Notes: generated by a model from the letters alone, not told the origin. Shown: positions 1-63,992, numbered from the whole stretch's first letter. The stretch is DNA of 63,992 nt, filler included, from Stramenopiles sp. TOSAG23-6 (GCA_900128565.1; 5 parts of 5 records of this genome joined end to end with filler, not necessarily neighbours in it), one strand, 5' to 3'. Numbers and translations: made by a program.

Positions 1-789
1 ACGTGTATGTTTTATATGAATTTCTAATTTAATGTTTTTTTCATACGAAATTTCGTACCTAACTATTTTTTTTGAAATATTTTTTCACAATACGTGGAGT
101 ATGGTAGGTCATATAGTAGGACTCGGTGATCGTCATGGGGAGAATGTAATGGTTGATACAGTATCAGGTGAATGTGTCCATGTTGATTTTGATTGTCTCT
201 TTGATAAAGGCCTTGCTCTTTCTGTCCCGGAGCTTGCACCATTTCGCTTATCACCGAATATGGTAGATGCCCTAGGAGTAACTGGTGTAGAAGGAATATT
301 TCGGAGAGTATGTGAAATGACAATGGGTGAATTGCGAGGTAGACGAGAAATGCTTATGGGAGTATTAGAAAGTTTTATTCACGATCCTCTGGTTGAATGG
401 AAACGAAATGAAAAAAGAACGCGTAAGTACGTGTATGTTTTCATGATGAATTTTTTATCTATTTTTTTTTCATACATATCTAATGTATGTATCATACCTA
501 ACGAATTTCAAAAGTATAACATATTTCCCCAAAATACATTGGTGTTGAAGAAGAAGCGGAGGGGTCGTATCGTTTAGGCAGATGTGAGCAGAGATTACAG
601 GGTATTTATAACGTAACGAGACAACATTCACGATATGCAAGAACTACTGCAACAAATCCGATAGATTGTGAAAACATGGCTGACTCTCTTGGTCTTTCAG
701 TAACTGGCCAAGTAACAAAACTTATACGAGAAGCAACTAACAGTGAAAATCTTTGTCAAATGTATATAGGTTGGATGCCATTTTTGTGA
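1..789 (+). CDS. ATR: ATR/Mec1-like PIKK kinase, C-terminal part (5' truncated); exons <1-4, 96-432, 540-789
   Basis: WSMVGHIVGLGDRHGEN..HVDFDCLFDKG..PFRL kinase motifs. After removing introns it ends in FATC-like LSVTGQVTKLIREATNSENLCQMYIGWMPFL*. Confidence 0.9.
5..95 (+). other. Family intron, GT...GT ends
   Basis: gt|GTATGTTTT...TTTCGTACCTAAC...TTTTCACAATACGT|ggagt. Only 4 nt of upstream exon are visible. Confidence 0.6.
433..539 (+). other. Family intron, GT...AT (alternative donor at 427, same phase)
   Basis: Removal joins the kinase frame to the FATC-coding frame. Has TACCTAAC and ends AAAATACAT. Confidence 0.7.
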
Positions 790-872
790 TATGTTTCACA
801 AAATTGTGATATCCAGTTTGACAAAAAAATAAAGCATTCTATTTATAAAATTTTGTAATTTATAATCAATGA

Positions 873-3800
873 TTATGAAATGTGAAAACCACAAAAACCA
901 TAATGTATCACTACTTGAATTGCAGCTGCGCATTTTTCGTCCGAAGAATACTCGGGAAACTCACATTGAAAAAAACACGTGTGCGCCACGGGAAGGGTAG
1001 AGTCACCACCACCTCGACGAGTCAATTTGAAAGGTCTGCCCCAATCACTTTCTCGAGGTAACCGACTTCTTCCCCATACAAATCGGATAAATTGACTACG
1101 CTCGGATTGGTTTAGTTTTTCAATGGCTCTCCAAAAACGTTTTACGAAGATATTATTACTCTTCCCTCTCCAGCCTTCATAGAGAGTGTGTTTTTTTAGA
1201 ACTCTAATATCGACAGTCGTGTTTCCGCATACTAAAATTTGAAGTTGTTCACCAGATAGAAGTCGAATAGAACGTTCGGGAACTAATTCGAATAACCCCC
1301 TTCTAATTGCATCTATTTGAACATTAAACTCAGATAATCTTGCTATAAGTGCAAGTTGGACGTATTTCAATTTTTGACTCTGTTGAACTGGGATGCTCAA
1401 TATGTCCGAAACAAGTCGAATGCAGCTTTTCCCCCAAACTCCATTAATTGTAAAGTTCTGCATATAGGGAACATCTTTATATATTTCTAAAAATTCTTCT
1501 TCAGTCATTGGTTTAGATTCGTAAATGTCTTGCAAAAGTTGTGCAGTAATAAAATCAAATGACGACAATGCTCGAAATGCATTTAAATGCCACTGATGTT
1601 TATTTGTGTTAGGTCCTATATCAAAAGGTGTACCTACCGAGTTACACTTCCCCGTCAAAGCTGTCCAAAATGGAGGAGGCAGCAAAAACGGTAGGTAGTG
1701 TTGTGTACGAAGTGCAATACCCATCAAACGGCCCACAACAACAAAAGCACTCAAAGATTGGGGAGATTTTTGTTGTGGATTTGGTACAAAGCAATTACGA
1801 AAATTGCCTTCAGTATTTCTTCCATTGGGTGATTTGATGAACAATAATAGCGGTGGAGCATCTGATGACTCAGAAAATAGGTCATCTGTGATAAATGCAG
1901 TAAGGGTGTCTCTATATAAACCACCTGCATCAACACCATCCTCTCCACTAAACTTTACTTTAAATAATTGGGCATCTTTTAGACCGCCACGTAATGACGA
2001 TGCTGAGGCGCTTGCCAATGCATCAACAGCTTGTGCAAAAAGGCATTTTGATGTTTCAACTTGTCTAGCTGATAAATCATTTCGCGATTGCTCGCGACTT
2101 TGAAAAGCTTCTTGATTATTCAATGACATCGTGAATGAATCAATTTGACCTCGAGTTTTATATACCGCTGTATTTAGCATATTCATTTTACTTGCGAGAA
2201 AAATTTTAGACTTTAGGCGACTCAATTTAAGTCCAAGTGGCATTGATGGATTAATTTCATTTGCCGTAGAATCTATCGTTGTATTTGGGATATTGCGAAT
2301 ATTGAAGGTTTTTTCAATATTCGTATCTTCTATACTCATTAAATCCACTAAAGGGAGTACTCTATTGACGAAACCATTCCACAATCGAAGTATGGCAAAT
2401 CGAAGTCGAATAACGTAAGGAGCTTCAGTAATATTACCTTGATCTTCCGCAAACTGATCAAGAGGAAAATTAGCAAGTAATTGGAACCTGTTCTTTTCCT
2501 TTTCCGTAAGACGAGACATACAACCTGGTTGGAGATCAAATATAGAAGGTATCTTACGCTCTGAATTACCCCAGCGTCTATCAATAGAAATTGCTGAAGC
2601 CTCAAATGAAACTGATCGCTGTGTCACCAAACTCATCAACTCTTCATCCATACGCGATGTCCATATAGACATTGCTTTCGCCGCTTCTTTTAATCTTATT
2701 TCCATGCTCGGCAAACGCGAATACAATTCTCGTCGTTTAGCCTTGGCAGCTTGTTCCTTTGCTTCTGTGCACAATCGAGCCTCGTGGGCACATTTCACAA
2801 GAAAATTGCAAACTAAGGGATCTCTGCGTAACCATTTCTTGGAAAGACTGCGATTCAGCTCAAATAAAGAAGCTTCTTGTTCTTTCACGCTTGACATTTT
2901 TGTTGGTGAAAGACTAAAGTCACAGTCAGAAGTACCACCACAATTCAAATACCAAGCAAACTCTAGAGCTTGGTGTATTGACACACTTTTTGAAGATTTT
3001 GCAAATTCAACTTCAAATGGAATCACATAACGAGTGTTACATCCAACTGCAATCCGAAGATCTCTTTCAAGTATAACTACACCTGTAGTTGGGTCAAATT
3101 CTTTAATCACACTGCATTGCCACTGGATTGCATCAGACAAGGGGAATCCTCTTCCAGATCTTGTTTTCCTCAAAAATAATAAACGCCCAGAGTATTTTAC
3201 AGCGGTAGTATGGTGACTTGTTTCTGATCCCTCAGTATCAACTGAAACAATTTTCAACCATTTGTCTTTTATATCAAGCTTTAAATTATTTACGCTTAAT
3301 TCTTTATTCTTCAAATTTGCTTGTCCAAATTCTACTCTATCTAGGGCCCCCTTGTTGACATGGGTACCTTGCATAAATCTAAGATCATTCTGTATCGTCC
3401 AACACTGCCATAGAGATACAAAATTGGCTAATTCAATCCAATGTGTGATATTTTGCACATGGTTGAAACTTTGGTGAAGTAAATGCCTTTGCGATAAATC
3501 CATACTTTCAAACCACACTGGTATACTAGGATAATCTATCCAAACACGTTTTGTCCATTGAGAATCCATTGAATCACGTAAAGCTCTGGCTAATACGCAT
3601 ACAGGAAGCACACAACTAGAATCAGGGTTCGTCGTATTTGCTTTAACATATGAAGGATCCGATAATAAAAAGTCACACATATCAGAAACGACTAATAAAG
3701 TTCCAGATAAATCTTCTGGGCCAGGGATCCTTGGATGTCCTGCTAACTCTTCACTATCACTATCTGTATTATCATCTTTTGTCTTACTTGACGTAGAACA

Positions 3801-6800
3801 CATCTTCATAGAACTTTCAGAAGATTTATCTACTTTTGCATCAATATCTTTACGATTTCGTTTCGTTTTGTCATTATTATTGTCCTGTAATCCTAAGTGT
3901 CGAGCAGCTTCTTTCGCAGCAAGGATTAAGCCGACTAACTCTTGTACTGTTTGAGGAAGAAATACTCTTCCTTGTTTCTGTTCAGACATACACCAAGACA
4001 TTATTGATCTCTCGATAGGCTGGAGTAACTTCAAGTTTGGAACATCGCCGACACACCAATCTGAACGGACAAGACGAGTCAATAATTTTGTAACCCTTTG
4101 CTTCCCTGGCGCTCCTCGAGCTTGTAAATATGCTACAAGAGCATCAAATACTTGTGATTTATGACCTGTGCTAGTTTCGCGAAATAAAAGTTCAAGTAGC
4201 CAACAAGCCCACTCAAGACATGGAGCGGAAAGAGCAGCCGTTTCAGAATTCCATCGCTGGCCTTTTAAAGGTCTTATTTGAAAACGCCAGCCCCAAGGAC
4301 CCGTTATGGGGTTATCAATTTGCCCCGGTGGTTGATCTCTAGCACGAAATTTCCAATATACTGTGGATGTCGGTAGAGTTACTACTACAGGTCGCCAAGG
4401 TTTCGGTCCACTTGCAACACCAGTTAATAGACAATGCTCTTTATCCCTATAAAACTCTAATGTAGCGGTAGGTAAAGTCTCACATCGAGAGTCAAAAATA
4501 ATCCAATGAGCACCAGGTGTATCCAATTCAATCTCTCCAGATTCGTCTGAGTGTGGCCAGTACGGGTGAATTGAACTTGATGTTAGACGCAGTAGATTTT
4601 TCTGTGACACGCTACCTGGAGTAGTGGAGGTTCTAAGACTCAGAGTTGCTTCTTTTAATAGTGCATTTAGTAGCAATTTCATACCACTGGTGTCATTATT
4701 ACTAAATGCTTCTGTAGCAACCATTGTTTGTAGAACTTGTCTAAATTCATACATTACCATTGATGGATCTGGGAGCAGTCTTCCAGGACAACTTCTACAT
4801 GAACTATTAAAATTAGAACCAATCGTATGACTCTGATTCTCCAAAGTACTACTTCCAATTGAATCTCCCCCTCCAACTATAGACATACGTTGAAACATTC
4901 TGCATATACTAGTATCATTACTTTCACACGAAAATTCTTTTTGGGATGCCACGAAAACTTTCACAAGAATTATCAGCTGTTCAATCCAATTTGAAGAATC
5001 ATACTTTTGTTTTGTTTTTTCTTTTTTTTCTTGGTTTTCACTCATTAATTTGGCAGCATCAATTAATTTTACTGCAAGGTTCTGGTACTTTTCTGCTTTA
5101 GAGCCATGAGTAATATTCATATTATGCTTCGCATCCAGTTCGCATGTTGTATCAATGCTATCCTTAACTCCAACAATAATACGCGACAGACAAAGTCTAG
5201 AATATGATATCGATAGAGCTGCTTCAATACTAATACATCTTTGGAGAAGTTTTGTTCCATTAGATACAGATTTGCCGAAAAGCCGAACAATAAACCGGAT
5301 TTTTGATAAAGAAACTTCAGCCATAGATCTACGCGAAGTTTCAATGTCAAAATGGCAGATACGAATCGTGCTCTCCGACATATCATACACAACATCTGGT
5401 CTTTTCACTACAACTGCAAATACCCAGCGTAAGTCATTCTTATATATTACTGGGTTTACATTTTCAGCAAAAGAAGTAAAGGGCACCGCTACAACAATAC
5501 CAGGAAGTACGCAAGATATAGGTATTGGTGTTTTTTTATCTTTATAAACCGATTCCATATTAATTTTCGATTGAATACTTTCACCAGGGTTTGGAATAAG
5601 TACAGGATGAAACTCCATATCTTCTGTAAAATTTTGTAAATTGTAATTATTCTCATCCACCTTACTTTCATCATTTTCTAATAACTGTGCATTATTAGAT
5701 GCTTCTCCATCATAGTTCTGGCAACCAATTAAGGGTGTCTGAGTTCCGGCTATAGATGGAAATCCATTATCTGGGTCATTCCTTAAAATAATATTACTTT
5801 GCTGAAGATCCATTTCCCTTATCAACGCACGTGTCTCATCTTCTCTAAGAGTGTGTTCACCTAACAATTCTGAAAGAGTAGAATCATCAATACCCTGATG
5901 CTTCTCAAAGCTATCGGATGCTGATGCATTCCGTTTGATTCTGGTACGTTCATCTTGACGACGTAAAGCAATATTAAAAGGGTCTTCGATAAGTGCTTCA
6001 TACTTTGATATGTGTACAAATGTCGCTTCGTCAAGAACCCGAAGGTTACATCGAGTAAAACGACGTTCAACTCCATCAATCTCACAATAAATTGAATAAG
6101 ACTTTGTGCCATCATCTTCATCATGAATTTCGGAAACTTTTCCATAGTAATATTCAATATCTCTGGATCTATCCCATATAATATCTTCATTTTCAAATGA
6201 TGCTGATGTTTTTGAGTCGAATACAGATATCATAAAGTCATAAAAAGAATTGGTGCAAACCATATCGTCAATACTAAAAAAGGATTTACTAGATGTTTTG
6301 TGTTGCGAAGACGTGCTTACAGTGATATTTGGTTTTGAATCACCGTCATTTCTGCTTGCATTACATTCTTCAACATCTGATTCAGTACCGCTATTAAAAG
6401 ATTCTGACAACGGTGTCTCCTCATTTTCTACATTTATTCTCGGAGGAAAGTAAAATGGAAGTATTTCTGCTCTGGGTTTTTCTTCGCCTGTTTGAAACGA
6501 ATAGCCATTTGATAATAACCAATCAGCCGCTGCTTCTTTATTGTCGCGCATTAGGCGCAAAGCCTTGATACACAAGTTAAAAGGAAGCCCAAACATCATT
6601 GCCAATTCCTTGCCCGCTTCAAATCGGGAATCATATTGTTGAGAACTTCGATCTGTATCAAGACCTCCAGCATTTAAGAATGAGACCCCGGATGTAAGCA
6701 ACCAATCAGCTGCCATTTCTACATTATCTTGTTTCAATTCAAGTGCTTTAATACACAGCTCAATATTCTGGACCGGTGCAAAAGCCATTAATGTTGATGC

Positions 6801-9800
6801 AACAGCTCTTCGCTTGTTCATCGCGTCTTGTGATTTCCCTTCCAAGCATCTATCATTTATAACACGAGAAACAGGAGGGTCAATAGGTAAAATATTTCCA
6901 TATGTCATATCCAATATACGTGCCCACACTTCAGTATTTCGATACTCTAGTGTCTGTATTGTGTTCAAGTTTGGTTCAGATGATGCAGTAGAAGCTTCGG
7001 CTATTAATAGTGGTATTATGTTACATCCACGCGCAATAGCTAAGCCATTGGATGTTTGAAGAACAGTATGAAGAGCACGCATTGAAAATGCTCGAAGCAT
7101 TGCAAGTTGTAGAGATGCCACGCTTCGAATATGTTTCATTGCATAAAACTTATCCAAAAAATTCATACTTTCATCATGGTTTAAGTTCGTATCATCGTCC
7201 TCACTGTTACAATTGCAAGCTGATTCTGTCTCAAGAACCACAGAAGAAACATTAATAATTAGTTCCGATAAGTTTTCTAGTGATTCCATTGGCGTTGATA
7301 TCTCCTGTACAGGTGTAACTTTTGAAGCCAACATTGTATTAGCAACACGAGTATTATCGAATAAAACACTGACAGAAGATTCCATTGGAGCAAGAACATT
7401 TTCTTGAATACTTAAAACCGTACCGGCACTGCCACCCGCGACAATGACGCGACAACCAACACATAATGTTTCCCATCCTGTGCTCATCACTGCAAGTGAT
7501 GCAATTGCCAATGATATTTTGTTTCGCATGTCCTCAAGCTTATTTGTCGCTGTTTCTATACGAGTATTCTCATCAGAAAGAAACGTTCCAGACTTTTGCT
7601 CATATGGACCATCTGCTTGATCTGCAATACTTGATGACAATTTGCGCATATCCGCGGTAATACCTTCTGAAATGAAATCACGTAAAGATTTCGAAAGCTC
7701 AGATTCAATTGCAGTTGCCCAAATAGTCACAGACGTAGACACATCTTTTACGTTGGTTTTAAAAAAAATTCGAAGAAGATGAATGAGTACATTTGATGCA
7801 GCTCGACAAGAAGCACCATTTCCTATAATATCCATTTCCGACAATATTTCGTTTTTTGTGACATTCTGATTTGTTTCGCTTACTTCAGAATCACAATTAT
7901 TCATCGTTTGCAAATCCTGATTGAAGCTTGTTTCAGTATTTAGTTCACTATCTGTTTCATCATTTTCGATAGGAAACTTCTTTGAAGCATCATTGAATAT
8001 TTTACTATCAATTGGATTTGCAAGTAACCACTCAACAGCCTGTTGAGCATTTCCTCCACATACACGCAATGCTAAACGAGCTGTTTCACAATCAAATCCT
8101 ACAGCAGCAACTATTGTTACAGATTCAGGATTTACAGGAGGTAAAAGTTTTTTTGGTGGATTCAGAATAGCATGCCTTTCTTTGCTCTGGTGTTTTTCAT
8201 ATAATGAGTCAATTTTACCAGCAGCAACAGAGAGACCAGGAGGGATTAAAGCTGTACCCAAAGCGAAGAGAATATACCGCACGACTACTTTAGCCGCTGT
8301 CTCTTCATCTATAACCGTCACACATTTGACAACATCTATCACATCACTCTTGCACTTTGGAAAAGCTTCCTGAAAAGAAGCAAGTACTTCTCTTGGTTTT
8401 AGCCCTGGAAGAGAATGCGTGAGTAGTTTAATAGACAGACGCCTAATTCGAATGGACACATTTATTGTGTCATGACTTTCAGACAAAAATCTGCCAAGAG
8501 AAAGTTTGAATAATTGCGAGAGTAAAATTCGACGACCAAGATGTAGTCTACAACCTTTAGTATCGGCAATAGAAAGCAATTGACGAAGTATTTTAAATAC
8601 TGATTCTTCAGCTTCTCGAACAAGGTTAGAATCCGTATCATCGACAGTATTCTGCTCTGATACATTAGATGCATCATTTGACTTATGTTTTTCAGGTGAA
8701 AGTATTCTCATTGCAGATCGAAGTTGGAAAAATATAGCTCGAAACAAAACCCTCTCGAATTCAAGTGAAAAACAAAATGAACTATCTTCAATATTTCCAG
8801 AGTACTCGACTTCGAAATTAGTTGTATTTGCTAGATACACGCCCGTTGAATTATTATATTTTATTCCCTCAAGAGAGACATCAAAAGAATCTTTGTGTGT
8901 TGGCATAGTTGAAACGAAATCTCTCTTCCGTCCACCAGTTGTCATGACAAGTAATAATTGTAATAAAGGATTTGCACATCGTCTAAAGCGCTCCGCTGTA
9001 GAAATAGATAATCCGAGAGTATCATTTTGTTCATTACATTTGGCCTCTTTTTTTTTTTCTACTTTTCTAGCAATTTTCTGTGCACGTTTCTCATACTCTA
9101 TGGCAGATTTTCTTGCTCTAGATTCTTCTTGGATTTCTTCTACTGTTAAAGCACCAGAAGAAAATATATCATTTTGTCGATCTTCAAATGTTTGCAATAA
9201 AGACGTATAAGCAAGAACAAGAAATTCTATTGAGTGTATTTCTGCAGCAGTAGCAATGCTTCCATGAAGTAAAGTTGGTCTAGATTTCCACCAAAGATCA
9301 ACTGAATTTTCATCTACTGTTTTTTCCCATTGCATCGGTGAAGGGACGGCGCGCATGTGTTGAACAAGTTCACGTTTCGATAAATTTCCAACCATAATAG
9401 TTTGGCGTACGATTTCTACAGGCCAGGGCTTCCATTCTTGATGAAACATTGCAACACCTGAGTAATTAATTTTAACAGCCATTTTGCTTGGTTTCTCCGC
9501 TTCTGCATCAGCCATGGCTTCTAAGAGTGGAACTATACCAATCCTAAGCAAAAACTCCGAATCTTCGGCAGCAAAATCTAGAGCCCAAGTCCAGCAAATC
9601 CATTCTCCAAGAGCTGCATCTTTTTCTTCGTAAGCTTTGCGCATAGCGCATGCAAGATGTGTATATAGTTCAACAAACGCATTACGGACATCATGCCTGC
9701 AATTCTTTCCACAACCACTCAGGGCTTTCAGAGGATAATGACGAACACGAGAGGAATCAGCTGCTGGTGGAAGACTTGAAAACGATTTAACAGATAAATT

Positions 9801-12800
9801 TGAATCTTTTCCAGGACCAATGAATAGTGGGGTATTTTGATACTCATGGTACTTACCAGGTAGTTCCATTTCTCTTATTGTTACACTCGGAATATCTATG
9901 TCAAGAACAGATTTCACTTTCTCTTCACGTAAATCAAGTTCTGTGTTTTTCTCTTCAGCGACAGTTACTGGACCATTCCTGATTACAGGTTTTTCTTTGG
10001 CAATACGTTGAACCCATGACACATCACCCATCAACGCCGGACGGAGTCTTAGGAGCGCTATTTGTTTTGCAGCGGATGACGATAAACATCGGAGTAATTG
10101 CAACATTCCACGCAATCCTGCAGCTCGTGAGTCAGCACGATTTCTTCTTATACCATTTGGGCCAATTATATAGCGTAAGTGTCGCGGACTAGCGCCCAGT
10201 TTGAATCCTTCTTTTGTATAAATTAAAATATCACCCAACACATTCAAAAGACCAGAGGGAGGAAAGTAGTTGGATTTATTTAAATCGCTACATTCTTTGA
10301 AGGGTTGCTTTTTGAGTAATCGCATTCGTTTAACTGTCGATAAAAATTTCGACCTAGCGCGTAAAACTGTAATTAAAATACCCCAACTTTTTTGAGAAAC
10401 TTCATAATGCCAACGAATTGTCAATGGCATTCGAGAAGGAGGCGATAATGCACGCCAATTCGAATCCAATTGCGAAACGTTTTTGTTATTCAATTTCCCT
10501 GTAAAAATAGGAAGTGGGGCATGAAGTTTTGTTGGGGCAGAGGATTTAAATTGATTTCGAGTTTGCTTTGGGTTTGGAAATATGACCGAAGGTACTATCG
10601 GAGTGTAATGCGAAACATCAACTGAGTTTTTCTTGTTATTTTTGATATCTGTAATCACTGGACAAACTTCCAGGAGAAACATAGCACGGTTTGCATACAA
10701 GTCACACTGCATATCAAATGTAAGAGCCGTTCCAGTTGCTATTTCTTCATCACTAACCTGTCTAAATAATGTTGGACGTATTTGCACATTATCTGATGTT
10801 ACAGATGTCTCTTTCTGTTTCAAGCTTTTCTGTTTCATTGAGGTTAAATGCTTGCGAAGTTTCATGACTGTGTTCCATAATAATTGTAAATTTTCAGAAG
10901 GTATGCGTGTGGGTGAAGCATCAACATTTTGTTTTGTTGATTCTGATGATAATGGATACATAGGAGGGATTTTATGTCGCATTGAGGTAACCGATACTTC
11001 AACTTCATCACACAGACTTTGTCCACAATGCCACAACAACGCCGCAAAGAAAGGTCGCTCACATTGCGGGAAATTATTATATCTTCCTTTTTTAATAAGA
11101 AACTTTTCGCGGGCGGTTAAAACTTGATATGACATGAGCCATTTTTGTATAATTTCCCAGTCATGATTGCTATTTCCAGTATAATTTACATCTTTTATGT
11201 TTGCCAATGAAAACAAAAATGGTCTAGGAAAACGAGATTTTTCAGATGCATTTGTCGGACTAATGATTCGTCTACTAAATGAAGACTTGCCTACTAAACT
11301 TGGTATTGGAGGTGGTGGTGTATCTCGACCTTTACTTCGAGGAAGAGGCGTTAGTCGAGAATGACTAAATTTTTTTTCTGGCGGGGGACAAGAAATCATA
11401 CCGTTACTGAAAAGAGGAGATCGAAGCCATGGCGCTAATTTTTCTTCTTCATCTGTCTCGGGCTGACCACAAATTAGACCCGCAGCTTGGCGACCACCGA
11501 GCGTTGCCAAAGATATCAGTATTCGAAAAACTTTTGGTAAAACGGAATTTAGAGCTGATGAGGATTCCTTGCCTTTTGAATCACTGTTTTGATTCGTAAG
11601 AATATCTTGATGTATATCTCCACCGACTTCAACTTCACGTATAGCAATGAGTTCAAGAGCTGTTTTCCCAGTAAACCGTCGCAATTCTCTTCCATTTTTG
11701 TATTCACCAAATGAAGCAAACTTTTCATTAAAATATACTACACGAAATTCGCCTGAAATTGGTGTTCTAAAATTTATATATCCTCCAAGAGAACTTGTGA
11801 GACTAATTTTACTATTTTCTAATCGTTCGCTATTTTTTTCTTCTGCTGATTGCCTTTCTTGCCACGCTGCTTCAATTTCAGCGTCACAATCAATAGGAAG
11901 AACATGCCAGTCTCGAGAGGAGGGTGGTAGAGGTAATTGACGATTATCTGCACAAAAATATGCCCAGCAATACAATGCATTGCTATTTTTGGAAATGCCA
12001 GTAGAACTACTACTACTCAATAATCGCACCCTCCGCTTTGATTCTTTCAATGCAAGGACACTTTCAACATGTTGCACACCTGGGTGTTTGACAGCAAGTT
12101 GATTTAGAGTCCGCGTAACTGCAACAACTCGAGGAAGCAGCGAAATAGCAAGCCACCTCCAGCCATTGCCACACATAAGGCTTAGTGTATCACAAACTAT
12201 GGGAAGTAGTTCCAGTATGGGCGATCTATCTAATCGTTCAATTTTGCACTCTTTAGCTCCAAGCTCGATTGAACAACGGGAAAATAGATTGTCTGCTAAC
12301 CAACGAATCAAATTACAACATGGATGAGGCGGGTCACTACCATCATCAGATAATGGCAATTTAAATGTCTTTCCAGAATGATTATCTTCGTCATTTTTTC
12401 TATTTTTCGGTGAAGTATATGCTGGATTACTATTTATTTTCGATAGATAGTTTTGCTTTGCTTCTTCCGTTGCTCGATTATGTGCACTTACGGCTCTAGC
12501 GGCAGCAGATGCAAGCAATACAAATAAACATCGTAATACATTAATGGAATTCGTCGAAGCCTCTCTCATGATGGTTCGTTTTTTCTTTTTCAATTTATGA
12601 AACATTCTTTCGCCACCAATATCGGAAATACTAAATCGATAAGGATTCCATGCCAGAAATAGTAAATTCGTCACAGCTTTCCGAAATGCAATATCCTGAG
12701 AACGTGGATCTCTCCACGTACGTAATGACAGCGGAGACGCCAGTACATTTGCCATTGACTCGGGGGTGAGTTGAAGCAAGTTGGGCCGAATTAGACGTAG

Positions 12801-13301
12801 ACCATCTAATAGCCACAGCTCGGAACCACTGACAGAATCGTAAGGTAATGTATGTTTTTTTTTTGTTTTTGACCATGTCTCAGAAGGAAGCATTTCCTCA
12901 GCTACTTCAGCGTGCAAACGCTGTAGAATTAGCAAACGGCGATCTACCCCGCGAGCTACTAATGGCCGCACTGGAACCACATAACTCATTTGTCTAATCA
13001 ACGCTGATATTGTTTCGTCTTTCCACCCACCTTGCTTTAGATCAATATTCCCTTCAATTTTATCTCCTTTGTCTTTCACAATATTTCCATTTGATGTTGT
13101 ACGACTTTCGACTATACCTGCTGCTTGCGCATTTACAACAGAGCGCACCATATTAGAATGTTCATTTGGTATCCCCCTTGAATATAGCTTGTCTAATAAT
13201 GCTTCAGATTGAGGATTTAAAAGAGATCTTATCCAGCGGTCATTATCCAGTTGGTTCAATACCAATTCGACAAAATCCGTATCCTGACAAAGACTGTGAT
13301 C
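873..13301 (-). CDS. Giant HECT E3 ubiquitin ligase with three UBA-like domains (5' truncated)
   Basis: >4100 uninterrupted codons. C-terminal HECT (GEDGVDAGGLYR, FVWGRSRLP, LPVAHTCFF). UBA-like GFDCETARLALRVCGGNAQQAVEWLL plus two AADWLL repeats. Confidence 0.92.
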   Translation of the reverse strand, partial: DHSLCQDTDFVELVLNQLDNDRWIRSLLNPQSEALLDKLYSRGIPNEHSNMVRSVVNAQAAGIVESRTTSNGNIVKDKGDKIEGNIDLKQGGWKDETISALIRQMSYVVPVRPLVARGVDRRLLILQRLHAEVAEEMLPSETWSKTKKKHTLPYDSVSGSELWLLDGLRLIRPNLLQLTPESMANVLASPLSLRTWRDPRSQDIAFRKAVTNLLFLAWNPYRFSISDIGGERMFHKLKKKKRTIMREASTNSINVLRCLFVLLASAAARAVSAHNRATEEAKQNYLSKINSNPAYTSPKNRKNDEDNHSGKTFKLPLSDDGSDPPHPCCNLIRWLADNLFSRCSIELGAKECKIERLDRSPILELLPIVCDTLSLMCGNGWRWLAISLLPRVVAVTRTLNQLAVKHPGVQHVESVLALKESKRRVRLLSSSSSTGISKNSNALYCWAYFCADNRQLPLPPSSRDWHVLPIDCDAEIEAAWQERQSAEEKNSERLENSKISLTSSLGGYINFRTPISGEFRVVYFNEKFASFGEYKNGRELRRFTGKTALELIAIREVEVGGDIHQDILTNQNSDSKGKESSSALNSVLPKVFRILISLATLGGRQAAGLICGQPETDEEEKLAPWLRSPLFSNGMISCPPPEKKFSHSRLTPLPRSKGRDTPPPPIPSLVGKSSFSRRIISPTNASEKSRFPRPFLFSLANIKDVNYTGNSNHDWEIIQKWLMSYQVLTAREKFLIKKGRYNNFPQCERPFFAALLWHCGQSLCDEVEVSVTSMRHKIPPMYPLSSESTKQNVDASPTRIPSENLQLLWNTVMKLRKHLTSMKQKSLKQKETSVTSDNVQIRPTLFRQVSDEEIATGTALTFDMQCDLYANRAMFLLEVCPVITDIKNNKKNSVDVSHYTPIVPSVIFPNPKQTRNQFKSSAPTKLHAPLPIFTGKLNNKNVSQLDSNWRALSPPSRMPLTIRWHYEVSQKSWGILITVLRARSKFLSTVKRMRLLKKQPFKECSDLNKSNYFPPSGLLNVLGDILIYTKEGFKLGASPRHLRYIIGPNGIRRNRADSRAAGLRGMLQLLRCLSSSAAKQIALLRLRPALMGDVSWVQRIAKEKPVIRNGPVTVAEEKNTELDLREEKVKSVLDIDIPSVTIREMELPGKYHEYQNTPLFIGPGKDSNLSVKSFSSLPPAADSSRVRHYPLKALSGCGKNCRHDVRNAFVELYTHLACAMRKAYEEKDAALGEWICWTWALDFAAEDSEFLLRIGIVPLLEAMADAEAEKPSKMAVKINYSGVAMFHQEWKPWPVEIVRQTIMVGNLSKRELVQHMRAVPSPMQWEKTVDENSVDLWWKSRPTLLHGSIATAAEIHSIEFLVLAYTSLLQTFEDRQNDIFSSGALTVEEIQEESRARKSAIEYEKRAQKIARKVEKKKEAKCNEQNDTLGLSISTAERFRRCANPLLQLLLVMTTGGRKRDFVSTMPTHKDSFDVSLEGIKYNNSTGVYLANTTNFEVEYSGNIEDSSFCFSLEFERVLFRAIFFQLRSAMRILSPEKHKSNDASNVSEQNTVDDTDSNLVREAEESVFKILRQLLSIADTKGCRLHLGRRILLSQLFKLSLGRFLSESHDTINVSIRIRRLSIKLLTHSLPGLKPREVLASFQEAFPKCKSDVIDVVKCVTVIDEETAAKVVVRYILFALGTALIPPGLSVAAGKIDSLYEKHQSKERHAILNPPKKLLPPVNPESVTIVAAVGFDCETARLALRVCGGNAQQAVEWLLANPIDSKIFNDASKKFPIENDETDSELNTETSFNQDLQTMNNCDSEVSETNQNVTKNEILSEMDIIGNGASCRAASNVLIHLLRIFFKTNVKDVSTSVTIWATAIESELSKSLRDFISEGITADMRKLSSSIADQADGPYEQKSGTFLSDENTRIETATNKLEDMRNKISLAIASLAVMSTGWETLCVGCRVIVAGGSAGTVLSIQENVLAPMESSVSVLFDNTRVANTMLASKVTPVQEISTPMESLENLSELIINVSSVVLETESACNCNSEDDDTNLNHDESMNFLDKFYAMKHIRSVASLQLAMLRAFSMRALHTVLQTSNGLAIARGCNIIPLLIAEASTASSEPNLNTIQTLEYRNTEVWARILDMTYGNILPIDPPVSRVINDRCLEGKSQDAMNKRRAVASTLMAFAPVQNIELCIKALELKQDNVEMAADWLLTSGVSFLNAGGLDTDRSSQQYDSRFEAGKELAMMFGLPFNLCIKALRLMRDNKEAAADWLLSNGYSFQTGEEKPRAEILPFYFPPRINVENEETPLSESFNSGTESDVEECNASRNDGDSKPNITVSTSSQHKTSSKSFFSIDDMVCTNSFYDFMISVFDSKTSASFENEDIIWDRSRDIEYYYGKVSEIHDEDDGTKSYSIYCEIDGVERRFTRCNLRVLDEATFVHISKYEALIEDPFNIALRRQDERTRIKRNASASDSFEKHQGIDDSTLSELLGEHTLREDETRALIREMDLQQSNIILRNDPDNGFPSIAGTQTPLIGCQNYDGEASNNAQLLENDESKVDENNYNLQNFTEDMEFHPVLIPNPGESIQSKINMESVYKDKKTPIPISCVLPGIVVAVPFTSFAENVNPVIYKNDLRWVFAVVVKRPDVVYDMSESTIRICHFDIETSRRSMAEVSLSKIRFIVRLFGKSVSNGTKLLQRCISIEAALSISYSRLCLSRIIVGVKDSIDTTCELDAKHNMNITHGSKAEKYQNLAVKLIDAAKLMSENQEKKEKTKQKYDSSNWIEQLIILVKVFVASQKEFSCESNDTSICRMFQRMSIVGGGDSIGSSTLENQSHTIGSNFNSSCRSCPGRLLPDPSMVMYEFRQVLQTMVATEAFSNNDTSGMKLLLNALLKEATLSLRTSTTPGSVSQKNLLRLTSSSIHPYWPHSDESGEIELDTPGAHWIIFDSRCETLPTATLEFYRDKEHCLLTGVASGPKPWRPVVVTLPTSTVYWKFRARDQPPGQIDNPITGPWGWRFQIRPLKGQRWNSETAALSAPCLEWACWLLELLFRETSTGHKSQVFDALVAYLQARGAPGKQRVTKLLTRLVRSDWCVGDVPNLKLLQPIERSIMSWCMSEQKQGRVFLPQTVQELVGLILAAKEAARHLGLQDNNNDKTKRNRKDIDAKVDKSSESSMKMCSTSSKTKDDNTDSDSEELAGHPRIPGPEDLSGTLLVVSDMCDFLLSDPSYVKANTTNPDSSCVLPVCVLARALRDSMDSQWTKRVWIDYPSIPVWFESMDLSQRHLLHQSFNHVQNITHWIELANFVSLWQCWTIQNDLRFMQGTHVNKGALDRVEFGQANLKNKELSVNNLKLDIKDKWLKIVSVDTEGSETSHHTTAVKYSGRLLFLRKTRSGRGFPLSDAIQWQCSVIKEFDPTTGVVILERDLRIAVGCNTRYVIPFEVEFAKSSKSVSIHQALEFAWYLNCGGTSDCDFSLSPTKMSSVKEQEASLFELNRSLSKKWLRRDPLVCNFLVKCAHEARLCTEAKEQAAKAKRRELYSRLPSMEIRLKEAAKAMSIWTSRMDEELMSLVTQRSVSFEASAISIDRRWGNSERKIPSIFDLQPGCMSRLTEKEKNRFQLLANFPLDQFAEDQGNITEAPYVIRLRFAILRLWNGFVNRVLPLVDLMSIEDTNIEKTFNIRNIPNTTIDSTANEINPSMPLGLKLSRLKSKIFLASKMNMLNTAVYKTRGQIDSFTMSLNNQEAFQSREQSRNDLSARQVETSKCLFAQAVDALASASASSLRGGLKDAQLFKVKFSGEDGVDAGGLYRDTLTAFITDDLFSESSDAPPLLLFIKSPNGRNTEGNFRNCFVPNPQQKSPQSLSAFVVVGRLMGIALRTQHYLPFLLPPPFWTALTGKCNSVGTPFDIGPNTNKHQWHLNAFRALSSFDFITAQLLQDIYESKPMTEEEFLEIYKDVPYMQNFTINGVWGKSCIRLVSDILSIPVQQSQKLKYVQLALIARLSEFNVQIDAIRRGLFELVPERSIRLLSGEQLQILVCGNTTVDIRVLKKHTLYEGWRGKSNNIFVKRFWRAIEKLNQSERSQFIRFVWGRSRLPRESDWGRPFKLTRRGGGDSTLPVAHTCFFQCEFPEYSSDEKCAAAIQVVIHYGFCGFHIS

Positions 13302-13431
13302 ATGTATTGTGAAAATATTTTTTTGTAAAAAAAAATTGTTAGGTACAAAATTTCTTACGAAAAAAATTAAATTTGAAATTAATTGTGAAAAGTAGAAAAA
13401 AAAAAAGAGGCCAAATGTAATGAACAAAATG
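13302..13431 (-). other. Family intron, 3' part (cut by gap)
   Basis: Minus strand ...TTTTGTACCTAAC...TTTTCACAATACAT|GAT CAC. It explains the Phe-rich false N-terminus of the ORF. An AG 8 nt downstream cannot be excluded here. Confidence 0.7.
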
Positions 13432-13531
13432 NNNNNNNNNNNNNNNNNNNNNNNNNNNNNNNNNNNNNNNNNNNNTTAATTAATTAANNNNNNNNNNNNN
13501 NNNNNNNNNNNNNNNNNNNNNNNNNNNNNNN
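13432..13531. other. Artificial contig linker (N + TTAATTAATTAA + N)
   Basis: 100-nt spacer identical to the other three, with stops in all six frames. Confidence 0.97.
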
Positions 13532-13599
13532 AAAAAAATTGTTAGGTACGAAATTTCGTACGAAAAAAAAATCGAATTTGAAAAAAAAATAAAACATAC
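13532..13599 (-). other. Family intron, 5' part (cut by gap)
   Basis: act at|GTATGTTTTATTTT...TTCGTACGAAATTTCGTACCTAAC. Confidence 0.75.
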
Positions 13600-14702
13600 A
13601 TAGTCTTAGAATGAGGGCATGATGAGTCTTCGACACATATATACGAAGATAAATCTCTTAGACATTGAGTCGTATATTTTTTCAGAGGTGCAAATTCTCC
13701 TTCAGCGTGATGATGCAAGCCACGAAGAAATGTATCACTATCCTCATTTATATTTTTTTCTGTGTTTTTAGGTTTTTTTTCTGTGTTTTTAGGTTGAATA
13801 CTTTCATAGACAAAATCTAACATACGAGGATATGGTGACCATCTGTTATACCCCGGTGGGTGTGAATCTACCCAAATACGACGTTTCCCTGTAAATGCTT
13901 CTGTAGAAATTGTTCTTTCTTTAAAATTTAAAAAGGTAGGTGGGGAGAAGGCTCTCTCCAGCACGGGAAAGTCAAAGATTAAACCATAATTAAATGTTAT
14001 TGCAAAAGAAAACGCCTTTGACATAAGTATAAATGCCGAACCTAAACCTTGTCTAGATTCTGGAGCATCCATTGTGACAAAGCTACGGTATTGTACTTTG
14101 TTAGTTGTTGCCCCAGGTAAGAACATTGTATTGAGTATTTTTTTGAAACGTTCGAGGTATGTTTTATCACTATTCTCTGCTTTACTTGTATCACTTTGAA
14201 TTGTATTTTCTATAGAGGTAGAGAGAATGCCACATATTTGATCGTATGTGCTAAAATCACCAACAGCTGAAGGTATATTTGGGCCCCAGCTAGATCTAAA
14301 TTGTTTTTTTCTAATCTTTGTCGTCCACGAATATTCCTCACCAGTGCTCTCAAACTCCCCGTCAGTGCAACTTCTACCACATAGACTACTAAAACTCGAG
14401 CATGTTTCCATAAGGTGTTGCCAACTACTCACAACAAATGATGAATTTTTCACATTAAATTCAGATAGTGTAGCATCTAAGGATATTACAGAATCAAATA
14501 CTTCACCATCAATGGCTTCCGATATTACAAGCTTTGACGCGGAAACCTCATTCAAATCTTCACGAAGCCAATCAGCGAGTATTTCAACTGACCAAGTCAG
14601 AGGATTACTACTACAAGTTCCAAAACTTTTACTCGATATAATTGTCAGGATAAACAAAGCCAGGTGAAGCATTACAACATAACCAAACGTCAAAATCCTC
14701 AT
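13600..14702 (-). CDS. Signal-anchored protein with SAM-like N-terminal domain and possible fucosyltransferase-like region (3' truncated)
   Basis: Hydrophobic N-terminus. PLTWSVEILADWL..IDGEVF is SAM-like. QGLGSAF..AFSFA..LIFD is reminiscent of GT11/GT23 starts. Confidence 0.5.
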
Positions 14703-15011
14703 AATACTAGAAAATAAATGTATTTAAGAACAAATAGTTAATTATCACACAAATTATACAGTTAGTAGATAGGAAGTATTTAGTGTGTGTGGGCAGTGGG
14801 CACAGATGCACAGGATCGATTGATCAGATCTGATGACATTTGATTTGACTCGTAATATTTATTCGAGTTTTCAAATTTTTTTAGTAATTTAAATTGCAAA
14901 TTGAGTCGTAAAATTGAGAGCGAGTGTTCGAAGCAAGTTCTCTTTTCTCTTTTAATTTCTTCTAATTTAAATTTGAAAAAATTACTTTTGGGATTGGGAA
15001 CAATTTTCAAA

Positions 15012-16908
15012 ATGAGATTTTTTAGTATTATAGCCATTCTCGCTCACTGCAATATTGCAGTCGATGCCGCTACATGCACCGCAGATTGCTCTACGGAATT
15101 TATGAAGTGTATTAGAGCAAAGGAGTCTTATGCAGGATGCCATGACTTGCTTGATGAACCAAAAATGCAGAGTGCTGGGTGCGTATCTGGTTGTTCTGAT
15201 TCCAGCGAAATGGCCAAAGCAAAGATCGATTACCCAGGCGAAATAAATAATGGAAACCGAAATGCAAACAAGCCGTCGACAGGCTGTACCGAAAGTATCT
15301 TGGGAACACCCTCCACGCCAACTCTCTGTACAAAATCCGAAGCAAATCCTGCAGTGTATACCTTTTTTCCTATGAGTGGCACGTATGCAAAAACACAGCG
15401 TTACTTTTCTATATATTATCCTGGTGGTCAATGGGCCAATAGCACTAAAGCAAGACCTGTTGTATTAGAAATGTCTGGTTATGGAGGTCAAAGTTTTGTT
15501 AATGCAAATAGTAAAAGTGCTAAAGCAGCAGATCGGTATGGTTTCGCAGTCATTGACGTCAGTAGTCCACTTAACGATGGTAACGGTGGCTTTGGATTGG
15601 CATTTCCAAATAATGGAATAGCTAATGATACAAATCCAATTCCATGCAAAAAAGAAGATTCGCGTGATTTTGTATTTATTGAGGCAATCTTTACATTTAT
15701 TGCACAAAGTACCAGTGAAGTGAAAACCAAATTATTAGACGTTGAAAACGTCTTTACCATGGGATTTAGCCAAAATTCAATGTTTAGCGCTTATGTTGCT
15801 GTTTGTTTTAGTGATTTAGTGGCTGGTGTTTGGCAAGGTGGCAGTGGGCTTGCAAAGACTGGTTACAGCCCGGTTACTCCAGGTGTACTTTTTTATCATT
15901 TCAATTTTTTAGGTATTTTTTTTTCATACGTAATTTTGTACCTAACGATTTTTTTTTGAAATATGTTTTCACTTGACATGCACAAGCACAGTGTACGGAA
16001 AGCAGTTCATTAGCAAATGGCAATGATTGCTGCAAAGTTGAATTCTGCAAAGATTGTAGAGTACGTTTTTCAAAAACTTTTTATTTTTCTTTTTATTTTT
16101 TGTTGGAAGCTCCACAATAATCTTTTTCTAATAATCCCTAATATTATTTTTGTTAAAACTAACCCACCAATTCGATCCTACTTATACCCTCAAAAATCAG
16201 TACTGGCCTGTGTACCCAAAAACGTGTTCAAAGAGAATAGTTGATTGCATTGCTTCGTATACAAATGATGAAATTGCGTGTGGAACTGATTTATACATGT
16301 ATGAGGCCATGGTAAAAGAAGATAATGATGCAAGATTTTTGAGCTTTTCACCGACAACAGATATTGAAGGTGGACATAAAAACCCTCAAAATCCATGGTC
16401 ATGGAAGGCTGGCTGTCTTGGTTTATCAGTAAGCTGTACCTCGAGTTGTGAAACTTCATTCAAAGCATGTGTACAATCAGAAACAGGTAAAAGTACAGAG
16501 AAATTTGAAAATTGTGAAACTAAAATTGATGAGGAAAAGTTGATAGGATGTGTGAAAGGGTGTAGTCCAACGCTAGGAATGTTGCAATTAAGCGAGTCTC
16601 CAGTTGTCTCTCTCTCTAAAGGTCAATTTGGAACATTGACTGGTCTGACTATAACGGCCACTGCACCAACGCCAAAGTGTACAAATTCTATTGGTTGGTT
16701 CGGTGATCCTGGCTATGGAGCTTGTAGACCAACTGCAGGGACGCTACCAACTCAGGCATATACTCCAAGTGTAAGCGATACATGTGGTGCTGGTTATTCA
16801 TACAACGGAAGCGCTGGTGTTTTGAAGCACACTAGCCAAACGGGAACAAGAAAGATATCAACCATTGTTAATTTAATTGTATCGCTTGTTATGTTTCTTT
16901 CATTATAA
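15012..16908 (+). CDS. Secreted alpha/beta-hydrolase (PHB depolymerase/esterase-like), Cys-rich, possible GPI/TM tail; exons 15012-15884, 15980-16060, 16201-16908
   Basis: Signal peptide, RPVVLEMSGYGG, nucleophile-like GFSQNS, GGH, and a hydrophobic C-terminus. Confidence 0.7.
15885..15979 (+). other. Family intron, GT...AT
   Basis: cca ggt|GTACTTTT...GTACCTAAC...TTTTCACTTGACAT|gca caa. Gives an 81-nt in-frame exon up to the next intron. Confidence 0.75.
16061..16200 (+). other. Canonical GT-AG intron
   Basis: aga|GTACGT...ACTAAC...AAAATCAG|tac tgg, in frame. Confidence 0.8.
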
Positions 16909-17165
16909 AAAAAAATAAAAAGCTTCGATCTCAAAACACTTGCCTATGTCCAGTCGTGAATAACCGTTAATAATTTCCGGAACTTTCGGCGTTTTTTTCT
17001 TTGTTTTTTACCAAAGTTGTACGGTGTAAATTGTAATATGAATTGAAAATAGCTTTTACTGTACGAGCTCTGATTATCTAGTTACTTTTCATTGCATTTG
17101 CAAGAATAAACAAAATATATTGTATTTTCCAAACATGCTATGATTGAAGCGTACATAAGCTAGAT

Positions 17166-18719
17166 ATGGATTTAGCTACCACCAACAGGAAAGAAAGTGC
17201 ATCAAAATCAGCTTCTGTCGCTACTTCTGCCGCAATAATCTCAGTTAAACAGTCATATAAGTTTGCAATAGCTGAGGAAATCCCAGAACTGAAAAGTTTC
17301 ATTGAGTTTAATAAGAGCGGCGATATCCCTGATAATGTGATGGCTTGGCTCATTGAATACCACCAGGAAGTGGAAAACACAAAACAACGAAGATTCACGA
17401 CACCTGTAGAAGAGCAACAAAGATTCACGACACCTGTAGAAGAGCAACGAAGATTCACGACACCTGTAGAAGAGCAACGAAGATTCGCGACACCTGTAGA
17501 AGAGCTTACCTACAATATGAAAAATATGAAAGACATCACCAAGGAAGCCAAGGAAGAGCAAGAATCAAGTTGTATTGGATTAACCAACACAGATATGACT
17601 ACTGCTAGTTCAACAAAAAAGAATAGTATCTCTGATTGCAAATTATCCATGGTTGAAAAAGCTTCTGGGCATGATGAAAAACTGAAAGAACAAACTGTAA
17701 GATTAGAAGATCATGATGAAAAACTGAAAGAACAAACTGTAAGATTAGAATCATTCAAAAATGTTTGCATTTCAGATGAAACACCAAATGAAAATAATTT
17801 ATGTACAGCGACAAATATATTCGAATATAACCCTTTATATAAAAGATATGGTATTACTTCACATTTTCGTCGGAAAATAGAAAAAGGAGGTACACTTGCT
17901 TCTAATGAAACGCGTGACATTGGCCGTGAAGGTATACCTGAGGGTAATGTTTCAAAATGGAGCTTGGAGGATATTCAGAAGATGTCAGAAGCATCTCTAA
18001 AAAGAACAAATAGCATCATTAAAAGTAAATCAAGTAGAATACGTATGATAAACGATAACAATCCATTATTAAAGTATGGCTTGAGAGGATATCATCGGAA
18101 GTCATTAAGAAATAAATATGAACAAAATATATACATGCGAAAGATTAACTTCGATCATATGCTAAATGAAGTAGATAAAAAGTCTCAGCCGTGTGTGACA
18201 AGTAGCACAGAAAAAGAATCCGTGATAAAATTAGACACAGTTAGAGTTGGTACAACAACGGAATTTGAGGGAAATTTGAAAATAATTATTGATAAAATAA
18301 TTACAGATGTAATAAAAATAGCTGAAAGACCTACAACAACAACTCAAATAAGATCAATCATTAAGGAAAGTAAGGAAGCATATGCGACAGTTCAAGAAAA
18401 AACAATTAAAAAGAACATTGAAGAGTTTGCAAACTACGTGAAACCAATTACTTGTGAAAAGCACACAAAAATAATAGACAGCTCAACAAAGTGTATCGAT
18501 ACTATAAAATTTGAATCTAAAAGAGAAAAGAGAAGAAAAAAGAAAACTTTATATTCAAGATTATTGCGTCAAATTCTAATACCAATGAAAGTGGCGAAGA
18601 CAGTTGGCTCTTCTGCATCCGCTTCAATACGCGCACACTCACCAAGAAAGCGTTATAGACAATACAGAATAAATTCTAAAAAGAAAGCTATTGATTTAGA
18701 TGAATTTTTAAATGAATGA
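17166..18719 (+). CDS. Hypothetical low-complexity protein with tandem repeats
   Basis: 517-codon ORF with no recognisable domain. Confidence 0.55.
   Translation: MDLATTNRKESASKSASVATSAAIISVKQSYKFAIAEEIPELKSFIEFNKSGDIPDNVMAWLIEYHQEVENTKQRRFTTPVEEQQRFTTPVEEQRRFTTPVEEQRRFATPVEELTYNMKNMKDITKEAKEEQESSCIGLTNTDMTTASSTKKNSISDCKLSMVEKASGHDEKLKEQTVRLEDHDEKLKEQTVRLESFKNVCISDETPNENNLCTATNIFEYNPLYKRYGITSHFRRKIEKGGTLASNETRDIGREGIPEGNVSKWSLEDIQKMSEASLKRTNSIIKSKSSRIRMINDNNPLLKYGLRGYHRKSLRNKYEQNIYMRKINFDHMLNEVDKKSQPCVTSSTEKESVIKLDTVRVGTTTEFEGNLKIIIDKIITDVIKIAERPTTTTQIRSIIKESKEAYATVQEKTIKKNIEEFANYVKPITCEKHTKIIDSSTKCIDTIKFESKREKRRKKKTLYSRLLRQILIPMKVAKTVGSSASASIRAHSPRKRYRQYRINSKKKAIDLDEFLNE
17391..17505 (+). 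repeat. 30-bp tandem repeat x~4 (RFTTPVEEQR)
   Basis: AGATTCACGACACCTGTAGAAGAGCAAC(A/G)A repeated. A second duplication with a 42-bp period lies at ~17670-17750. Confidence 0.9.
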
Positions 18720-18938
18720 AGAAATAGTGAGTATTATTTAAATGAGGCGAGATTATGATACCTTTATATATTAGGGTTGGGGTTTATAGCCAAACGAGCA
18801 CGAAATCCAAATTGAGAGTTGTACTATATCTAGCGCTATGCCTTATGCGCTGACTCTATTTTCCAGGTACCATCCCCAGTTCCTACTAGCTAGTCGTGCA
18901 TTATAGTATCGAACTGAATTATATTAAATACTGGACAA

Positions 18939-19616
18939 ATGAAAATTAGCAAACTCTTTATCGTCCTAATTATACCTTATTACAATTCAATAGCCCCAAA
19001 ACAATTGACGGTTCCAGACACGGTTCCAAAGGAGGTTGTTAGACATTGCTCAGAGTATGATAAATCCTGCGATGATTGTGTAAGGTCTGTGAATAGGATG
19101 GGCCTTCCCTGCTCTTTTTGTAGCCAGCCCATCGACGGGCCCAACTGCAGAGCAGTCATTTCACCAAATATGAGAGATTACTGCCTGGCTTTAAAAGGGG
19201 CATTTTACACTAGCTCCGGGGAATGCCCTGTTGTTGAGAGTCGATCGATATTCACACCAACTTCCCAGCCCGAACAAGCTGAATCCCCACCTTCTCCTCC
19301 ACCTACAATACTAAATTTTCTTCAGAGGTCTAGGTCGATCGCCGATAATACCGTATCAGACATTCAACGCCCAAATATTCGGCGTGCATTCTCCTCAATG
19401 ACCTTCAGGTCTGCTGAAAAAAAAGTTTCAGAAGAAGTTTCACGAGAGGGAAAGACTTTCACAGTCGGTCAAGCTGTTAATGTCGGAGATCATGACGGAA
19501 AAATTTTAAAAGTAAGCGGTGAGTTCATGGAAGTTTTGATTGGTGATAGAGTATATTTATTTTCTTCCGAAGATGTTTCTACTTCCGGAGAGATAAAACG
19601 TTTCGACACGGTTTGA
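18939..19616 (+). CDS. Secreted Cys-containing protein (PSI-like motif)
   Basis: Signal peptide; CSEYDKSCDDCV..CSFC..C..C..CP pattern. Confidence 0.55.
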   Translation: MKISKLFIVLIIPYYNSIAPKQLTVPDTVPKEVVRHCSEYDKSCDDCVRSVNRMGLPCSFCSQPIDGPNCRAVISPNMRDYCLALKGAFYTSSGECPVVESRSIFTPTSQPEQAESPPSPPPTILNFLQRSRSIADNTVSDIQRPNIRRAFSSMTFRSAEKKVSEEVSREGKTFTVGQAVNVGDHDGKILKVSGEFMEVLIGDRVYLFSSEDVSTSGEIKRFDTV

Positions 19617-19674
19617 AATTATCATTAAGTAAACTTAAATAAAACAAGTTGTATTATAGAGAATAATATAATTA

Positions 19675-19703
19675 CCCTAACCCTAACCTAAACCCTAACC
19701 CTA
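19675..19703. repeat. Interstitial telomere-like (CCCTAA)n
   Basis: CCCTAACCCTAACCTAAACCCTAACCCTA. Confidence 0.85.
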
Positions 19704-19879
19704 CTCCTGTTCTCACTTCTGTGTCTGCTAGTACGGTACCACTTATAAGTTATACGCTGATCGATGATGAACTTCGTTGTTTTGTTGAGTGATAAGACGA
19801 AAAAAAGCTCAATTATAATAAATTCAACGTCGAAAGTTTTGTATTAATAGTAGGCATCAACGCAGTTTTTAGGGAAATC

Positions 19880-20488
19880 ATGAGAAGGAGAAACTTTGCT
19901 GTGGGTGCCGACGATAATTCTATCTTAACAGACGAGCAACAGGAAAACGTAATAGATAATCTCAGAGAACAACTAGAAAAGCAAAACGAACGGACCCGCT
20001 TAATGTTGACAGTTTTTGGCCTTTGCTTTTCCTTCGTAATTATGCTACTATCTGCCCCCTTTTGGATTGCTCTTCAGTGCAATCCACCATCCCCAGATAT
20101 TTTAAGTATATCGACCATTATAACGTCAGAATCCAAAGGCTCTCGTTATGGTGGACTTGGCTTTGTGGGTCAAACAGCTACACTTTTGGTTACTGTTTTC
20201 AGCTTTTTCTGTGCTGTTTTGTATGTTTTTACCCCCACAGAATCACCTTTAGTTTCTGAAAGTAGTAAAAGAAATGCCATTAGATCAATCCAGCTAGGTT
20301 TCATTATAATCTTGATATACTATATATTGTATATTGTGACTCTAGGAAACTCAGTTCTACCCCTTCTTCCAGTCTTGGCTTTACTCTTTCAAGCTTTATG
20401 TATATATTCAAAATATGAGACTCGAAGTTTGTACGAAGAGCTTGAGAAGTTAAATCAGAAAAAGTATAGAGGTCTCAAAGGAGCTTAA
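19880..20488 (+). CDS. Multi-pass membrane protein of unknown function
   Basis: 202 aa with about four hydrophobic segments. Confidence 0.7.
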   Translation: MRRRNFAVGADDNSILTDEQQENVIDNLREQLEKQNERTRLMLTVFGLCFSFVIMLLSAPFWIALQCNPPSPDILSISTIITSESKGSRYGGLGFVGQTATLLVTVFSFFCAVLYVFTPTESPLVSESSKRNAIRSIQLGFIIILIYYILYIVTLGNSVLPLLPVLALLFQALCIYSKYETRSLYEELEKLNQKKYRGLKGA

Positions 20489-20593
20489 ATCTGTTATTTG
20501 ATATATATGCCTTTGTATTCTGGTCTTAATTTCAAAAAGCTAAATAAATGACATTTTTTTACTCTATATAATTTATTACTAATATTTTGGGGA

Positions 20594-21594
20594 TTAATCA
20601 TTCATATGATGTTTTTTCGATTGTAATTTCGAAATTTCTCTTTGAAGAAGCTCTAATTTTCTCTGCTTTTCTTGCTTTAGGGCTAATACACTGTTTCTCA
20701 AAGGAATTAAAGATTTTTCCATTAATAATACTAACGCTTTCTGAAACACCGCCGCAGAAAATGCTCTCTGGCCAATTATTCCACTATCAGTTTGACTATC
20801 TTTTCTAATACTTTCAAAGTAGAGGTCTCTTTCTTCCTCAAATAATATCTTTTGAAGGTGAAGCAAACATCGCTGTGATTCCGATAAGGAAGTTGAACAC
20901 TGATTGGTTTCTAAAACCTTAGGAGAAATTACAGATATTGGAATATCCGCTCTAAGCTGCCTTCCATCATCAAGAACTCGTGTTTGGAACGCTGTCATTT
21001 GCAACCTACCCCTACACATAGAGTCTGTATTGAATGGTGCTGCAATAATTCCACAAAAATTTTGGGACATTTGCTGCCATAGATACTGAGTACGAACATC
21101 TATTTGTGAAAATTGTGCACTAAAATATATGAAAAGTTAACTTCTATTCAAAAAAAGTAGAATATAAATGTTCAAGTTGTTTGATACAGCAATAATTTAC
21201 AATTGAATACAGTGATTTGTAATATTTACTTACCAACATGAGAAGGGTGTACAGTAATATGTGGGTGGGAATGAAACCATCCAATAACTCGAGTTCGCAC
21301 TCCTAAACGTTTACTCATTTGTTCAGCCAGTGTCGATGCGTTAGCAAGTTGTTCTGGAGAAATCTCCACTCTATCTTTACGCTTATCTGAACGAGTGAGT
21401 ATAGTAGAACCCCATACATGTGCAACACATTTTGTATTATTTTTATTATGAAGTTCCCCATCAGTCATGTCCAAGCCCTCCTCGGTTTTCCAATCCCCGA
21501 GAAGAAGACTCATAACTTCCTGCTTTTCCGTCACTTGGGCGTGAACAAAACAAGACCAGAGAACATCCCACGTTATCTCCACTCGCGTTAACAT
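20594..21594 (-). CDS. BRCC3: BRCC36-like JAMM/MPN+ K63 deubiquitinase; exons 21594-21234, 21099-20594
   Basis: TEKQEVMSLLLG, RSDKRKDRVEISPEQL, GWFHSHPHITVHPSHV|DVRTQ. Confidence 0.9.
21100..21233 (-). other. Canonical GT-AG intron
   Basis: gtt g|GTAAGT...TTTTCACAAATAG|at gtt restores PSHVDVRTQ. Confidence 0.88.
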
Positions 21595-21808
21595 TATAAA
21601 TAAATTGAACCTTTGCTGCAACAATACAAAGAACTAGAAGCTGCGAATTTACTATATATCACTATGCAAGGTAAGACTATTCGAATGAAATATTTTAAGG
21701 TTTCTTTCTTTCTATTTTCGGAGACTTGGCACTTTCTTCAAAGAGGTGACTTCTGGCCAAGTATCTGCTGGCCAAGAGCACGACGTTGAATTTATCATCA
21801 GTCAAAAT

Positions 21809-21823
21809 TAACCCTAACCCTAA
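21809..21823. repeat. Interstitial telomere-like repeat
   Basis: TAACCCTAACCCTAA. Confidence 0.7.
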
Positions 21824-21933
21824 ACTAACATTTAAAATAATAGGCTTGAACTGACTCGAATACTGGACTCAACCATAGAGTCAGACCAGAGAGACGCATA
21901 GTTTTATCATTTCCTAAAAGTCGAAGAATTGCG

Positions 21934-24561
21934 ATGAAGTATTTAATCATCTGTTTAACGCTACTTTGTGCGACAGTTGGTGAGGCAACTCTAACGCATA
22001 AAGTATTTATTGAATATTTGAGAGAAAATCAAACCCAGGAGGCAGAAACTTTGGCACAAAAGTATATTGATGACGTCGACGTCCACGAATTACCGCCTAA
22101 TTTCTTGGAAGAAGGTCTCGCGTATAGCTTAATAAATTCAAGAATGGAGTTAGCTAAGTCTTTTTTGTATAAAGGAGCACATGTAACTGAAAGTATTTAC
22201 AAAGACTTTATCAGAAGAGGAAAACACGAAGAAGTAGAGTTGCTATTTTCTTTCGATGACAGAACAGATTTAAAATTTAATTTGCTGCAATTTGCGCTCG
22301 ATCTTCAGGGGAGGGACGTAAGGAGTCTACAATGGGTTTTTGAAATTGCTTACAAGGATGGAATTAGTATAGATGATTTTGAAATTAACAAACACACCGC
22401 ACTAACGTACTGTCTTGAATCAGAAGAAATGACTTTAGTTTCGGATTTAGTAACAAAATATAAAGTAGATGTTGATAAAGTGGATGCTAGTGGTTACAGC
22501 CCGCTTCAAATTGCTTTGAAAATGTTAGAGACTGAAGACGCCGTGGGTCATGTCGAAGGTCTTCGTAATGTTATACTACTATTCTTACATAATGGTGATG
22601 GAAAAATAGCTTTCAAAGGAAGTAGTTCTGGTGAAACACTCCTTACTTGGCTTCTGAAACGCGAGGATGTTCATGGAATAATTGAGTACTTATTGGATGC
22701 TAAAGGCGTAAATATTAATCAAACGAATGACAATGGTGAAACACCCCTTGAAATCTCTTTAAGATTTAGGGGTACCGGTGATTATTTTACGACAGAGAAA
22801 CTCCTAGAGAGAGGTGCTGATCCTAAACAGAGATTACGCGGAGGAGAAACATTGCTCACTAGTCTTCTGAAATTTAAAGACTGGAAAATGATGAAGGATC
22901 TTCCAGGTTTATCGATTCTTGCTAATCAAATGAATGCTCATCATGAAACACCGCTTTCAATTGCGGTCGCTCAAAATAATTTGGATGCATGCAAATTTCT
23001 TGTACATGATTTCGAAGCTGATATAAATGGATTTAATGGTCTCGCAATGGCAAAGGCATCTAATAATGCAACAGTTACACACCATACTGGAGAGTATAAA
23101 CTTATACTTGACTACGTTGATGTATTTTTTATTTTTTTGAATTTGTATTTTTTTTTCGTACAAATTTGTGTACCTAACAAAATNTACAAAAAAATATATA
23201 TTTTCACGATACATGGGCGAAATTATCCACAATACGAACAATCAAATGGAAATAATTATCTATATATTGGTAGACAAGAAACGATGCAAATACTTGGGGT
23301 CTCTGGATCTGGTGATTTTATTCGTCCTTTCCCTGGTGGTGATCTATATGGAGACTTTGTTGTAGAAACAAAAGGCGGATTACGAGGACTAACTAGTCGT
23401 GTATTCCATTTGTCAGATTGTCAGGCAAAAATTGTTGCTTCTCGGATCCAAATTGAGCCTATGAACATTAATAGTAATTGTCCTAATCAGGATATTATAA
23501 TTATAACGGATTCGTATGAAGAACTGGATTCAAAGTTAACGTATCTTCGTGTGAAGACATTATTAGATCTAGGAGCGGATGGAAATATTGTGTTTAAAAC
23601 TGATGTTATACCAATTATTCCCTCGGTTACACCAACTGAATCTTTACCCTGCCCTACAGGGGTTACACCACTGTACATCTTTACGCAAAATGGACATCTA
23701 GAAATTGTTGACGCGTTATTGAAAAGTGGAGTTGATGTTAATAAAACTGGAAATGACACTTCGATGTTGGAAGCAGCATTAAATGAGATAACTGATAGCA
23801 AAATTATTGAGAAATTATTGGAGCATAAAGTCGATCCTTTTGGAAATGGTGCTTTATCAGAGTATCTTAAGAGAAAATCTAAACCATCTCCTATCATTGT
23901 TCAGCTTCTATTAGATTATGGAATTAGTATGAATTCTGGTTACATTGGTGACTGCGCTTTATCTGAGTCTTTGAAATTGAAATTGAATGATATTACTCAA
24001 ATGATATTAAGTACTAATCCTCGTATTGACACTCCAATGCTTGTGGATGCAATGATGAACCCAAATTATGACGTTGATCGATATGTCTTTGAAAAAACGT
24101 TTGGCGATAAAGAATATAGAAAGAAATTACTATTAGCTGCGAAGATGCTTCATTTTGCTAAAAGAGATGATGTTGTTTGCGATGTTTTACAGAAACTTTT
24201 GCCATATATGAACAAGGCACAAGATAAAATTGCCTTGAGGAATATACAAAACTGTTACATTCACACTGGAAAAAGAGTTAATGATGTTTTTGGTACCTTA
24301 TCTAAAGATGCAGTTGAAGTGAGTGTAGGCGGCGGGGCAGCGACCGATTCAGAACATTTGAAAACTGATGCACGCCAATTGGAGCCCGAGCCGGAGCTCG
24401 AGCCGCAGCCGTTGACAGAGAATCAGCGGAATCAGGCGAGGAAGCTCGCAAATCGACTGGGGCACAAGGCAGCTGAAGAAGAGAAACTCCCGACGCAAGC
24501 GAGTGCTTTAGTGGGTACTATATTAGATGAATTAATTGAATCTCTTTTAAAAAAATTTTAG
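21934..24561 (+). CDS. Ankyrin-repeat protein with N-terminal signal-like peptide; one intron
   Basis: GYSPLQIAL, GETPLEISL, GVTPLYIFTQNGHLEIVDALLKSGVDVN. Confidence 0.85.
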   Translation: MKYLIICLTLLCATVGEATLTHKVFIEYLRENQTQEAETLAQKYIDDVDVHELPPNFLEEGLAYSLINSRMELAKSFLYKGAHVTESIYKDFIRRGKHEEVELLFSFDDRTDLKFNLLQFALDLQGRDVRSLQWVFEIAYKDGISIDDFEINKHTALTYCLESEEMTLVSDLVTKYKVDVDKVDASGYSPLQIALKMLETEDAVGHVEGLRNVILLFLHNGDGKIAFKGSSSGETLLTWLLKREDVHGIIEYLLDAKGVNINQTNDNGETPLEISLRFRGTGDYFTTEKLLERGADPKQRLRGGETLLTSLLKFKDWKMMKDLPGLSILANQMNAHHETPLSIAVAQNNLDACKFLVHDFEADINGFNGLAMAKASNNATVTHHTGEYKLILDYVDVFFIFLNLYFFFVQICVPNKXYKKIYIFTIHGRNYPQYEQSNGNNYLYIGRQETMQILGVSGSGDFIRPFPGGDLYGDFVVETKGGLRGLTSRVFHLSDCQAKIVASRIQIEPMNINSNCPNQDIIIITDSYEELDSKLTYLRVKTLLDLGADGNIVFKTDVIPIIPSVTPTESLPCPTGVTPLYIFTQNGHLEIVDALLKSGVDVNKTGNDTSMLEAALNEITDSKIIEKLLEHKVDPFGNGALSEYLKRKSKPSPIIVQLLLDYGISMNSGYIGDCALSESLKLKLNDITQMILSTNPRIDTPMLVDAMMNPNYDVDRYVFEKTFGDKEYRKKLLLAAKMLHFAKRDDVVCDVLQKLLPYMNKAQDKIALRNIQNCYIHTGKRVNDVFGTLSKDAVEVSVGGGAATDSEHLKTDARQLEPEPELEPQPLTENQRNQARKLANRLGHKAAEEEKLPTQASALVGTILDELIESLLKKF
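23122..23214 (+). other. Family intron, GT...AT (93 nt, stopless)
   Basis: gat|GTATTTTT...TACCTAAC...TTTTCACGATACAT|ggg. Confidence 0.75.
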
Positions 24562-24655
24562 AAAGAAATTTAAGAAAGAAAGAAAGATGTACATTATTTT
24601 TTTATGGAAAAATAAATTATTTTATGTCAAAAAAATAATATTTTGTCGGTTGTGT

Positions 24656-24771
24656 ATACTCCACTCCGGTCCAGTCACGAAATTTGAGGGTCCCGCATTT
24701 TGTGGGTGCTCCCCGGCCCAAAGGATATTAGCTAATAAAATTTTTGGTCGGTCTAGCTTAGGTAGCCGGCA
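24656..24771 (+). ncRNA. Speculative Sm-class snRNA candidate (U5-like layout)
   Basis: GC-richer intergenic island of ~115 nt. Starts ATACTC, has GCATTTTGT at about nt 39, an Sm-like AATTTTTGG at 24739-24747, and a terminal hairpin. Confidence 0.25.
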
Positions 24772-25277
24772 GAGATTTTTATGTACGTATTATATTATTA
24801 TTTTTTTAAATTTAATAATACTAATTTTATCAAAATCGTCTCGAAATCGCAAGCAAGAATCAATCCGAATAATCAAAAAAATCGCCAAAAAAAAATCGAA
24901 AAAAATAATATTCATCGGTCATTTTATTTTTTTCTTTATGAACAGCAGCAAACATCAAAAAAAATATATACTAGCTGAGCTCAACACTTTTTGAGGCAAC
25001 AGTATTAAAAGCAACTGTATCTCGTAGTATTTGAATAATATTATATTATTCTTCAGTGATACAGTCATCCCATTTATAAACTTTCACCAAAGAAGTTACC
25101 ACTGAAGAATAATGCACTCATACTACTTCGTAACTTTACTACTTTCCCTGTGCGCGATACACCGTAAGTCTTATAAACAACAAAAACATCACCTATATTC
25201 AAATTGAAACCTTCATTCTATCCTTAACTTGACTTACATATCACACAATCATAGAATCCAGTGCTTACGAATGCAAT

Positions 25278-25700
25278 GTGTGGATGGAAAATTCGACGTA
25301 TAGTATTGATAAGAATGGTGAAAAAAAACTCACAACTCCAGACGTGGAGGAAGAAGATGACATGGATGTCCCATTCGCAAAACGAAAACAAGTGGATACC
25401 AGTTCAGGCTGTGTAACTCTAAATATGACCATACAATGGAAAGACAAAGACGACATTACGCATAAGTCACATTTATCAACAGGAAACTCAGTTGAAGAAC
25501 TCTCTACTGGCTCTACTGGTAAAAATTGCCTTGAATTTGTAGAAGAAATGAAAGCCTGGCTGGAGGTCTTCAATATGTTTGATTTGGGACGTCACAATAA
25601 TACGAAAGCTACTGTCGAATCGTCGCGTTGTAAGATGTGTGAAACTAATTTATGTAATGATAACCTCTTATTGGAAGATTCTACATCATTGAGACATTGA
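25278..25700 (+). CDS. Hypothetical protein
   Basis: 140-codon ORF with no recognisable domain. Confidence 0.3.
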   Translation: MWMENSTYSIDKNGEKKLTTPDVEEEDDMDVPFAKRKQVDTSSGCVTLNMTIQWKDKDDITHKSHLSTGNSVEELSTGSTGKNCLEFVEEMKAWLEVFNMFDLGRHNNTKATVESSRCKMCETNLCNDNLLLEDSTSLRH

Positions 25701-25846
25701 AACTATGCGCAATATTTTTTTTATTAAAATAACATTGTTCCTTCAACAAACGAATGATCAACTTAGTATTTCTAATTAATAATTAGGGTTTAGGGATTTT
25801 TGAATTTTCGTATGACTTTCATTTTTTGTAGAGTTTCATGATGTGG

Positions 25847-25919
25847 TTCTTCTCTTTTCTCTTTTAGATTCAAATTTTATAGTATCGATACACTTTGTTG
25901 AGCTGTCTATTATTTTTGT
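25847..25919 (-). repeat. 73-bp inverted copy of 18465-18537, bracketed by telomere repeats
   Basis: Exact reverse complement by eye. TTAGGG-type repeat at 25783-25795 and CCCTAA-type repeat at 25919-25933. Confidence 0.85.
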
Positions 25920-26283
25920 AACCCTAACCCTAATATTTTATGATATATCTCCTGAATGTTTGTCAGTTAAATTTGAAAGTGTGATCACTGATCACTGATG
26001 AGTGTGATGGTCATTTTTTTTGATTGTTTTTGTTGATGGTTCGTTTCGCACGCACGTCGTTGTAGTATTTTACTATTTTCTAACTAGTACCACCAAGGTA
26101 TTAATACTTGTATGTAGCCGCCTTGACCGAAAATACTGGTCGAAATTCGGCGTGTTCCACAAGGATATTTAACCATACAATACTTGTGATGATGTACAGT
26201 TTATTTAGATATTCAATAACTTACAGTTCGTATACAGTTCACAGATAAATCCCGTTCTAGAGGGCTAAAAAAATAATATAGTG

Positions 26284-26840
26284 ATGGCAAAAAAAAAAAA
26301 GAAAAAAAGTAATAAAAATAAAGATATCCAAGAGTCGAGGAAACGAAAACAACAAGAACGCAATGAAAGGAAAAATGCAAAGATAGAAAGGGATAGTGTG
26401 AAATGGCAAACAGACTTGCAAAAGCTAGTTGTACAACTCAAGAAACATTCACTATGTGTTAGAAATGTTTTACCCGATGGTAACTGTTTGTTCCGTGTAG
26501 TTTTTATATATTAGAAGCAATAATGTACTTGAGAAAAACACCAGTTTATAGTTTCATAATTTATAGTTTACATATTTCACATATAATATGCACTTGCCGA
26601 TCAAATCGAGGGCCAAACTAAAAATCATTTGGAGTATAGACTGAAAATAGTTGATTTCATGGAGAACAATGCTTCAGATTTTTCTGGTTTTTTTGATACA
26701 GATGAAGAAACATGGGAAGAATATCTTTGTAGAATGCAAATAAATGCAGAGTGGGGTGGAAACTTGGAACTCAAGGCAGCCTCGGAGTTATTTAACTGTC
26801 AGATTGTAATTCACCAAGCTAATCAACCTCGGTGGATTAT
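26284..26840 (+). CDS. OTU-family deubiquitinase (OTUD3-like), 3' truncated; exons 26284-26496, 26590-26840
   Basis: PDGNCLFR|ALADQ, WGGNLELKAAS, IVIHQ. Confidence 0.88.
26497..26589 (+). other. Divergent GT...AT intron
   Basis: cgt|GTAGTT...TTTCACATATAATAT|gca restores DGNCLFRALADQ. Nearby upstream AGs give a frameshift or stop. Confidence 0.8.
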
Positions 26841-26939
26841 GTATGTTTTATTTTTTTTCAAATTCGATTTTTTTTTCGTACGGAATTTTGTACCTAACAA
26901 ATTTTAGTTTTTTTTTTTGAAATATTTTTCCAAAATACA
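26841..26939 (+). other. Family intron (end at gap)
   Basis: at|GTATGTTTT...GTACCTAAC...TTCCAAAATACA. Confidence 0.75.
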
Positions 26940-27039
26940 NNNNNNNNNNNNNNNNNNNNNNNNNNNNNNNNNNNNNNNNNNNNTTAATTAATTAANNNNN
27001 NNNNNNNNNNNNNNNNNNNNNNNNNNNNNNNNNNNNNNN
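26940..27039. other. Artificial contig linker
   Basis: N + TTAATTAATTAA + N. Confidence 0.97.
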
Positions 27040-27779
27040 ATAAAGGTGCACAGAATTTATTTGAACTTGGTTATGCAAAATATTATGGCATAGACTTTCA
27101 GACTAGAGATGAAGAGACTGGACAACTATTGATTGGATCTGCAGCTATTGCTGGTTTTCCAGTGGCTATTGCGTTATGTACTCTCATGGGTTGGAATGGT
27201 CATAAAGAGGATGATGAAAAAGCATTTAAAATGTTTATGGAGAATAGTGATTATAGTTATGCTCAATGTAATATTGGTTTTTGCTATCAATATGGTTGGG
27301 GTGTTGCTGAAGATAAAAAAGAAGCTTTCAAGTGGTATACTACATCTGCTAATTTCAATAATAGTACGGGACAATATGAACTTGGTCGTTGCTATGATTT
27401 TGGTGATGGTGTTGCTACAGATATAAAAGAAGCTTTCAAGTGGTATACTAAAGCAGCTAATTCAGGAAATTGTTCCGCACAATTCAAGCTTGGTTTTTGC
27501 TATCAATGTGGTTGGGGTGTTGTTGAAGATAAAAAAGAAGCTTTCAAGTGGTATACTAAATCGGCTAATGCAGGTGATATCAGTGGACAAAGCAGTCTTG
27601 GTCAGTGCTATTATAAAGGTTGGGGTGTTGATAAAGACGAAGAAGAAGGTATAAAGTGGTATACTAAAGCAGCAGATTCCGGTGATAGTCGGGGAAAAGC
27701 ATTCCTTGTTGAGTTGAAAAATTCTATTACTGATATTCTTAGAGAGTCTACAACTGATTCCAGTTCTGATGAATATTAG
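27040..27779 (+). CDS. Sel1-like repeat protein (5' truncated)
   Basis: Repeated AQxxLGxCYxxGWGVxxDxKEAFKWYTKxA units. Confidence 0.9.
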
Positions 27780-27910
27780 AGTTCTGATGAATCTGATTTA
27801 CTATAAATACAATGAATACTATAAATATTTCACCTTCATATACAATTTCTTTACCTAATTATCTTTTAGTAGATAGAATGAAATTTCGGTCAACGTCTCG
27901 TGTTGAACAT

Positions 27911-28092
27911 GTATATCTTTTATTGTTTTTTCAATTTTCAATTTATTTTTTTTTTCGTACGAAATTTCGTACCTAACAAACATTTTATGATTTTTTTTGT
28001 TTTATTTTTTCGTTGACTGTCGCGACTTTTCGTTTTTTTCGTATTTCGTGTTGAGTTGATTTGTCAAATTGTCAATTTCGACACAATTTCAG
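27911..28092 (+). other. Family-derived element, possible first intron of pantothenate kinase (GT..AG)
   Basis: Contains TTCGTACGAAATTTCGTACCTAAC. Ending at ACACAATTTCAG|ATG would join an 11-codon exon (27878-27910) in frame. Confidence 0.45.
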
Positions 28093-29834
28093 ATGGATAC
28101 CTCGAGCAAGCAACATAGGACTAGTATGCAAAATATTATGGACTTCCCAAATGTGCATGCCCATAAAAACAAAGACATGGAGGATAACGATGGCTCTTCT
28201 GGAACGCCAGATACACTTTTAGGTCGCCCGCCACTAAGTCCCCCACGTAAACCATGTGAAAGCCCTGGCGCTGGGATGACTCCCAGTGTACAGTCTAGTA
28301 TCTCGGCAACTTCTAGGCCACCGTCTCTTCAAACAACGACGTCGCCACCAAGGCCAGCCGGAAAGATGGATAGTTGCAAAAGAACCCGTTACAACAGTTC
28401 CTCTAGCTGTCTTAGTAACGCATCTGCAGTGCGCCGAAGTACTGAAGCTATATTAAAGTGGGAAAACGATGTCGTTGATAAAAGTCGGCAATTCGCAATG
28501 GGTCTTGATGTCGGAGGGTCTCTTGCAAAAGTTGCACATTTCGAGCCTGATGTATTATCTGATCGTATGCGTTCACAGAGTATGGATGAAACCAATCAAA
28601 GAGTCTTATTATATATGAAATCTCATAGGGATCCTCCACCATCTTGTAGTGAAGATTCGACATCCGAAGATTCTAGGTCTACATCTACAGATGGAAATGT
28701 GAATATTTCATCTAACAGTATTCATTTAGATGTACTTCGAGGTACCCTTCATTTTCTAACATTTCAATCGTGTAAGTTTGAAGAACACGTGGATCTCGTG
28801 TTATCACAAAAACTAGTTCATAAAGGTCGAGATCTGTACGTTATTCACTTTATTTATAATTTTTTTGCCATTCATTTCATTCAAGATTCCGTGCCTAATG
28901 GATTTTGGATCTGACATATTTTTCACAATACTTGTGTGCCACAGGTGGAGGAGCTCATAAATATGAGAAGTTAATTCGCGAAAAGCTTGAGTTACGATTA
29001 AAGCAATACGATGAATTGCAAATGTTAATTTTGGGAATGGATTTTCTTATCTTTCATGTTCCAGATGAATGTTATTACTTTGAACATTTCAAATTTTCTC
29101 ACGGCGATGCCATGACTGCAATTCCATATCCTTTATCACTTGAGGAAGATGTATATCCATATCTTGTTGTCAATATCGGATCTGGGGTTAGTATAATGAG
29201 TGTGGAAGGTGAAGGTAAATTCCGTCGTGTGGGTGGTACAGCACTTGGAGGCGCTACTTTTTTTGGTTTAACTAGTTTACTATGCCCGACAGTGACTTCA
29301 TTCAATGAGGCTTTAGAACTTGCAAATAGAGGAAACAATGCAAATGTTGATTTGCTAGTGAAAGATATATATGGTGGTGAATATAAGACATTTAGTTTAA
29401 AAGGTTCTCTTATTGCAGCTGCATTTGGTAAACTAACTCAACCAAAGTATAGAAATAGTGCAAACCCAGAAGATTTAGCCTTGGCTACTTTGGTCATGAT
29501 CTCAAGTAATGTTGGTGCCATTTCTCACCTTCAAGCTGAAATTCATCATTCAAAAACAGTTATGTTTACAGGTAGTTTCTTGCGTAATAACAAATTAGCA
29601 ATGCGAACATTAACGTATTACACGGACTTCATGGCAAAAGGGAAACGACGTGCTTTATTCTTGAGACATGATGGATACTTTGGTGCTATCGGCGCTTTAC
29701 TTCAAAATTATGCTATCACGAATCCACTTGAATTTGGAGTTAACGAGGAGAATAGCGAGGAGAATACTGGGGATGTATCACCACTTTCTGCACATTGTCC
29801 CAAACTTTCCAGGTGGCTTTATAAACCTAAATAA
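28093..29834 (+). CDS. PANK: Type II (eukaryotic) pantothenate kinase; exons 28093-28835, 28934-29834
   Basis: GLDVGGSLAK, L|CATGGGAHK, YPYLVVNIGSGVSI, GGTALGGATF, FLRHDGYFGAIGA. Confidence 0.92.
28836..28933 (+). other. Family-related intron, GT...TT
   Basis: ct|GTACGTT...TTTTCACAATACTT|g tgt gcc restores LCATGGGA. The next AG is out of phase. Confidence 0.8.
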
Positions 29835-29977
29835 AGAGAAATAAAAATTATTAATGAAATTTGGAATTATTTACCACATTCCAGAGTATTGAATATTATG
29901 GTTAGGTTTTATTTTTATTTTATTTTACAATACCATAGAATATTAAATATTTACAGATGGGTATGTTGCTTTACATA

Positions 29978-30391
29978 CTAGTTTGAAGGGCATGCTTGTT
30001 TACATGCAGTGCCCGCTACACCAACAGCTATTCCACATTCTGGTTCGCCAAAAATCTCCAAGGCGCAAGCTACTTCTCCAGCCGCTTCTGCAGCCGCACA
30101 ACCAGCGTTACAGGCAACTACTCCAGCTGTACTCAACGATGTGAGTAATTCTTTTGTTGGAAGGCCCATGCAATATGATGAACCTGTGGTATGGTTATTT
30201 AAACGTGAGCATGCGTCGCCATCTTTCATGCTGAAGTGAGCTTTTATTGAATCTTTACAATCAATGCAATTTGGAGCAAACGCTACAAATGAATAGTTCA
30301 CAGAAGGAACTGCTGGTACTCCACGCAGTACTGATGTAGCATTTGCCATCAATATCGTGGTGGTAAATAGGAAAAAGCTGAAGACGTTCAT
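29978..30391 (-). CDS. Small secreted Cys/Ala-rich protein
   Basis: Signal peptide; ten Cys in the mature part. Confidence 0.65.
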   Translation of the reverse strand: MNVFSFFLFTTTILMANATSVLRGVPAVPSVNYSFVAFAPNCIDCKDSIKAHFSMKDGDACSRLNNHTTGSSYCMGLPTKELLTSLSTAGVVACNAGCAAAEAAGEVACALEIFGEPECGIAVGVAGTACKQACPSN

Positions 30392-31487
30392 TTTTTTATC
30401 GTTGTTTTTTTCTTTGGAAGAAATAAGTTATGATACAAATGAGAGATTACGCTATACAATAACTGTGTTTAAAACTCACTTTTTTTTGGGTTCCTGTCGA
30501 CAATGTCATTTTTCTAGGAGGTCAAAATTAAATTTTGTATTTCGGCAGTTACGCCGCGAAAAACATCAAAAAAATTCGCATGTTTTTTGTTACCTCAAGT
30601 GAGTCAAGTCAAAATCATATAACTAGAGTTTCCCTGCGGAAGGGACCCTGCCCTCACCAGTCATGAAGAAGCCTACCAAGAACGAAAAACAAGGAAATAA
30701 TGAAAGATCGCATGATGATGCTGTCACTGCAGAGGAAGAACGTAGACCTCCAAGGCCGAAGCCAAAACCTGCTGTCAAGTGGGAAGGGAGCGATGATCCT
30801 TACTACGATGATACCGAGGCGCCACAAGTTGGCTGTACTGTCCTTTGAAGGGGGCGAACGATCCATTTGGGAATACGATCAAAGCAAACAAGTACAGATA
30901 TAAGAAAAACACTTCACCAGACAAAATGGTCAACAATTTTTTTCAACGCAGTAAAGCGGTTGAGCGACTATGAGGAGGCGGATGGACATATTACCCCGGG
31001 GGTTTAGGAAGGAGACAATATACAGAAGATCGACTATGAGGGGGAGGAAGATGGACATATTGACTTACACAGTTTTAGGAAGGAGAAAAGATACAGAAGT
31101 AAATTTTAACATAAGCGTAAAAAGGAAAGAACTTATTTTAATAGAGATGTTTTGAATAAAATATACGATATTTGTTTATATAAATGTGCCATATACAAAG
31201 GAAGCTATTGCAATGGCACGGGCGGAAGGAATACTTTACATGGTTGGTTTGCATTTAAACTTATCAAAATGTTACCCTCTAAATCCACCCGAATGCATTC
31301 CTTCGACGTCGACTACAATACCTTTTTCTTTAGGTACAAAATTTTGTACCAAAGATGTCATCACAATCTTCTCATATTTCGTGTTGTTTGTTTTGCACAT
31401 CAAAATATTCAGCAGGGCAGCCGCTTCGAACTGCCGCACAAGTTGCAAGCACAGCACAGTCGCAGAATTGAGTATTGGAAATTCAAG

Positions 31488-33293
31488 ATGTCCGATACTT
31501 CCGATAAATTTTCCTTTTCAGCTAATGCTGGTGTATTTACACCATCCCCAGATGCCCTTGCTGCTGCTGCTGCTTTTGCTGTTCCAAAACCTGAAGAAGT
31601 ATCAGTAGTACCTCCGGTACCACCTACCACAGACACTTCATCTGTTGAAGTACCTAAAGAACCTAAAGAACCTCAAGAAGTAGCTGAAGTAAAGGTCGTT
31701 ACTGAAGACGAACCTGAGCCTGAGCCAGAAGCTCTTCCAGAGACAAAGAAAACGCGTAATCTAGACACATATTTAGCCGCAAAGTCATTTGATGAACTTG
31801 ATATTCCTGAAGACATTCGACGTGGGATGCGGGAACGTAAAACAGCTGGTGGTCTTGAATTTGACAAACCTTCTTTGATCCAAGCTAAGGTATTACCTTT
31901 AGCTCTTTCTGGAAAAAATCTTATGGCACAAGCTAAAAATGGAGCGGGCAAAACTGCAGCATTTATGTTGACAATGTATGCTCAAATAGATCGCGAGAAT
32001 ACTGCAACACAATGTATCTGTGTTTGCCCTACTCGGGAGCTTGCCATTCAAACTCATGAAGTCGGTGAAAAGATGGGAAATTTTAGTGAACCAAAGATTA
32101 CTTCTTATCTTGCCGTTCCTTCTGATCAGCGACATAAGATTCCAAAACACATCACAGGACAAATTGTTGTTGGTACTATTGGTCGTGTCAATGAACTTTT
32201 AAAGAAGAAAGTAATTCGTTGTGCAAGTGTCAAAATTTTTGTTGTTGACGAAGCAGATGTGATATCGAGTGATCCTAAATTAAAAAATATAAGGAAAATG
32301 ATTGTAAAAGGTAATAAATCTGCCCCACTTCAAACTATGCTTTTCTCAGCTACATTTGCACAGGACAAAATCGACTTCTTTCGATCAATGCTTGGTGCTG
32401 AACATGCAGAGATAGATGTTGGAGAAATAGCTGATGACATGGAAAAACTGAAAATTGCAGGTATACAAGAATTTCATATTGATATGCCTGGTTCGACAGA
32501 AGATGCAATGTTCAAATGGTGTGAAGAAGCAATGGGTGTTTTTGACGTAGCAACGACTATAATTTTTTGTAGAACACGTAGCACTGTTCATGCACTAACA
32601 AAATATCTACGAGATAAGGGGTAGGTTTTCATTATGAATTTCTAATTTATTATTCATTTTTTTTTTTCATATAAAATTAAAAAATATTTTGTACCTAACA
32701 AAAAAAAAAATTCCGAAAAAAAATATTTTTCACTATATATGTATAATGTTGGGAAACTTACAGGAAGTGATATGGAAAAAGTAGAGCGGGATACCGTTGT
32801 GAGAGAATTTCGTGAGGGTGTTAGTAAGGTGCTCATTGCTACAAATGTAATTGCTCGAGGACTTGATGTGCAAAAGGTGCATTTGGTAGTAAATATGGAT
32901 ATTCCATTAGCAGGCTGGGAGACTAAACCTCGTATCCTTAGAGGTGATCATGATACGTATTTACATAGGATGTACGTTTTCAAAAAAATTAAATTTCGAA
33001 AATTTCGATTTTTTTATTGTACGAAAAAAAAAAAAAAAAAAAAAATTATCTAACAAAAAAAAATTTCAAAAAAACATATTTTTTCACAATACATTGGTCG
33101 TACAGGACGTTTTGGTAAAGCAGGTGTAGCATTGACATTGACACGTACTCCTGATGATGTAAAATATCTACGTGAAATTGAAACTGCTTTAAAGCGCAAA
33201 TTAACTCCTTTACCATTTACAACGGACATGGATGTTTTAGAAGAGTATATTGCCACTGCACAGAAAGCCACTGAAGAAATGTCTTTATTGTAA
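31488..33293 (+). CDS. DBP5: DEAD-box RNA helicase DBP5/DDX19; exons 31488-32620, 32741-32971, 33095-33293
   Basis: FDKPSLIQ, AQAKNGAGKTAAF, PTRELA, DEAD, SAT, ARGLD, YLHRIGRTGRFG after splicing. Confidence 0.9.
32621..32740 (+). other. Family intron, GT...AT
   Basis: gg|GTAGGTTTT...GTACCTAAC...TTTTCACTATATAT|g tat gives DKGYNVGKLTG. Confidence 0.82.
32972..33094 (+). other. Family intron, GT...AT
   Basis: at|GTACGTTTT...CTAAC...TTTTCACAATACAT|t ggt restores helicase motif VI HRIGRTGR. Confidence 0.88.
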
Positions 33294-33469
33294 AGAAAAC
33301 AAAAAAAACATTTTTTTAGGGTTGTAGGTGCGAAATTTTCTATGAAAAAAAAACGAAATTGAAAACTACTGAAGAAATATCGTGACAAAAAAGTCATTTG
33401 AAAAATTTTGTAATTTCATAATTTCAATGTATAAAAATAATAAATTAAATTTTCAGATTGTATTTTTTT

Positions 33470-35848
33470 TTATGTTTTTATTGACCAAGATGATGAGTGC
33501 CTCGATCTCACATTTCCTCCACCTCTATTGCCTCTATTTTCATCCTCTTTTCGTCGCTTACTTGCGTTATTAAATGCGATCACTCCACGTCGATGTTTAT
33601 GCAAACAGACCATTGAACAATATCTAAATGACATTCTTGAAAATTGAATAGATCCTTCTATAAAACGAAGTTGACACTGATCACAGTCCCACCAGTAGGT
33701 TCGTATAGTTTTTGGAGGTGACGGCAACCACCATGATAAAATCTTCAAGGGAGTTTTATATATAGTAAAAAATTACAAAAAAAAAAAGATTGTTAGGTAC
33801 AAAATTTCGTACTAAAAAAAATGAATTTCGAATTTATGATGAAAACATACATGAATCATATTTTCTATTATAGAATACTCCATACCTAAACGAAAGAGTC
33901 TCGGAATGAAACTATTTAGTATTCTTGTGTATCCAAAACTCCCATTTTTTACCAATTGAGTTTGAAATAATGTTGCTTGGCCTAATATTATTTTTTTAGA
34001 ATATGTAGATCTTTTGGATGACAGATATGCTACTGCCCGAGCGACTTCTTCTTCACTGGGTAGTGGCCATGGCTGACATATACTATAATTCATTCCTAAG
34101 TGTGTATTAGTAGGGTTAGGGTTATTAGTAGGGTTAGGGTTCTTACTATTCTTCTGATAAGAAGTATCATATGAAATGACTTCGCATCCATAGATATCAA
34201 TACAAATATTTACTCCTCGGTCTAATAATTCTTGAAGAGAGTCAATCATAGGTATACCAGCACTTGGCAAATTTAAAATTGATTTTTCTTTTTTTGTATC
34301 AAATTTTGTACCTAACGAATTTCGAATTTGTCGAGAAATCGGGGATAAAGTACACCATGATGATATTCCACTAATAATAACTCTTGACAAGTCAGTACCG
34401 ACATTTTCTAATACATTAATTGCGTCCTTAGCAATACGGATCGCATTCATCCACATCGGTACCACTATGAGTATAGAAGGGTTACCTGGTACATTATTTT
34501 GTGCAAATGCAGCCGCTTCAAGCAGAATTTGATTTTTCTGAAAAGCCTTGGAATTTGTAGGGCTAGGGTTAGGGTTATCACTATAATCACTCAATATGAC
34601 TTCCCCAATTATTCCAGCACAAGCTCTGGGATAACAAGCATACTGTAGGGATCTGTTATATTGGCCATCATATGGAATACAACAACTCCAATCTGGATCC
34701 AGTTCTTTATCTCTTTTCATACCAACTGTTAATTCCTCAATAAAATGATTTGCTATTTTTGAAGTTTCATTCTGAATTTCATTTTGTTTTTTTGTAGTCA
34801 ATTTTTTTTTGTCTTCTTCTTCTAGGACAACATCTGATGCCATATAACCGGTAATAATGTGTACAATATGTCAAGTATGAAACAAATTAAAACAAGAATC
34901 ATGTACAATATTTTAGTTTACTATTAACTGAGTAATATAGTAAGTACTTCCAACTACAAGATGAAAACTCTTAGGGTTAGGGTTAGGGTTCATTGTTTGG
35001 TCTTTTTTTACATTCTTTTCTTCTAAAGCATCACTATCTATCTCCATAATATTATTTTGTCTTTCCTGTTTTATATTCTTTTCTTTTGAAACATCATTAT
35101 CAATCACCATATTATTATTTCCTTTTCCATTATTGAGACAAAAATTAAAAGCCAAATGAAGTAAACACGAAATATTTCTTCCTCGTCCTGGCGGAGTAGT
35201 TTCCACCATTACACATCCACCTGATCGCTTATACTCTTCTATTTCCGTTTCAACCGCCATATATCCTACTATAGAATCTACACCAAGAGTAAGATTTTTC
35301 TGTAAAGAAAAAGGATTTGCATTGAGATATGCCAAATTGGACAGACATAATGACTGTGGTGAATTCCTAGGTTTCTCTAGTGATGAATTATTACTTTGAT
35401 CAAGAGTATGATATATATGCTCTCTACATACAACGTTCCCTAATAACGATGATGGTACTGGTCCAAGTATTGACATCACCTGTGGTTTGGCATTCTCTTG
35501 GTGCCAGTTTTCTACATCTTCTTGAAATTTCTTTTCAATGAAGCTCTTGATTGAAGCGTGCTGCAGCTTAATAAATTTTTGCCGACCAAGAATTCCACGT
35601 AATCGACGTTGGATACATGTCGCAGCTAACGTACGAGGATTTGCAGGTAAAACACTAGGAACAGGAATTATGTGCAATATCTCCTCTTGGTCACTGCAAC
35701 GAACACGTTTCGCTAAAGGTGGTTGAAGACCTCCTTCGGTAATTGCTTGAAGCCTCGCTATGGCTGCTGCTGCTGCAGAATTAGGATCATGTCCACTATT
35801 TAAGAAGTTTGTGTATAACTCGTGAAACTTTTTTCTGGAGGAACTCAT
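33470..35848 (-). CDS. Phosphotriesterase-related (PTER-like) protein with N-terminal IQ-like motif and C-terminal treble-clef; exons 35848-34948, 34851-33851, 33757-33470
   Basis: GNVVCREHI, GGCVMVETTPPGRGRN, CAGIIGEV, GTDLSRVIIS, GYTRILNSFIPRL. Tail CDQC..FRYCSMVCLHKHR. Confidence 0.75.
33758..33850 (-). other. Family intron, GT...AT
   Basis: cat|GTATGTTTT...GTACCTAAC...TTTTACTATATAT|aaa act ccc. Confidence 0.8.
34111..34990 (-). repeat. Three exonic telomere-like tracts (34111-34141, 34558-34577, 34971-34990) read as NPNP
   Basis: TTAGGG runs on + strand, encoding KNPNPTNNPNPT, DNPNPSP, MNPNPNPK. Confidence 0.8.
34852..34947 (-). other. Divergent intron, best reading GT...TA
   Basis: gga a|GTACTT...CACATTATTA|cc ggt tat gives HLVVGTGY, resembling the PTE IVAxTGFY motif. 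Other donors are possible. Confidence 0.5.
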
Positions 35849-36106
35849 ACAAACTCATACAAATACGAGTAAACTTCTAATACGTATATTATTAAACAAA
35901 CAAGGTACTACAGTTCGTAGGACGTGATGGAGAGAATGACCGCGATCTGAGATCATGAATATATTATTATAACGTATAAAAAAACACGAAATCTTGAAAC
36001 AAATAGAATCTCGATGGTCAGAAAGTCAGAGGATGAGCTTGCTCGTGTTGCGCTTTCCCATTAAATTTTAGACACGATATTTTTAATTTCGTCTACTTTA
36101 TCAACA

Positions 36107-36571
36107 ATGGTTGTAAAATGCGTGGCAGTAATGAGAGGTGATACCGTACAGGGTTCTCTTGTATTTGAGCAGGAAACCGAGGATGGCCCAACTACTATTA
36201 AAGGAGAGCTTCACGGACTATCAGAAGGTAAACATGGAATAGCCATCCACGTTTTTGGTGACCTCACCGACGGCGCACAAAATATTGGGGAACACTTCAA
36301 TCCTTTCTGTAAGAATCATGGTGCTCCAGAAGATGAAGAACGTCATGTAGGTAGTCTGGGAAACATTATTGCAAACGCAGAAGGTACAGCTAAAATTCAC
36401 ATTGAGGACAAACAGGTGAAGCTCATTGGTCCATACTCCATTATTGGCCGATCGGTAAGTGTCTGCGAGAAGGAAGACGACCATGGCAAAGGTGGGCATC
36501 CAAGTTCTCTCACGAATGGTAATGTTGGTGCTGTTGTTGCTGCTGGTGTCGTTGGAATTGGTTCTGCTTAA
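36107..36571 (+). CDS. Cu/Zn superoxide dismutase-like protein with atypical ligands
   Basis: HFNP, HGAPEDEERHVG, SIIGRS, DDHGKGG. Several catalytic residues are substituted. Confidence 0.85.
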   Translation: MVVKCVAVMRGDTVQGSLVFEQETEDGPTTIKGELHGLSEGKHGIAIHVFGDLTDGAQNIGEHFNPFCKNHGAPEDEERHVGSLGNIIANAEGTAKIHIEDKQVKLIGPYSIIGRSVSVCEKEDDHGKGGHPSSLTNGNVGAVVAAGVVGIGSA

Positions 36572-36802
36572 ATATAGGATGGGCCAGTTTATTTTTCGTA
36601 ATTCTGCCTAATATATGGAATTCGAGAGTAAGTCTACACTTTACAATAAATAGTAATACAAAAAATACAAAATTCATTTTCTCTTTTTTATTCGTATTAC
36701 ACAAAACAGATAAAATGCATACTATAAACAGTACTAGATAGTAAGTAAATGTTATTCTTCTTTGTTTTTGCTTTAGTCATATTTAAAACGGAGACACTTC
36801 AA

Positions 36803-39453
36803 CTATTGATACGCTGAAGAAACGGAAGGCCATTCATGTATTGTGAAAAAAAAGTACACAATTTTTGTTATTAGGTACAAAATTTCGTACGAAAAAAAAA
36901 ATAAATTCGAAATTAAAAAAAAATAATGAACACGTACATCTTCCTTCTGTTTTTGAGGTGGGTTCTGTTGGTTACTCTGTACCTGAGACCATTGTTGTTG
37001 TTGCTGTTGCTGCTGTTGTTGTTGTTGTTGTAACCATTGTTGTTGTTGTTGTTGTTGTTGCCAATTATCGGATATAAGTCCACTAGAATTATATAAACCA
37101 TCATTCCGCTGTGAAGGAGGTTTTATGTATCGATTTCCCATACCTACATTCGAATTCTGTACCCTGTAATTTACTTGTTGAGGCATAGAATCAGGACGAG
37201 GAGCAGGTGGTCGCATCATACTGAAATTAACACCTCTCGACTCTATATTTCTGTTGCCCATGTGCAAATTCATATTTCCAAGATGCAGACTATTCATTCC
37301 ACCACCAGATACTTTAGATGTAGAATATGCGCTGTTTGTATTATAAACTTGATTTGTATTATGACTTCCAGGAATTTGATTATGTCCTCTTTCGTGGTTG
37401 TATTGCTGATTATTAATTTGATTATGTCCTCTTTCGTGGTTGTATTGCTGATCATTTAAATTATGCTGATACTGAAGTTTACTTGATTGTAATTGATTCA
37501 TTACAACATCATTACCCGGTACCACATTCTCTGTATCGTTTACTTTAGGTTGAGCTACTCCATCGGGTTCAGGTGGTGGGCAAAGTAATCGTTCAAGAAG
37601 CTCAGTAACTGTAGTTGATTTTAGATCAACACTGTCTGATTCTACATTTGTAGATGAATAAGTATCACTAACAGGTACCACATTACCCATGGAATCACTG
37701 CGCATAACTTTATTTCCTTCTGAAGTATCTGGCTTCGATCCACAAATACAAAGAATATTGTATGCGCGTGCGAATTCTTTCAACACTTGTGGCCAAGAAC
37801 GTCTTGTTAAAACATGAGCAATATCATAACTATGTTCAAATGGATCTTCAATGCACAATCTACTATGAAGTGTCCATCCACATTTTCGACTCTTTAATTT
37901 AGTACTTACAGGACCTCTTTGCCTAACACTCACAACATTGCGCGAATAATTCATTCCCCAAGCATAAAACCAAAAGAAAGCTGCAAGTAAATTACCTATA
38001 TCATCAGTATTTCGTGCACAAAATGCTCGAAGATTAGCTAAACGTGAACTAGATCCTCCAGCAGCATCTGCACTTTCTTCTTTATCTTCTGGATCATAAA
38101 AGTATGTGTTTTTTTCTTTTCCATCAGGTCCAGCCACTAATACTTCAGGTAATGCTCCTTTCGTTTTTAACAGTTCGTCTTCTTCTTCACGAGTCATCGA
38201 ATGACCATTCCAAGTAGGTGGTAAAGAAGTAAGACGAGGGAGAACGGGTGGTTGTCTTTTTCGACCATCTTCATCAATATTCGAATTTGTTGCTGTAGGT
38301 GTTGAATTCGATGCAGTTGAGGAATTATTATTAGCACCAGGAAGAGTTAAACTACCATTACCATCTCGAGAATGCCACGCTAGCCAACGTCCACAAGGAT
38401 CTTCCTGTTGTAAGAAGTATACAAGCAACATCACAAAAGCGTATGAGGATAAAGTTCCATCTTTAGGACAATTAATTCTACGATTTTTTGACCATATTTT
38501 AATTATATACGCTAGTTGGCGGACACGTGGGTCTGCGGTAGAATACGCGCGTAATAATGCAGTATTACGCAGAGCGAGTTTGTTATTGACACAAATATCG
38601 CATTCTAAACCAGATTTTGGATCTAAAAACATAACTATTGGAATACGAGCTGTGCGTCTATCATGCACATTGATCATTCCATGCTTTTCCAAAAGTTGGA
38701 CTAGTGCTTCAATCAATTCTTCAGGCTTTAACTGTTCCATCCAACTTCTGCCTCTAGCCCAAGAAGGAGTTGGTAAAGTAAGACACATATCCATATCACT
38801 GCCTTCTGATCCAAATCCATATATTGTGAAAAAAAATTTAAAAAATTAAAATTGTTTAGGACAAAATTTCGTATTAAAAAAAATTAAATTTGAAATTGTA
38901 TTAAAAAAACGTACATTTACACTAGATCCAAAAAGAGATAATTCTGCACCTGGCCAATTTAATGCAGATATCATTCGATTCAATCTTTGTACTAGTTCAG
39001 CACGATTGTTATCAAACGATGCATCAGGCATCAACGATGGTAGTTTGGCTAAACACTGCTCACGTAAAGAATTGATTGTATTTGATGAGAGGCATGTGGA
39101 AATATGTACTTTGGAAAAATATTTCAAAAAAAAAAAACTAAGATTTGTTAGGTACAAAATTTCGTACGAAAAATAATTTCGAAATTAAAAAAAATAAAAC
39201 ATACATTATATAAACTAACATCAACACCTAAAAGCTTTTGACGCCAGACTAATAATTGTTTTCTCCTTTCAGGTGGTAAAACTTCCATCAATACACGATT
39301 TTCCCCGGCAGCACGAAGTAAGCCAAGTAAGTCCAACAAAATTGAATTTGCACGGCCTACATTTCGGCCTCCTCCATCTTCAATAGCTGAAGAGCCACGT
39401 GAAACAGCAGATAATAAATTTGACAAATCTCGAGATCTACCATTTTTTGACAT
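36803..39453 (-). CDS. Cid1/TUT-family terminal uridylyl/poly(A) nucleotidyltransferase; start uncertain; three introns
   Basis: LFGSSVN|GFGSEGSDMDMCL, ARIPIV, ECDICVNN, GTLSSYA, LCIEDPFE; polyQ tail. Confidence 0.85.
36836..36937 (-). other. Family intron, GT...AT (102 nt, stopless)
   Basis: gat|GTACGTG...TTTTCACAATACAT|gaa tgg. Confidence 0.75.
38819..38914 (-). other. Family intron, GT...AT
   Basis: aat|GTACGTTTT...TTTTCACAATATAT|gga ttt restores the NTase signature FGSSVNGFG..SDMD. Confidence 0.88.
39104..39204 (-). other. Family intron, GT...AT
   Basis: aat|GTATGTTTT...GTACCTAAC...TTCCAAAGTACAT|att. The AG 5 nt upstream is out of frame. Confidence 0.8.
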
Positions 39454-39749
39454 TCCTGTTTTAATATTTGAAAGAATGCACCTCCAGGGGAACGACGACG
39501 TTTTCCATCAGATGTTTTCATACCGCCACAGCTTTCTTTCAACTCAGTTTTATTGAGACAGGCTCGGGCCAATTCAACACCAAATTCTTCAATGACTGCT
39601 ATAACCATGCGCATATTTGGCTCCTTTAGTTTAGTACAAATTTCATTTGCCATAGCGAGTGCACTAGGTGACGCATTCGCGACTAATTCATCCTCATCGT
39701 CATCACCCACTTCAAATTCACCAAAACCATGTTGACTTTGGGCGTTCAA
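39357..39749 (-). CDS. PHAX RNA-binding-domain ORF (apparently partial)
   Basis: ICTKLKEPN..GGMKTSDGKRRRSPGGAFFQILK matches the PHAX RNA-binding motif. Confidence 0.7.
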   Translation of the reverse strand: MNAQSQHGFGEFEVGDDDEDELVANASPSALAMANEICTKLKEPNMRMVIAVIEEFGVELARACLNKTELKESCGGMKTSDGKRRRSPGGAFFQILKQECQKMVDLEICQIYYLLFHVALQLLKMEEAEM

Positions 39750-40398
39750 TCTGTAGACTGAAATACTTCATTTTTATTGCTCATACCAAACTGTTCTAAT
39801 GGATACGTATAAAAATGTACATTTGGTGTAAAAAGGAAAACCTCAGTGACAGAGGTTACTTTTCGAAGAACTGCTGTCGCCATTTTATATGCAGTAGCTT
39901 GAAGGGAAGGGCTAAAAATTCCTTTTTCTGGGGGACCTCCCCATTCGTCCAGCATTGTTTGCCAGATGGCATCATTAATGGTACGGAAGTGTCCCTCAGG
40001 AGCTTGATTTTGTGTAAAAGTCCATTGGGCTTCAAGTTCTGTACAGAAAATCCTATCTGGTGATTCGAGACCGCTACCGACTGGTTTGAGATTTGTATAT
40101 TCATCTTTGACAAACCCTTTGAATCCACTTTGTGTTGTTTTCATGAGTTTTACACCTCTAACACCTGAAGTCACCTTTATACTCTTATCTCGGTTGATAT
40201 CAAGTTTACATATCTTTCTAAAAGGGTCAGGGGTTGACATGAATGCGTGGTTGTGGGCACTGGTTGTGTTACTGCGACCAGTTTGTACTTGTATTGGATC
40301 CCACATTCTTTCTGATAATTCCAAGCGAACAGTGTTAAGATGATGATGCCGTGCGAGAAGATCACGTCCTAAAGCAAGGCCAAAATCTTCAATGGTAT
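39746..40398 (-). CDS. Urate oxidase (uricase), 5' cut by gap and apparently 3' truncated
   Basis: HNHAF, LMKTTQSGFKGFVKDEYTNL, DRIFCT, FSPSLQATAY, PNVHF. Confidence 0.88.
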
Positions 40399-40498
40399 NN
40401 NNNNNNNNNNNNNNNNNNNNNNNNNNNNNNNNNNNNNNNNNNTTAATTAATTAANNNNNNNNNNNNNNNNNNNNNNNNNNNNNNNNNNNNNNNNNNNN
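40399..40498. other. Artificial contig linker
   Basis: N + TTAATTAATTAA + N. Confidence 0.97.
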
Positions 40499-43400
40499 TT
40501 CATTGTTGTATGCTAAATCACATCCGTTTCCTACTATTGAACTACACGGCATACGTGGCGATACTTTTCCCTCCATTGCTTCTATTGAAATAATTTCGCC
40601 AACATTAATCCCTTTCAAGGTAAAACGAGAGATACCATTCAAGTCACCACCATCATATGGGCAGTCCCAGGTTGTTCTTAGCCAAATACACTCTACGTTA
40701 CCATTCGGACAAGGTTTGTTTTTCTTAGATATCAACACAATCTCTGCATTTCGTGGTGGTGATGGTGCTGCAGCTCCCATCTTAATTCTTGTGATTTTAC
40801 TAAATTGTGACCATCCAGCATAACCCAAAATGCGAACGCGACTACTTAAATCAACACCAGAGGGAATACGCTCTATATCTTGATTATTACCTTTGATCAC
40901 AGCAATATTATTGGTACTATCATTTATAGTTGAAAACCATGGTTGAAATATTTTTGAGCTGCTCCACATGACTTGAAATTCAAATTTTTGAATTCCATTG
41001 GCATTTTTTTGTTCAGGATGCATTAACATATACACAGGCGCCCCAATTATATATTCTGCATTTGCAGCTGGCGACACAGAAAAAGCTGGGTCTACAACCA
41101 CAAGGCGTCGCATATCTGCAACGATGTACCTTATTATTTTTCTTTGCTCAGAACCTATTGTGATATATGATTCTGTATAATAATTAGATGCCTCTGAAGC
41201 CATCGCAACAGCAAGATTCACAGTAGTTCGTGAATGTTGGGCATGTCCATTTACTAATGCAAGAGATCCTTTTGTAAAACGTAAATTAATATCTGCAACA
41301 TTTGTGACAGGTATAAACGTATTTGTTTTTTCACCATACAAATGTACCAATGGCACCGTCATATTTACTTCAGGGATAATATGAATTTTTGAAATTTTTG
41401 TACTCTCTGAAGATACCCCGACACCACTTACATATCCTAAGACCACGAATTTCCCTCCATCATGAATGACAACTGAATTGCCGTATGGAAAGTATATGGA
41501 GGCTTCCCCATCAATCTGCTCCGTTACAGTAATTGCTTGAAGCACACCTTTTGAAATTGTAACACTTTCTTTTATTGTAATATCAGTTCTGGCATATTTT
41601 GCAATTGTTGCAAGATACTGAATATTTGCCTTGGTTAATCTTTCGCCTCGAACAACCGACGATATAATTGGAGACGAAAATGTAATTGCTTGATTATTCT
41701 GGATTATATTTCCTGTAAGAGATGCAACAAATCCAAGAATACGTCCTGAAATTGTAAGAATTTGATCTCCGATGGAAAGTATATCATGAATATTCACATT
41801 TTCGTTCGTATTTGGATTGAAAACCTTTACAGAAATACGGGTAGTCCGCAACACAGTACTACCGCTCACTCGAGACTCAATGTATACATCAAGATTAGTA
41901 GTTTCATGAAAATATAAATATGTCCCAGCTTTAACCGTTGCTTTAGAATAATTTTTGTATTCACTTATTTTTGCATATTTCGATACTTCGCCTAAAACCG
42001 GGTAGATTTCTTCTATACAAAATCCAGATTCCGTGAAAGATGATGTATATGTCCAACTTACACTATCAACATTTGGTGGCTGTAGCACTACCAATTCATC
42101 GGCTTGGGCTATCACTTTGAGAGTAGACGTCAAAGTTGAAAAAGGGGATACTCCTTCCCAAGCTGGGACAGAAACGCTCGTAGAAGCCGCTGATATACTT
42201 GCAACACTCTCGCAAAGGTAACGTTCAGTGTTATAATCACAAAAAGGGCTTGTGTTTCTACAGACCTTTTCATGTTCAACTGTATCTCCTTCATTTGTGA
42301 TGTTGACTTCCTCACATTTATTTGTGCACGTCCCGTAGTCATAGTTCAAAGCAACTGTAAGTACCTCTATTAATGATCCGCTAATTGGTAAGGTTGCATC
42401 ACCCAAAGAGTCTATCTCTAAAATCCAGTAATCTCCTATCTTTGAGTATAATGATTTTATCGATCCAAAATACTTGCTGCTGCTATCAACAAGTAAATTT
42501 CCACTAAATGATAGTTGCCTGTGATCTATCATTTCACCTACACTGCTATTCAGTGCAATATAATTGTCACCATAAGAATACGATGCACAGTCATCACATT
42601 CTTGAACCGAAGAACACCCCTTTGGTGCTGAAGAATTCTTACAAAGCCCGACTACTTCAACTTGGGAAATTTTGGCTCCATATCGTATAGAAATCTTAGT
42701 ATCTTTAATAAATTCAAATTTGGAATCAGGTATAATCTCAATGCTGCCATTGCCACCAGTTTCTTCACTGATTTTAGATACCCAGCCAATTTTTACACCA
42801 GTTAATGTGGTTAACATTTTTCCTAGTGATAACCTTTTCAAGTCGTCTCCATCACTACTTACTGGTATTGAAAATGACACTGAACCAATTTCATATTCTT
42901 TTCCACCTGCAGAAAAAACACCACCGCGCTTTAAATTTATACCATTAGATGATATTCCCACATCATTAAAAAATATCCAAGTACTTCCACATACCACTTC
43001 GCCGGAGTCTAATGTAAGCATAGAGCCATCTGCTGCAATACACTCTGCGTTATCTGAAAAAATTGAAAAATCTGGTGTGAGGTTGTTAATTTCATAATCC
43101 GTACCACCAACTTTTATACTCTGTATATTATGCCATTGTGAAACATTTAAATTTCCAAGCTTTATTCTTCGTGAACCACTAATTGCTACATTGATTCGAT
43201 GAGGCTCAACTGTAATATTCCATTTAGCATTCTCCACCCATGTACCCCGAGATTCTGAATATAATTTGGCTCCTTGGTGTGCGGTATTTTCACAATCCTT
43301 CACAACTAATTTAAATTTACAATTACTTACACTTTCAGTATACTTCATGTCAATAATTTGACCAAGATATGCATCATTATTACACTTAGATTCTGATTCA

Positions 43401-46400
43401 CAGGCATACAACTTTTGAGAGAGCCAAAATGTATTTTCAATGTTTTCTTGGAGCACTTGATTATAAGTCACGTTTGATAGGTCAAGACACAGTTCTCCAT
43501 AAATACTCATCCCAGGATTGAATTCCGACACTGCAAATCCTGTTTTGTAGAAGCCAGAATTTCCTCCTTTGCAATGGGCTTCTTTTGTATGTGTAAGTTT
43601 GTCACGTAACACACAATGACCATTCGTACATTTGTTCTCGGATTTTGCATTTGAATGATCGCTACACTTCCTGATTGAGATGTTTCCTACACCTTGTAAA
43701 AACGTCCCTGAAACAACGCGAACTTCAACATGCTGACTAGTCAATACGCGTGAAATAATGCCTCTTGCCACTTCCTGCCAGGAGTTATCACCAACACAGC
43801 TCTCTTTATTCGCTACACTCTGTGAAATAATAGAATTATTTGTAGAATTACTACAAACTTCTTGAATGAGTACCTCCCCTTTAAAGTAATCTCTAGGCAA
43901 AATAAGACGAAGGGAAATTAATGAAACACCCCAATTACACAAATTTGAACTTAAGCATAAGAACTCTGATTTTTGGTGCTTACAAGAACTATACACATTG
44001 TCTACCTTGCTTATTATTGAATATTCTGAAACATGACTAATAGGCGATGCATCAAATGAAGATATGGTGGCCCTCTTAGTTTTTCCGTGATATGCCAAAA
44101 GCATTCGAGTTTGGCCCTCTCCTGGACCACTACGCAATTTTATTGATTGGCCATTATAAGATCCACTTTCATCGGGCGTCTTGATCCAAATATTCGATGT
44201 TGCAATACAATCACGTTTTTGGAGGGAAATATTTTCAAACTCACTATTTTGGCATGAACCTTCAGCAAGTTGTAAAGATGGGTGTATATAAATTTTAGAT
44301 GGATTGGCACCAGTGGATAGAGGTATTCCCGCAAGTGAAGGGTACACAGTTACTCGGCGAAATCTTGTATAACCTTCGATGTATCGCGACTGGGAAATCG
44401 TAATCTTTCGATTCACAAAATATCCTTCTTCAGTAGTTTCTTTCTGTGAAAGAAAAATCTTCATCGACGAATTTGCACCAAGTGCTATTACCCCATTTAT
44501 ATGTGGCGTGTTAGGAGAAGAATCAATTGAAGGGGCAATAGAGTATCTAGCAGATCTAAGATTTCCAACACCCCCAATAGGAACAAATGGTAATTTAGCA
44601 TCAAGTGTTACTCTTCGATCGCTAGTATACTCCGTTATAGTTCTCATTTCACTAATAGTGATATATCGACCATCATAATACCCACCAATTGGTGGGTTTG
44701 TATTATCTAAATAAAAACTAGTTGATGAATTATTCAACTCTGCCTGAACATCATAAGATGACTCATCCTTTGTCTCAAGTATTTTAATGTTGTTGCTACC
44801 AGGAACTACTATTTTATCAATACTAGGCAAGAGACAAGTTCCTTTTTTTAAATCCGATGAAAAGCTCTGTGACACTGCTATGACAATCGCCTCTTGACAC
44901 ACTGAAGGACTAAAGTTTCCAAGAATATTGTAAATCTTTCCAAGATAAACTGGATATACATCTTCTGTAACTTTTACATCAACAACCCGAATAATTTTAT
45001 CTTGTTTGAAGCTTCCAAACGAAGCTGCCATCATTGTTAAAGATTTATTATTGTAATTAGACCATGAAGTAAGTAAAGTAATGCTATCACCGACTTTGTA
45101 CCCCATTCCTTGTTTTCGCAATACACATGATACAATACTGCCATTTGAGATAACAATGTCAAATCTAGCCCCACTTCCAGTACATATGCCTAGTGGTCTA
45201 CTACATGTACTTTCAATATCCTGATACATTCCTTCCTTCAATGAAACAATTTGATTCGCTCCAGCGTCGTCTGTCATGGATATGGAGACAATTTTACCAC
45301 TTCCATCATGTGGAGCTATATTTTGCGCAAAAATCATGTCACCAACAGAAAAGGTTTCTCTCAGAGAAATATTTTCACCTGCATCATTTTTATTACATGC
45401 TGGGAGAAGTTGAAATTCTGATGAATAATCACGCCCACTGTTCCAAGTGTATAGTTTATCACACATAGTATCTTCTATCTTATCTCCACAGTAAACTCTT
45501 TTTTTCATCCATGACCCATACTCTTTTTTACACGTGCCTTCTGTTCCCCCAACACAAGCGAGTTCAGCACAACCTGAATTATTATCACCAACCCAGTACT
45601 TTTGACCATCGGGACAAGTGCATTCGCCACCCCAGTTACCAGCATCTGGAGCATAAGTATGATACGTATTTTCATGGAAAAAGGTATTTGTTTTGCAGTT
45701 CATTTTCTGCTCTTCAAAGTATCCCAACTTTACTAAATCACCAATGCGTATAATGGGTTGTTCTTTTACTTTTATGAACTCACCTGAAGGATGTCGATAG
45801 AGAATACCACGCATATTATCGCCTAAACATTCAAGACCTAAAAGTGTATTTTGAGTTCCTTTACTTTGATAAGAGCATATTAGATCTTGGCCAGGTTGAC
45901 AAAAGTTTTGTTGTCCAGATACAGAAACAACTTCAAGAACTAAGTGATCGAAGTGTAGCTTTTCACCAACAGAAAAGTTATCACCGCCAGATAAAATTGT
46001 CACAGTAATATCCCCATCATAGTGTATAGCGAATGCTGCAGATTTATTGTGTTGTGATTCTTTATAATACAATCTTGGAACATCGACGGACATATCATTG
46101 TCAAAATGAGAATCCTTTTCAACGACATAAAATTGTTTATGTATAAGCTGAGAACCTTCGAAGGATACAACGCTAACTTCATATATTCTGGAATCAGATC
46201 CAATACATACAGATCCTTTTAAAGGAAACATCTCTGTAGAGCTCAGATGAAGAACAGAGCGTTTAATTCGTATATTACAGTCCTTTAAACAGTCTTCCTT
46301 TGCTGCACCATATTTGGTCTCATTGCAATCAGTTGAACATTTTTCTGGATAAAAATCGTTTCCACTCACAGATTTCATAACGACAGCAGTAGCATCATCA

Positions 46401-49400
46401 ACAAATACTTGTGAGAAGCAAGGCATATTACGTCCTATTTCAGGAAGTATACACATGCCCTCAGTTAAAATGATTGGTTCCAACGACGAATCCCATACAT
46501 CATTGTTTTCTGTGCCACGAACAACTTTGATTGTTTTTGTATTTTTAACATCACCAGATGGAAGAATAGTTCCTATTAATCTTCCATCTGCCGCATAAAC
46601 AGTGCTCTTTGTATTGTTTCCAAAGTTTGTGATAAATGATGAATCTGCATCTATTTCAATCTCAACATCCTGGCTAAGTGCCTGGGTAATTCGAATTATT
46701 TTGCCGGATCCACCATTACCAACAAATTGTGAATCTAAGATTATGGTATCACCAACATTATAACCACTGCCTCTATTTTGTAGCAAAATTTCTTTCATGT
46801 CCCCCCCCTCAATATTTACATTAAAAGTAGCACCTGTACCATTACCGCTTGATGTAGATGGAACATTGCGTACTTCAACTTCTTTTACTTTAATATAACC
46901 TATACCTTGTCCAACTACTTCAGGTTGTAATGAAATTTGATCATCTGTATCATATCCTGTCCCTGGTTTGCTTAATATACATGTAGTGACACTACCATCT
47001 GATGAAATCTCTAAGTCAATCGTAGCGCCAAATCCAGTACACCCTACACATGATGTCTCTACTGATTTATACTCTCCTGGAAAAAAACCAGTCATGGCAT
47101 CACTTTGAATTTTCTTAATTGTCCCAGTATATCCGTTCCCTTCACCAAGTATCTGGATGGCTTTAATAGGACTATATTGAAGAGTTACTTCATGCTTAAT
47201 TCGAATATTTGTGTAACAGACATTACCAATTTTGCCAGTAACTTCTTCACTGTAATCTTGAACTATTCCCGATGGAAAAACTCCTTTCACATTAATTTCA
47301 GTTTTCATTCGTATAGCTACATTATAATCGCGCGATGGAAGTAGTTTTAATTTTTTATCAGGGAAAATAAATTGCATTGACGCTGCATCATAATTTAAAT
47401 GAGTAAAGTTTAGTTCTGGGTATGACAAAGTGTCATAAAGACTATTATCAAAAATCTGTGCAGTAACTTGATACATATTTTGAATGTCCTGGAAATCGAT
47501 TGCACCACCATTACGTTTATTCCAGCTTGGAAAGGATACATTTGTTTCAAAAGGCACATTTCCCATACCATGATGAACTATTTTCCACTCTGACTCACTG
47601 GAAAATGACTCACACGAAGTTCTATCTGGCAATCCATATTTCCATTCACCATGCACTGCATTTTCATAGGTTTTACCAATATGCCACCAATCGTTACATG
47701 CGCGGCGGCGACGGTTTAGTTTTGTTCCCTTTTCATACCACTTTCCGATAGGATTTTCTGTCTCACACTTTGTCTTGTCTGTAGAATTTGGAAGATGGAG
47801 TCCAGAATCTTCTCTAATACATGTATTTTCGACTACACGGCAAACATCTGCTATTGATTCATATTTTTGTTCTCCATAATTTGCAATACATGAATAATGT
47901 GCCCCACATCTCGTCAATGGAACATCTGGCGCAATATTACAAAATGAGCCTGTAAATCCACCTGTACAATGACAATCACCTAATGTTATACTAGTCGGGC
48001 TAACTGTTACATTGCCAGTGGAAAGTTCAATTATAACATCCTCATTCTGGACAAATGCCCCAGCTAGTATCGCCACAATAATTTCACTAGTTTCGCTAAC
48101 AGACGAAGATGGGTGAATTTCTCCATATGCGCGTGAGTTGGTTTGCCTTACAACTGCGCCTATGTGATAAATCGAGTTTGAAAGCCCTTTCAATGTAATT
48201 ATTTCAAAATATCCGTTGTCACAGCAAGATTCTTCATCTGAGCATGGTGATATTTCACAAGATGTACCAGCGTATGTTGGAGCAAGAGCATTAGACGTAA
48301 TTGGTAGACATATACAGTCTTCAGGATTTTCAATAATTGGTGTACCAAATTCTAATAAATCATGACAGGTGCCGACAACTTTAACAGGGATGGCATCATT
48401 GATGGTTATAGCATTAGGTGCTGGAAATGTTCGCTGATTGCTTGAACTAAAACTTATAGTGATAGGCCCAATCAAATTTCCACGTGTCACAGTGAAAGAT
48501 TTAGTGGCATTGGAATTTTGCCACACTAACCCTTCATTCGATGAAGTCGTTATCACTGTACCTGAGCCACCGCTACCTGATAATTGCCATGTTAATGTCC
48601 CCGTCACTTCCTGAGGTGGAGATATGTTTATATAATTTGATTTCTCGTTGATATCTAGAGACCTAGGGACACCACTAATTACAGTAGAAACAGTTTCATC
48701 AATAGTGACAAGTTTTGGCGTAGATAGCTGACCCAAGTCACTTGAAATAAATGATATGTGTATTGGGCCTAGAGTCTTGCCGCGTTTTACCTGCAATTCT
48801 TGGATTTCCATAGAATTCGTCCACTGAAACCCTTCATTTCCAGAAGGCATTGTAGATCCATTTAGCAGAATCTTTTGTGCTAACACAGTACGCAAAATTG
48901 CATGAGAATATATTTCATCCCCCGGGGCTATGTGTGTGAGTAATTTGTCCAGAGTTATTAAACCTCCGTTCATGTTTTGAATATGACCAATTGAAGTCCC
49001 ATCATGTCGATACAGCCAATTTCCCTGTTATAATTAAATAGATAAAATAATGAATTTAAGTTAGAAAATTACAACATTATACAAATGAATATACAAAATT
49101 AAAACTATTAATATGCTGACTTACGACACTTAATTTTTGAATTGGATTACTTTGTACAGTAATTGTATCCCCCAAAAAACTTTGTATTATAATACCAGTC
49201 CTTCCTTGTTCGCCAAGAACTCTTTTGAATAAGTATTGGTGGTGTTTCAGTGGAAGAAGCGTCTTTTCACTTGTAAAAGTAAGGCTTCTACTTGTAACAC
49301 CAGCTAATATTCCAATTTCACGACCAGTCTCCTCATATACACGATCACCAACTTTAAAATGTAAATTTGCATCAATCATATTCACACTAATACTTTGAGT

Positions 49401-52400
49401 GCCTTTGTCATAATCACCCCCAATAACTTTTAATGAAGCCTCGCTTCCTCCTTCATCACCAATTATGGATGGCAAAAAAGTACAATTACCAGGATCTACA
49501 ATAGTGAAACCAAAAGTATTTACCGCTTTATTAATTGTTGCTGTCGAAGTATTATCTCCTATTGATACACAATGTATCCAACTTATTTTATTAATTTGAG
49601 ATGACATCCAAACTAAAGATACTGGATTTGAATTCCAATTGTTCAGTTTTTCAGTGCAATGTGTACCACTTTTATGTTTACTATCAATTGATGTTTCGTG
49701 ACCCGGAGCTCCACATACAGGTTCTACCGTATCCTCACTATCCGCAAGAAAACACAGCCATGCTCCATTTTTACCACCCATAAAAAATATCCGACCATTC
49801 ACCAGAAGATTTGTAGGAGATGCTGTAACAACTGTACCTTGTACAGATGCAGTCAATGTTTGATTTCGCTTCTTTTTAGAACTACTTATAGAGTCATTCT
49901 TATCAATACAATGAATCCAACTGATATTTGTTTGATCAGTATTTGTCCATTGCAAAACCAGTGGATCTAAACTCCAGTCTTGTTTAGAATGTGTGCAGAT
50001 ATTGACACCTTTCATATTGCTCTTTATTTCATGTACTTTCACAATTTGACTTGGTTCACCACATATTGCATCTCCGGGATCAGTGGTGTCATGGATATAG
50101 CACAACCAAGCACCATTGACACCACCAGTAAAGTTAATATACCCTCCTTCAACAAGCTCAGTAGGATTTGCAATGATTTCAACAGGTTTTTCTGGTTTTG
50201 TTAAAATCATTGAATGTATCACTGTCACTATAATCTTCATTTCAATGTAGTGATTGACGTGATTGCTTGACAGAAATAAAACATCGCCTTTAGCATACTC
50301 CTTCCCATTTTGATTAACAGAATAACTTGTCAAATTACCTTCAGAAAATGTCAGATTTAGAGTTGCACCAGAACCTGTACACGCCCCTGAGGACCGAAAA
50401 CACATACAAGGAATATCTGTGTAGGTATCTGTACCTGAGTACTTACTCTGAAAGTTTTCAACTGTAATCGATTTGATTGGTCCTACAGGAGGCGATGAAT
50501 TGTCATCCACTGATGAACAGTGTCTAAAACTTAAATTTGTTTTGCTTGCATCGGTCAATGTGAAAGAAAGCGGCTGCGTCTCCCAGTTTGGTTGACGACT
50601 TGTACAAATCACTTGGTTTGTTCCAATGGATTTTACTGTCCCAGGAAGACCACACTCTGGTGTAAATGTATTCTGTTTGTCTGCAGTTATGCACATCCAT
50701 GCCCCGTTTTTTCCCCCGTAAAAATAGACATAACCATTTTGCACAACAGATGTTGGCATTGCCGTTAGTATCACTCCTTTCGCCAGTGTATTTATGCGAT
50801 GATTAATAGATTTTTTCAAGTTGCTACTTTTATCATTAATTCTTGTACAGTGAATCCAACTTAAATGATTTTGCTTGATATCTTTCAATTTCAATTTGAT
50901 CGGGATCATAGACCACGAATCTTGTATAGCCGTGCATATATTTGTATTTTCTGTTTCATCTTTTATTTCGTATATTGGATTAACTGCTCCCGGTGCTCCA
51001 CAATGAGCCGCCATTGCTACAGTTTTACTGTGAGAATAGCAAAGCCACCCACCATTTTTACCACCAGAAAAACTGACATGGCCAGCTTCAACAACAATTT
51101 CAGGATCAGCAGTGATTACAACTGCTGAGGGAATACTACCCCCAGCATTCACAGAGTAAATAACTTGCGGTTTTACTGAGCATTCTTCACCCTTTTTTTC
51201 TTGGATTACAAAGTTTCCTGAACTGTAACCACTGCCACCATTTGTAACCTCGACATCAACAATTTTACGACCTTCCACCTGGATACCTGTTGGTAGCAAT
51301 GTTGTTGGGTTATAGTAAAATAGACGATCACCATCAAAGATGTTTTCCATGCGATTACGAGTTAAATGAATTGTTTGGGTGTTATTTTCGTCGTCAATTG
51401 CAAAAGTACCAGTGATTGTCTTCACAATCCCTATATCAACGCCTGGGTTCTCACAATTTTCATTTGAAATACATTTATATATATGATTACCTGACTTGAA
51501 GAATATTGTAGCATCGGCACCTTTCACATGAATTTCTATTCCTTCAGAATCTGTGAAGCCAGACTTCGAAAGACCATCTTTTTGAACAATTACCCCAGTT
51601 GCTTCAATATGACCAAAGTCCAATGTTTTGTCTGAAACATAGCTTGTAACACCTATATCTTCACCGAATTCATCATATACATTTTGTCCTACGTCAAAGT
51701 ATGTTTTTGCGATATTTTGACTAGACACGCCGATTCTATTTGATCCAATATTTACAGCATTATCTACAATTAAGTCAGTTGTTATACCAAGACCGCTTAT
51801 GGACCATGAAAGCTTTGCTGTGAATGCTTCTAAATGAGCAGGAATAATATATATCGGTTTTGACAATTCAGATATACCAAGCGAACTTGGTACATTTTTT
51901 ATTGTGACAGTTTTTGCTTTGTCAAATGTGATAGTATCAGGGGGACTTAAGTATTCGGGATCTGAAGCGATAAAATTTACCATTATTGGCCCTATTTTTG
52001 CACCTCGTTGAATTTTAAACACGTGCGATGAGTTTAAATCTTTTTCCCATTCAAATTTAGATGCACTGGCATTTTCTTGTGGAATTAACTTTGTATTGCT
52101 GTCAACACCAGTTCCAGAGAGTACCCAACTAAGAGAACTAGATGTAACTGGATTAGAACGAGTTTGTAGAGTAATATCGCTTGAAATTGAATTTACCTTC
52201 AAACTTCTCGCTAAACCCGCGTCACATATTAGGCCACTTGCACACTCTTCACTAGTGAAACATGGGCCGTTCAATGGAACACTGCAAATATTGCTATTAT
52301 CGCATTCTAAACCTTCATCGCAAATGTAACCTTCCTTAGAGCAATCAAAACCAATTGAACCTACACAAAAGTGCATGTTTGAATGTAATTTATACCCTTT

Positions 52401-53729
52401 TCCACAACTACATGTATAGCTTCCTGGTGTGTTTGTGCATTCATCGGTACATGGTAGATGATCATATCTCTGATCTGAGTCATATTCACATGTTCCCTCT
52501 GGAGATAAAATTCCATTGTATGGACATTTTGTGCAAATACCAGCAGTTTTATCGGCATTTGAACCAGAACATTCTAAGCAGCTACTATGGCATTGAATTG
52601 GACTCGGATCAATACATTCATTGACATCGACGCACTCAGGATATTTTTGTAGACCTTTCGAAAAGAACCCATGAGTTGGCAATTGGTGGTACCATCCAAG
52701 GTGGCATTTCAAATGGGGTACAGTGTACATTTTTTTCCCATGCTTTGGGATCAATTTTCCAGCAGTTGACTGTCCAATACATAATGACGCTTTATATGTC
52801 ACGGTTGTTACTTTTCCCAGCGATATTTCTTTTGTAGAGTTTTCAAGATAAGCGCCTTCTGCAAATTCTTCAAATCCTGTCTGGATAACGTTAATATCAA
52901 GATATTTATTATTAGCATCTTGTGAATGTGTAACGACTTCTGCTAATTTCCCAATAGCACCGTACTTCGTAGGTGAGCTTTGGATAATTGTATCCCCAAT
53001 TGAAATAGTTGTTTGCGAATCTTTTCCGTATGAAATGCCCACCATCTCTGCATGATCCCCTCCGACTGAAATCTCAAAGCCTATACATTCTTGTGTTGTT
53101 TCGCACTTTCTACGACACTCCAGGATTGTTCCTTCGATACTAAACAATGGAGCATTTGATGAGGAGTACACATAATTATCTTCTGTGGAAGACCATTGAA
53201 ACCTAGTTCGATAAGGTCCATCCCTGTAATACGATATTTCCTGATCTAGAACGGCCTTTGAATTCACTGGGGGTGGCATTATATAACCATTATTTATGTG
53301 GGGAACTCTACATAATTTAGAAAATGCATCATGATTGAGCTCTATTCGTGAATTTGGAAGAGGTGTGTATCCTAAGGGACAATCCATACACTCTATATCA
53401 CACCACGAGTGTTTACAAATATATAATACCTCACCGAGATCACACCGACCACAAGTTGTATTACATATACTTCCACAATCAACACCAGTTTCATTTTGAT
53501 TTTGTATACGATCATTACACGAAGGGTCAACTGGAGTGACAAAAGATAGTTTTGGGGACAAAAGCTGATTTGTAGCACAATATACACCATAGCGAGTCCT
53601 CGCCGCAAAAAAAGAAATACCTGTAGGACTCCCAACATCGTTTTCGAGTGATGTCACTGGTTCATTTGCCTGGAAAAGATCTTCAGTCAATATTATTACT
53701 TCTGTACCAGTAACAGATTCCGCTACCAT
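40499..53729 (-). CDS. Giant (>4350 aa) extracellular-type mosaic protein with EGF-like, FN3-like and beta-rich repeats; both ends likely incomplete; one intron
   Basis: CVDVNEC, CTNTPGSYTCSCGKGY, CHCTGGFTGSFC, PSPPRN..W..PYDGG. Two long ORFs join through a canonical intron. Confidence 0.85.
49025..49124 (-). other. Canonical GT-AG intron
   Basis: gtc|GTAAGT...CTAAC...TAACAG|gga aat, phase 0, in frame. Confidence 0.85.
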
Positions 53730-53818
53730 CCCATGCCTTTCGCCTTGATAGATATTCTGACCTTTGGTATATCTGAATTGTCAAAACCGATATATATTAT
53801 TCCTGCTCATTTAGAAGC

Positions 53819-53918
53819 NNNNNNNNNNNNNNNNNNNNNNNNNNNNNNNNNNNNNNNNNNNNTTAATTAATTAANNNNNNNNNNNNNNNNNNNNNNNNNN
53901 NNNNNNNNNNNNNNNNNN
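53819..53918. other. Artificial contig linker
   Basis: N + TTAATTAATTAA + N. Confidence 0.97.
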
Positions 53919-54008
53919 TTTCAAAAAAAAAAAACTAAAATTTGTTAGGTACAAAATTTCGTACGAAAAAAAAAATTCGATTTTTTGTAAAAAAAAAATA
54001 AAACATAC
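53919..54008 (-). other. Family intron (3' end cut by gap)
   Basis: cat|GTATGTTTT...TTTTGTACCTAAC. Confidence 0.75.
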
Positions 54009-56164
54009 ATGCTGTTGTTCCCAAGGTGGTAAATATTGTTCTGTCATGGCAATTTTTTCACGTTCTTTTCGACGACGCAGGTACTGTGAAAAAATATGTT
54101 TTCCGTTTGAAATTCGTTAAGTTTGTACTAAAATTGGATTACTTACATTGGAATGATAGAATTAGGTACAAAAAAAAAACACATTTAAAATTAAACCGGA
54201 CAAAAGCGTACAAGAAGATAAGACGTTTTAAACAAAAATTGTGAAGTACAAAATTTTGTACGAGAAAATATCAATTTGAAATTAAAGCGGACAACGTACA
54301 ACCTCTCATTAGCTTGTTTCACAATATCAGGATGCGGTGAACTAATGCTTACACCATTCATACTATCATACTGCACTGAAGGCTCCTTTGAATTATTTGA
54401 GCGCATTTGTATCACATGTATTCCTATAAATAAAGTGCAACAAGGGCAAATTATATGTTGAATGTCAAAGTTCCATTTGTCATGTGAAATTGTTCAAGTA
54501 TTGTGAAAAAATATTTGAAATTCAACTTTTTTGTTAGGTGTAAACTTCAGTATAAAAACAAAAAATAGGTAAAAAAAATCAATTTTGAAAATGTACGCTT
54601 CACATCCGATGCACCAACACAGCGACCATCGCCAATGCAGTAAGTATTATAACTATCTTCGAGAGACACATTAACTAATGGTGACTTCTGTGATGATACA
54701 CTAAGCCTTTCTTTATTTAATGCACTGTATCCCGCAATACTTTGTACTCTACAAATCGTATGCTCACAAGCACTGCAGCATAGCATTGCACTGGTAACAT
54801 TTTGACCTATTTCAAATGCAAGATTCCGACCAAGAATATTTTGATGTTCACAAGGATGTGAGCCACGAAGTAATGGATACTGTGATTTATTCCGCGCTTT
54901 CTGAATTGACTTTTTCAATGCCTGTCGGTGAAGTCGATTTGCTCGATTGAAATATTTGGACATGAGCTCTCTACTTACCATTCGTTCTCTTCTCTGACGA
55001 CGTAGAAGTCGTCCATATAAAACATGAGCCATCGCACGGACATAGATTGTAAAAAATAGTAAGAAAAAAATTGTTAGCTAACCCTAATCCTAACCCAAAA
55101 GAATTTCATACAAAAAAAAATTTCAAAAAAAAAAATCAATTTTGAAAACGTACTCTGTCGACTATACCTACATTATTATTGTTATTGTTTCGCCCTCGTC
55201 TTACTACTGCAGCGCTAAGATTAATGGGCGCTGTTTTTTGAAAAAATATTTTAGAAAAAAAATCATTAGGTACAAAATTTCGTACGAAAAAAAATTCGAA
55301 ATTGAAAAAAAAATAAAACATACCTGGAGGCTCCGGTGTTTCTAATCTCAGATCTTCTTCGTCGTCCGAAAAAGCAGCGGTTAAAAGAATAGGGACTTGC
55401 CACCTGGATGACTCAGATTCGATTTCATCAACATTTGATGGAATATTTGATGGAACATTTAATTGAATATTTGATGGAACATTTGATTGAATATTTGATG
55501 GAACATTTGACTGCTCACTTGGTATCGTATATATATTATGTGGAATAGTAGTAGAATTTCTATATTCTTCATGTTCGATATGAATTTCAGTTGGAATAGT
55601 ATGAATAGGATTTACAACGTCATTTGGTTGAATTACAAGCATATTATCTGTTGTATTTTCTCCTACGTCGATCATTTCCTCAACGTCAATTGAATTTTCT
55701 TTAGACTCCGAGACACTTTGATTTGATACTACGCCATCAAATTCAAATATCCTACTTTGATTCAAATTAGTCGATTCTCTATTATCAAAAAATATCACAG
55801 GCAAGTGTTCAATGTTGCTATCCATGTTCCCCCCGTTATTCATAGAGCAACCAGCAGGAGTTGGAGTTGCTGCTCTAGAATTGGGTCCTCTTATAATATC
55901 CATAGGCTGATTCCAGTGATTATTTTCAGAACTGGTAGCCCCACCTCCTTGTTCCGAGCTGAAACCATTCATTTGAACTTGATGAACGCGTGGATTTGTA
56001 AAGATATTCGTGGATAAGCTGTTAGTACTGGGTTCTATTACAGCTGCACCGTTCAATTCTTGTACAGTTGATGGGTCTCTCCTGAGCGGTATTAGCAGAT
56101 TTCTCTGAACTACTTCTTCATCATTTGATGAAATGGCAATAACAGGATCAGAATCTTTCCCCAT
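54009..56164 (-). CDS. Protein with disordered N-terminus and Yippee/Mis18-like Zn-binding region (3' truncated); exons 56164-55324, 55230-55154, 55041-54597, 54495-54300, 54078-54009
   Basis: CSACEHTIC...HIICPCCTLFIG pair. All exon phases join consistently. Confidence 0.6.
54079..54299 (-). other. Expanded family intron, GT...CT
   Basis: tt|GTACGTT...TTTTCACAGTACCT|g cgt. Contains more than one partial core copy. Confidence 0.65.
54496..54596 (-). other. Family intron, GT...TT
   Basis: aag c|GTACAT...CCTAAC...TTTTCACAATACTT|ga aca. Confidence 0.72.
55042..55153 (-). other. Family intron, GT...AT, with telomeric insert
   Basis: aga|GTACGTTTT...GGGTTAGGATTAGGGTTAG-CTAAC...TTACAATCTAT|gtc. 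Confidence 0.72.
55231..55323 (-). other. Family intron with canonical GT-AG ends
   Basis: cc ag|GTATGTTTT...GTACCTAAT...TTCAAAAAACAG|cg. Confidence 0.8.
55430..55511 (-). repeat. Exonic tandem repeat (SNVPSNIQ)
   Basis: ATTTGATGGAA(C/T) units with 12/24-bp period. Confidence 0.8.
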
Positions 56165-56510
56165 ACTTTAAATACTGATCAAAACTATAGGTAATGTATT
56201 CCCGTTGCTGTTGTTCGAAAAAAAGAGGTATTATATACCTTTCGAACAATATAATAGAATAAAGTGAGATGCGTTTAACGAATGTGAAGAAAGTTCCTCG
56301 GTCAAATACCGATTTTTTATTAAGTACGAAAATTCGTAGTAAAAAATTAACTAGTGTCCTTGATTGACACGATTGAATTGATTCTGAATTGATTAAATTG
56401 AGATTATTTTTTCATTTTTTTTTGAGGCGTTTCGGGAAGTAATTCATCGATTTGGTGTGATTGGCATGATAGTTCTATAATTTTGTGTGGAATTATCGCC
56501 ATTATATTGG

Positions 56511-57724
56511 ATGGATACGAACGCAGATGACTATGATATTTCCCCTCGTTCATACAGAAAATGGTTGCAAAAAAAGAAGGAAAAAGTGATACGAGTCGAC
56601 ATTGCAACTCGTAAGAGGTGTGGTTTAATGTTGGATAGAGTAGGAACTTGTATGAGCAAAGAACTATCTGGACGATTGGAGAAGTGTATATTTAATCTGT
56701 TTGGAGATGATAAGAAGAAATATGCTCGAATTGCGAGGACTATTTGTAAAAACTGTACAAAGCATGATTTCATTCTTTTTGCGCTTGTTGAAGGAAGACT
56801 CAAACCAGATACACTTTGTTCAGAGGCCAATATTGCTGGAGAATGGGTTCGTCGCCTACTTCGATATCATGCACCAGCTGTATTAATTACGGTACCATCG
56901 ACTTTGCAATGTTTACCTGACCCAGTTGTTACAACAATCTTTAATTTTCTGAATGCAGTCGATCTGGGTGTTGCTTCTGCTACTTCGATTTTGTGGAGGG
57001 ATTTTTGCTCTCTCAATAAATTCTGGGCATATCATATTAGCCAAGCTAAATATAAAAAAAAACTTGAATACATTGATAATGGTACTATTTCAACTACGAT
57101 TGCCTCGTCACTGAAATGTACGTTTTCATATCAATTTCGAATTTATTTTATTTCGTACCAAATTTTGTACGTAACAAAAAACATTTTCAACCAAAAAAAA
57201 ATATTTTTTCACAATACGTGTAATCCTTCTGGTTCCAGAACCAAAAGAATGAAACGTACATTGTCGAACATCTCTTCTAAAGTAACAGATCCCCAAGGTA
57301 GGAGAAATGCTGACTCAAAAGTTGAAAGATCCCCATATTGTATTCAAAGAGAATGTTTGAAGGATGAATATATAAAATTGTTTTATTCGAAGAAAAAAAA
57401 AAATTGGTACGATTTATCAGGTACAAAAAACTCTGCTAAAATCTGTAGCACAAAATTTCCTGTTGAGGACCAATATTGCATTTGTCCTCGTTGTAAGGAT
57501 GATGCTACTATAGTTTCATATACTGGTAGAGGGTTGTATGTTTTATTTTTTTCAATTTTTTATCTAAATAGTTTTTCGTACGAAATTTTGTACCTAACGA
57601 ATTAAAAAACTTATATTTTTTTTCACAATACATAGAATATTATAAAATGGGAGTTTGCAATTCATGCTCAAATCAGTTTATGATTGAGAATGCAAATGTT
57701 GGAAAATGCCATACCAAAACTTAA
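56511..57724 (+). CDS. TFIIS-central-like + F-box + Zn-ribbon protein; exons 56511-57117, 57220-57535, 57634-57724
   Basis: LEKCIFNLFGDDKKKYARIARTICKN; LQCLPDPVVTTIFNFLNAVDL..W; CPRC...CNSC. Confidence 0.7.
57118..57219 (+). other. Family intron, GT...GT (102 nt, stopless)
   Basis: aaa t|GTACGTTTT...TTTTCACAATACGT|gt aat. Confidence 0.7.
57536..57633 (+). other. Family intron, GT...AT
   Basis: tt|GTATGTTTT...TTTTCACAATACAT|a gaa. The AG 2 nt downstream gives a stop within four codons. Confidence 0.8.
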
Positions 57725-57906
57725 AATTTTATAGTCCCGGTACCTTTTACGTAGTAGGATTCGATTTTTTACAGTTTCATTTTTTCGCAGAGTTTGTTGA
57801 CTGGTGAAGATGTGAAGTATCTTGACAAGAACAATAAGTTGTGTGTATTAAAAATAGTTATAAAAAGTATCAAATAAATGTGTTCTTTCCCCGGATGTTT
57901 ACATAA

Positions 57907-60900
57907 ATGCCAGATATAAACAAGACTAACCCAGTTGAGATGACTCAGTGTTCTGATCCCCTCTGTCGTATGTATTTAAATAAGCCATTCGCAGCAATGA
58001 TGATTGGTTTAAAAGATGGTGCTCGTATTATTCAGCTTCACGGAGTAATACACTGGGCGTCACTCGTTTCTAGACTTCGCCAGATATCGCTCCCTTGTAT
58101 CCATGGAGAGTATAGCCCTAATAATAGGAAACCAATTGCAATTTTACTTCGAGAGGAAAGTATTGTCGTTTTATTTGAAAATATTAGTGACGCCATTCGA
58201 ACAGCCCATGAAATTTGTGAATGTTGTAAGGAGAATAATCAGAAGTATAAATTGGCTTCTAAAGGAAGTAAAAATCATCGACATTACTCAATTCCGTTGA
58301 AAGGTATTGTCATTGATTATGGTAATTCTATAATTATTGATAAAAAAGAAAAGATGCATGGGAAAGTGGCCCTTCAACTGAAGCAACTGCTGAGTGACTG
58401 CGCCGAGGGGAAAATCCTTGTATCGAGTTCAGCTTTCAAAGCACTTTCTTCACTATGTGAGACGTCTACTCGAGTAAAACGAATATTCCGTGAAGCATCT
58501 TGGAGTTCTTATAAAGGTACATCATGCTTTGATGGAGGAATTCGTATAAAGACTAAACTTTCAGCGTATAATAACTTTGACTATGTACGTTTTATATGAA
58601 TTTCTAATTTATATTTTTTTCATACGAAATTTTGTACCTAACAAATTTGAGTTTTTTTTTTGAAATATTTTTTCACAATACATACTGGAACACAATACGC
58701 AATGTTGACCCAGAGACTTGACCCAAAGGATATTATAAAAACTGATCAACTCCTCAAGCATTTCGTGAAGTGTAGTGTGGTACTTGCAGTATGTATCAAT
58801 GTTGACCGCATACAAAGTCGAACGAATGTGTCAGATGCTGTCTTGTGCTCATTGCATGTAAAAGCTGCTTCTCTAAGACTGGTGGAAGAAGCATGCAGTA
58901 AGTTTGGTGGATGGGAAATAAGCGATGCTATATTTGGATTTAAGGATGTTTTGCAAGCAGCATTAGCCGCGCTATACCTTCAAGAGTTAGTAAAAAACAG
59001 CTTAGCCAAAGCAATGGAACAAAAGGTAGCAGAACAAAAACAGAACTTTCTGAAAAAAACAGGTAAAGAAATGATAAAAAATAATGGTACATCTCAAATT
59101 AAACCTCACTCATTTTCTTCCCCACGTTCCAAATCAAGATCACCATCTCCTGTACGCGCATCTACATTTCAGAAACCATGGATATTATATAGTGAAGTTG
59201 CAAAATCAATGGTTGGCATTGCCATTGAGTGTGGTACTATTTTAGTTGTACCACGAACAGATATATGTTGGGGTGAAGCTGTGCGTAAAGCCACAGCAAT
59301 GGCAAATGAAGCTGCAGAAGGTGGACAATTAGTCATATCAGGAAAGGTGTATGATACATTATACTGCCTCCCACGAGCTGTGGAAAGAATGATGTTTTTG
59401 AAAAAGAAGATGGCAAAACATCCTCATCAACGTAAAATGATGTCAGCGATTGGAGTTACATCTTTATTCACGGTTGCGGGAAAAGGAGATACACTATTAG
59501 AATCTAAATTGTCAGAGGAAACTAAAATAATAACTAAAGAAACAGGAAAACAGAAACAGAAACAGAAAAAATATAGTAGGAAAAAAAATATTTCTAATCA
59601 AGATAATTCCAACGAAGAAGTTCTCGATAATAAATGGGCAAAATTGTTTTTCAAGAAGCCAGTTGCAGTTCTTGCAACAAAACTCCAATCGATTTCAAAG
59701 TTATGTAAAAATCATGGTTCAATTCACATGGTATCTATTATTCTCCGGTTTCGACAATTAGTTTTACCACATATATATAAATGTGAGCCATTATTTGTGA
59801 AAACGGAAGTCGATAAATTATTTGTGGTGTTTGACACAACAGCGGCTGCAGTGAAAGCCGGTGTGTACTTATATGCGGTGATAAATGAGTTTGTACGTTT
59901 TCATCATTGATTTTAATTTGTTTTGTTTATACCTTGGATAATTTTATTTAGATACCTAACGATTTTCGAATGTGGTATAGTTTTTCACAATTCATAATTC
60001 TCGCATCGGATCAGCACCTAGTAAGAAAAAATTTGCGGTTCCACTAGCTGCCGTGGCTATTGCTTGGGGGAAAGGGGTCGTTGTAGATGTCGAAGATAAA
60101 ATACATGGCTGGCCTTTTCATATGGCGCAAGCTATGGTGGAAAACGTAGGTTTGCAGTGCGACTTAGTTCTTTCTGTCGATGCATACGAAAAGATAGAGA
60201 GCATCTCAGATTTTTCCATGGCCAGATTTTACACACAAAAGAAAAGTAATATTGTGCGATTGGATCCAGAATCACTAATAGACAATATTGAAAATCTCGT
60301 GATAACTCCATTGAATGACTTTACTCAAGTTTCAAGAAAAGCAAATTTGTTTCTTAAACGAATGGATATCAAACCATCAATGTCTTCGATGGAGCAAGGT
60401 AATCTGACAAAAATGCAAGATCGGTTATTACGTCGGAAGTATCTAAAACCATGTGCATTTGTTGTGATTCACCTTGAATTACACTGTGGTAATGCTGTGG
60501 ACACACTTGGTGCAAAGTTTGCTCTTCTTCCCAAACTAAAACAAATTTTTGTAGCTCATGGTGCTAGCACTGTCGAGGATGTATTATATATGTTTGATGA
60601 AGTTTCATCTGCAATAGTTGCAGCGGTGGAGGTATGGAGATTTGTTCATTCGCTTGATTCAGAAATGAATGTTCTTAGGGGAATTGCTGTTGGTGGAGGA
60701 GATTTATGTCTCGTGTATGGTACAGATATTCACTACGGCGATTGTCTCAACACGGCATTTCATCTTGCTCAAGTTGAGGCAATAAATGGAGAATTATTAT
60801 TATCAAATGAAGCATTTCAATTAATACCACTTCCTATGCCAGATTTTCATGGTAGACCGTACGGTGATGACTTACTTCCAGTCACGAGATTGATGAATAA

Positions 60901-61711
60901 ATGTTTTAATGGAATTGAAGTAATAAAAGATCACACAAAACGAAATGGTGTGACATACGTATATTATGAACTGAGAGAATCGGGAAAAGGCAAACATATA
61001 CAAAAAGTATTCCAACGATCCATGAAAGTACCCAAATACTTGAGTGGGTATCTATCTTCATCTGAAAAACAGTTTGATAAATCTGAAGAAATCATAAATA
61101 CAAAGTGTATAAAAAAACAAGCCAAATTGGGATTGTCTGGGTTTAAAACTGAAGATTCTCGACTTGGTACATCCTATCTCCGCCAATTCGACCCTTTTAT
61201 TCATTATCTACATAAAAGTAATCCCCCCATAGAGAACATGCATGGTCATCGACAAGATAGCATTCAAAGTCTAGACCAAAGGATTCGACCAAAACCTTTA
61301 TATTTACCTTCATCACACCATGAAATTATGCGAGATGCAGTGGCCCACTCTGATAAATATGGTCGTACAGCAGGCCACGCTTACTCAATATCACCTCGCA
61401 AAGGTCTTTCAAGAAAAATTGATATGGAATCAAGAAGAAAGAAATTAAAACCAATGGGATCTATACCGAAGATACATAAATCTGAGACATTGGAATCAAA
61501 TTCTAATTTTGTTTCTATTGGAGATCAGTTGAATTCATCAGAGGAATCAGATGAACAATCAATGTTTGAGAAACTAGATGCTTTAGATCCAACTGCTGGT
61601 GTATTAATGAGAAAACTAATTGGTGCTAATTGTAACCCATATGCAAAACCCATTTGTAAAGAAAAATGCTGGTTCAATCATGATAGAGGTTTATGGATGA
61701 AGATAGAATGA
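57907..61711 (+). CDS. Protein with four degenerate class III nucleotidyl-cyclase-like domains; exons 57907-58584, 58684-59892, 59996-61711
   Basis: Four GIxIxxG...xxGxxxxxAxxL...GxxxxS segments. Confidence 0.65.
58585..58683 (+). other. Family intron, GT...AT
   Basis: tat|GTACGTTTT...GTACCTAAC...TTTTCACAATACAT|act. Confidence 0.8.
59893..59995 (+). other. Family intron, GT...AT (an in-frame AG exists 15 nt upstream)
   Basis: ttt|GTACGTTTT...TACCTAAC...TTTTCACAATTCAT|aat. Confidence 0.65.
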
Positions 61712-61782
61712 ATGAATTTCTATATAAAGAAATAAGTTGTTTATTACTTGTATTTTGTATTATCTTTTCATTCAGTAATATT

Positions 61783-61877
61783 GTATGTTTTATTTTTTTT
61801 TTCAATTTCGAATTTATATTTCGTACGAAATTTTGTACCTAACGAATTGTTTTTTGAAATATTTTTCCAAAATACTT
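61783..61877 (+). mobile_element. Full family copy with TT direct repeats, antisense within the PfkB gene end
   Basis: tt[GTATGTTTT...TTCGTACGAAATTTTGTACCTAAC...AAAATAC]tt. Confidence 0.75.
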
Positions 61878-63535
61878 GACATTGCAACCACTGTGGACAT
61901 TCATCCATTCTTGTACCATACTATTAGTAAATGGCTTGGTACATGCGCCTTTTTGCTCTACACACATTGCTCCACATGCACTTGCATAAATTTTGAAAAA
62001 ATATTGTTTTTATTAAAAGAAATCGTTAGCATTAGCTACTCCGGATCAATCTAAAATTACAAAGAAAAACAAAAAAAAAAGGACAGAAACAAAAAACAAA
62101 GAAAAACAAAAAAAAGGACAGAAACAAAAAACAAGCATATGAAAACATAATCAAACTACTTAAATATAAAGAAAAAGACGAAACATCATTTATCGCTTCA
62201 CTTCAAGGTGACAAAAAAGGAGTTCAAAAACGTATTGAAGCAATGTACAAAATTTCGTACGAAATAAAAACATCAAATTCGAAATTAAAATGAAAACGTA
62301 CATACACCAGAGCATTATGAAGCGTCTCATTGGAAGCATTATTTCGTGCAGGTAACCAAATATGCAAAAAACCTGCATTAAAAGCATCACCAGCTCCAGT
62401 AGAATCCACTTCCACCACCCCTTTGAAAGGAGAGCAACGAAAAAAAAATCTTCCCTTTTTATTGACAATACCAAATACAGTGAAACATATTTCAAAAAAA
62501 AAAATTGTTAGGAATTTTTGTACGAAAAAAAAAAAATATTTCAAAAAAAAATTGTTAGGTACGAAATTTCGTACGAAAAAAAAATCGAAATGAAAAATGA
62601 AAACGAACGATAGCACTGCCGCGTTTATCTAATTTAATGATGCAGATGCGTTCACGAATTGAATGCATTGAATTTTCTTGCTTATCTGTAGAACAAGAAT
62701 TATTTTTCATCATCATATCTAACAATTTATTAAGGACAGATAATAAAACACTCTCTGAAGTAGGGTTAGGGTTAGTACTATGACTTTTTAAAGTATCTTT
62801 AGGGTTAGGGTTAGAAGGAGTCGTTGAAGCAGTTAAATTAGTATTTGAGATGGCAAACGCTTCACTCTCTGATGGCAAGAAGACAGTGATTAGCTTCAAT
62901 AATGTATAAATATCTCTTTCAAACCCAGTCCATTTACCGCTTGCATCATATTGAGGGTCTAGCGACACTGTTAGAGATAAACTATTGTCTGTAATTCGAG
63001 TTTTTATAACTTGAGAAAGAACACCATTTTGTAAACCATTGCAACTGAAATATCCACCAATGTGTAAATGATCTACTCCATTGAATAAATTCCGGTTGAC
63101 ATGTGTCATGTTAAACGCAGAGACACATCCACGACAACTTACAAAGGCACGTTCTGCTTTGTCATTTACCAGGACCAAACAAGTTGCTTGTGATTCTCCA
63201 TTCAGTACTATTACACTATCTGACGTCAAAACTAATCCCTCAGAAAACAGCTTTGAGAGAACCCAACGACCAAGATTACAACCACCAACAGCACCGAATA
63301 GCCTAACACTATGAACACCTAATCCGCCAAGCAGTCGTGCAGTGTTACAACAACCACCACCAAGTAATAAATCAACCGAGTGTACCTCTCGGTCTTCACC
63401 CCAGGCAGGAATACTTGAGAGTTGTGAAGTATTAACATCAACAAAAATATCTCCTATACATCCAACTGAAGTTCCCCTGTTTTGGAAATAATACCATTTC
63501 CCAAAGAAATACTTCCAAATTGTATTCATATACAT
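61839..63535 (-). CDS. PfkB-family carbohydrate kinase; exons 63535-62609, 62472-62302, 61985-61839
   Basis: GGGCCNTA, FLPSESEA, VDSTGAGDAFNAGF, ALVY|ASACGAMCVEQKGA. Confidence 0.9.
61986..62301 (-). other. Expanded family intron, GT...AT
   Basis: tat|GTACGTTTT...GCTAAC...TTCAAAATTTAT|gca. Internal duplication at ~62060-62133. Confidence 0.78.
62473..62608 (-). other. Family intron, GT...TT, with duplicated branch region
   Basis: atc|GTTCGTTTT...CCTAAC...CCTAAC...TTTCACTGTATTT|ggt. Confidence 0.72.
62761..62814 (-). repeat. Two exonic telomere-like tracts read as NPNP
   Basis: TAGGGTTAGGGTTAG at 62761-62775 and 62800-62814. Confidence 0.8.
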
Positions 63536-63908
63536 GACATTGTTTGAGACAGTGTATACAAAGTAGTCTCAAATTAAATCTCGGAAATCACAAATTGACT
63601 TTGACAAATTGACTTTGTTTGCGTTTGACCGTTTGCAAAATCCTTTCACGTATTTTCGCCGTATTTCGTGTTATTTTCTATAAAAAGTTAATGTAAACAA
63701 CAAATGATAAAATAATATGGTTCAGGTTCATGTGGATGTTCGGCCATCCAGGGGTACTATACGAGACAATTAAAGTATTATTTAATGGTAAAGAAAAAGA
63801 GAGTAAATTCAGAAAAAAACATTTAATGCAAATTATAAAAACTACCAGTACAGATTTCAATCTCAACCATCTAATAAGTCTGAACATGAATAAAAAGTAT
63901 CGTGAAAA

Positions 63909-63992
63909 TATGTTTTATTTTTTTTTCAAATTCGGTTTTTTTTTTGTACGAAAATTTTTACCCAACGATTTTTTTTTTTTAATTTTTTTTTT
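63909..63992 (+). other. Family copy cut by window end, donor region reads ATATGT
   Basis: TATGTTTTATTTT..CAAATTCG..TTGTACGAAAATTTTTACCCAAC. Follows an open frame from ATG 63730. Confidence 0.5.

What the first reader, a model, noticed from the sequence alone, without database searches (positions are those of the whole stretch)
5..62608. Most introns appear to splice without a 3' AG (GT...AT/TT/GT/CT/TA)
Seen: of 26 introns with both ends visible, 22 are best read with a non-AG end (15 AT, 3 TT, 2 GT, 1 CT, 1 TA), while donors are U2-like (GTAYGT) and a CTAAC branch-like motif is usually present. Conserved motifs fix several junctions: DBP5 HRI|GRTGR (32972-33094), TUTase FGSSVN|GFG (38819-38914), OTU DGNCLFR|ALADQ (26497-26589), PanK L|CATGGGA (28836-28933) and PfkB ALVY|ASACG. 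In most of these, the nearest AGs cause frameshifts, stops or motif loss. Established: U2 splicing normally depends on the YAG acceptor, with few known lineage-wide exceptions (e.g. Fritillaria, Amoebophrya, euglenid nonconventional introns). Inference: this lineage has a relaxed or rewired 3' splice-site rule. I do not recognise this GT-NN pattern from a described system but cannot search the literature.
Basis: partly seen in the sequence, partly recalled or inferred. Interest (0 to 1): 0.97.

Follow-up and report, generated by a model that had tools for sequence, protein, structure and literature searches.

The report
Mobile introns that lack the 3' AG
Most introns in this marine protist DNA are copies of one small mobile element that begins like a normal intron but ends in AT or TT instead of the near-universal AG, which would mean its splicing machinery joins exons by an unusual rule.

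Summary
I curated 26 introns with both ends visible. Their 3' ends are AT 15, TT 5, GT 2, CT 1 and AG 3.

In-silico removal joins the best open frames in all 24 testable cases. Homology fixes four junctions to the residue:
- both DBP5 junctions;
- the TUTase junction;
- the OTU junction, in 43 of 43 homologues.

Of 21 introns examined for equivalent cut positions, only 1 can end in AG.

They are copies of one ~95-125-nt introner-like repeat: GTAYGT, a palindrome, CTAAC, a T-tract, CACAATAC, then NT. Copies lie almost only in the sense orientation. They are hugely over-represented in independent seawater DNA. The last two bases repeat the 5' flank more often than chance (11 of 26, P=0.012).

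A public gene model for DBP5 forces GT-AG and deletes helicase motif VI.

RNA proof is missing. The only RNA data available were short contigs with no exon-exon joints. My best reading is spliceosomal removal with an AG-independent second step. Confidence is about 0.7.

The parts
5..95 (+). Element-type intron, GT..GT. The 5' flank GT equals the last two bases.
   Evidence: only 4 nt of upstream exon lie in the window
433..539 (+). Element-type intron, GT..AT, upstream of the exon that encodes a FATC domain
13302..13431 (-). Element copy cut by a contig end. The 3' part ends CACAATACAT before the 4185-aa HECT ORF.
13532..13599 (-). Element copy cut by a contig end. The 5' part reads AT|GTATGT.
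15885..15979 (+). Element-type intron, GTACTT..GACAT
16061..16200 (+). Intron with a canonical AG end (GTACGT..CAAAAATCAG); frames join
21100..21233 (-). GT-AG intron in the BRCC36-like gene (GTAAGT..TTTTCACAAATAG). It skips an out-of-frame AG at 21120. It is not an nhmmer family hit but has the same 3' motif.
23122..23214 (+). Element-type intron, GT..AT, flank AT, in the ankyrin-repeat gene
26497..26589 (+). OTU intron, GTAGTT..TAATAT; the junction is fixed at DGNCLFR|ALADQ
26841..26939 (+). Element copy cut by a contig end (AT|GTATGT..CAAAATACA then N)
28836..28933 (+). PanK (Fumble) intron, GTACGT..CAATACTT
   Evidence: a DNA contig of run X2 spans it
32621..32740 (+). DBP5 intron 1, GTAGGT..TATATAT
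32972..33094 (+). DBP5 intron 2, GTACGT..CAATACAT; it splits helicase motif VI
33758..33850 (-). Element-type intron, GT..AT, flank AT
34873..34947 (-). Short intron, GTACTT..CATACTT. It joins ORFs of 302 and 352 aa and resembles the family only weakly.
36836..36937 (-). Element-type intron, GT..AT, near the 3' end of the TUTase gene; only 10 codons follow
38819..38914 (-). TUTase intron, GTACGT..CAATATAT; the junction is FGSSVN|GFG
   Evidence: a DNA contig of run X2 spans it
39104..39204 (-). Element-type intron, GT..AT, flank AT
53919..54008 (-). Element copy cut by a contig end (AT|GTATGT..)
54079..54299 (-). Composite intron of 221 nt with two element cores, GT..CT
54496..54596 (-). Element-type intron, GTACAT..CAATACTT
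55042..55153 (-). Element-type intron, GTACGT..CAATCTAT
55231..55323 (-). Element-type intron with an AG end; the 5' flank is also AG (AG|GTATGT..AAACAG|)
57118..57219 (+). Element-type intron, GT..GT, in the F-box gene
57536..57633 (+). Element-type intron, GT..AT, flank TT
58585..58683 (+). Element-type intron, GT..AT, flank AT; used as the nhmmer seed copy
59893..59995 (+). Element-type intron, GTACGT..CAATTCAT
61783..61877 (+). Element-type intron, GT..TT, flank TT
61986..62301 (-). PfkB intron of 316 nt, GTACGT..AATTTAT, flank AT; composite of element parts
62473..62608 (-). PfkB intron, GTTCGT..TGTATTT, with a duplicated element core
27941..27983 (+). Partial element copy upstream of the PanK ORF; no clear 3' end
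31315..31355 (.). Palindromic element core only, upstream of the DBP5 start codon
33310..33356 (-). Degenerate partial copy between two convergent genes
34281..34338 (+). Partial copy antisense to the gene that contains it; it is read through in frame
56283..56346 (-). Degenerate partial copy between two divergent genes
63929..63970 (+). Partial copy near the window end

Best explanation
The introns are copies of one short introner-like mobile element.

Anatomy, 5' to 3':
- GTAYGTTTT;
- a T-rich stretch with AATTTCGAA;
- a palindrome, GTACGAAATTTYGTAC, running into the branch motif CTAAC;
- a T-tract;
- (A)TATTTTTTCACAATAC;
- two more bases, usually AT.

Proposed mechanism. Copies sit in the sense orientation inside coding exons and are removed from the pre-mRNA by the major (U2-type) spliceosome. 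Step 1 uses the element's own yeast-like donor and branch point. Exon ligation occurs 32-44 nt downstream of the branch A, exactly two bases after the conserved CACAATAC. The final dinucleotide there is NT in 23 of 26 introns and AG in 3.

I infer that in this lineage the 3' site is placed by the T-tract plus the CA(C/A)AA(T)A(C) motif and its distance from the branch point. I further infer that the second step tolerates U in place of G at the last intron base.

The last two bases tend to repeat the two exon bases before the donor. This fits a 2-bp target-site duplication, so removing the element plus one repeat copy restores the original coding sequence.

Shown: the repeat family, its anatomy, exact junction positions at four conserved sites, frame restoration, sense bias, and presence in bulk DNA.

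Inferred: removal at the RNA level, use of the spliceosome, how the 3' site is chosen, and how the element spreads (DNA transposition or reverse splicing).
For: Repeat family.
- nhmmer finds 28 non-overlapping loci in 64 kb.
- An alignment of 21 introns shows the donor, the palindrome plus CTAAC, and the 3' motif conserved while the rest diverges.
- One further copy lies on an unrelated metagenome contig, L001. It has the same AT|GTATGT..ATACAT| ends and joins frames of 178 and 46 aa.

Exact excision.
- In 24 of 24 testable introns the frames join.
- Both DBP5 junctions restore conserved blocks present in 13 homologues.
- The TUTase exons meet at Pfam profile positions 50 and 51.
- The OTU junction matches 43 of 43 homologues.

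No AG route.
- Only 1 of 21 introns can end in AG under any equivalent cut position.
- For DBP5 intron 2 all four AGs listed downstream (to +35) shift the frame.

Cut position. The invariant OTU Arg (43 of 43) and the conserved DBP5 Gly are encoded only if the cut is directly before GT.

Strand-specific removal. 22 loci lie in sense next to ORFs of 100 aa or more, 2 are antisense or core-only, and 4 are ambiguous. Genes on both strands carry copies.

Not an assembly artefact and not lost from bulk DNA. Contigs from an independent seawater DNA run (X2) span the PanK and TUTase introns. Bins holding the element reach summed depths of 2,400-20,700, against 5-20 for unique bins.

The motif marks the site. 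The three AG-ended introns carry the same CA(A/C)AAA..(C) motif directly before the AG. Intron 21233-21100 passes over an out-of-frame AG 20 nt upstream.

Target-site duplication. The 5' flank equals the 3' end in 11 of 26 introns, against 6.4 expected (permutation P=0.012). The matches include GT/GT, TT/TT and AG/AG.

Precedents.
- Introner families are known that carry their 5' site and take the 3' site from the target-site duplication (10.1101/2022.06.06.494994, passages read).
- Yeast lacking Prp18 uses non-YAG 3' sites (PMC10711555, abstract start in the search listing).
Against: No RNA evidence of the spliced form.
- In the one read-laying allowed, none of the 15 joints shown (of 205) is an exon-exon joint.
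- RNA-library contigs retain intron sequence. X6 record 22 spans all of 32621-32740. X5 record 14 spans 34873-34947. X5 records 13 and 10 start inside the second DBP5 intron and the PanK intron.
- These two libraries cover 27 and 24 of 30 bins at low depth. The tool warns that they may hold DNA, so this neither shows nor excludes retention.

Other weak points.
- A search for short protein fragments spanning the DBP5 junctions found none.
- The target-site-duplication signal is modest. Given equal last bases, the second-last base matches in 11 of 20 introns against 8.45 expected (P=0.10).
- The terminal inverted repeat is only 4-6 bp.
- No spliceosome genes or snRNAs lie in the window (Rfam found 0 hits) and no whole genome is held. 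A changed splicing machinery is therefore untested.
- Frame restoration alone shows only that intact ORFs received insertions.
Confidence: 0.7

Rival explanations
1. The same segments are excised from RNA by a route independent of the spliceosome. The model is the nonconventional introns of euglenids and some diplonemids, where pairing of the intron ends, not splice-site consensus, defines the cut.
For: The ends form a short palindrome (AT|GTAT ... ATAC|AT), which could bring both junctions together. Nonconventional introns lack conserved ends and rely on secondary structure (PMC6221363, abstract and passages; PMC12621601, abstract and passages).
Against: The donor GTAYGT and the branch motif CTAAC are the best-conserved parts of the element, whereas nonconventional introns lack a U1-complementary 5' end. 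Six folded copies give z-scores from -1.44 to +1.97, so there is no stable structure. Most GTAC donors have no compensating base at the 3' end (by inspection).
Confidence: 0.08
2. Splicing is canonical. The spliceosome uses nearby GT and AG sites as in the public gene model, and the proteins tolerate the resulting deletions or insertions.
For: The public CDS P0001 for DBP5 uses GT-AG sites and is open. Several introns have in-frame AGs 12-90 nt downstream.
Against: P0001 lacks helicase motif VI (HRIGRTGR) and a 9-residue conserved block, both present in all 13 homologues aligned. The window encodes both exactly beside the elements. The OTU and TUTase junctions are exact to the residue. Seven of 21 introns have no usable AG within about 60 nt.
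Confidence: 0.05
3. The cut lies two bases to the left, giving AT..AC introns of the kind spliced by U12-type or rare U2-type AT-AC pathways.
For: Where the flank is AT and the element ends ATACAT, the AT..AC reading gives the same mRNA. This holds for 5 of the 21 introns examined. A at the first and C at the last intron base are a known compatible pair (recalled, not from a call).
Against: In that reading both ends vary among copies. The 5' end would be AT, TT, GT, CT, GG, AA, GC, AG or GA. The OTU junction would encode His where 43 of 43 homologues have Arg. The first DBP5 junction would encode Met where the homologues have Gly. The U12-type donor (ATATCC) and branch motifs, recalled, are absent.
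Confidence: 0.05
4. The elements are removed from DNA in the expressed genome, as with the internal eliminated sequences of ciliates. The assembly would then represent the unprocessed form.
For: The elements are short, AT-rich, bounded by short repeats, and excised precisely in silico.
Against: Independent bulk seawater DNA holds the elements at these loci at the depth of the flanks (X2 records 1 and 6). Copies follow the strand of the gene they interrupt, which DNA excision would not require. Spliceosomal signals are conserved. The ORFs use standard stop codons.
Confidence: 0.04
5. The elements are not removed at all. They would be recent disruptive insertions, with many genes dead or dying.
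For: RNA-library contigs contain unspliced copies.
Against: The window holds 26 complete intron copies and 4 truncated ones. Two sit in DBP5, and others sit in the catalytic motifs of OTU and TUTase. The copies have diverged from each other (71-97% identity in blastn matches; alignment). Even so, every flanking ORF stays open, up to 4185 aa. Only sense copies persist in genes.
Confidence: 0.03

Closest known systems
[quoted passage not shown]
   Same: A short non-autonomous repeat is inserted in exons. The element supplies the donor, and the last intron bases come from the duplicated target. Removal of the element plus one repeat copy restores the coding sequence. The organism is marine.
   Different: In the published families the co-opted site is AG. 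Here it is AT, TT, GT or CT in 23 of 26 introns. The published surveys accepted only AG or AC 3' ends unless RNA data supported another end (PMC12130899, methods passage). A family like this one would therefore have been filtered out or never annotated.
Non-canonical introner elements of Amoebophrya (PMC7789003, abstract and passages)
   Same: Repeated introns in a marine protist that break the GT-AG rule. Short direct repeats overlap the exon-intron boundaries, so the exact cut is ambiguous.
   Different: The Amoebophrya elements have 8-20-nt inverted repeats that form hairpins, many families, and variable motifs at both ends. Here there is one family with a strongly canonical donor and branch point. 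Only the last dinucleotide deviates, and no stable hairpin forms.
Fritillaria and other tunicates in which most introns escape GT/AG (PMC13326754, abstract start in the search listing)
   Same: Lineage-wide departure from the terminal dinucleotide rule, handled by the major spliceosome.
   Different: In the tunicates both ends are affected, and the abstract attributes this to changed U2AF and snRNA modification. Here the 5' end is canonical and the machinery could not be examined.
Nonconventional introns of euglenids and some diplonemids (PMC6221363, PMC12621601; abstracts and passages)
   Same: No AG at the 3' end, and short complementarity between the intron ends.
   Different: Those introns have no conserved borders or U1-complementary 5' end and depend on stable end-pairing. 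These have GTAYGT and CTAAC and no significant structure.
Non-YAG 3' sites used by yeast lacking Prp18, and rare TG 3' sites in human genes (PMC10711555 and PMC2374985, abstract starts in the search listing)
   Same: They show that a U2-type spliceosome can ligate at a non-AG site once proofreading or positioning of the 3' site is altered.
   Different: Those are minority, alternative or mutant-dependent events. Here non-AG ends are the rule in a wild organism.

Membership tests
Introners (intron-generating repeated elements) | Many related copies of the same intron sequence in unrelated genes of one genome | tested here: met
   28 nhmmer loci in 64 kb across genes for DBP5, TUTase, PanK, PfkB, F-box, ankyrin and others
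Introners (intron-generating repeated elements) | Copies act as introns: sense orientation, and removal restores the ORF | tested here: met
   Frames join in 24 of 24 testable introns. By orientation, 22 loci are sense, 2 antisense and 4 ambiguous. This is in silico only.
Introners (intron-generating repeated elements) | Signs of transposition: target-site duplication and/or terminal inverted repeats | tested here: inconclusive
   The flank equals the 3' end in 11 of 26 introns against 6.4 expected (P=0.012). Given equal last bases, the test gives P=0.10. The terminal repeat is only 4-6 bp.
Introners (intron-generating repeated elements) | Presence/absence differences between relatives (empty sites), showing recent mobility | not testable with these tools
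   No whole genome is held. The metagenome scan gave one locus.
Introners (intron-generating repeated elements) | RNA evidence that copies are spliced out | tested here: inconclusive
   No exon-exon joints appear among the rows shown, and RNA-library contigs retain introns, though DNA carry-over is possible.
U2-type GT-AG spliceosomal introns | GT donor with an extended U1/U6-matching consensus | tested here: met
   GTACGT or GTATGT in 17 of 24 introns; the rest are GTA or GTT variants
U2-type GT-AG spliceosomal introns | Branch-point motif upstream of the 3' end | tested here: met
   A CTAAC-like motif in 17 of 21 introns; the branch A lies 32-44 nt from the junction in 16
U2-type GT-AG spliceosomal introns | YAG at the 3' end | tested here: not met
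   3 of 26 introns end in AG. Only 1 of 21 can end in AG under any equivalent cut position.
U12-type AT-AC or GT-AG introns | (A/G)TATCCTT donor and a TCCTTAAC branch site close to the 3' end (motifs recalled) | tested here: not met
   The donors are GTAYGT and the branch motif is CTAAC at 32-44 nt. The AT..AC cut position conflicts with the OTU and DBP5 residues.
Euglenid-type nonconventional introns | No conserved borders; a stable structure pairs the two ends | tested here: not met
   The 5' end and branch point are conserved. Fold z-scores run from -1.44 to +1.97 in 6 copies.
Ciliate-type eliminated DNA segments | Absent from bulk (somatic) DNA; excision independent of gene strand | tested here: not met
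   Independent seawater DNA contigs span the introns, and copies show a strong sense bias.

The most novel reading that the evidence does not exclude
An uncultured marine protist lineage has a major spliceosome that no longer needs AG, or any fixed dinucleotide, for exon ligation. It would place the 3' cut by a T-tract plus CACAATAC-type motif at a set distance from the branch point. That freedom would have let one small mobile element colonise coding exons in very large numbers, whatever two bases it duplicated on insertion. On this reading most of the organism's introns are young, homologous and non-AG, and current gene models for the lineage are systematically wrong.
Probability: 0.55. Interest if true: 0.92.

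Novelty: new variant of a known kind. Interest (0 to 1): 0.8.

Why it matters
The 3' AG is among the most constant signals in eukaryotic gene expression. Structural work (recalled, not from a call) explains it by contacts of the last two intron bases with the first intron base and the branch adenosine.

This would be a natural lineage that keeps a yeast-like donor and branch point yet ligates after AT, TT, GT or CT at nearly every intron. That would isolate the second catalytic step as the part that changed, and would make the question of what really positions the 3' site directly testable.

It also bears on how introns arise. An element that need not land on, or create, an AG has far more permissible insertion sites, which could explain its density of roughly one copy per 2 kb here.

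There is a practical consequence too. Gene predictors that insist on GT-AG damage the models. The public DBP5 model loses its motif VI. Protein catalogues and functional inferences for this abundant ocean lineage may carry many such errors.

Tried and rejected
RNA evidence.
- The look-up of sequencing runs listed three RNA runs with small shares of the query words (0.12, 0.12 and 0.06).
It was then run on 27040-40398 with X5, X6, X8 and X2.
- The result was short contigs only. No exon-exon joint appears among the 15 of 205 joints shown; the listed joints are repeat-to-repeat jumps between element copies. Splicing is therefore neither shown nor excluded.
- In the poly(A) run X8, element-holding bins have summed depth of 0.5 or less, while unique pieces have 2-8.6. 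The DNA run X2 shows the reverse, by a factor of about a thousand. This fits removal from mRNA. However, the tool states that contig depth cannot rank parts of a gene, so I do not count it as evidence.
- A 12-nt loose end at 31469 in X8 is a small duplication next to the DBP5 start, not a splice.

Protein fragments spanning a junction. Searching the 76-aa DBP5 middle exon among proteins of 41-133 aa found nothing. The five-intron gene at 55139-56167 found nothing among proteins of 188-601 aa.

More copies elsewhere. A 20-nt core pattern gave 0 hits in viral contigs and 1 in metagenome contigs (L001).

Other dead ends.
- Whole genome: none is held, so splicing factors and snRNAs could not be examined.
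- Rfam on the window: 0 hits.
- An early automatic donor/acceptor scan was too loose and was dropped.
- A diplonemid origin was considered and set aside. The only source label seen, on P0001, reads like a marine stramenopile assembly, and the introns do not fit the nonconventional type.

Literature. None of these searches and reads described a GT..AT introner family or non-AG introns in marine stramenopiles:
- 9 searches;
- passages read in PMC12130899, 10.1101/2022.06.06.494994, PMC7789003, PMC12621601, PMC6221363, PMC10161547 and PMC5778133;
- PMC12614181, which had no occurrence of 'intron' or 'splice'.
One paper on diplonemid single-cell genomes is not held. Supplementary tables of the introner surveys, which list species and families, are closed and may bear on novelty.

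Full report
**What the window is.** It is not one locus. It consists of five contigs of about 13.4 kb each (1-13431, 13532-26939, 27040-40398, 40499-53818, 53919-63992), joined by N44-TTAATTAATTAA-N44 linkers. Neighbouring contigs need not be neighbours in the genome. G+C is 33-40%. No whole genome is held. The best DNA holder among public runs is a very small run (X1, 0.96 of the words). Three seawater DNA runs from another study hold 0.40-0.62. The only source label seen for a protein of the window, on P0001, reads like a marine stramenopile single-cell assembly. I use it as a hint of lineage only.

**Checking the observation.** A scan for GTAYGT followed by CTAAC showed at once that the sequences after the donors resemble each other. 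Iterated nhmmer from one copy found 28 non-overlapping loci. I then curated introns with both ends visible:
- 21, after one wrong donor pairing was dropped and one donor was moved by 1 nt;
- three more (16061-16200, 62608-62473, and 62301-61986 with its donor re-set by 4 nt);
- one at the window start (5-95);
- one that is not a family hit (21233-21100).

That makes 26. With the cut placed before GT, the 3' ends are AT 15, TT 5, GT 2, CT 1 and AG 3.

**Are the junctions real?** Removing each segment joins the independently longest upstream and downstream frames in 24 of 24 testable cases, where chance would give 1 in 3. The cautions:
- two introns cannot be tested (5-95 and 36937-36836);
- two pass trivially, being stop-free multiples of three;
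- two passed only after the donor was re-set.

Homology fixes four junctions to the residue.
- DBP5. A three-exon model aligned with 13 homologues restores the G[HY]xVxxLxG block across 32621-32740, and DxxTYxHRIGRTGRFG across 32972-33094. Solved structures give the same picture for the two small exons.
- TUTase. The exon before 38914-38819 ends at position 50 of Pfam PF22600, and the next exon starts at position 51.
- OTU. All 43 homologues whose match starts at query residue 1 or 2, among the first 50 rows listed, carry DGNC.FR directly before the residue aligned to the first residue of exon 2. The window's upstream exon ends the same way.
- PanK fits roughly: Fumble profile 72 at the upstream exon end and 82 at the downstream exon start. 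The PfkB exons are confirmed.

**Can an AG be used after all?** Where the exon end and the intron end share bases, the cut can slide without changing the mRNA. I listed every such equivalent cut for 21 introns. Only 55323-55231 can end in AG. Seven of the 21 have no in-frame, stop-free AG within about 60 nt. For the second DBP5 intron, the four AGs listed downstream (to +35) all shift the frame.

A public CDS for this very gene (P0001, 100% identical over the shared exons) forces GT-AG. As a result it lacks motif VI and nine residues of the other conserved block. The non-AG ends have evidently not been taken into account in that annotation.

The introns are homologous to one another. An alignment of 21 gives this consensus:
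- GTAyGTTTT;
- a T-rich part with AATTTCGAA;
- TTTTTTTTCGTACGAAATTTTGTACCTAAC, a 16-nt palindrome running into the branch motif;
- a T-tract;
- ATATTTTTTCACAATAC plus two bases.

Further observations on the family:
- Copies differ by indels and substitutions, yet the donor, the branch region and the 3' motif persist.
- Four copies are cut by contig ends, as expected if the assembler broke at a repeat.
- In an independent seawater DNA run, bins holding a copy reach summed depths of 2,400-20,700, against 5-20 for unique bins. This total may include other organisms.
- A further copy sits on an unrelated metagenome contig. It has the same ends and restores the frame.
- Some introns are composites of two copies (54299-54079, 62301-61986, 62608-62473).
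- Of the 28 loci found without regard to genes, 22 lie in sense next to ORFs of 100 aa or more. Two are antisense or core-only, and four are ambiguous.

**Where exactly is the cut?** Three readings give the same mRNA when the flank is AT: GT..AT, TG..CA and AT..AC. Cases where the flank and the 3' end differ decide the matter.
- The OTU junction encodes the invariant Arg only if the cut is before GT. The cut two bases to the left would give His.
- The first DBP5 junction encodes the conserved Gly, not Met.

So the donor is GT, and the intron really ends in NT.

**How the 3' site may be chosen.**
- The branch A lies 32-44 nt from the junction in 16 of 21 introns.
- AT dinucleotides also occur upstream in the T-tract, so 'first AT' cannot be the rule.
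- The junction always lies two bases after the CA(C/A)AATAC-type motif.
- The three AG-ended introns have the same motif directly before the AG: CAAAAATC-AG, CAAAAAAC-AG and CACAAAT-AG.
- Intron 21233-21100 passes over an out-of-frame TTTTAG 20 nt upstream.

I infer that the motif plus its distance from the branch point places the cut, and that the last base may be U or G. No stable RNA structure supports end-pairing: z-scores run from -1.44 to +1.97 in six copies. GTAC donors show no compensating change at the 3' end (by inspection).

**How the element spreads.** The two exon bases before the donor equal the last two intron bases in 11 of 26 introns, against 6.4 expected (permutation P=0.012). 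The matches include the informative pairs GT/GT, TT/TT and AG/AG. Given equal last bases, the second-last base matches in 11 of 20 introns against 8.45 expected (P=0.10). This fits a 2-bp target-site duplication, with 4-6-bp terminal inverted repeats, but it is not proof. Reverse splicing into AT|G-like sites is an alternative; 15 of 24 downstream exons begin with G. Published introner families include some that carry the 5' site and take the 3' site from the duplication (10.1101/2022.06.06.494994, passages). In this family the duplicated bases are simply not AG.

**RNA evidence.** This is the weak point. One run search and one read-laying were allowed. The RNA runs are kept as short contigs. 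No exon-exon joint is among the 15 of 205 joints shown. Several contigs from two total-RNA-type libraries retain intron sequence. Those libraries cover nearly all bins at low depth, and the tool warns of DNA in them. Two protein-fragment searches found nothing. Removal at the RNA level therefore rests on four indirect arguments:
- conservation of the spliceosomal signals;
- the sense bias;
- intact ORFs around diverged copies, in genes that cannot do without the split motifs;
- presence of the copies in bulk DNA.

**Comparison with what is known.** The closest kind is the introner. The closest non-canonical case is Amoebophrya, whose elements have long inverted repeats and variable motifs at both ends. 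Tunicates such as Fritillaria break the rule at both ends (listing). Euglenid and diplonemid nonconventional introns lack conserved borders and depend on structure. Yeast without Prp18 uses non-YAG sites (listing).

Nine literature searches and the passages read gave no description of a GT..AT introner family or of non-AG introns in marine stramenopiles. Supplementary tables could not be seen, and one relevant paper is not held. The introner surveys state that families with unfamiliar splice sites were kept only if RNA data supported them, which would have hidden a case like this.

**Verdict.** I rate it a new variant of a known kind. Confidence in spliceosomal, RNA-level removal at these exact junctions is about 0.7. 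Interest is 0.8, pending junction reads.

Noticed in passing
13432-13531, 26940-27039, 40399-40498, 53819-53918: The window is a chain of five contigs of nearly equal length (~13.4 kb) joined by N44-TTAATTAATTAA-N44 linkers, so adjacent genes across a linker are not neighbours. Four contig ends fall inside element copies.
   Followed up: yes
31488-33290 (+): A public CDS for the DBP5-like gene (P0001) forces GT-AG splicing. It lacks helicase motif VI and a 9-residue conserved block, both of which the DNA encodes beside the two elements.
   Followed up: yes
34281-34338: A partial element copy lies antisense inside a coding exon of a minus-strand gene. It is read through in frame as about 20 residues, so it may be an exonised fragment.
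   Followed up: partly
873-13430 (-), 40499-49027 (-), 49077-53780 (-): Three very long ORFs (a 4185-aa HECT/UBA ligase, a 2843-aa ORF with no Pfam match, and a 1567-aa ORF) carry no element inside them. By contrast, contig 5 has about 13 copies in 10 kb. This uneven density is unexplained.
   Followed up: no
21100-21233 (-): The GT-AG intron of the BRCC36-like gene skips an out-of-frame TTTTAG (ending at 21120) and uses the AG after TTTTCACAAAT. The 3' motif of the repeat family therefore also marks a non-family intron.
   Followed up: partly
36065-36571 (+): An intron-less Cu/Zn superoxide dismutase gene is covered end to end by a 566-nt contig of the poly(A) metatranscriptome run X8. This shows the organism is present in that RNA sample.
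   Followed up: partly
54079-54299, 61986-62301, 62473-62608 (-): These are composite introns built from two element cores (nested, tandem or partly deleted copies). An RNA-library contig from another locus shows two elements abutting and sharing the AT between them (table 5c).
   Followed up: partly
23184: A single N lies inside the intron 23122-23214.
   Followed up: no
L001:2477-2580 (-): An unrelated 3.2-kb metagenome contig (35% G+C) carries another copy of the element. Further downstream it has a GTAAGT-type donor-like site and TTAGGG-like repeats.
   Followed up: partly

Follow-up and report, generated by a model that had tools for sequence, protein, structure and literature searches.

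Bursts of intron gain are at present best explained by introners, and the few cases with non-canonical intron ends, in Fritillaria and Amoebophrya, raise the question of how far the spliceosome can relax. In Chrysochromulina, and also in the IE1 family of Micromonas pusilla, the donor is carried by the element and the acceptor comes from the target duplication, as described in the available excerpts of two reports (PMC9860276, PMC11282704). In the tunicate Fritillaria borealis, excerpts of the second report describe MITE-derived introns whose non-AG acceptor stems from a repeat of the exonic bases before the intron, a class that coexists with canonical GT-AG introns (PMC11282704). In the parasitic dinoflagellate Amoebophrya, again according to excerpts of the report, introners recur as non-canonical introns whose borders with the exons are spanned by short direct repeats, and gene prediction restricted to canonical sites fails on them (PMC7789003).

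Here we analyse a family of elements in a window of 63,992 nucleotides (the whole stretch of DNA under study, filler included) from Stramenopiles sp. TOSAG23-6. Like the introners of Chrysochromulina and Micromonas, as far as the excerpts describe them, these are short, non-coding, mutually similar introns found many times in unrelated genes, with one splice site borne by the element, the other apparently in a duplicated target, and the length of the mRNA unchanged. Those introners, however, make 3-4-base duplications and end in AG, whereas here the repeat spans 2 bases, 20 of 21 introns end in AT, TT, GT or CT, and the inverted ends measure 4 bases (PMC9860276, PMC11282704). The non-AG acceptor repeating exonic bases and the coexistence with canonical introns are shared with Fritillaria, in whose excerpted description the host is an animal rather than a protist and the termini are mostly AG-AC or AG-AT with a TAC repeat and a non-canonical donor, in contrast to the textbook GTAYGT donor and CTAAC branch-like motif seen here (PMC11282704). 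Repeated non-canonical introns and short border repeats also recall Amoebophrya, but there, in the excerpted text, 8-20-base inverted repeats pair the intron ends, direct repeats span 3-5 bases and terminal dinucleotides are not fixed, while the present family has an invariant donor and no predicted end-to-end stem (PMC7789003).

Results

A family of similar introns in unrelated genes

As an earlier note on this DNA had proposed, a profile of the family was built (nhmmer, 12 seeds) and copies were counted, here over the whole window. The 63 profile matches merge into 42 loci, 31 at E ≤ 0.01 and 33 at E ≤ 0.1, and five Markov-resampled windows gave no match at E ≤ 0.01; the figure of more than 25 copies put forward in that note is thereby borne out. 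The core motif CGTACGAAATTTYGTACCTAAC matched 21 times in the window with up to three mismatches, compared with no match in 100 shuffles. Alignment of 21 copies yielded the consensus GTAnGTTTT...AATTTCnAATTT..T-run..CGTACGAAATTTTGTACCTAAC...AAATATTTTTTCACAATACAT, in which the previously proposed string is recovered. The unit measures about 95 bases, with a range of 91-123, doubled copies being longer, and identity to the nearest copy reaches 0.91. Four of the nine contig ends fall inside copies, which make up only 4.0% of the sequence, as fits a high-copy repeat that breaks the assembly. Copies lie within 13532-63992, the range first assigned to the family, but also ahead of it, at 5-95, 433-539 and 13302-13384 (Table 1).

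At least 12 unrelated genes host the family, among them those for a PIKK kinase, a HECT ligase, an ankyrin protein, a pantothenate kinase, a DDX19/Dbp5-like helicase, a Cid1-type nucleotidyltransferase, a PHAX-like protein, an F-box protein and a pfkB kinase, together with several unknowns. Among 20 family introns, 11 are in phase 0, three in phase 1 and six in phase 2, in agreement with the claim that unrelated genes and all three phases are affected. The window also holds a canonical intron (GTAAGT...TTCTAAC...ACAG, 49025-49124) without any family motif, so that the family is not merely the splice signal of this lineage.

Table 1. Copies and fragments of the element family in the window, with the two bases upstream (flank) and the last two intron bases (end).
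Coordinates	Strand	Phase	Flank	End	Description
5..95	+		GT	GT	Intron, PIKK-kinase gene
433..539	+	2	GT	AT	Diverged intron, same PIKK-kinase gene
13302..13384	-				Partial copy (profile positions 12-99) near 5' end of HECT-ligase ORF; terminates ...CACAATACAT; no recognisable donor; extra 3'-end-like piece just upstream
13538..13599	-		AT		5' part, cut by contig end; donor at 13599
15885..15979	+	0	GT	AT	Intron; donor GTACTT
23122..23214	+	0	AT	AT	Intron, ankyrin-repeat gene; 93 bases, no in-frame stop
26841..26939	+		AT		Top-scoring copy (57.1 bits); cut after A by contig end/assembly gap
27911..27981	+				Non-coding copy between Sel1-repeat and pantothenate-kinase genes; 3' part degenerate
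28836..28933	+	2	CT	TT	Diverged intron, pantothenate kinase
31324..31355	.				Palindrome-only fragment upstream of helicase coding start
32621..32740	+	2	GG	AT	Diverged intron 1, DDX19/Dbp5-like helicase; donor GTAGGT
32972..33094	+	2	AT	AT	Intron 2, DDX19/Dbp5-like helicase, within motif VI
33310..33366	-				Degenerate fragment (E=0.0034), non-coding stretch between convergent genes
33758..33850	-	0	AT	AT	Intron
34252..34353	+				Full-length diverged copy, antisense inside minus-strand ORF; 102 bases, read through in frame
36836..36937	-		AT	AT	Family copy, nucleotidyltransferase gene
38819..38914	-	0	AT	AT	Intron, same nucleotidyltransferase gene
39104..39204	-	0	AT	AT	Intron, PHAX-like gene; AG 5 bases ahead of junction is out of frame
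53934..54008	-		AT		5' part, cut by contig start; donor at 54008
54079..54299	-	2	TT	CT	Doubled copy, two tandem 5' halves forming one 221-base intron
54496..54596	-	1	GC	TT	Intron
55042..55153	-	0	GA	AT	Diverged intron with TTAGGG-like insert
55231..55323	-	1	AG	AG	Intron; only copy with canonical AG end
56312..56346	.				Palindrome-only fragment between divergent genes
57118..57219	+	1	AT	GT	Consensus-like intron, F-box gene; mismatch synonymous between both registers
57536..57633	+	2	TT	AT	Consensus-like intron, F-box gene
58585..58683	+	0	AT	AT	Intron
59893..59995	+	0	TT	AT	Diverged intron
61783..61877	+		TT	TT	Family copy; upstream open frame of 32 codons only, coding context uncertain
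62230..62301	-		AT	GT	Shortened copy without CTAAC motif, near pfkB-kinase gene end; excluded from statistics
62473..62608	-	0	TC	TT	Copy with duplicated 3' half forming one 136-base intron, pfkB kinase
63910..63992	+				Copy cut by window end; starts ATATGTTTT, first position A

Removal of the elements restores reading frames and protein motifs

When the element is removed up to two bases beyond its 3' box, the longest downstream frame stays in phase in 18 of 20 family introns; retention would meet an in-frame stop in 15 of the 20. In the helicase gene, removal of 32972-33094 rebuilds exactly the DEAD-box motif VI (HR-I-GRTGRFG), and removal of 32621-32740 rebuilds exactly K-G-Y, the glycine preceding the YNV motif; the junction residues Ile and Gly occur at the matching positions in 19/19 homologues. 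Conserved motifs are likewise obtained in the nucleotidyltransferase (LFGSSVN-GFGSEGSDMDM, on removal of 38819-38914) and in the pantothenate kinase (...RDL-CATGGGAHKY, on removal of 28836-28933). The proposal that taking out the element and one copy of the dinucleotide restores the open reading frame is thus supported by 18 of 20 frames and by exact conserved motifs in three proteins. Judged from these frames and motifs, the elements are introns with exact, non-canonical junctions, and they would be removed by the spliceosome.

The acceptor being mostly AT and not AG, standard gene models mis-splice the host genes: the sole database protein identical to a window gene is spliced by GT-AG rules and has lost helicase motif VI. 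For two exon translations (54597-55041, minus strand, and 57222-57533, plus strand), no transcript-derived protein crossing the junctions was found within the length ranges searched.

A textbook donor and an acceptor that is almost never AG

G and T occupy positions +1 and +2 in 22/22 copies, and the donor consensus GTAnGTTTT is of the GTRNGT-like type. A YTRAY-like branch motif was recognized in 19 copies (CTAAC in 14, CTAAT in three, GTAAC and CTAAAC in one each), 31-44 bases ahead of the junction and separated from it by T-runs that form a pyrimidine tract. The 3' end differs from that of U2-type introns, since the last two bases in 21 copies are AT (13), TT (4), GT (2), CT (1) and AG (1), and 20 of the 21 thus lack the AG end. 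The view that the target site rather than AG supplies the acceptor agrees with these counts, the ends corresponding to the second copy of the dinucleotide. A pyrimidine is present at -3 in 22/22 copies and T at -1 in 21/22.

The register can be read at two introns. At 32621-32740, a GT...AT intron yields the glycine conserved in 19/19 homologues while the other register yields methionine, and at 54496-54596 the alternative register creates a stop codon, as read by hand. Where the registers are distinguishable, the predicted donor is therefore at GT and the predicted acceptor lies two bases beyond ...ATAC. An earlier YAT occurs downstream of the CTAAC motif in 18/19 copies and an earlier AG in 5/19, which argues that the acceptor is not found by scanning; its position appears to be set by the 3' box and not by a search for a dinucleotide.

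U12-type (minor) introns tolerate non-AG acceptors. Their donor is RTATCCTT and their branch site lies about 10-20 bases from the acceptor. Superficially the family looks alike, with GTAT at its start and a CCTAAC-like motif, but the defining ATCCTT is absent from GTAYGTTTT and the branch-like motif is 31-44 bases from the junction; we therefore rejected a U12-type assignment.

A two-base flank repeat that fades with divergence

The dinucleotide preceding the element is identical to the one ending the intron in 10 of the 21 copies with both ends, compared with 6.1 expected (p = 0.022). The earlier note had already remarked on mismatching copies, which number 11. The matches GT/GT at 5-95, TT/TT at 61783-61877 and AG/AG at 55231-55323 were all found as claimed. 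Seven complete AT/AT copies were counted instead of the eight announced, the eighth (26841-26939) being cut after A by a gap.

Among copies scoring at least 36 bits, 8 of 10 match, with four different dinucleotides (4.1 expected, p = 0.0066), while those below 36 bits show no excess (2/11 for 1.9 expected), figures to be read with a threshold that was picked post hoc, after inspection of the data, and with a small sample. Using an independent proxy of age, the match also fades with divergence (rho = 0.65, p = 0.0012), and a match is present in each of the six determinable copies with the highest similarity (AT, AT, TT, AG, GT and AT). These figures are the outcome, within the window, of the test suggested earlier, dinucleotide identity against base composition and copy age. 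The excess is confined to positions -2 and -1 (p = 0.044 and 0.09 singly), and as T at -1 is common on both sides, the identity is partly compositional. Two of the ten most consensus-like copies (57118 and 57536) have a mismatch between flank and end, and half of the eight one-base mismatches are synonymous between the two registers, as read by hand. A genuine two-base direct repeat exists, but its excess is modest, with p between about 0.02 and 0.001 according to the test and n of about 22. The data suggest that it is specific to each locus and most marked in the copies that have diverged least, and it is assumed to have decayed in the 11 diverged ones.

Two other duplications were discarded. 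A Tc1/mariner-style TA duplication, with the register moved by one base, fails by eye at 39104-39204 and other copies. For a 3-base duplication taking in the donor G, the number of downstream exons beginning with G, 14/22, equals the shuffled expectation of 14.0.

Element ends, RNA folds and searches beyond the window

The GTA/TAC inverted ends reported earlier are present, but they extend to 4 bases only in the consensus (GTAT/ATAC), short of the 6 bases or more that define DNA-transposon-type introners and MITEs; 6 bases are reached only when AT flanks are counted. The scanned ORFs of the window contain no transposase domain, and the window yielded neither an autonomous element nor a longer one sharing these ends. 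The earlier reading as a MITE-like DNA transposon is partly supported: the 2-base repeat and the target-supplied acceptor speak for it, the 4-base ends and the failure to find a transposase in the window speak against a MITE origin. We infer that the family inserted at the DNA level.

RNA structure was dismissed as an organizing principle, as the elements fold no better than shuffles and show no covariation. Sense-strand fold z-scores ranged from -0.93 to +0.63 in five copies, and the consensus structure is limited to a central hairpin of 7 pairs, with compensatory changes in 0/7 pairs and no end-to-end stem. The ends are thus not paired as in the hairpin-type introns of Amoebophrya and euglenids. 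Rfam returned no match to known RNA families.

A scan with a 19-base core recovered four stretches among metagenome contigs, L003 being the only one with a family copy, no match among viral contigs and one among prokaryote genome contigs, in a Bacteroidales MAG, which we treat as a chance match. In a run index queried with sampled words of 53919-63900, five RNA rows contained 7-22% of the words and DNA rows 34-97%, values that say nothing on expression, habitat or polymorphism. The family was not found in the literature on introners, stramenopiles and non-canonical introns, although, from the excerpts of the 2022 survey, its TARA-derived genomes could include it (PMC9860276). The word 'intron' does not occur in a comparative MAST-genome paper.

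Discussion

We propose, with a probability of roughly 60%, that these elements form a mobile, introner-like family that makes a 2-base target duplication at insertion, the duplicate supplying the acceptor. A unit would have spread in many copies across the genome of a marine, AT-rich eukaryote, and these would now function as spliceosomal introns of numerous unrelated genes. Every copy brings its own donor (GTAYGTTTT), a palindrome adjoining the branch-like TACCTAAC, a T-rich tract and a conserved 3' box (...ATATTTTTTCACAATAC), and splicing would start at the GT of the element and end two bases beyond this box. Where copies have diverged least, those two bases are identical to the end of the upstream exon, the simplest reading being that insertion makes a 2-base target duplication, with AT or NT targets preferred. 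The duplicate would then act as acceptor, the intron ending in AT, TT, GT, CT or, once, AG.

The same intron family might have spread at the RNA level (reverse splicing, reverse transcription and recombination) or by another duplication-free route, the terminal AT being borne by the element and the flank matches reflecting a preferred context ...AT| and composition. AT is indeed the commonest dinucleotide on both sides (8/21 upstream, 13/21 at the intron end), the terminal T is kept in 11/11 diverged copies while their flanks vary, the inverted ends are only 4 bases long and nearly all copies are sense-oriented in transcribed sequence. We nevertheless regard this as unlikely, because an inherited dinucleotide would not be expected to co-vary with its own flank, as the TT, GT and AG ends of consensus-like copies do, and because reverse splicing into mRNA would not be expected to yield a full-length antisense copy in an exon or non-coding copies. 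Shifting the register by two, with the donor in the upstream dinucleotide and the acceptor right after ...ATAC, would turn most copies into AT-AC introns. AT-AC is a known compatible terminal pair, the 3' box ends in a YAC-like TAC, and for the 10 matching copies both registers give an identical mRNA. Such a shift is quite improbable given the methionine and the stop codon that it introduces at 32621-32740 and 54496-54596, and it would spread the first two intron bases over nine dinucleotides and place GTAYGT two bases off its normal register.

Even less probable is an immobile origin, in which long lineage-specific splicing signals would be obligatory in all introns of the organism. The best-conserved blocks of diverged copies are signal-like (donor, CTAAC motif and 3' box), but the canonical GT-AG intron of the window does without them, copies that are up to 91% identical share non-signal parts (AATTTCGAAATT and the 18-base palindrome), an antisense copy and fragments are located outside introns, contigs break within copies and the flank repeat varies with divergence. 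Removal from DNA by programmed excision, as for the internal eliminated sequences of ciliates, seems to us scarcely credible: an excision that leaves a single short flanking repeat behind would formally amount to the same thing, yet a canonical donor, a branch-like motif and a T-tract are present in the copies, their flanks are not TA, and the elements are present in the assembled DNA, other DNA runs with parts of the stretch being listed in the run index.

Returning to the mobile family with a 2-base target duplication, we tentatively suggest, as possible rather than probable, that the spliceosome ignores the last two bases, the 3' box ...TTTTTCACAATAC serving as a ruler from which the second-step cut is measured, two bases downstream; the family might then count thousands of copies and a large share of the introns, and gene models based on GT-AG would be systematically wrong. 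Introner surveys based on annotated introns, with AG and AC as the only acceptors allowed, as the excerpts describe them, would miss or misread such a family. Here a textbook donor and a branch-like motif go together with an acceptor that is hardly ever AG and that seems to come from the insertion site. This singles out the acceptor step as the one that is relaxed, with the conserved 3' box as a concrete candidate for its signal. If the ruler reading is true, any 2-base target duplication would be usable as an acceptor, in a cell that still processes ordinary GT-AG introns.

Census and distribution of the repeat family

The core CGTACGAAATTTYGTACCTAAC had 21 matches at up to 3 mismatches, against 0 in 100 shuffles. 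A family profile built from 12 clear copies gave 63 matches in the window, many of which were opposite-strand echoes of the palindrome; these merged into 42 loci, 31 of them at E<=0.01, and no match reached this threshold in five resampled windows. Alignment of 21 copies returned the same consensus as an earlier note made from the sequence alone. That note had placed the family at 13532-63992; copies are indeed found there, but the range was too narrow, with further copies at 5-95, 433-539 and 13302-13384. Single copies are 91-123 bases long (median 99), and two introns, of 136 and 221 bases, contain doubled copies. The antisense copy lying open in frame (see table) may add about 34 residues to a translated protein. 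Of nine contig ends, four lie within a copy, while copies cover 4.0% of the sequence (binomial about 3e-4, our own arithmetic); such breaks are typical of a high-copy repeat interrupting an assembly.

The five contig pieces (13,431, 13,408, 13,359, 13,320 and 10,074 bases) follow each other in order of falling length and do not form one molecule. Their GC content is 33-40%; the coding part is of eukaryotic type and contains uninterrupted frames of great length, 26 of which have at least 200 codons. Pfam domains comprise HECT ligase, PIKK-type kinase end, ankyrin and Sel1 repeats, pantothenate kinase, DEAD-box helicase, Cid1-type nucleotidyltransferase, uricase, F-box and pfkB kinase. A PHAX-like gene shifts frame at an A run at about 39445 (-), reflecting either a homopolymer assembly error or a real frameshift. 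Two giant frames, 876-13250 and 40454-53780 (-), amounting to about 25.7 kb or 40% of the window, harbour none of the 31 family loci, for which the chance under uniform insertion is about 0.6^31; selection, expression or chromatin could be responsible.

Features of the window, with family copies of unusual structure
Feature	Position	Strand	Remark
Canonical GTAAGT...TTCTAAC...ACAG intron	49025-49124	-	100 bases, phase 0, no family blocks
Copy with tandemly duplicated 3' half	62473-62608	-	acts as one longer intron
Copy with tandemly duplicated 5' half	54079-54299	-	acts as one longer intron
Copy with tandemly duplicated 3' end	13302-13415	-	
Non-coding family fragments	27911-27981, 31324-31355, 33310-33366, 56312-56346		
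Full-length diverged antisense copy in 352-codon minus-strand ORF	34252-34353	+	102 bases, open in frame
Copy starting ATATGTTTT	63910-63992	+	first base A not G; 3' end beyond window
Inter-contig spacers N44-TTAATTAATTAA-N44	13432-13531, 26940-27039, 40399-40498, 53819-53918		
Tandem coding repeats, Sel1-repeat gene	27253-27684	+	108-base units
Tandem coding repeats, unknown ORF	17385-17534	+	30-base units
Telomere-like CCCTAA/TTAGGG repeats	19676-19703	+	intergenic
Telomere-like CCCTAA/TTAGGG repeats	55070-55100	-	inside diverged intron 55042-55153

Splice junctions and intron ends

Copies were removed with the donor at the GT of the element and the acceptor two bases past ...ATAC (register R1). 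This brought the longest downstream frame into phase for 18 of the 20 copies that could be tested, one third being expected by chance, and retention brought an in-frame stop in 15 of the 20. One of the two exceptions lies at a C-terminus and the R1 frame of the other holds a kinase DSTGAGDAF motif. Conserved proteins defined the junction to the base for four copies. In a DDX19/Dbp5-like helicase, removal of 32972-33094 (plus) joins ...DHDTYLHR to GRTGRFG via an ATT codon, the isoleucine being present in 19/19 aligned homologues, and removal of 32621-32740 (plus) joins ...LRDK to YNVGKLTGS via GGG, with glycine again in 19/19. The junction reads LFGSSVN-GFGSEGSDMDM in the nucleotidyltransferase (38819-38914, minus) and RDL-CATGGGAHKY in the pantothenate kinase (28836-28933, plus), where the nearest AG breaks the frame. 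None of these four acceptors is AG. The frames and the four exact junctions uphold the earlier claim that excision restores the ORF.

When the last two bases of the upstream exon (flank) are identical to the last two of the intron (end), the cut could fall at three equivalent positions, so the register is settled by mismatched copies. At 32621-32740 (flank GG, end AT), glycine is obtained from R1 only, a register shifted by two giving methionine; at 54496-54596, the shifted register reads, by hand, GTG AAT TGA, a stop. In R1 the donor GT and a pyrimidine at -3 are constant (22/22 each) and T occupies -1 in 21/22, while the alternative register needs nine different starting dinucleotides. The 21 R1 intron ends are AT (13), TT (4), GT (2), CT and AG (1 each). 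Given this glycine, the shifted-register stop and the constant R1 donor, the family copies are described, as read from their sequence, as GT...NT introns. With the register fixed by mismatched copies and AG at only 1 of 21 ends, the proposal that the target site, not AG, supplies the acceptor also stood. Elsewhere, 34868-34921 (minus) holds a putative intron of 54 bases (GTAAAC...GACAT) that lacks the family core; its removal would bring two minus-strand ORFs into one frame, and it would be another possible AT-ending intron.

Two-base flank repeat and copy age

The earlier note had called for dinucleotide identity to be compared with copy age. Of the 21 two-ended window copies, 10 had matching flank and end, where shuffled pairing predicts 6.1 (p=0.022). 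This count omits 26841, whose last base falls in a gap, the shortened 62230-62301, whose context is uncertain, and L003, a copy from metagenome contigs outside the window. Copies of at least 36 bits matched in 8/10 cases (4.1 expected, p=0.0066) and those below in 2/11 (1.9 expected); score and match were associated (Fisher p=0.009 at the 36-bit split, a threshold picked after data inspection; Spearman 0.60, p=0.004). As a second age proxy, the inner part of each copy was compared with those of its three closest copies and the identities averaged, a measure that uses neither profile, donor nor terminal dinucleotide; it gave Spearman 0.65 (p=0.0012), with p=0.0017 by Mann-Whitney test. Flank and end agree in each of the six determinable copies of highest similarity (AT, AT, TT, AG, GT, AT).

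The register was controlled by testing neighbouring positions: none from -6 to -3 or from +0 to +5 displayed a locus-specific excess; position -2 matched in 12/22 copies (8.3 expected, p=0.044) and position -1 more weakly, in 18/22 (16.3 expected, p=0.09). Eight of the 11 mismatched copies differ by one base, and four of these eight differences are, by hand reading, synonymous between the alternatives (CTG/TTG, AAA/AAG, ATC/ATT, TTG/CTG), as expected from drift of a coding flank, a proportion that alone is not significant. L003 is AT/AT, in phase 1 of an unrelated ORF. Our reading is that insertion creates a real two-base duplication, which is eroded as copies age, although the sample is too small for certainty.

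Acceptor choice and nature of the family

Scanning could not account for the acceptor, an earlier YAT at least 10 bases past the CTAAC motif occurring in 18/19 copies and an earlier AG in 5/19; at 39104-39204 an AG lies 5 bases ahead of the junction, out of frame. Pairing of the intron ends was also rejected, sense-strand folds being no stabler than shuffles (z -0.93 to +0.63, 5 copies), and the consensus structure consisted of a 7-pair central hairpin only, with no compensatory changes. The TTTTTYCA..ATAY block lies directly 5' of the two variable bases and is constant in old and young copies; this box would set the cut position.

The family is separate from this organism's general splice signal. 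It forms a distinct class because the canonical intron at 49025-49124, which joins 1567- and 2858-codon frames in phase, lacks the family blocks, and parts other than splice signals (AATTTCGAAATT, the 18-base palindrome, GAAATATTTC) are up to 91% alike between copies. The inverted ends are limited to GTAT/ATAC, and the window ORFs scanned yielded no transposase domain. A hallmark of DNA transposons is missing from the family, and its DNA transposition is plausible but unproven. The consensus palindromes AATTTCGAAATT, CGTACGAAATTTCGTACG and GAAATATTTC are each made of inverted GAAAT half-sites and resemble candidate DNA sites for protein binding more than stems in RNA.

Comparison with known introners and gene models

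In the available portions of PMC9860276 and PMC11282704, Chrysochromulina introners supply the donor themselves and obtain the acceptor, always AG, from a duplicated target of 4 bases, and Micromonas introners likewise combine an element-borne donor with a target acceptor, always AG, and a 3-base duplication; the family here differs in its 2-base repeat and non-AG acceptor. In Fritillaria, non-AG acceptors are made by repeat of exonic bases and the donor is also non-canonical (PMC11282704, in part), whereas the present donor is canonical and accompanied by a branch-like motif. Repeated non-canonical introns of Amoebophrya have 3-5-base direct repeats and 8-20-base inverted repeats that pair their ends (PMC7789003, in part), unlike this family, which lacks end pairing. 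Our literature search found no description of the family; it may be listed in survey supplementary tables, outside the reach of that search, because the 2022 introner survey took in TARA-derived genomes (PMC9860276, in part). Large introner surveys, in the portions available, begin with annotated introns and accept AG and AC acceptors. We rate the family as belonging to introner-like elements, a known kind, the new feature being a canonical donor with a non-AG, 2-base-repeat acceptor.

The only database protein identical to a window gene is eukprot:GSMAST32.ASY1.ANO1.451.1 (P0003), the helicase (32621-33094 +), a label that suggests a marine stramenopile assembly. The model of this protein is spliced at GT...AG pairs, with YNVGKLTGS and DHDTYLHRIGRTG lost, motif VI included. 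Gene models for this assembly are probably in error at every site of the family. The main interest of the family lies in its relaxed acceptor and in the systematic mis-annotation that it causes.
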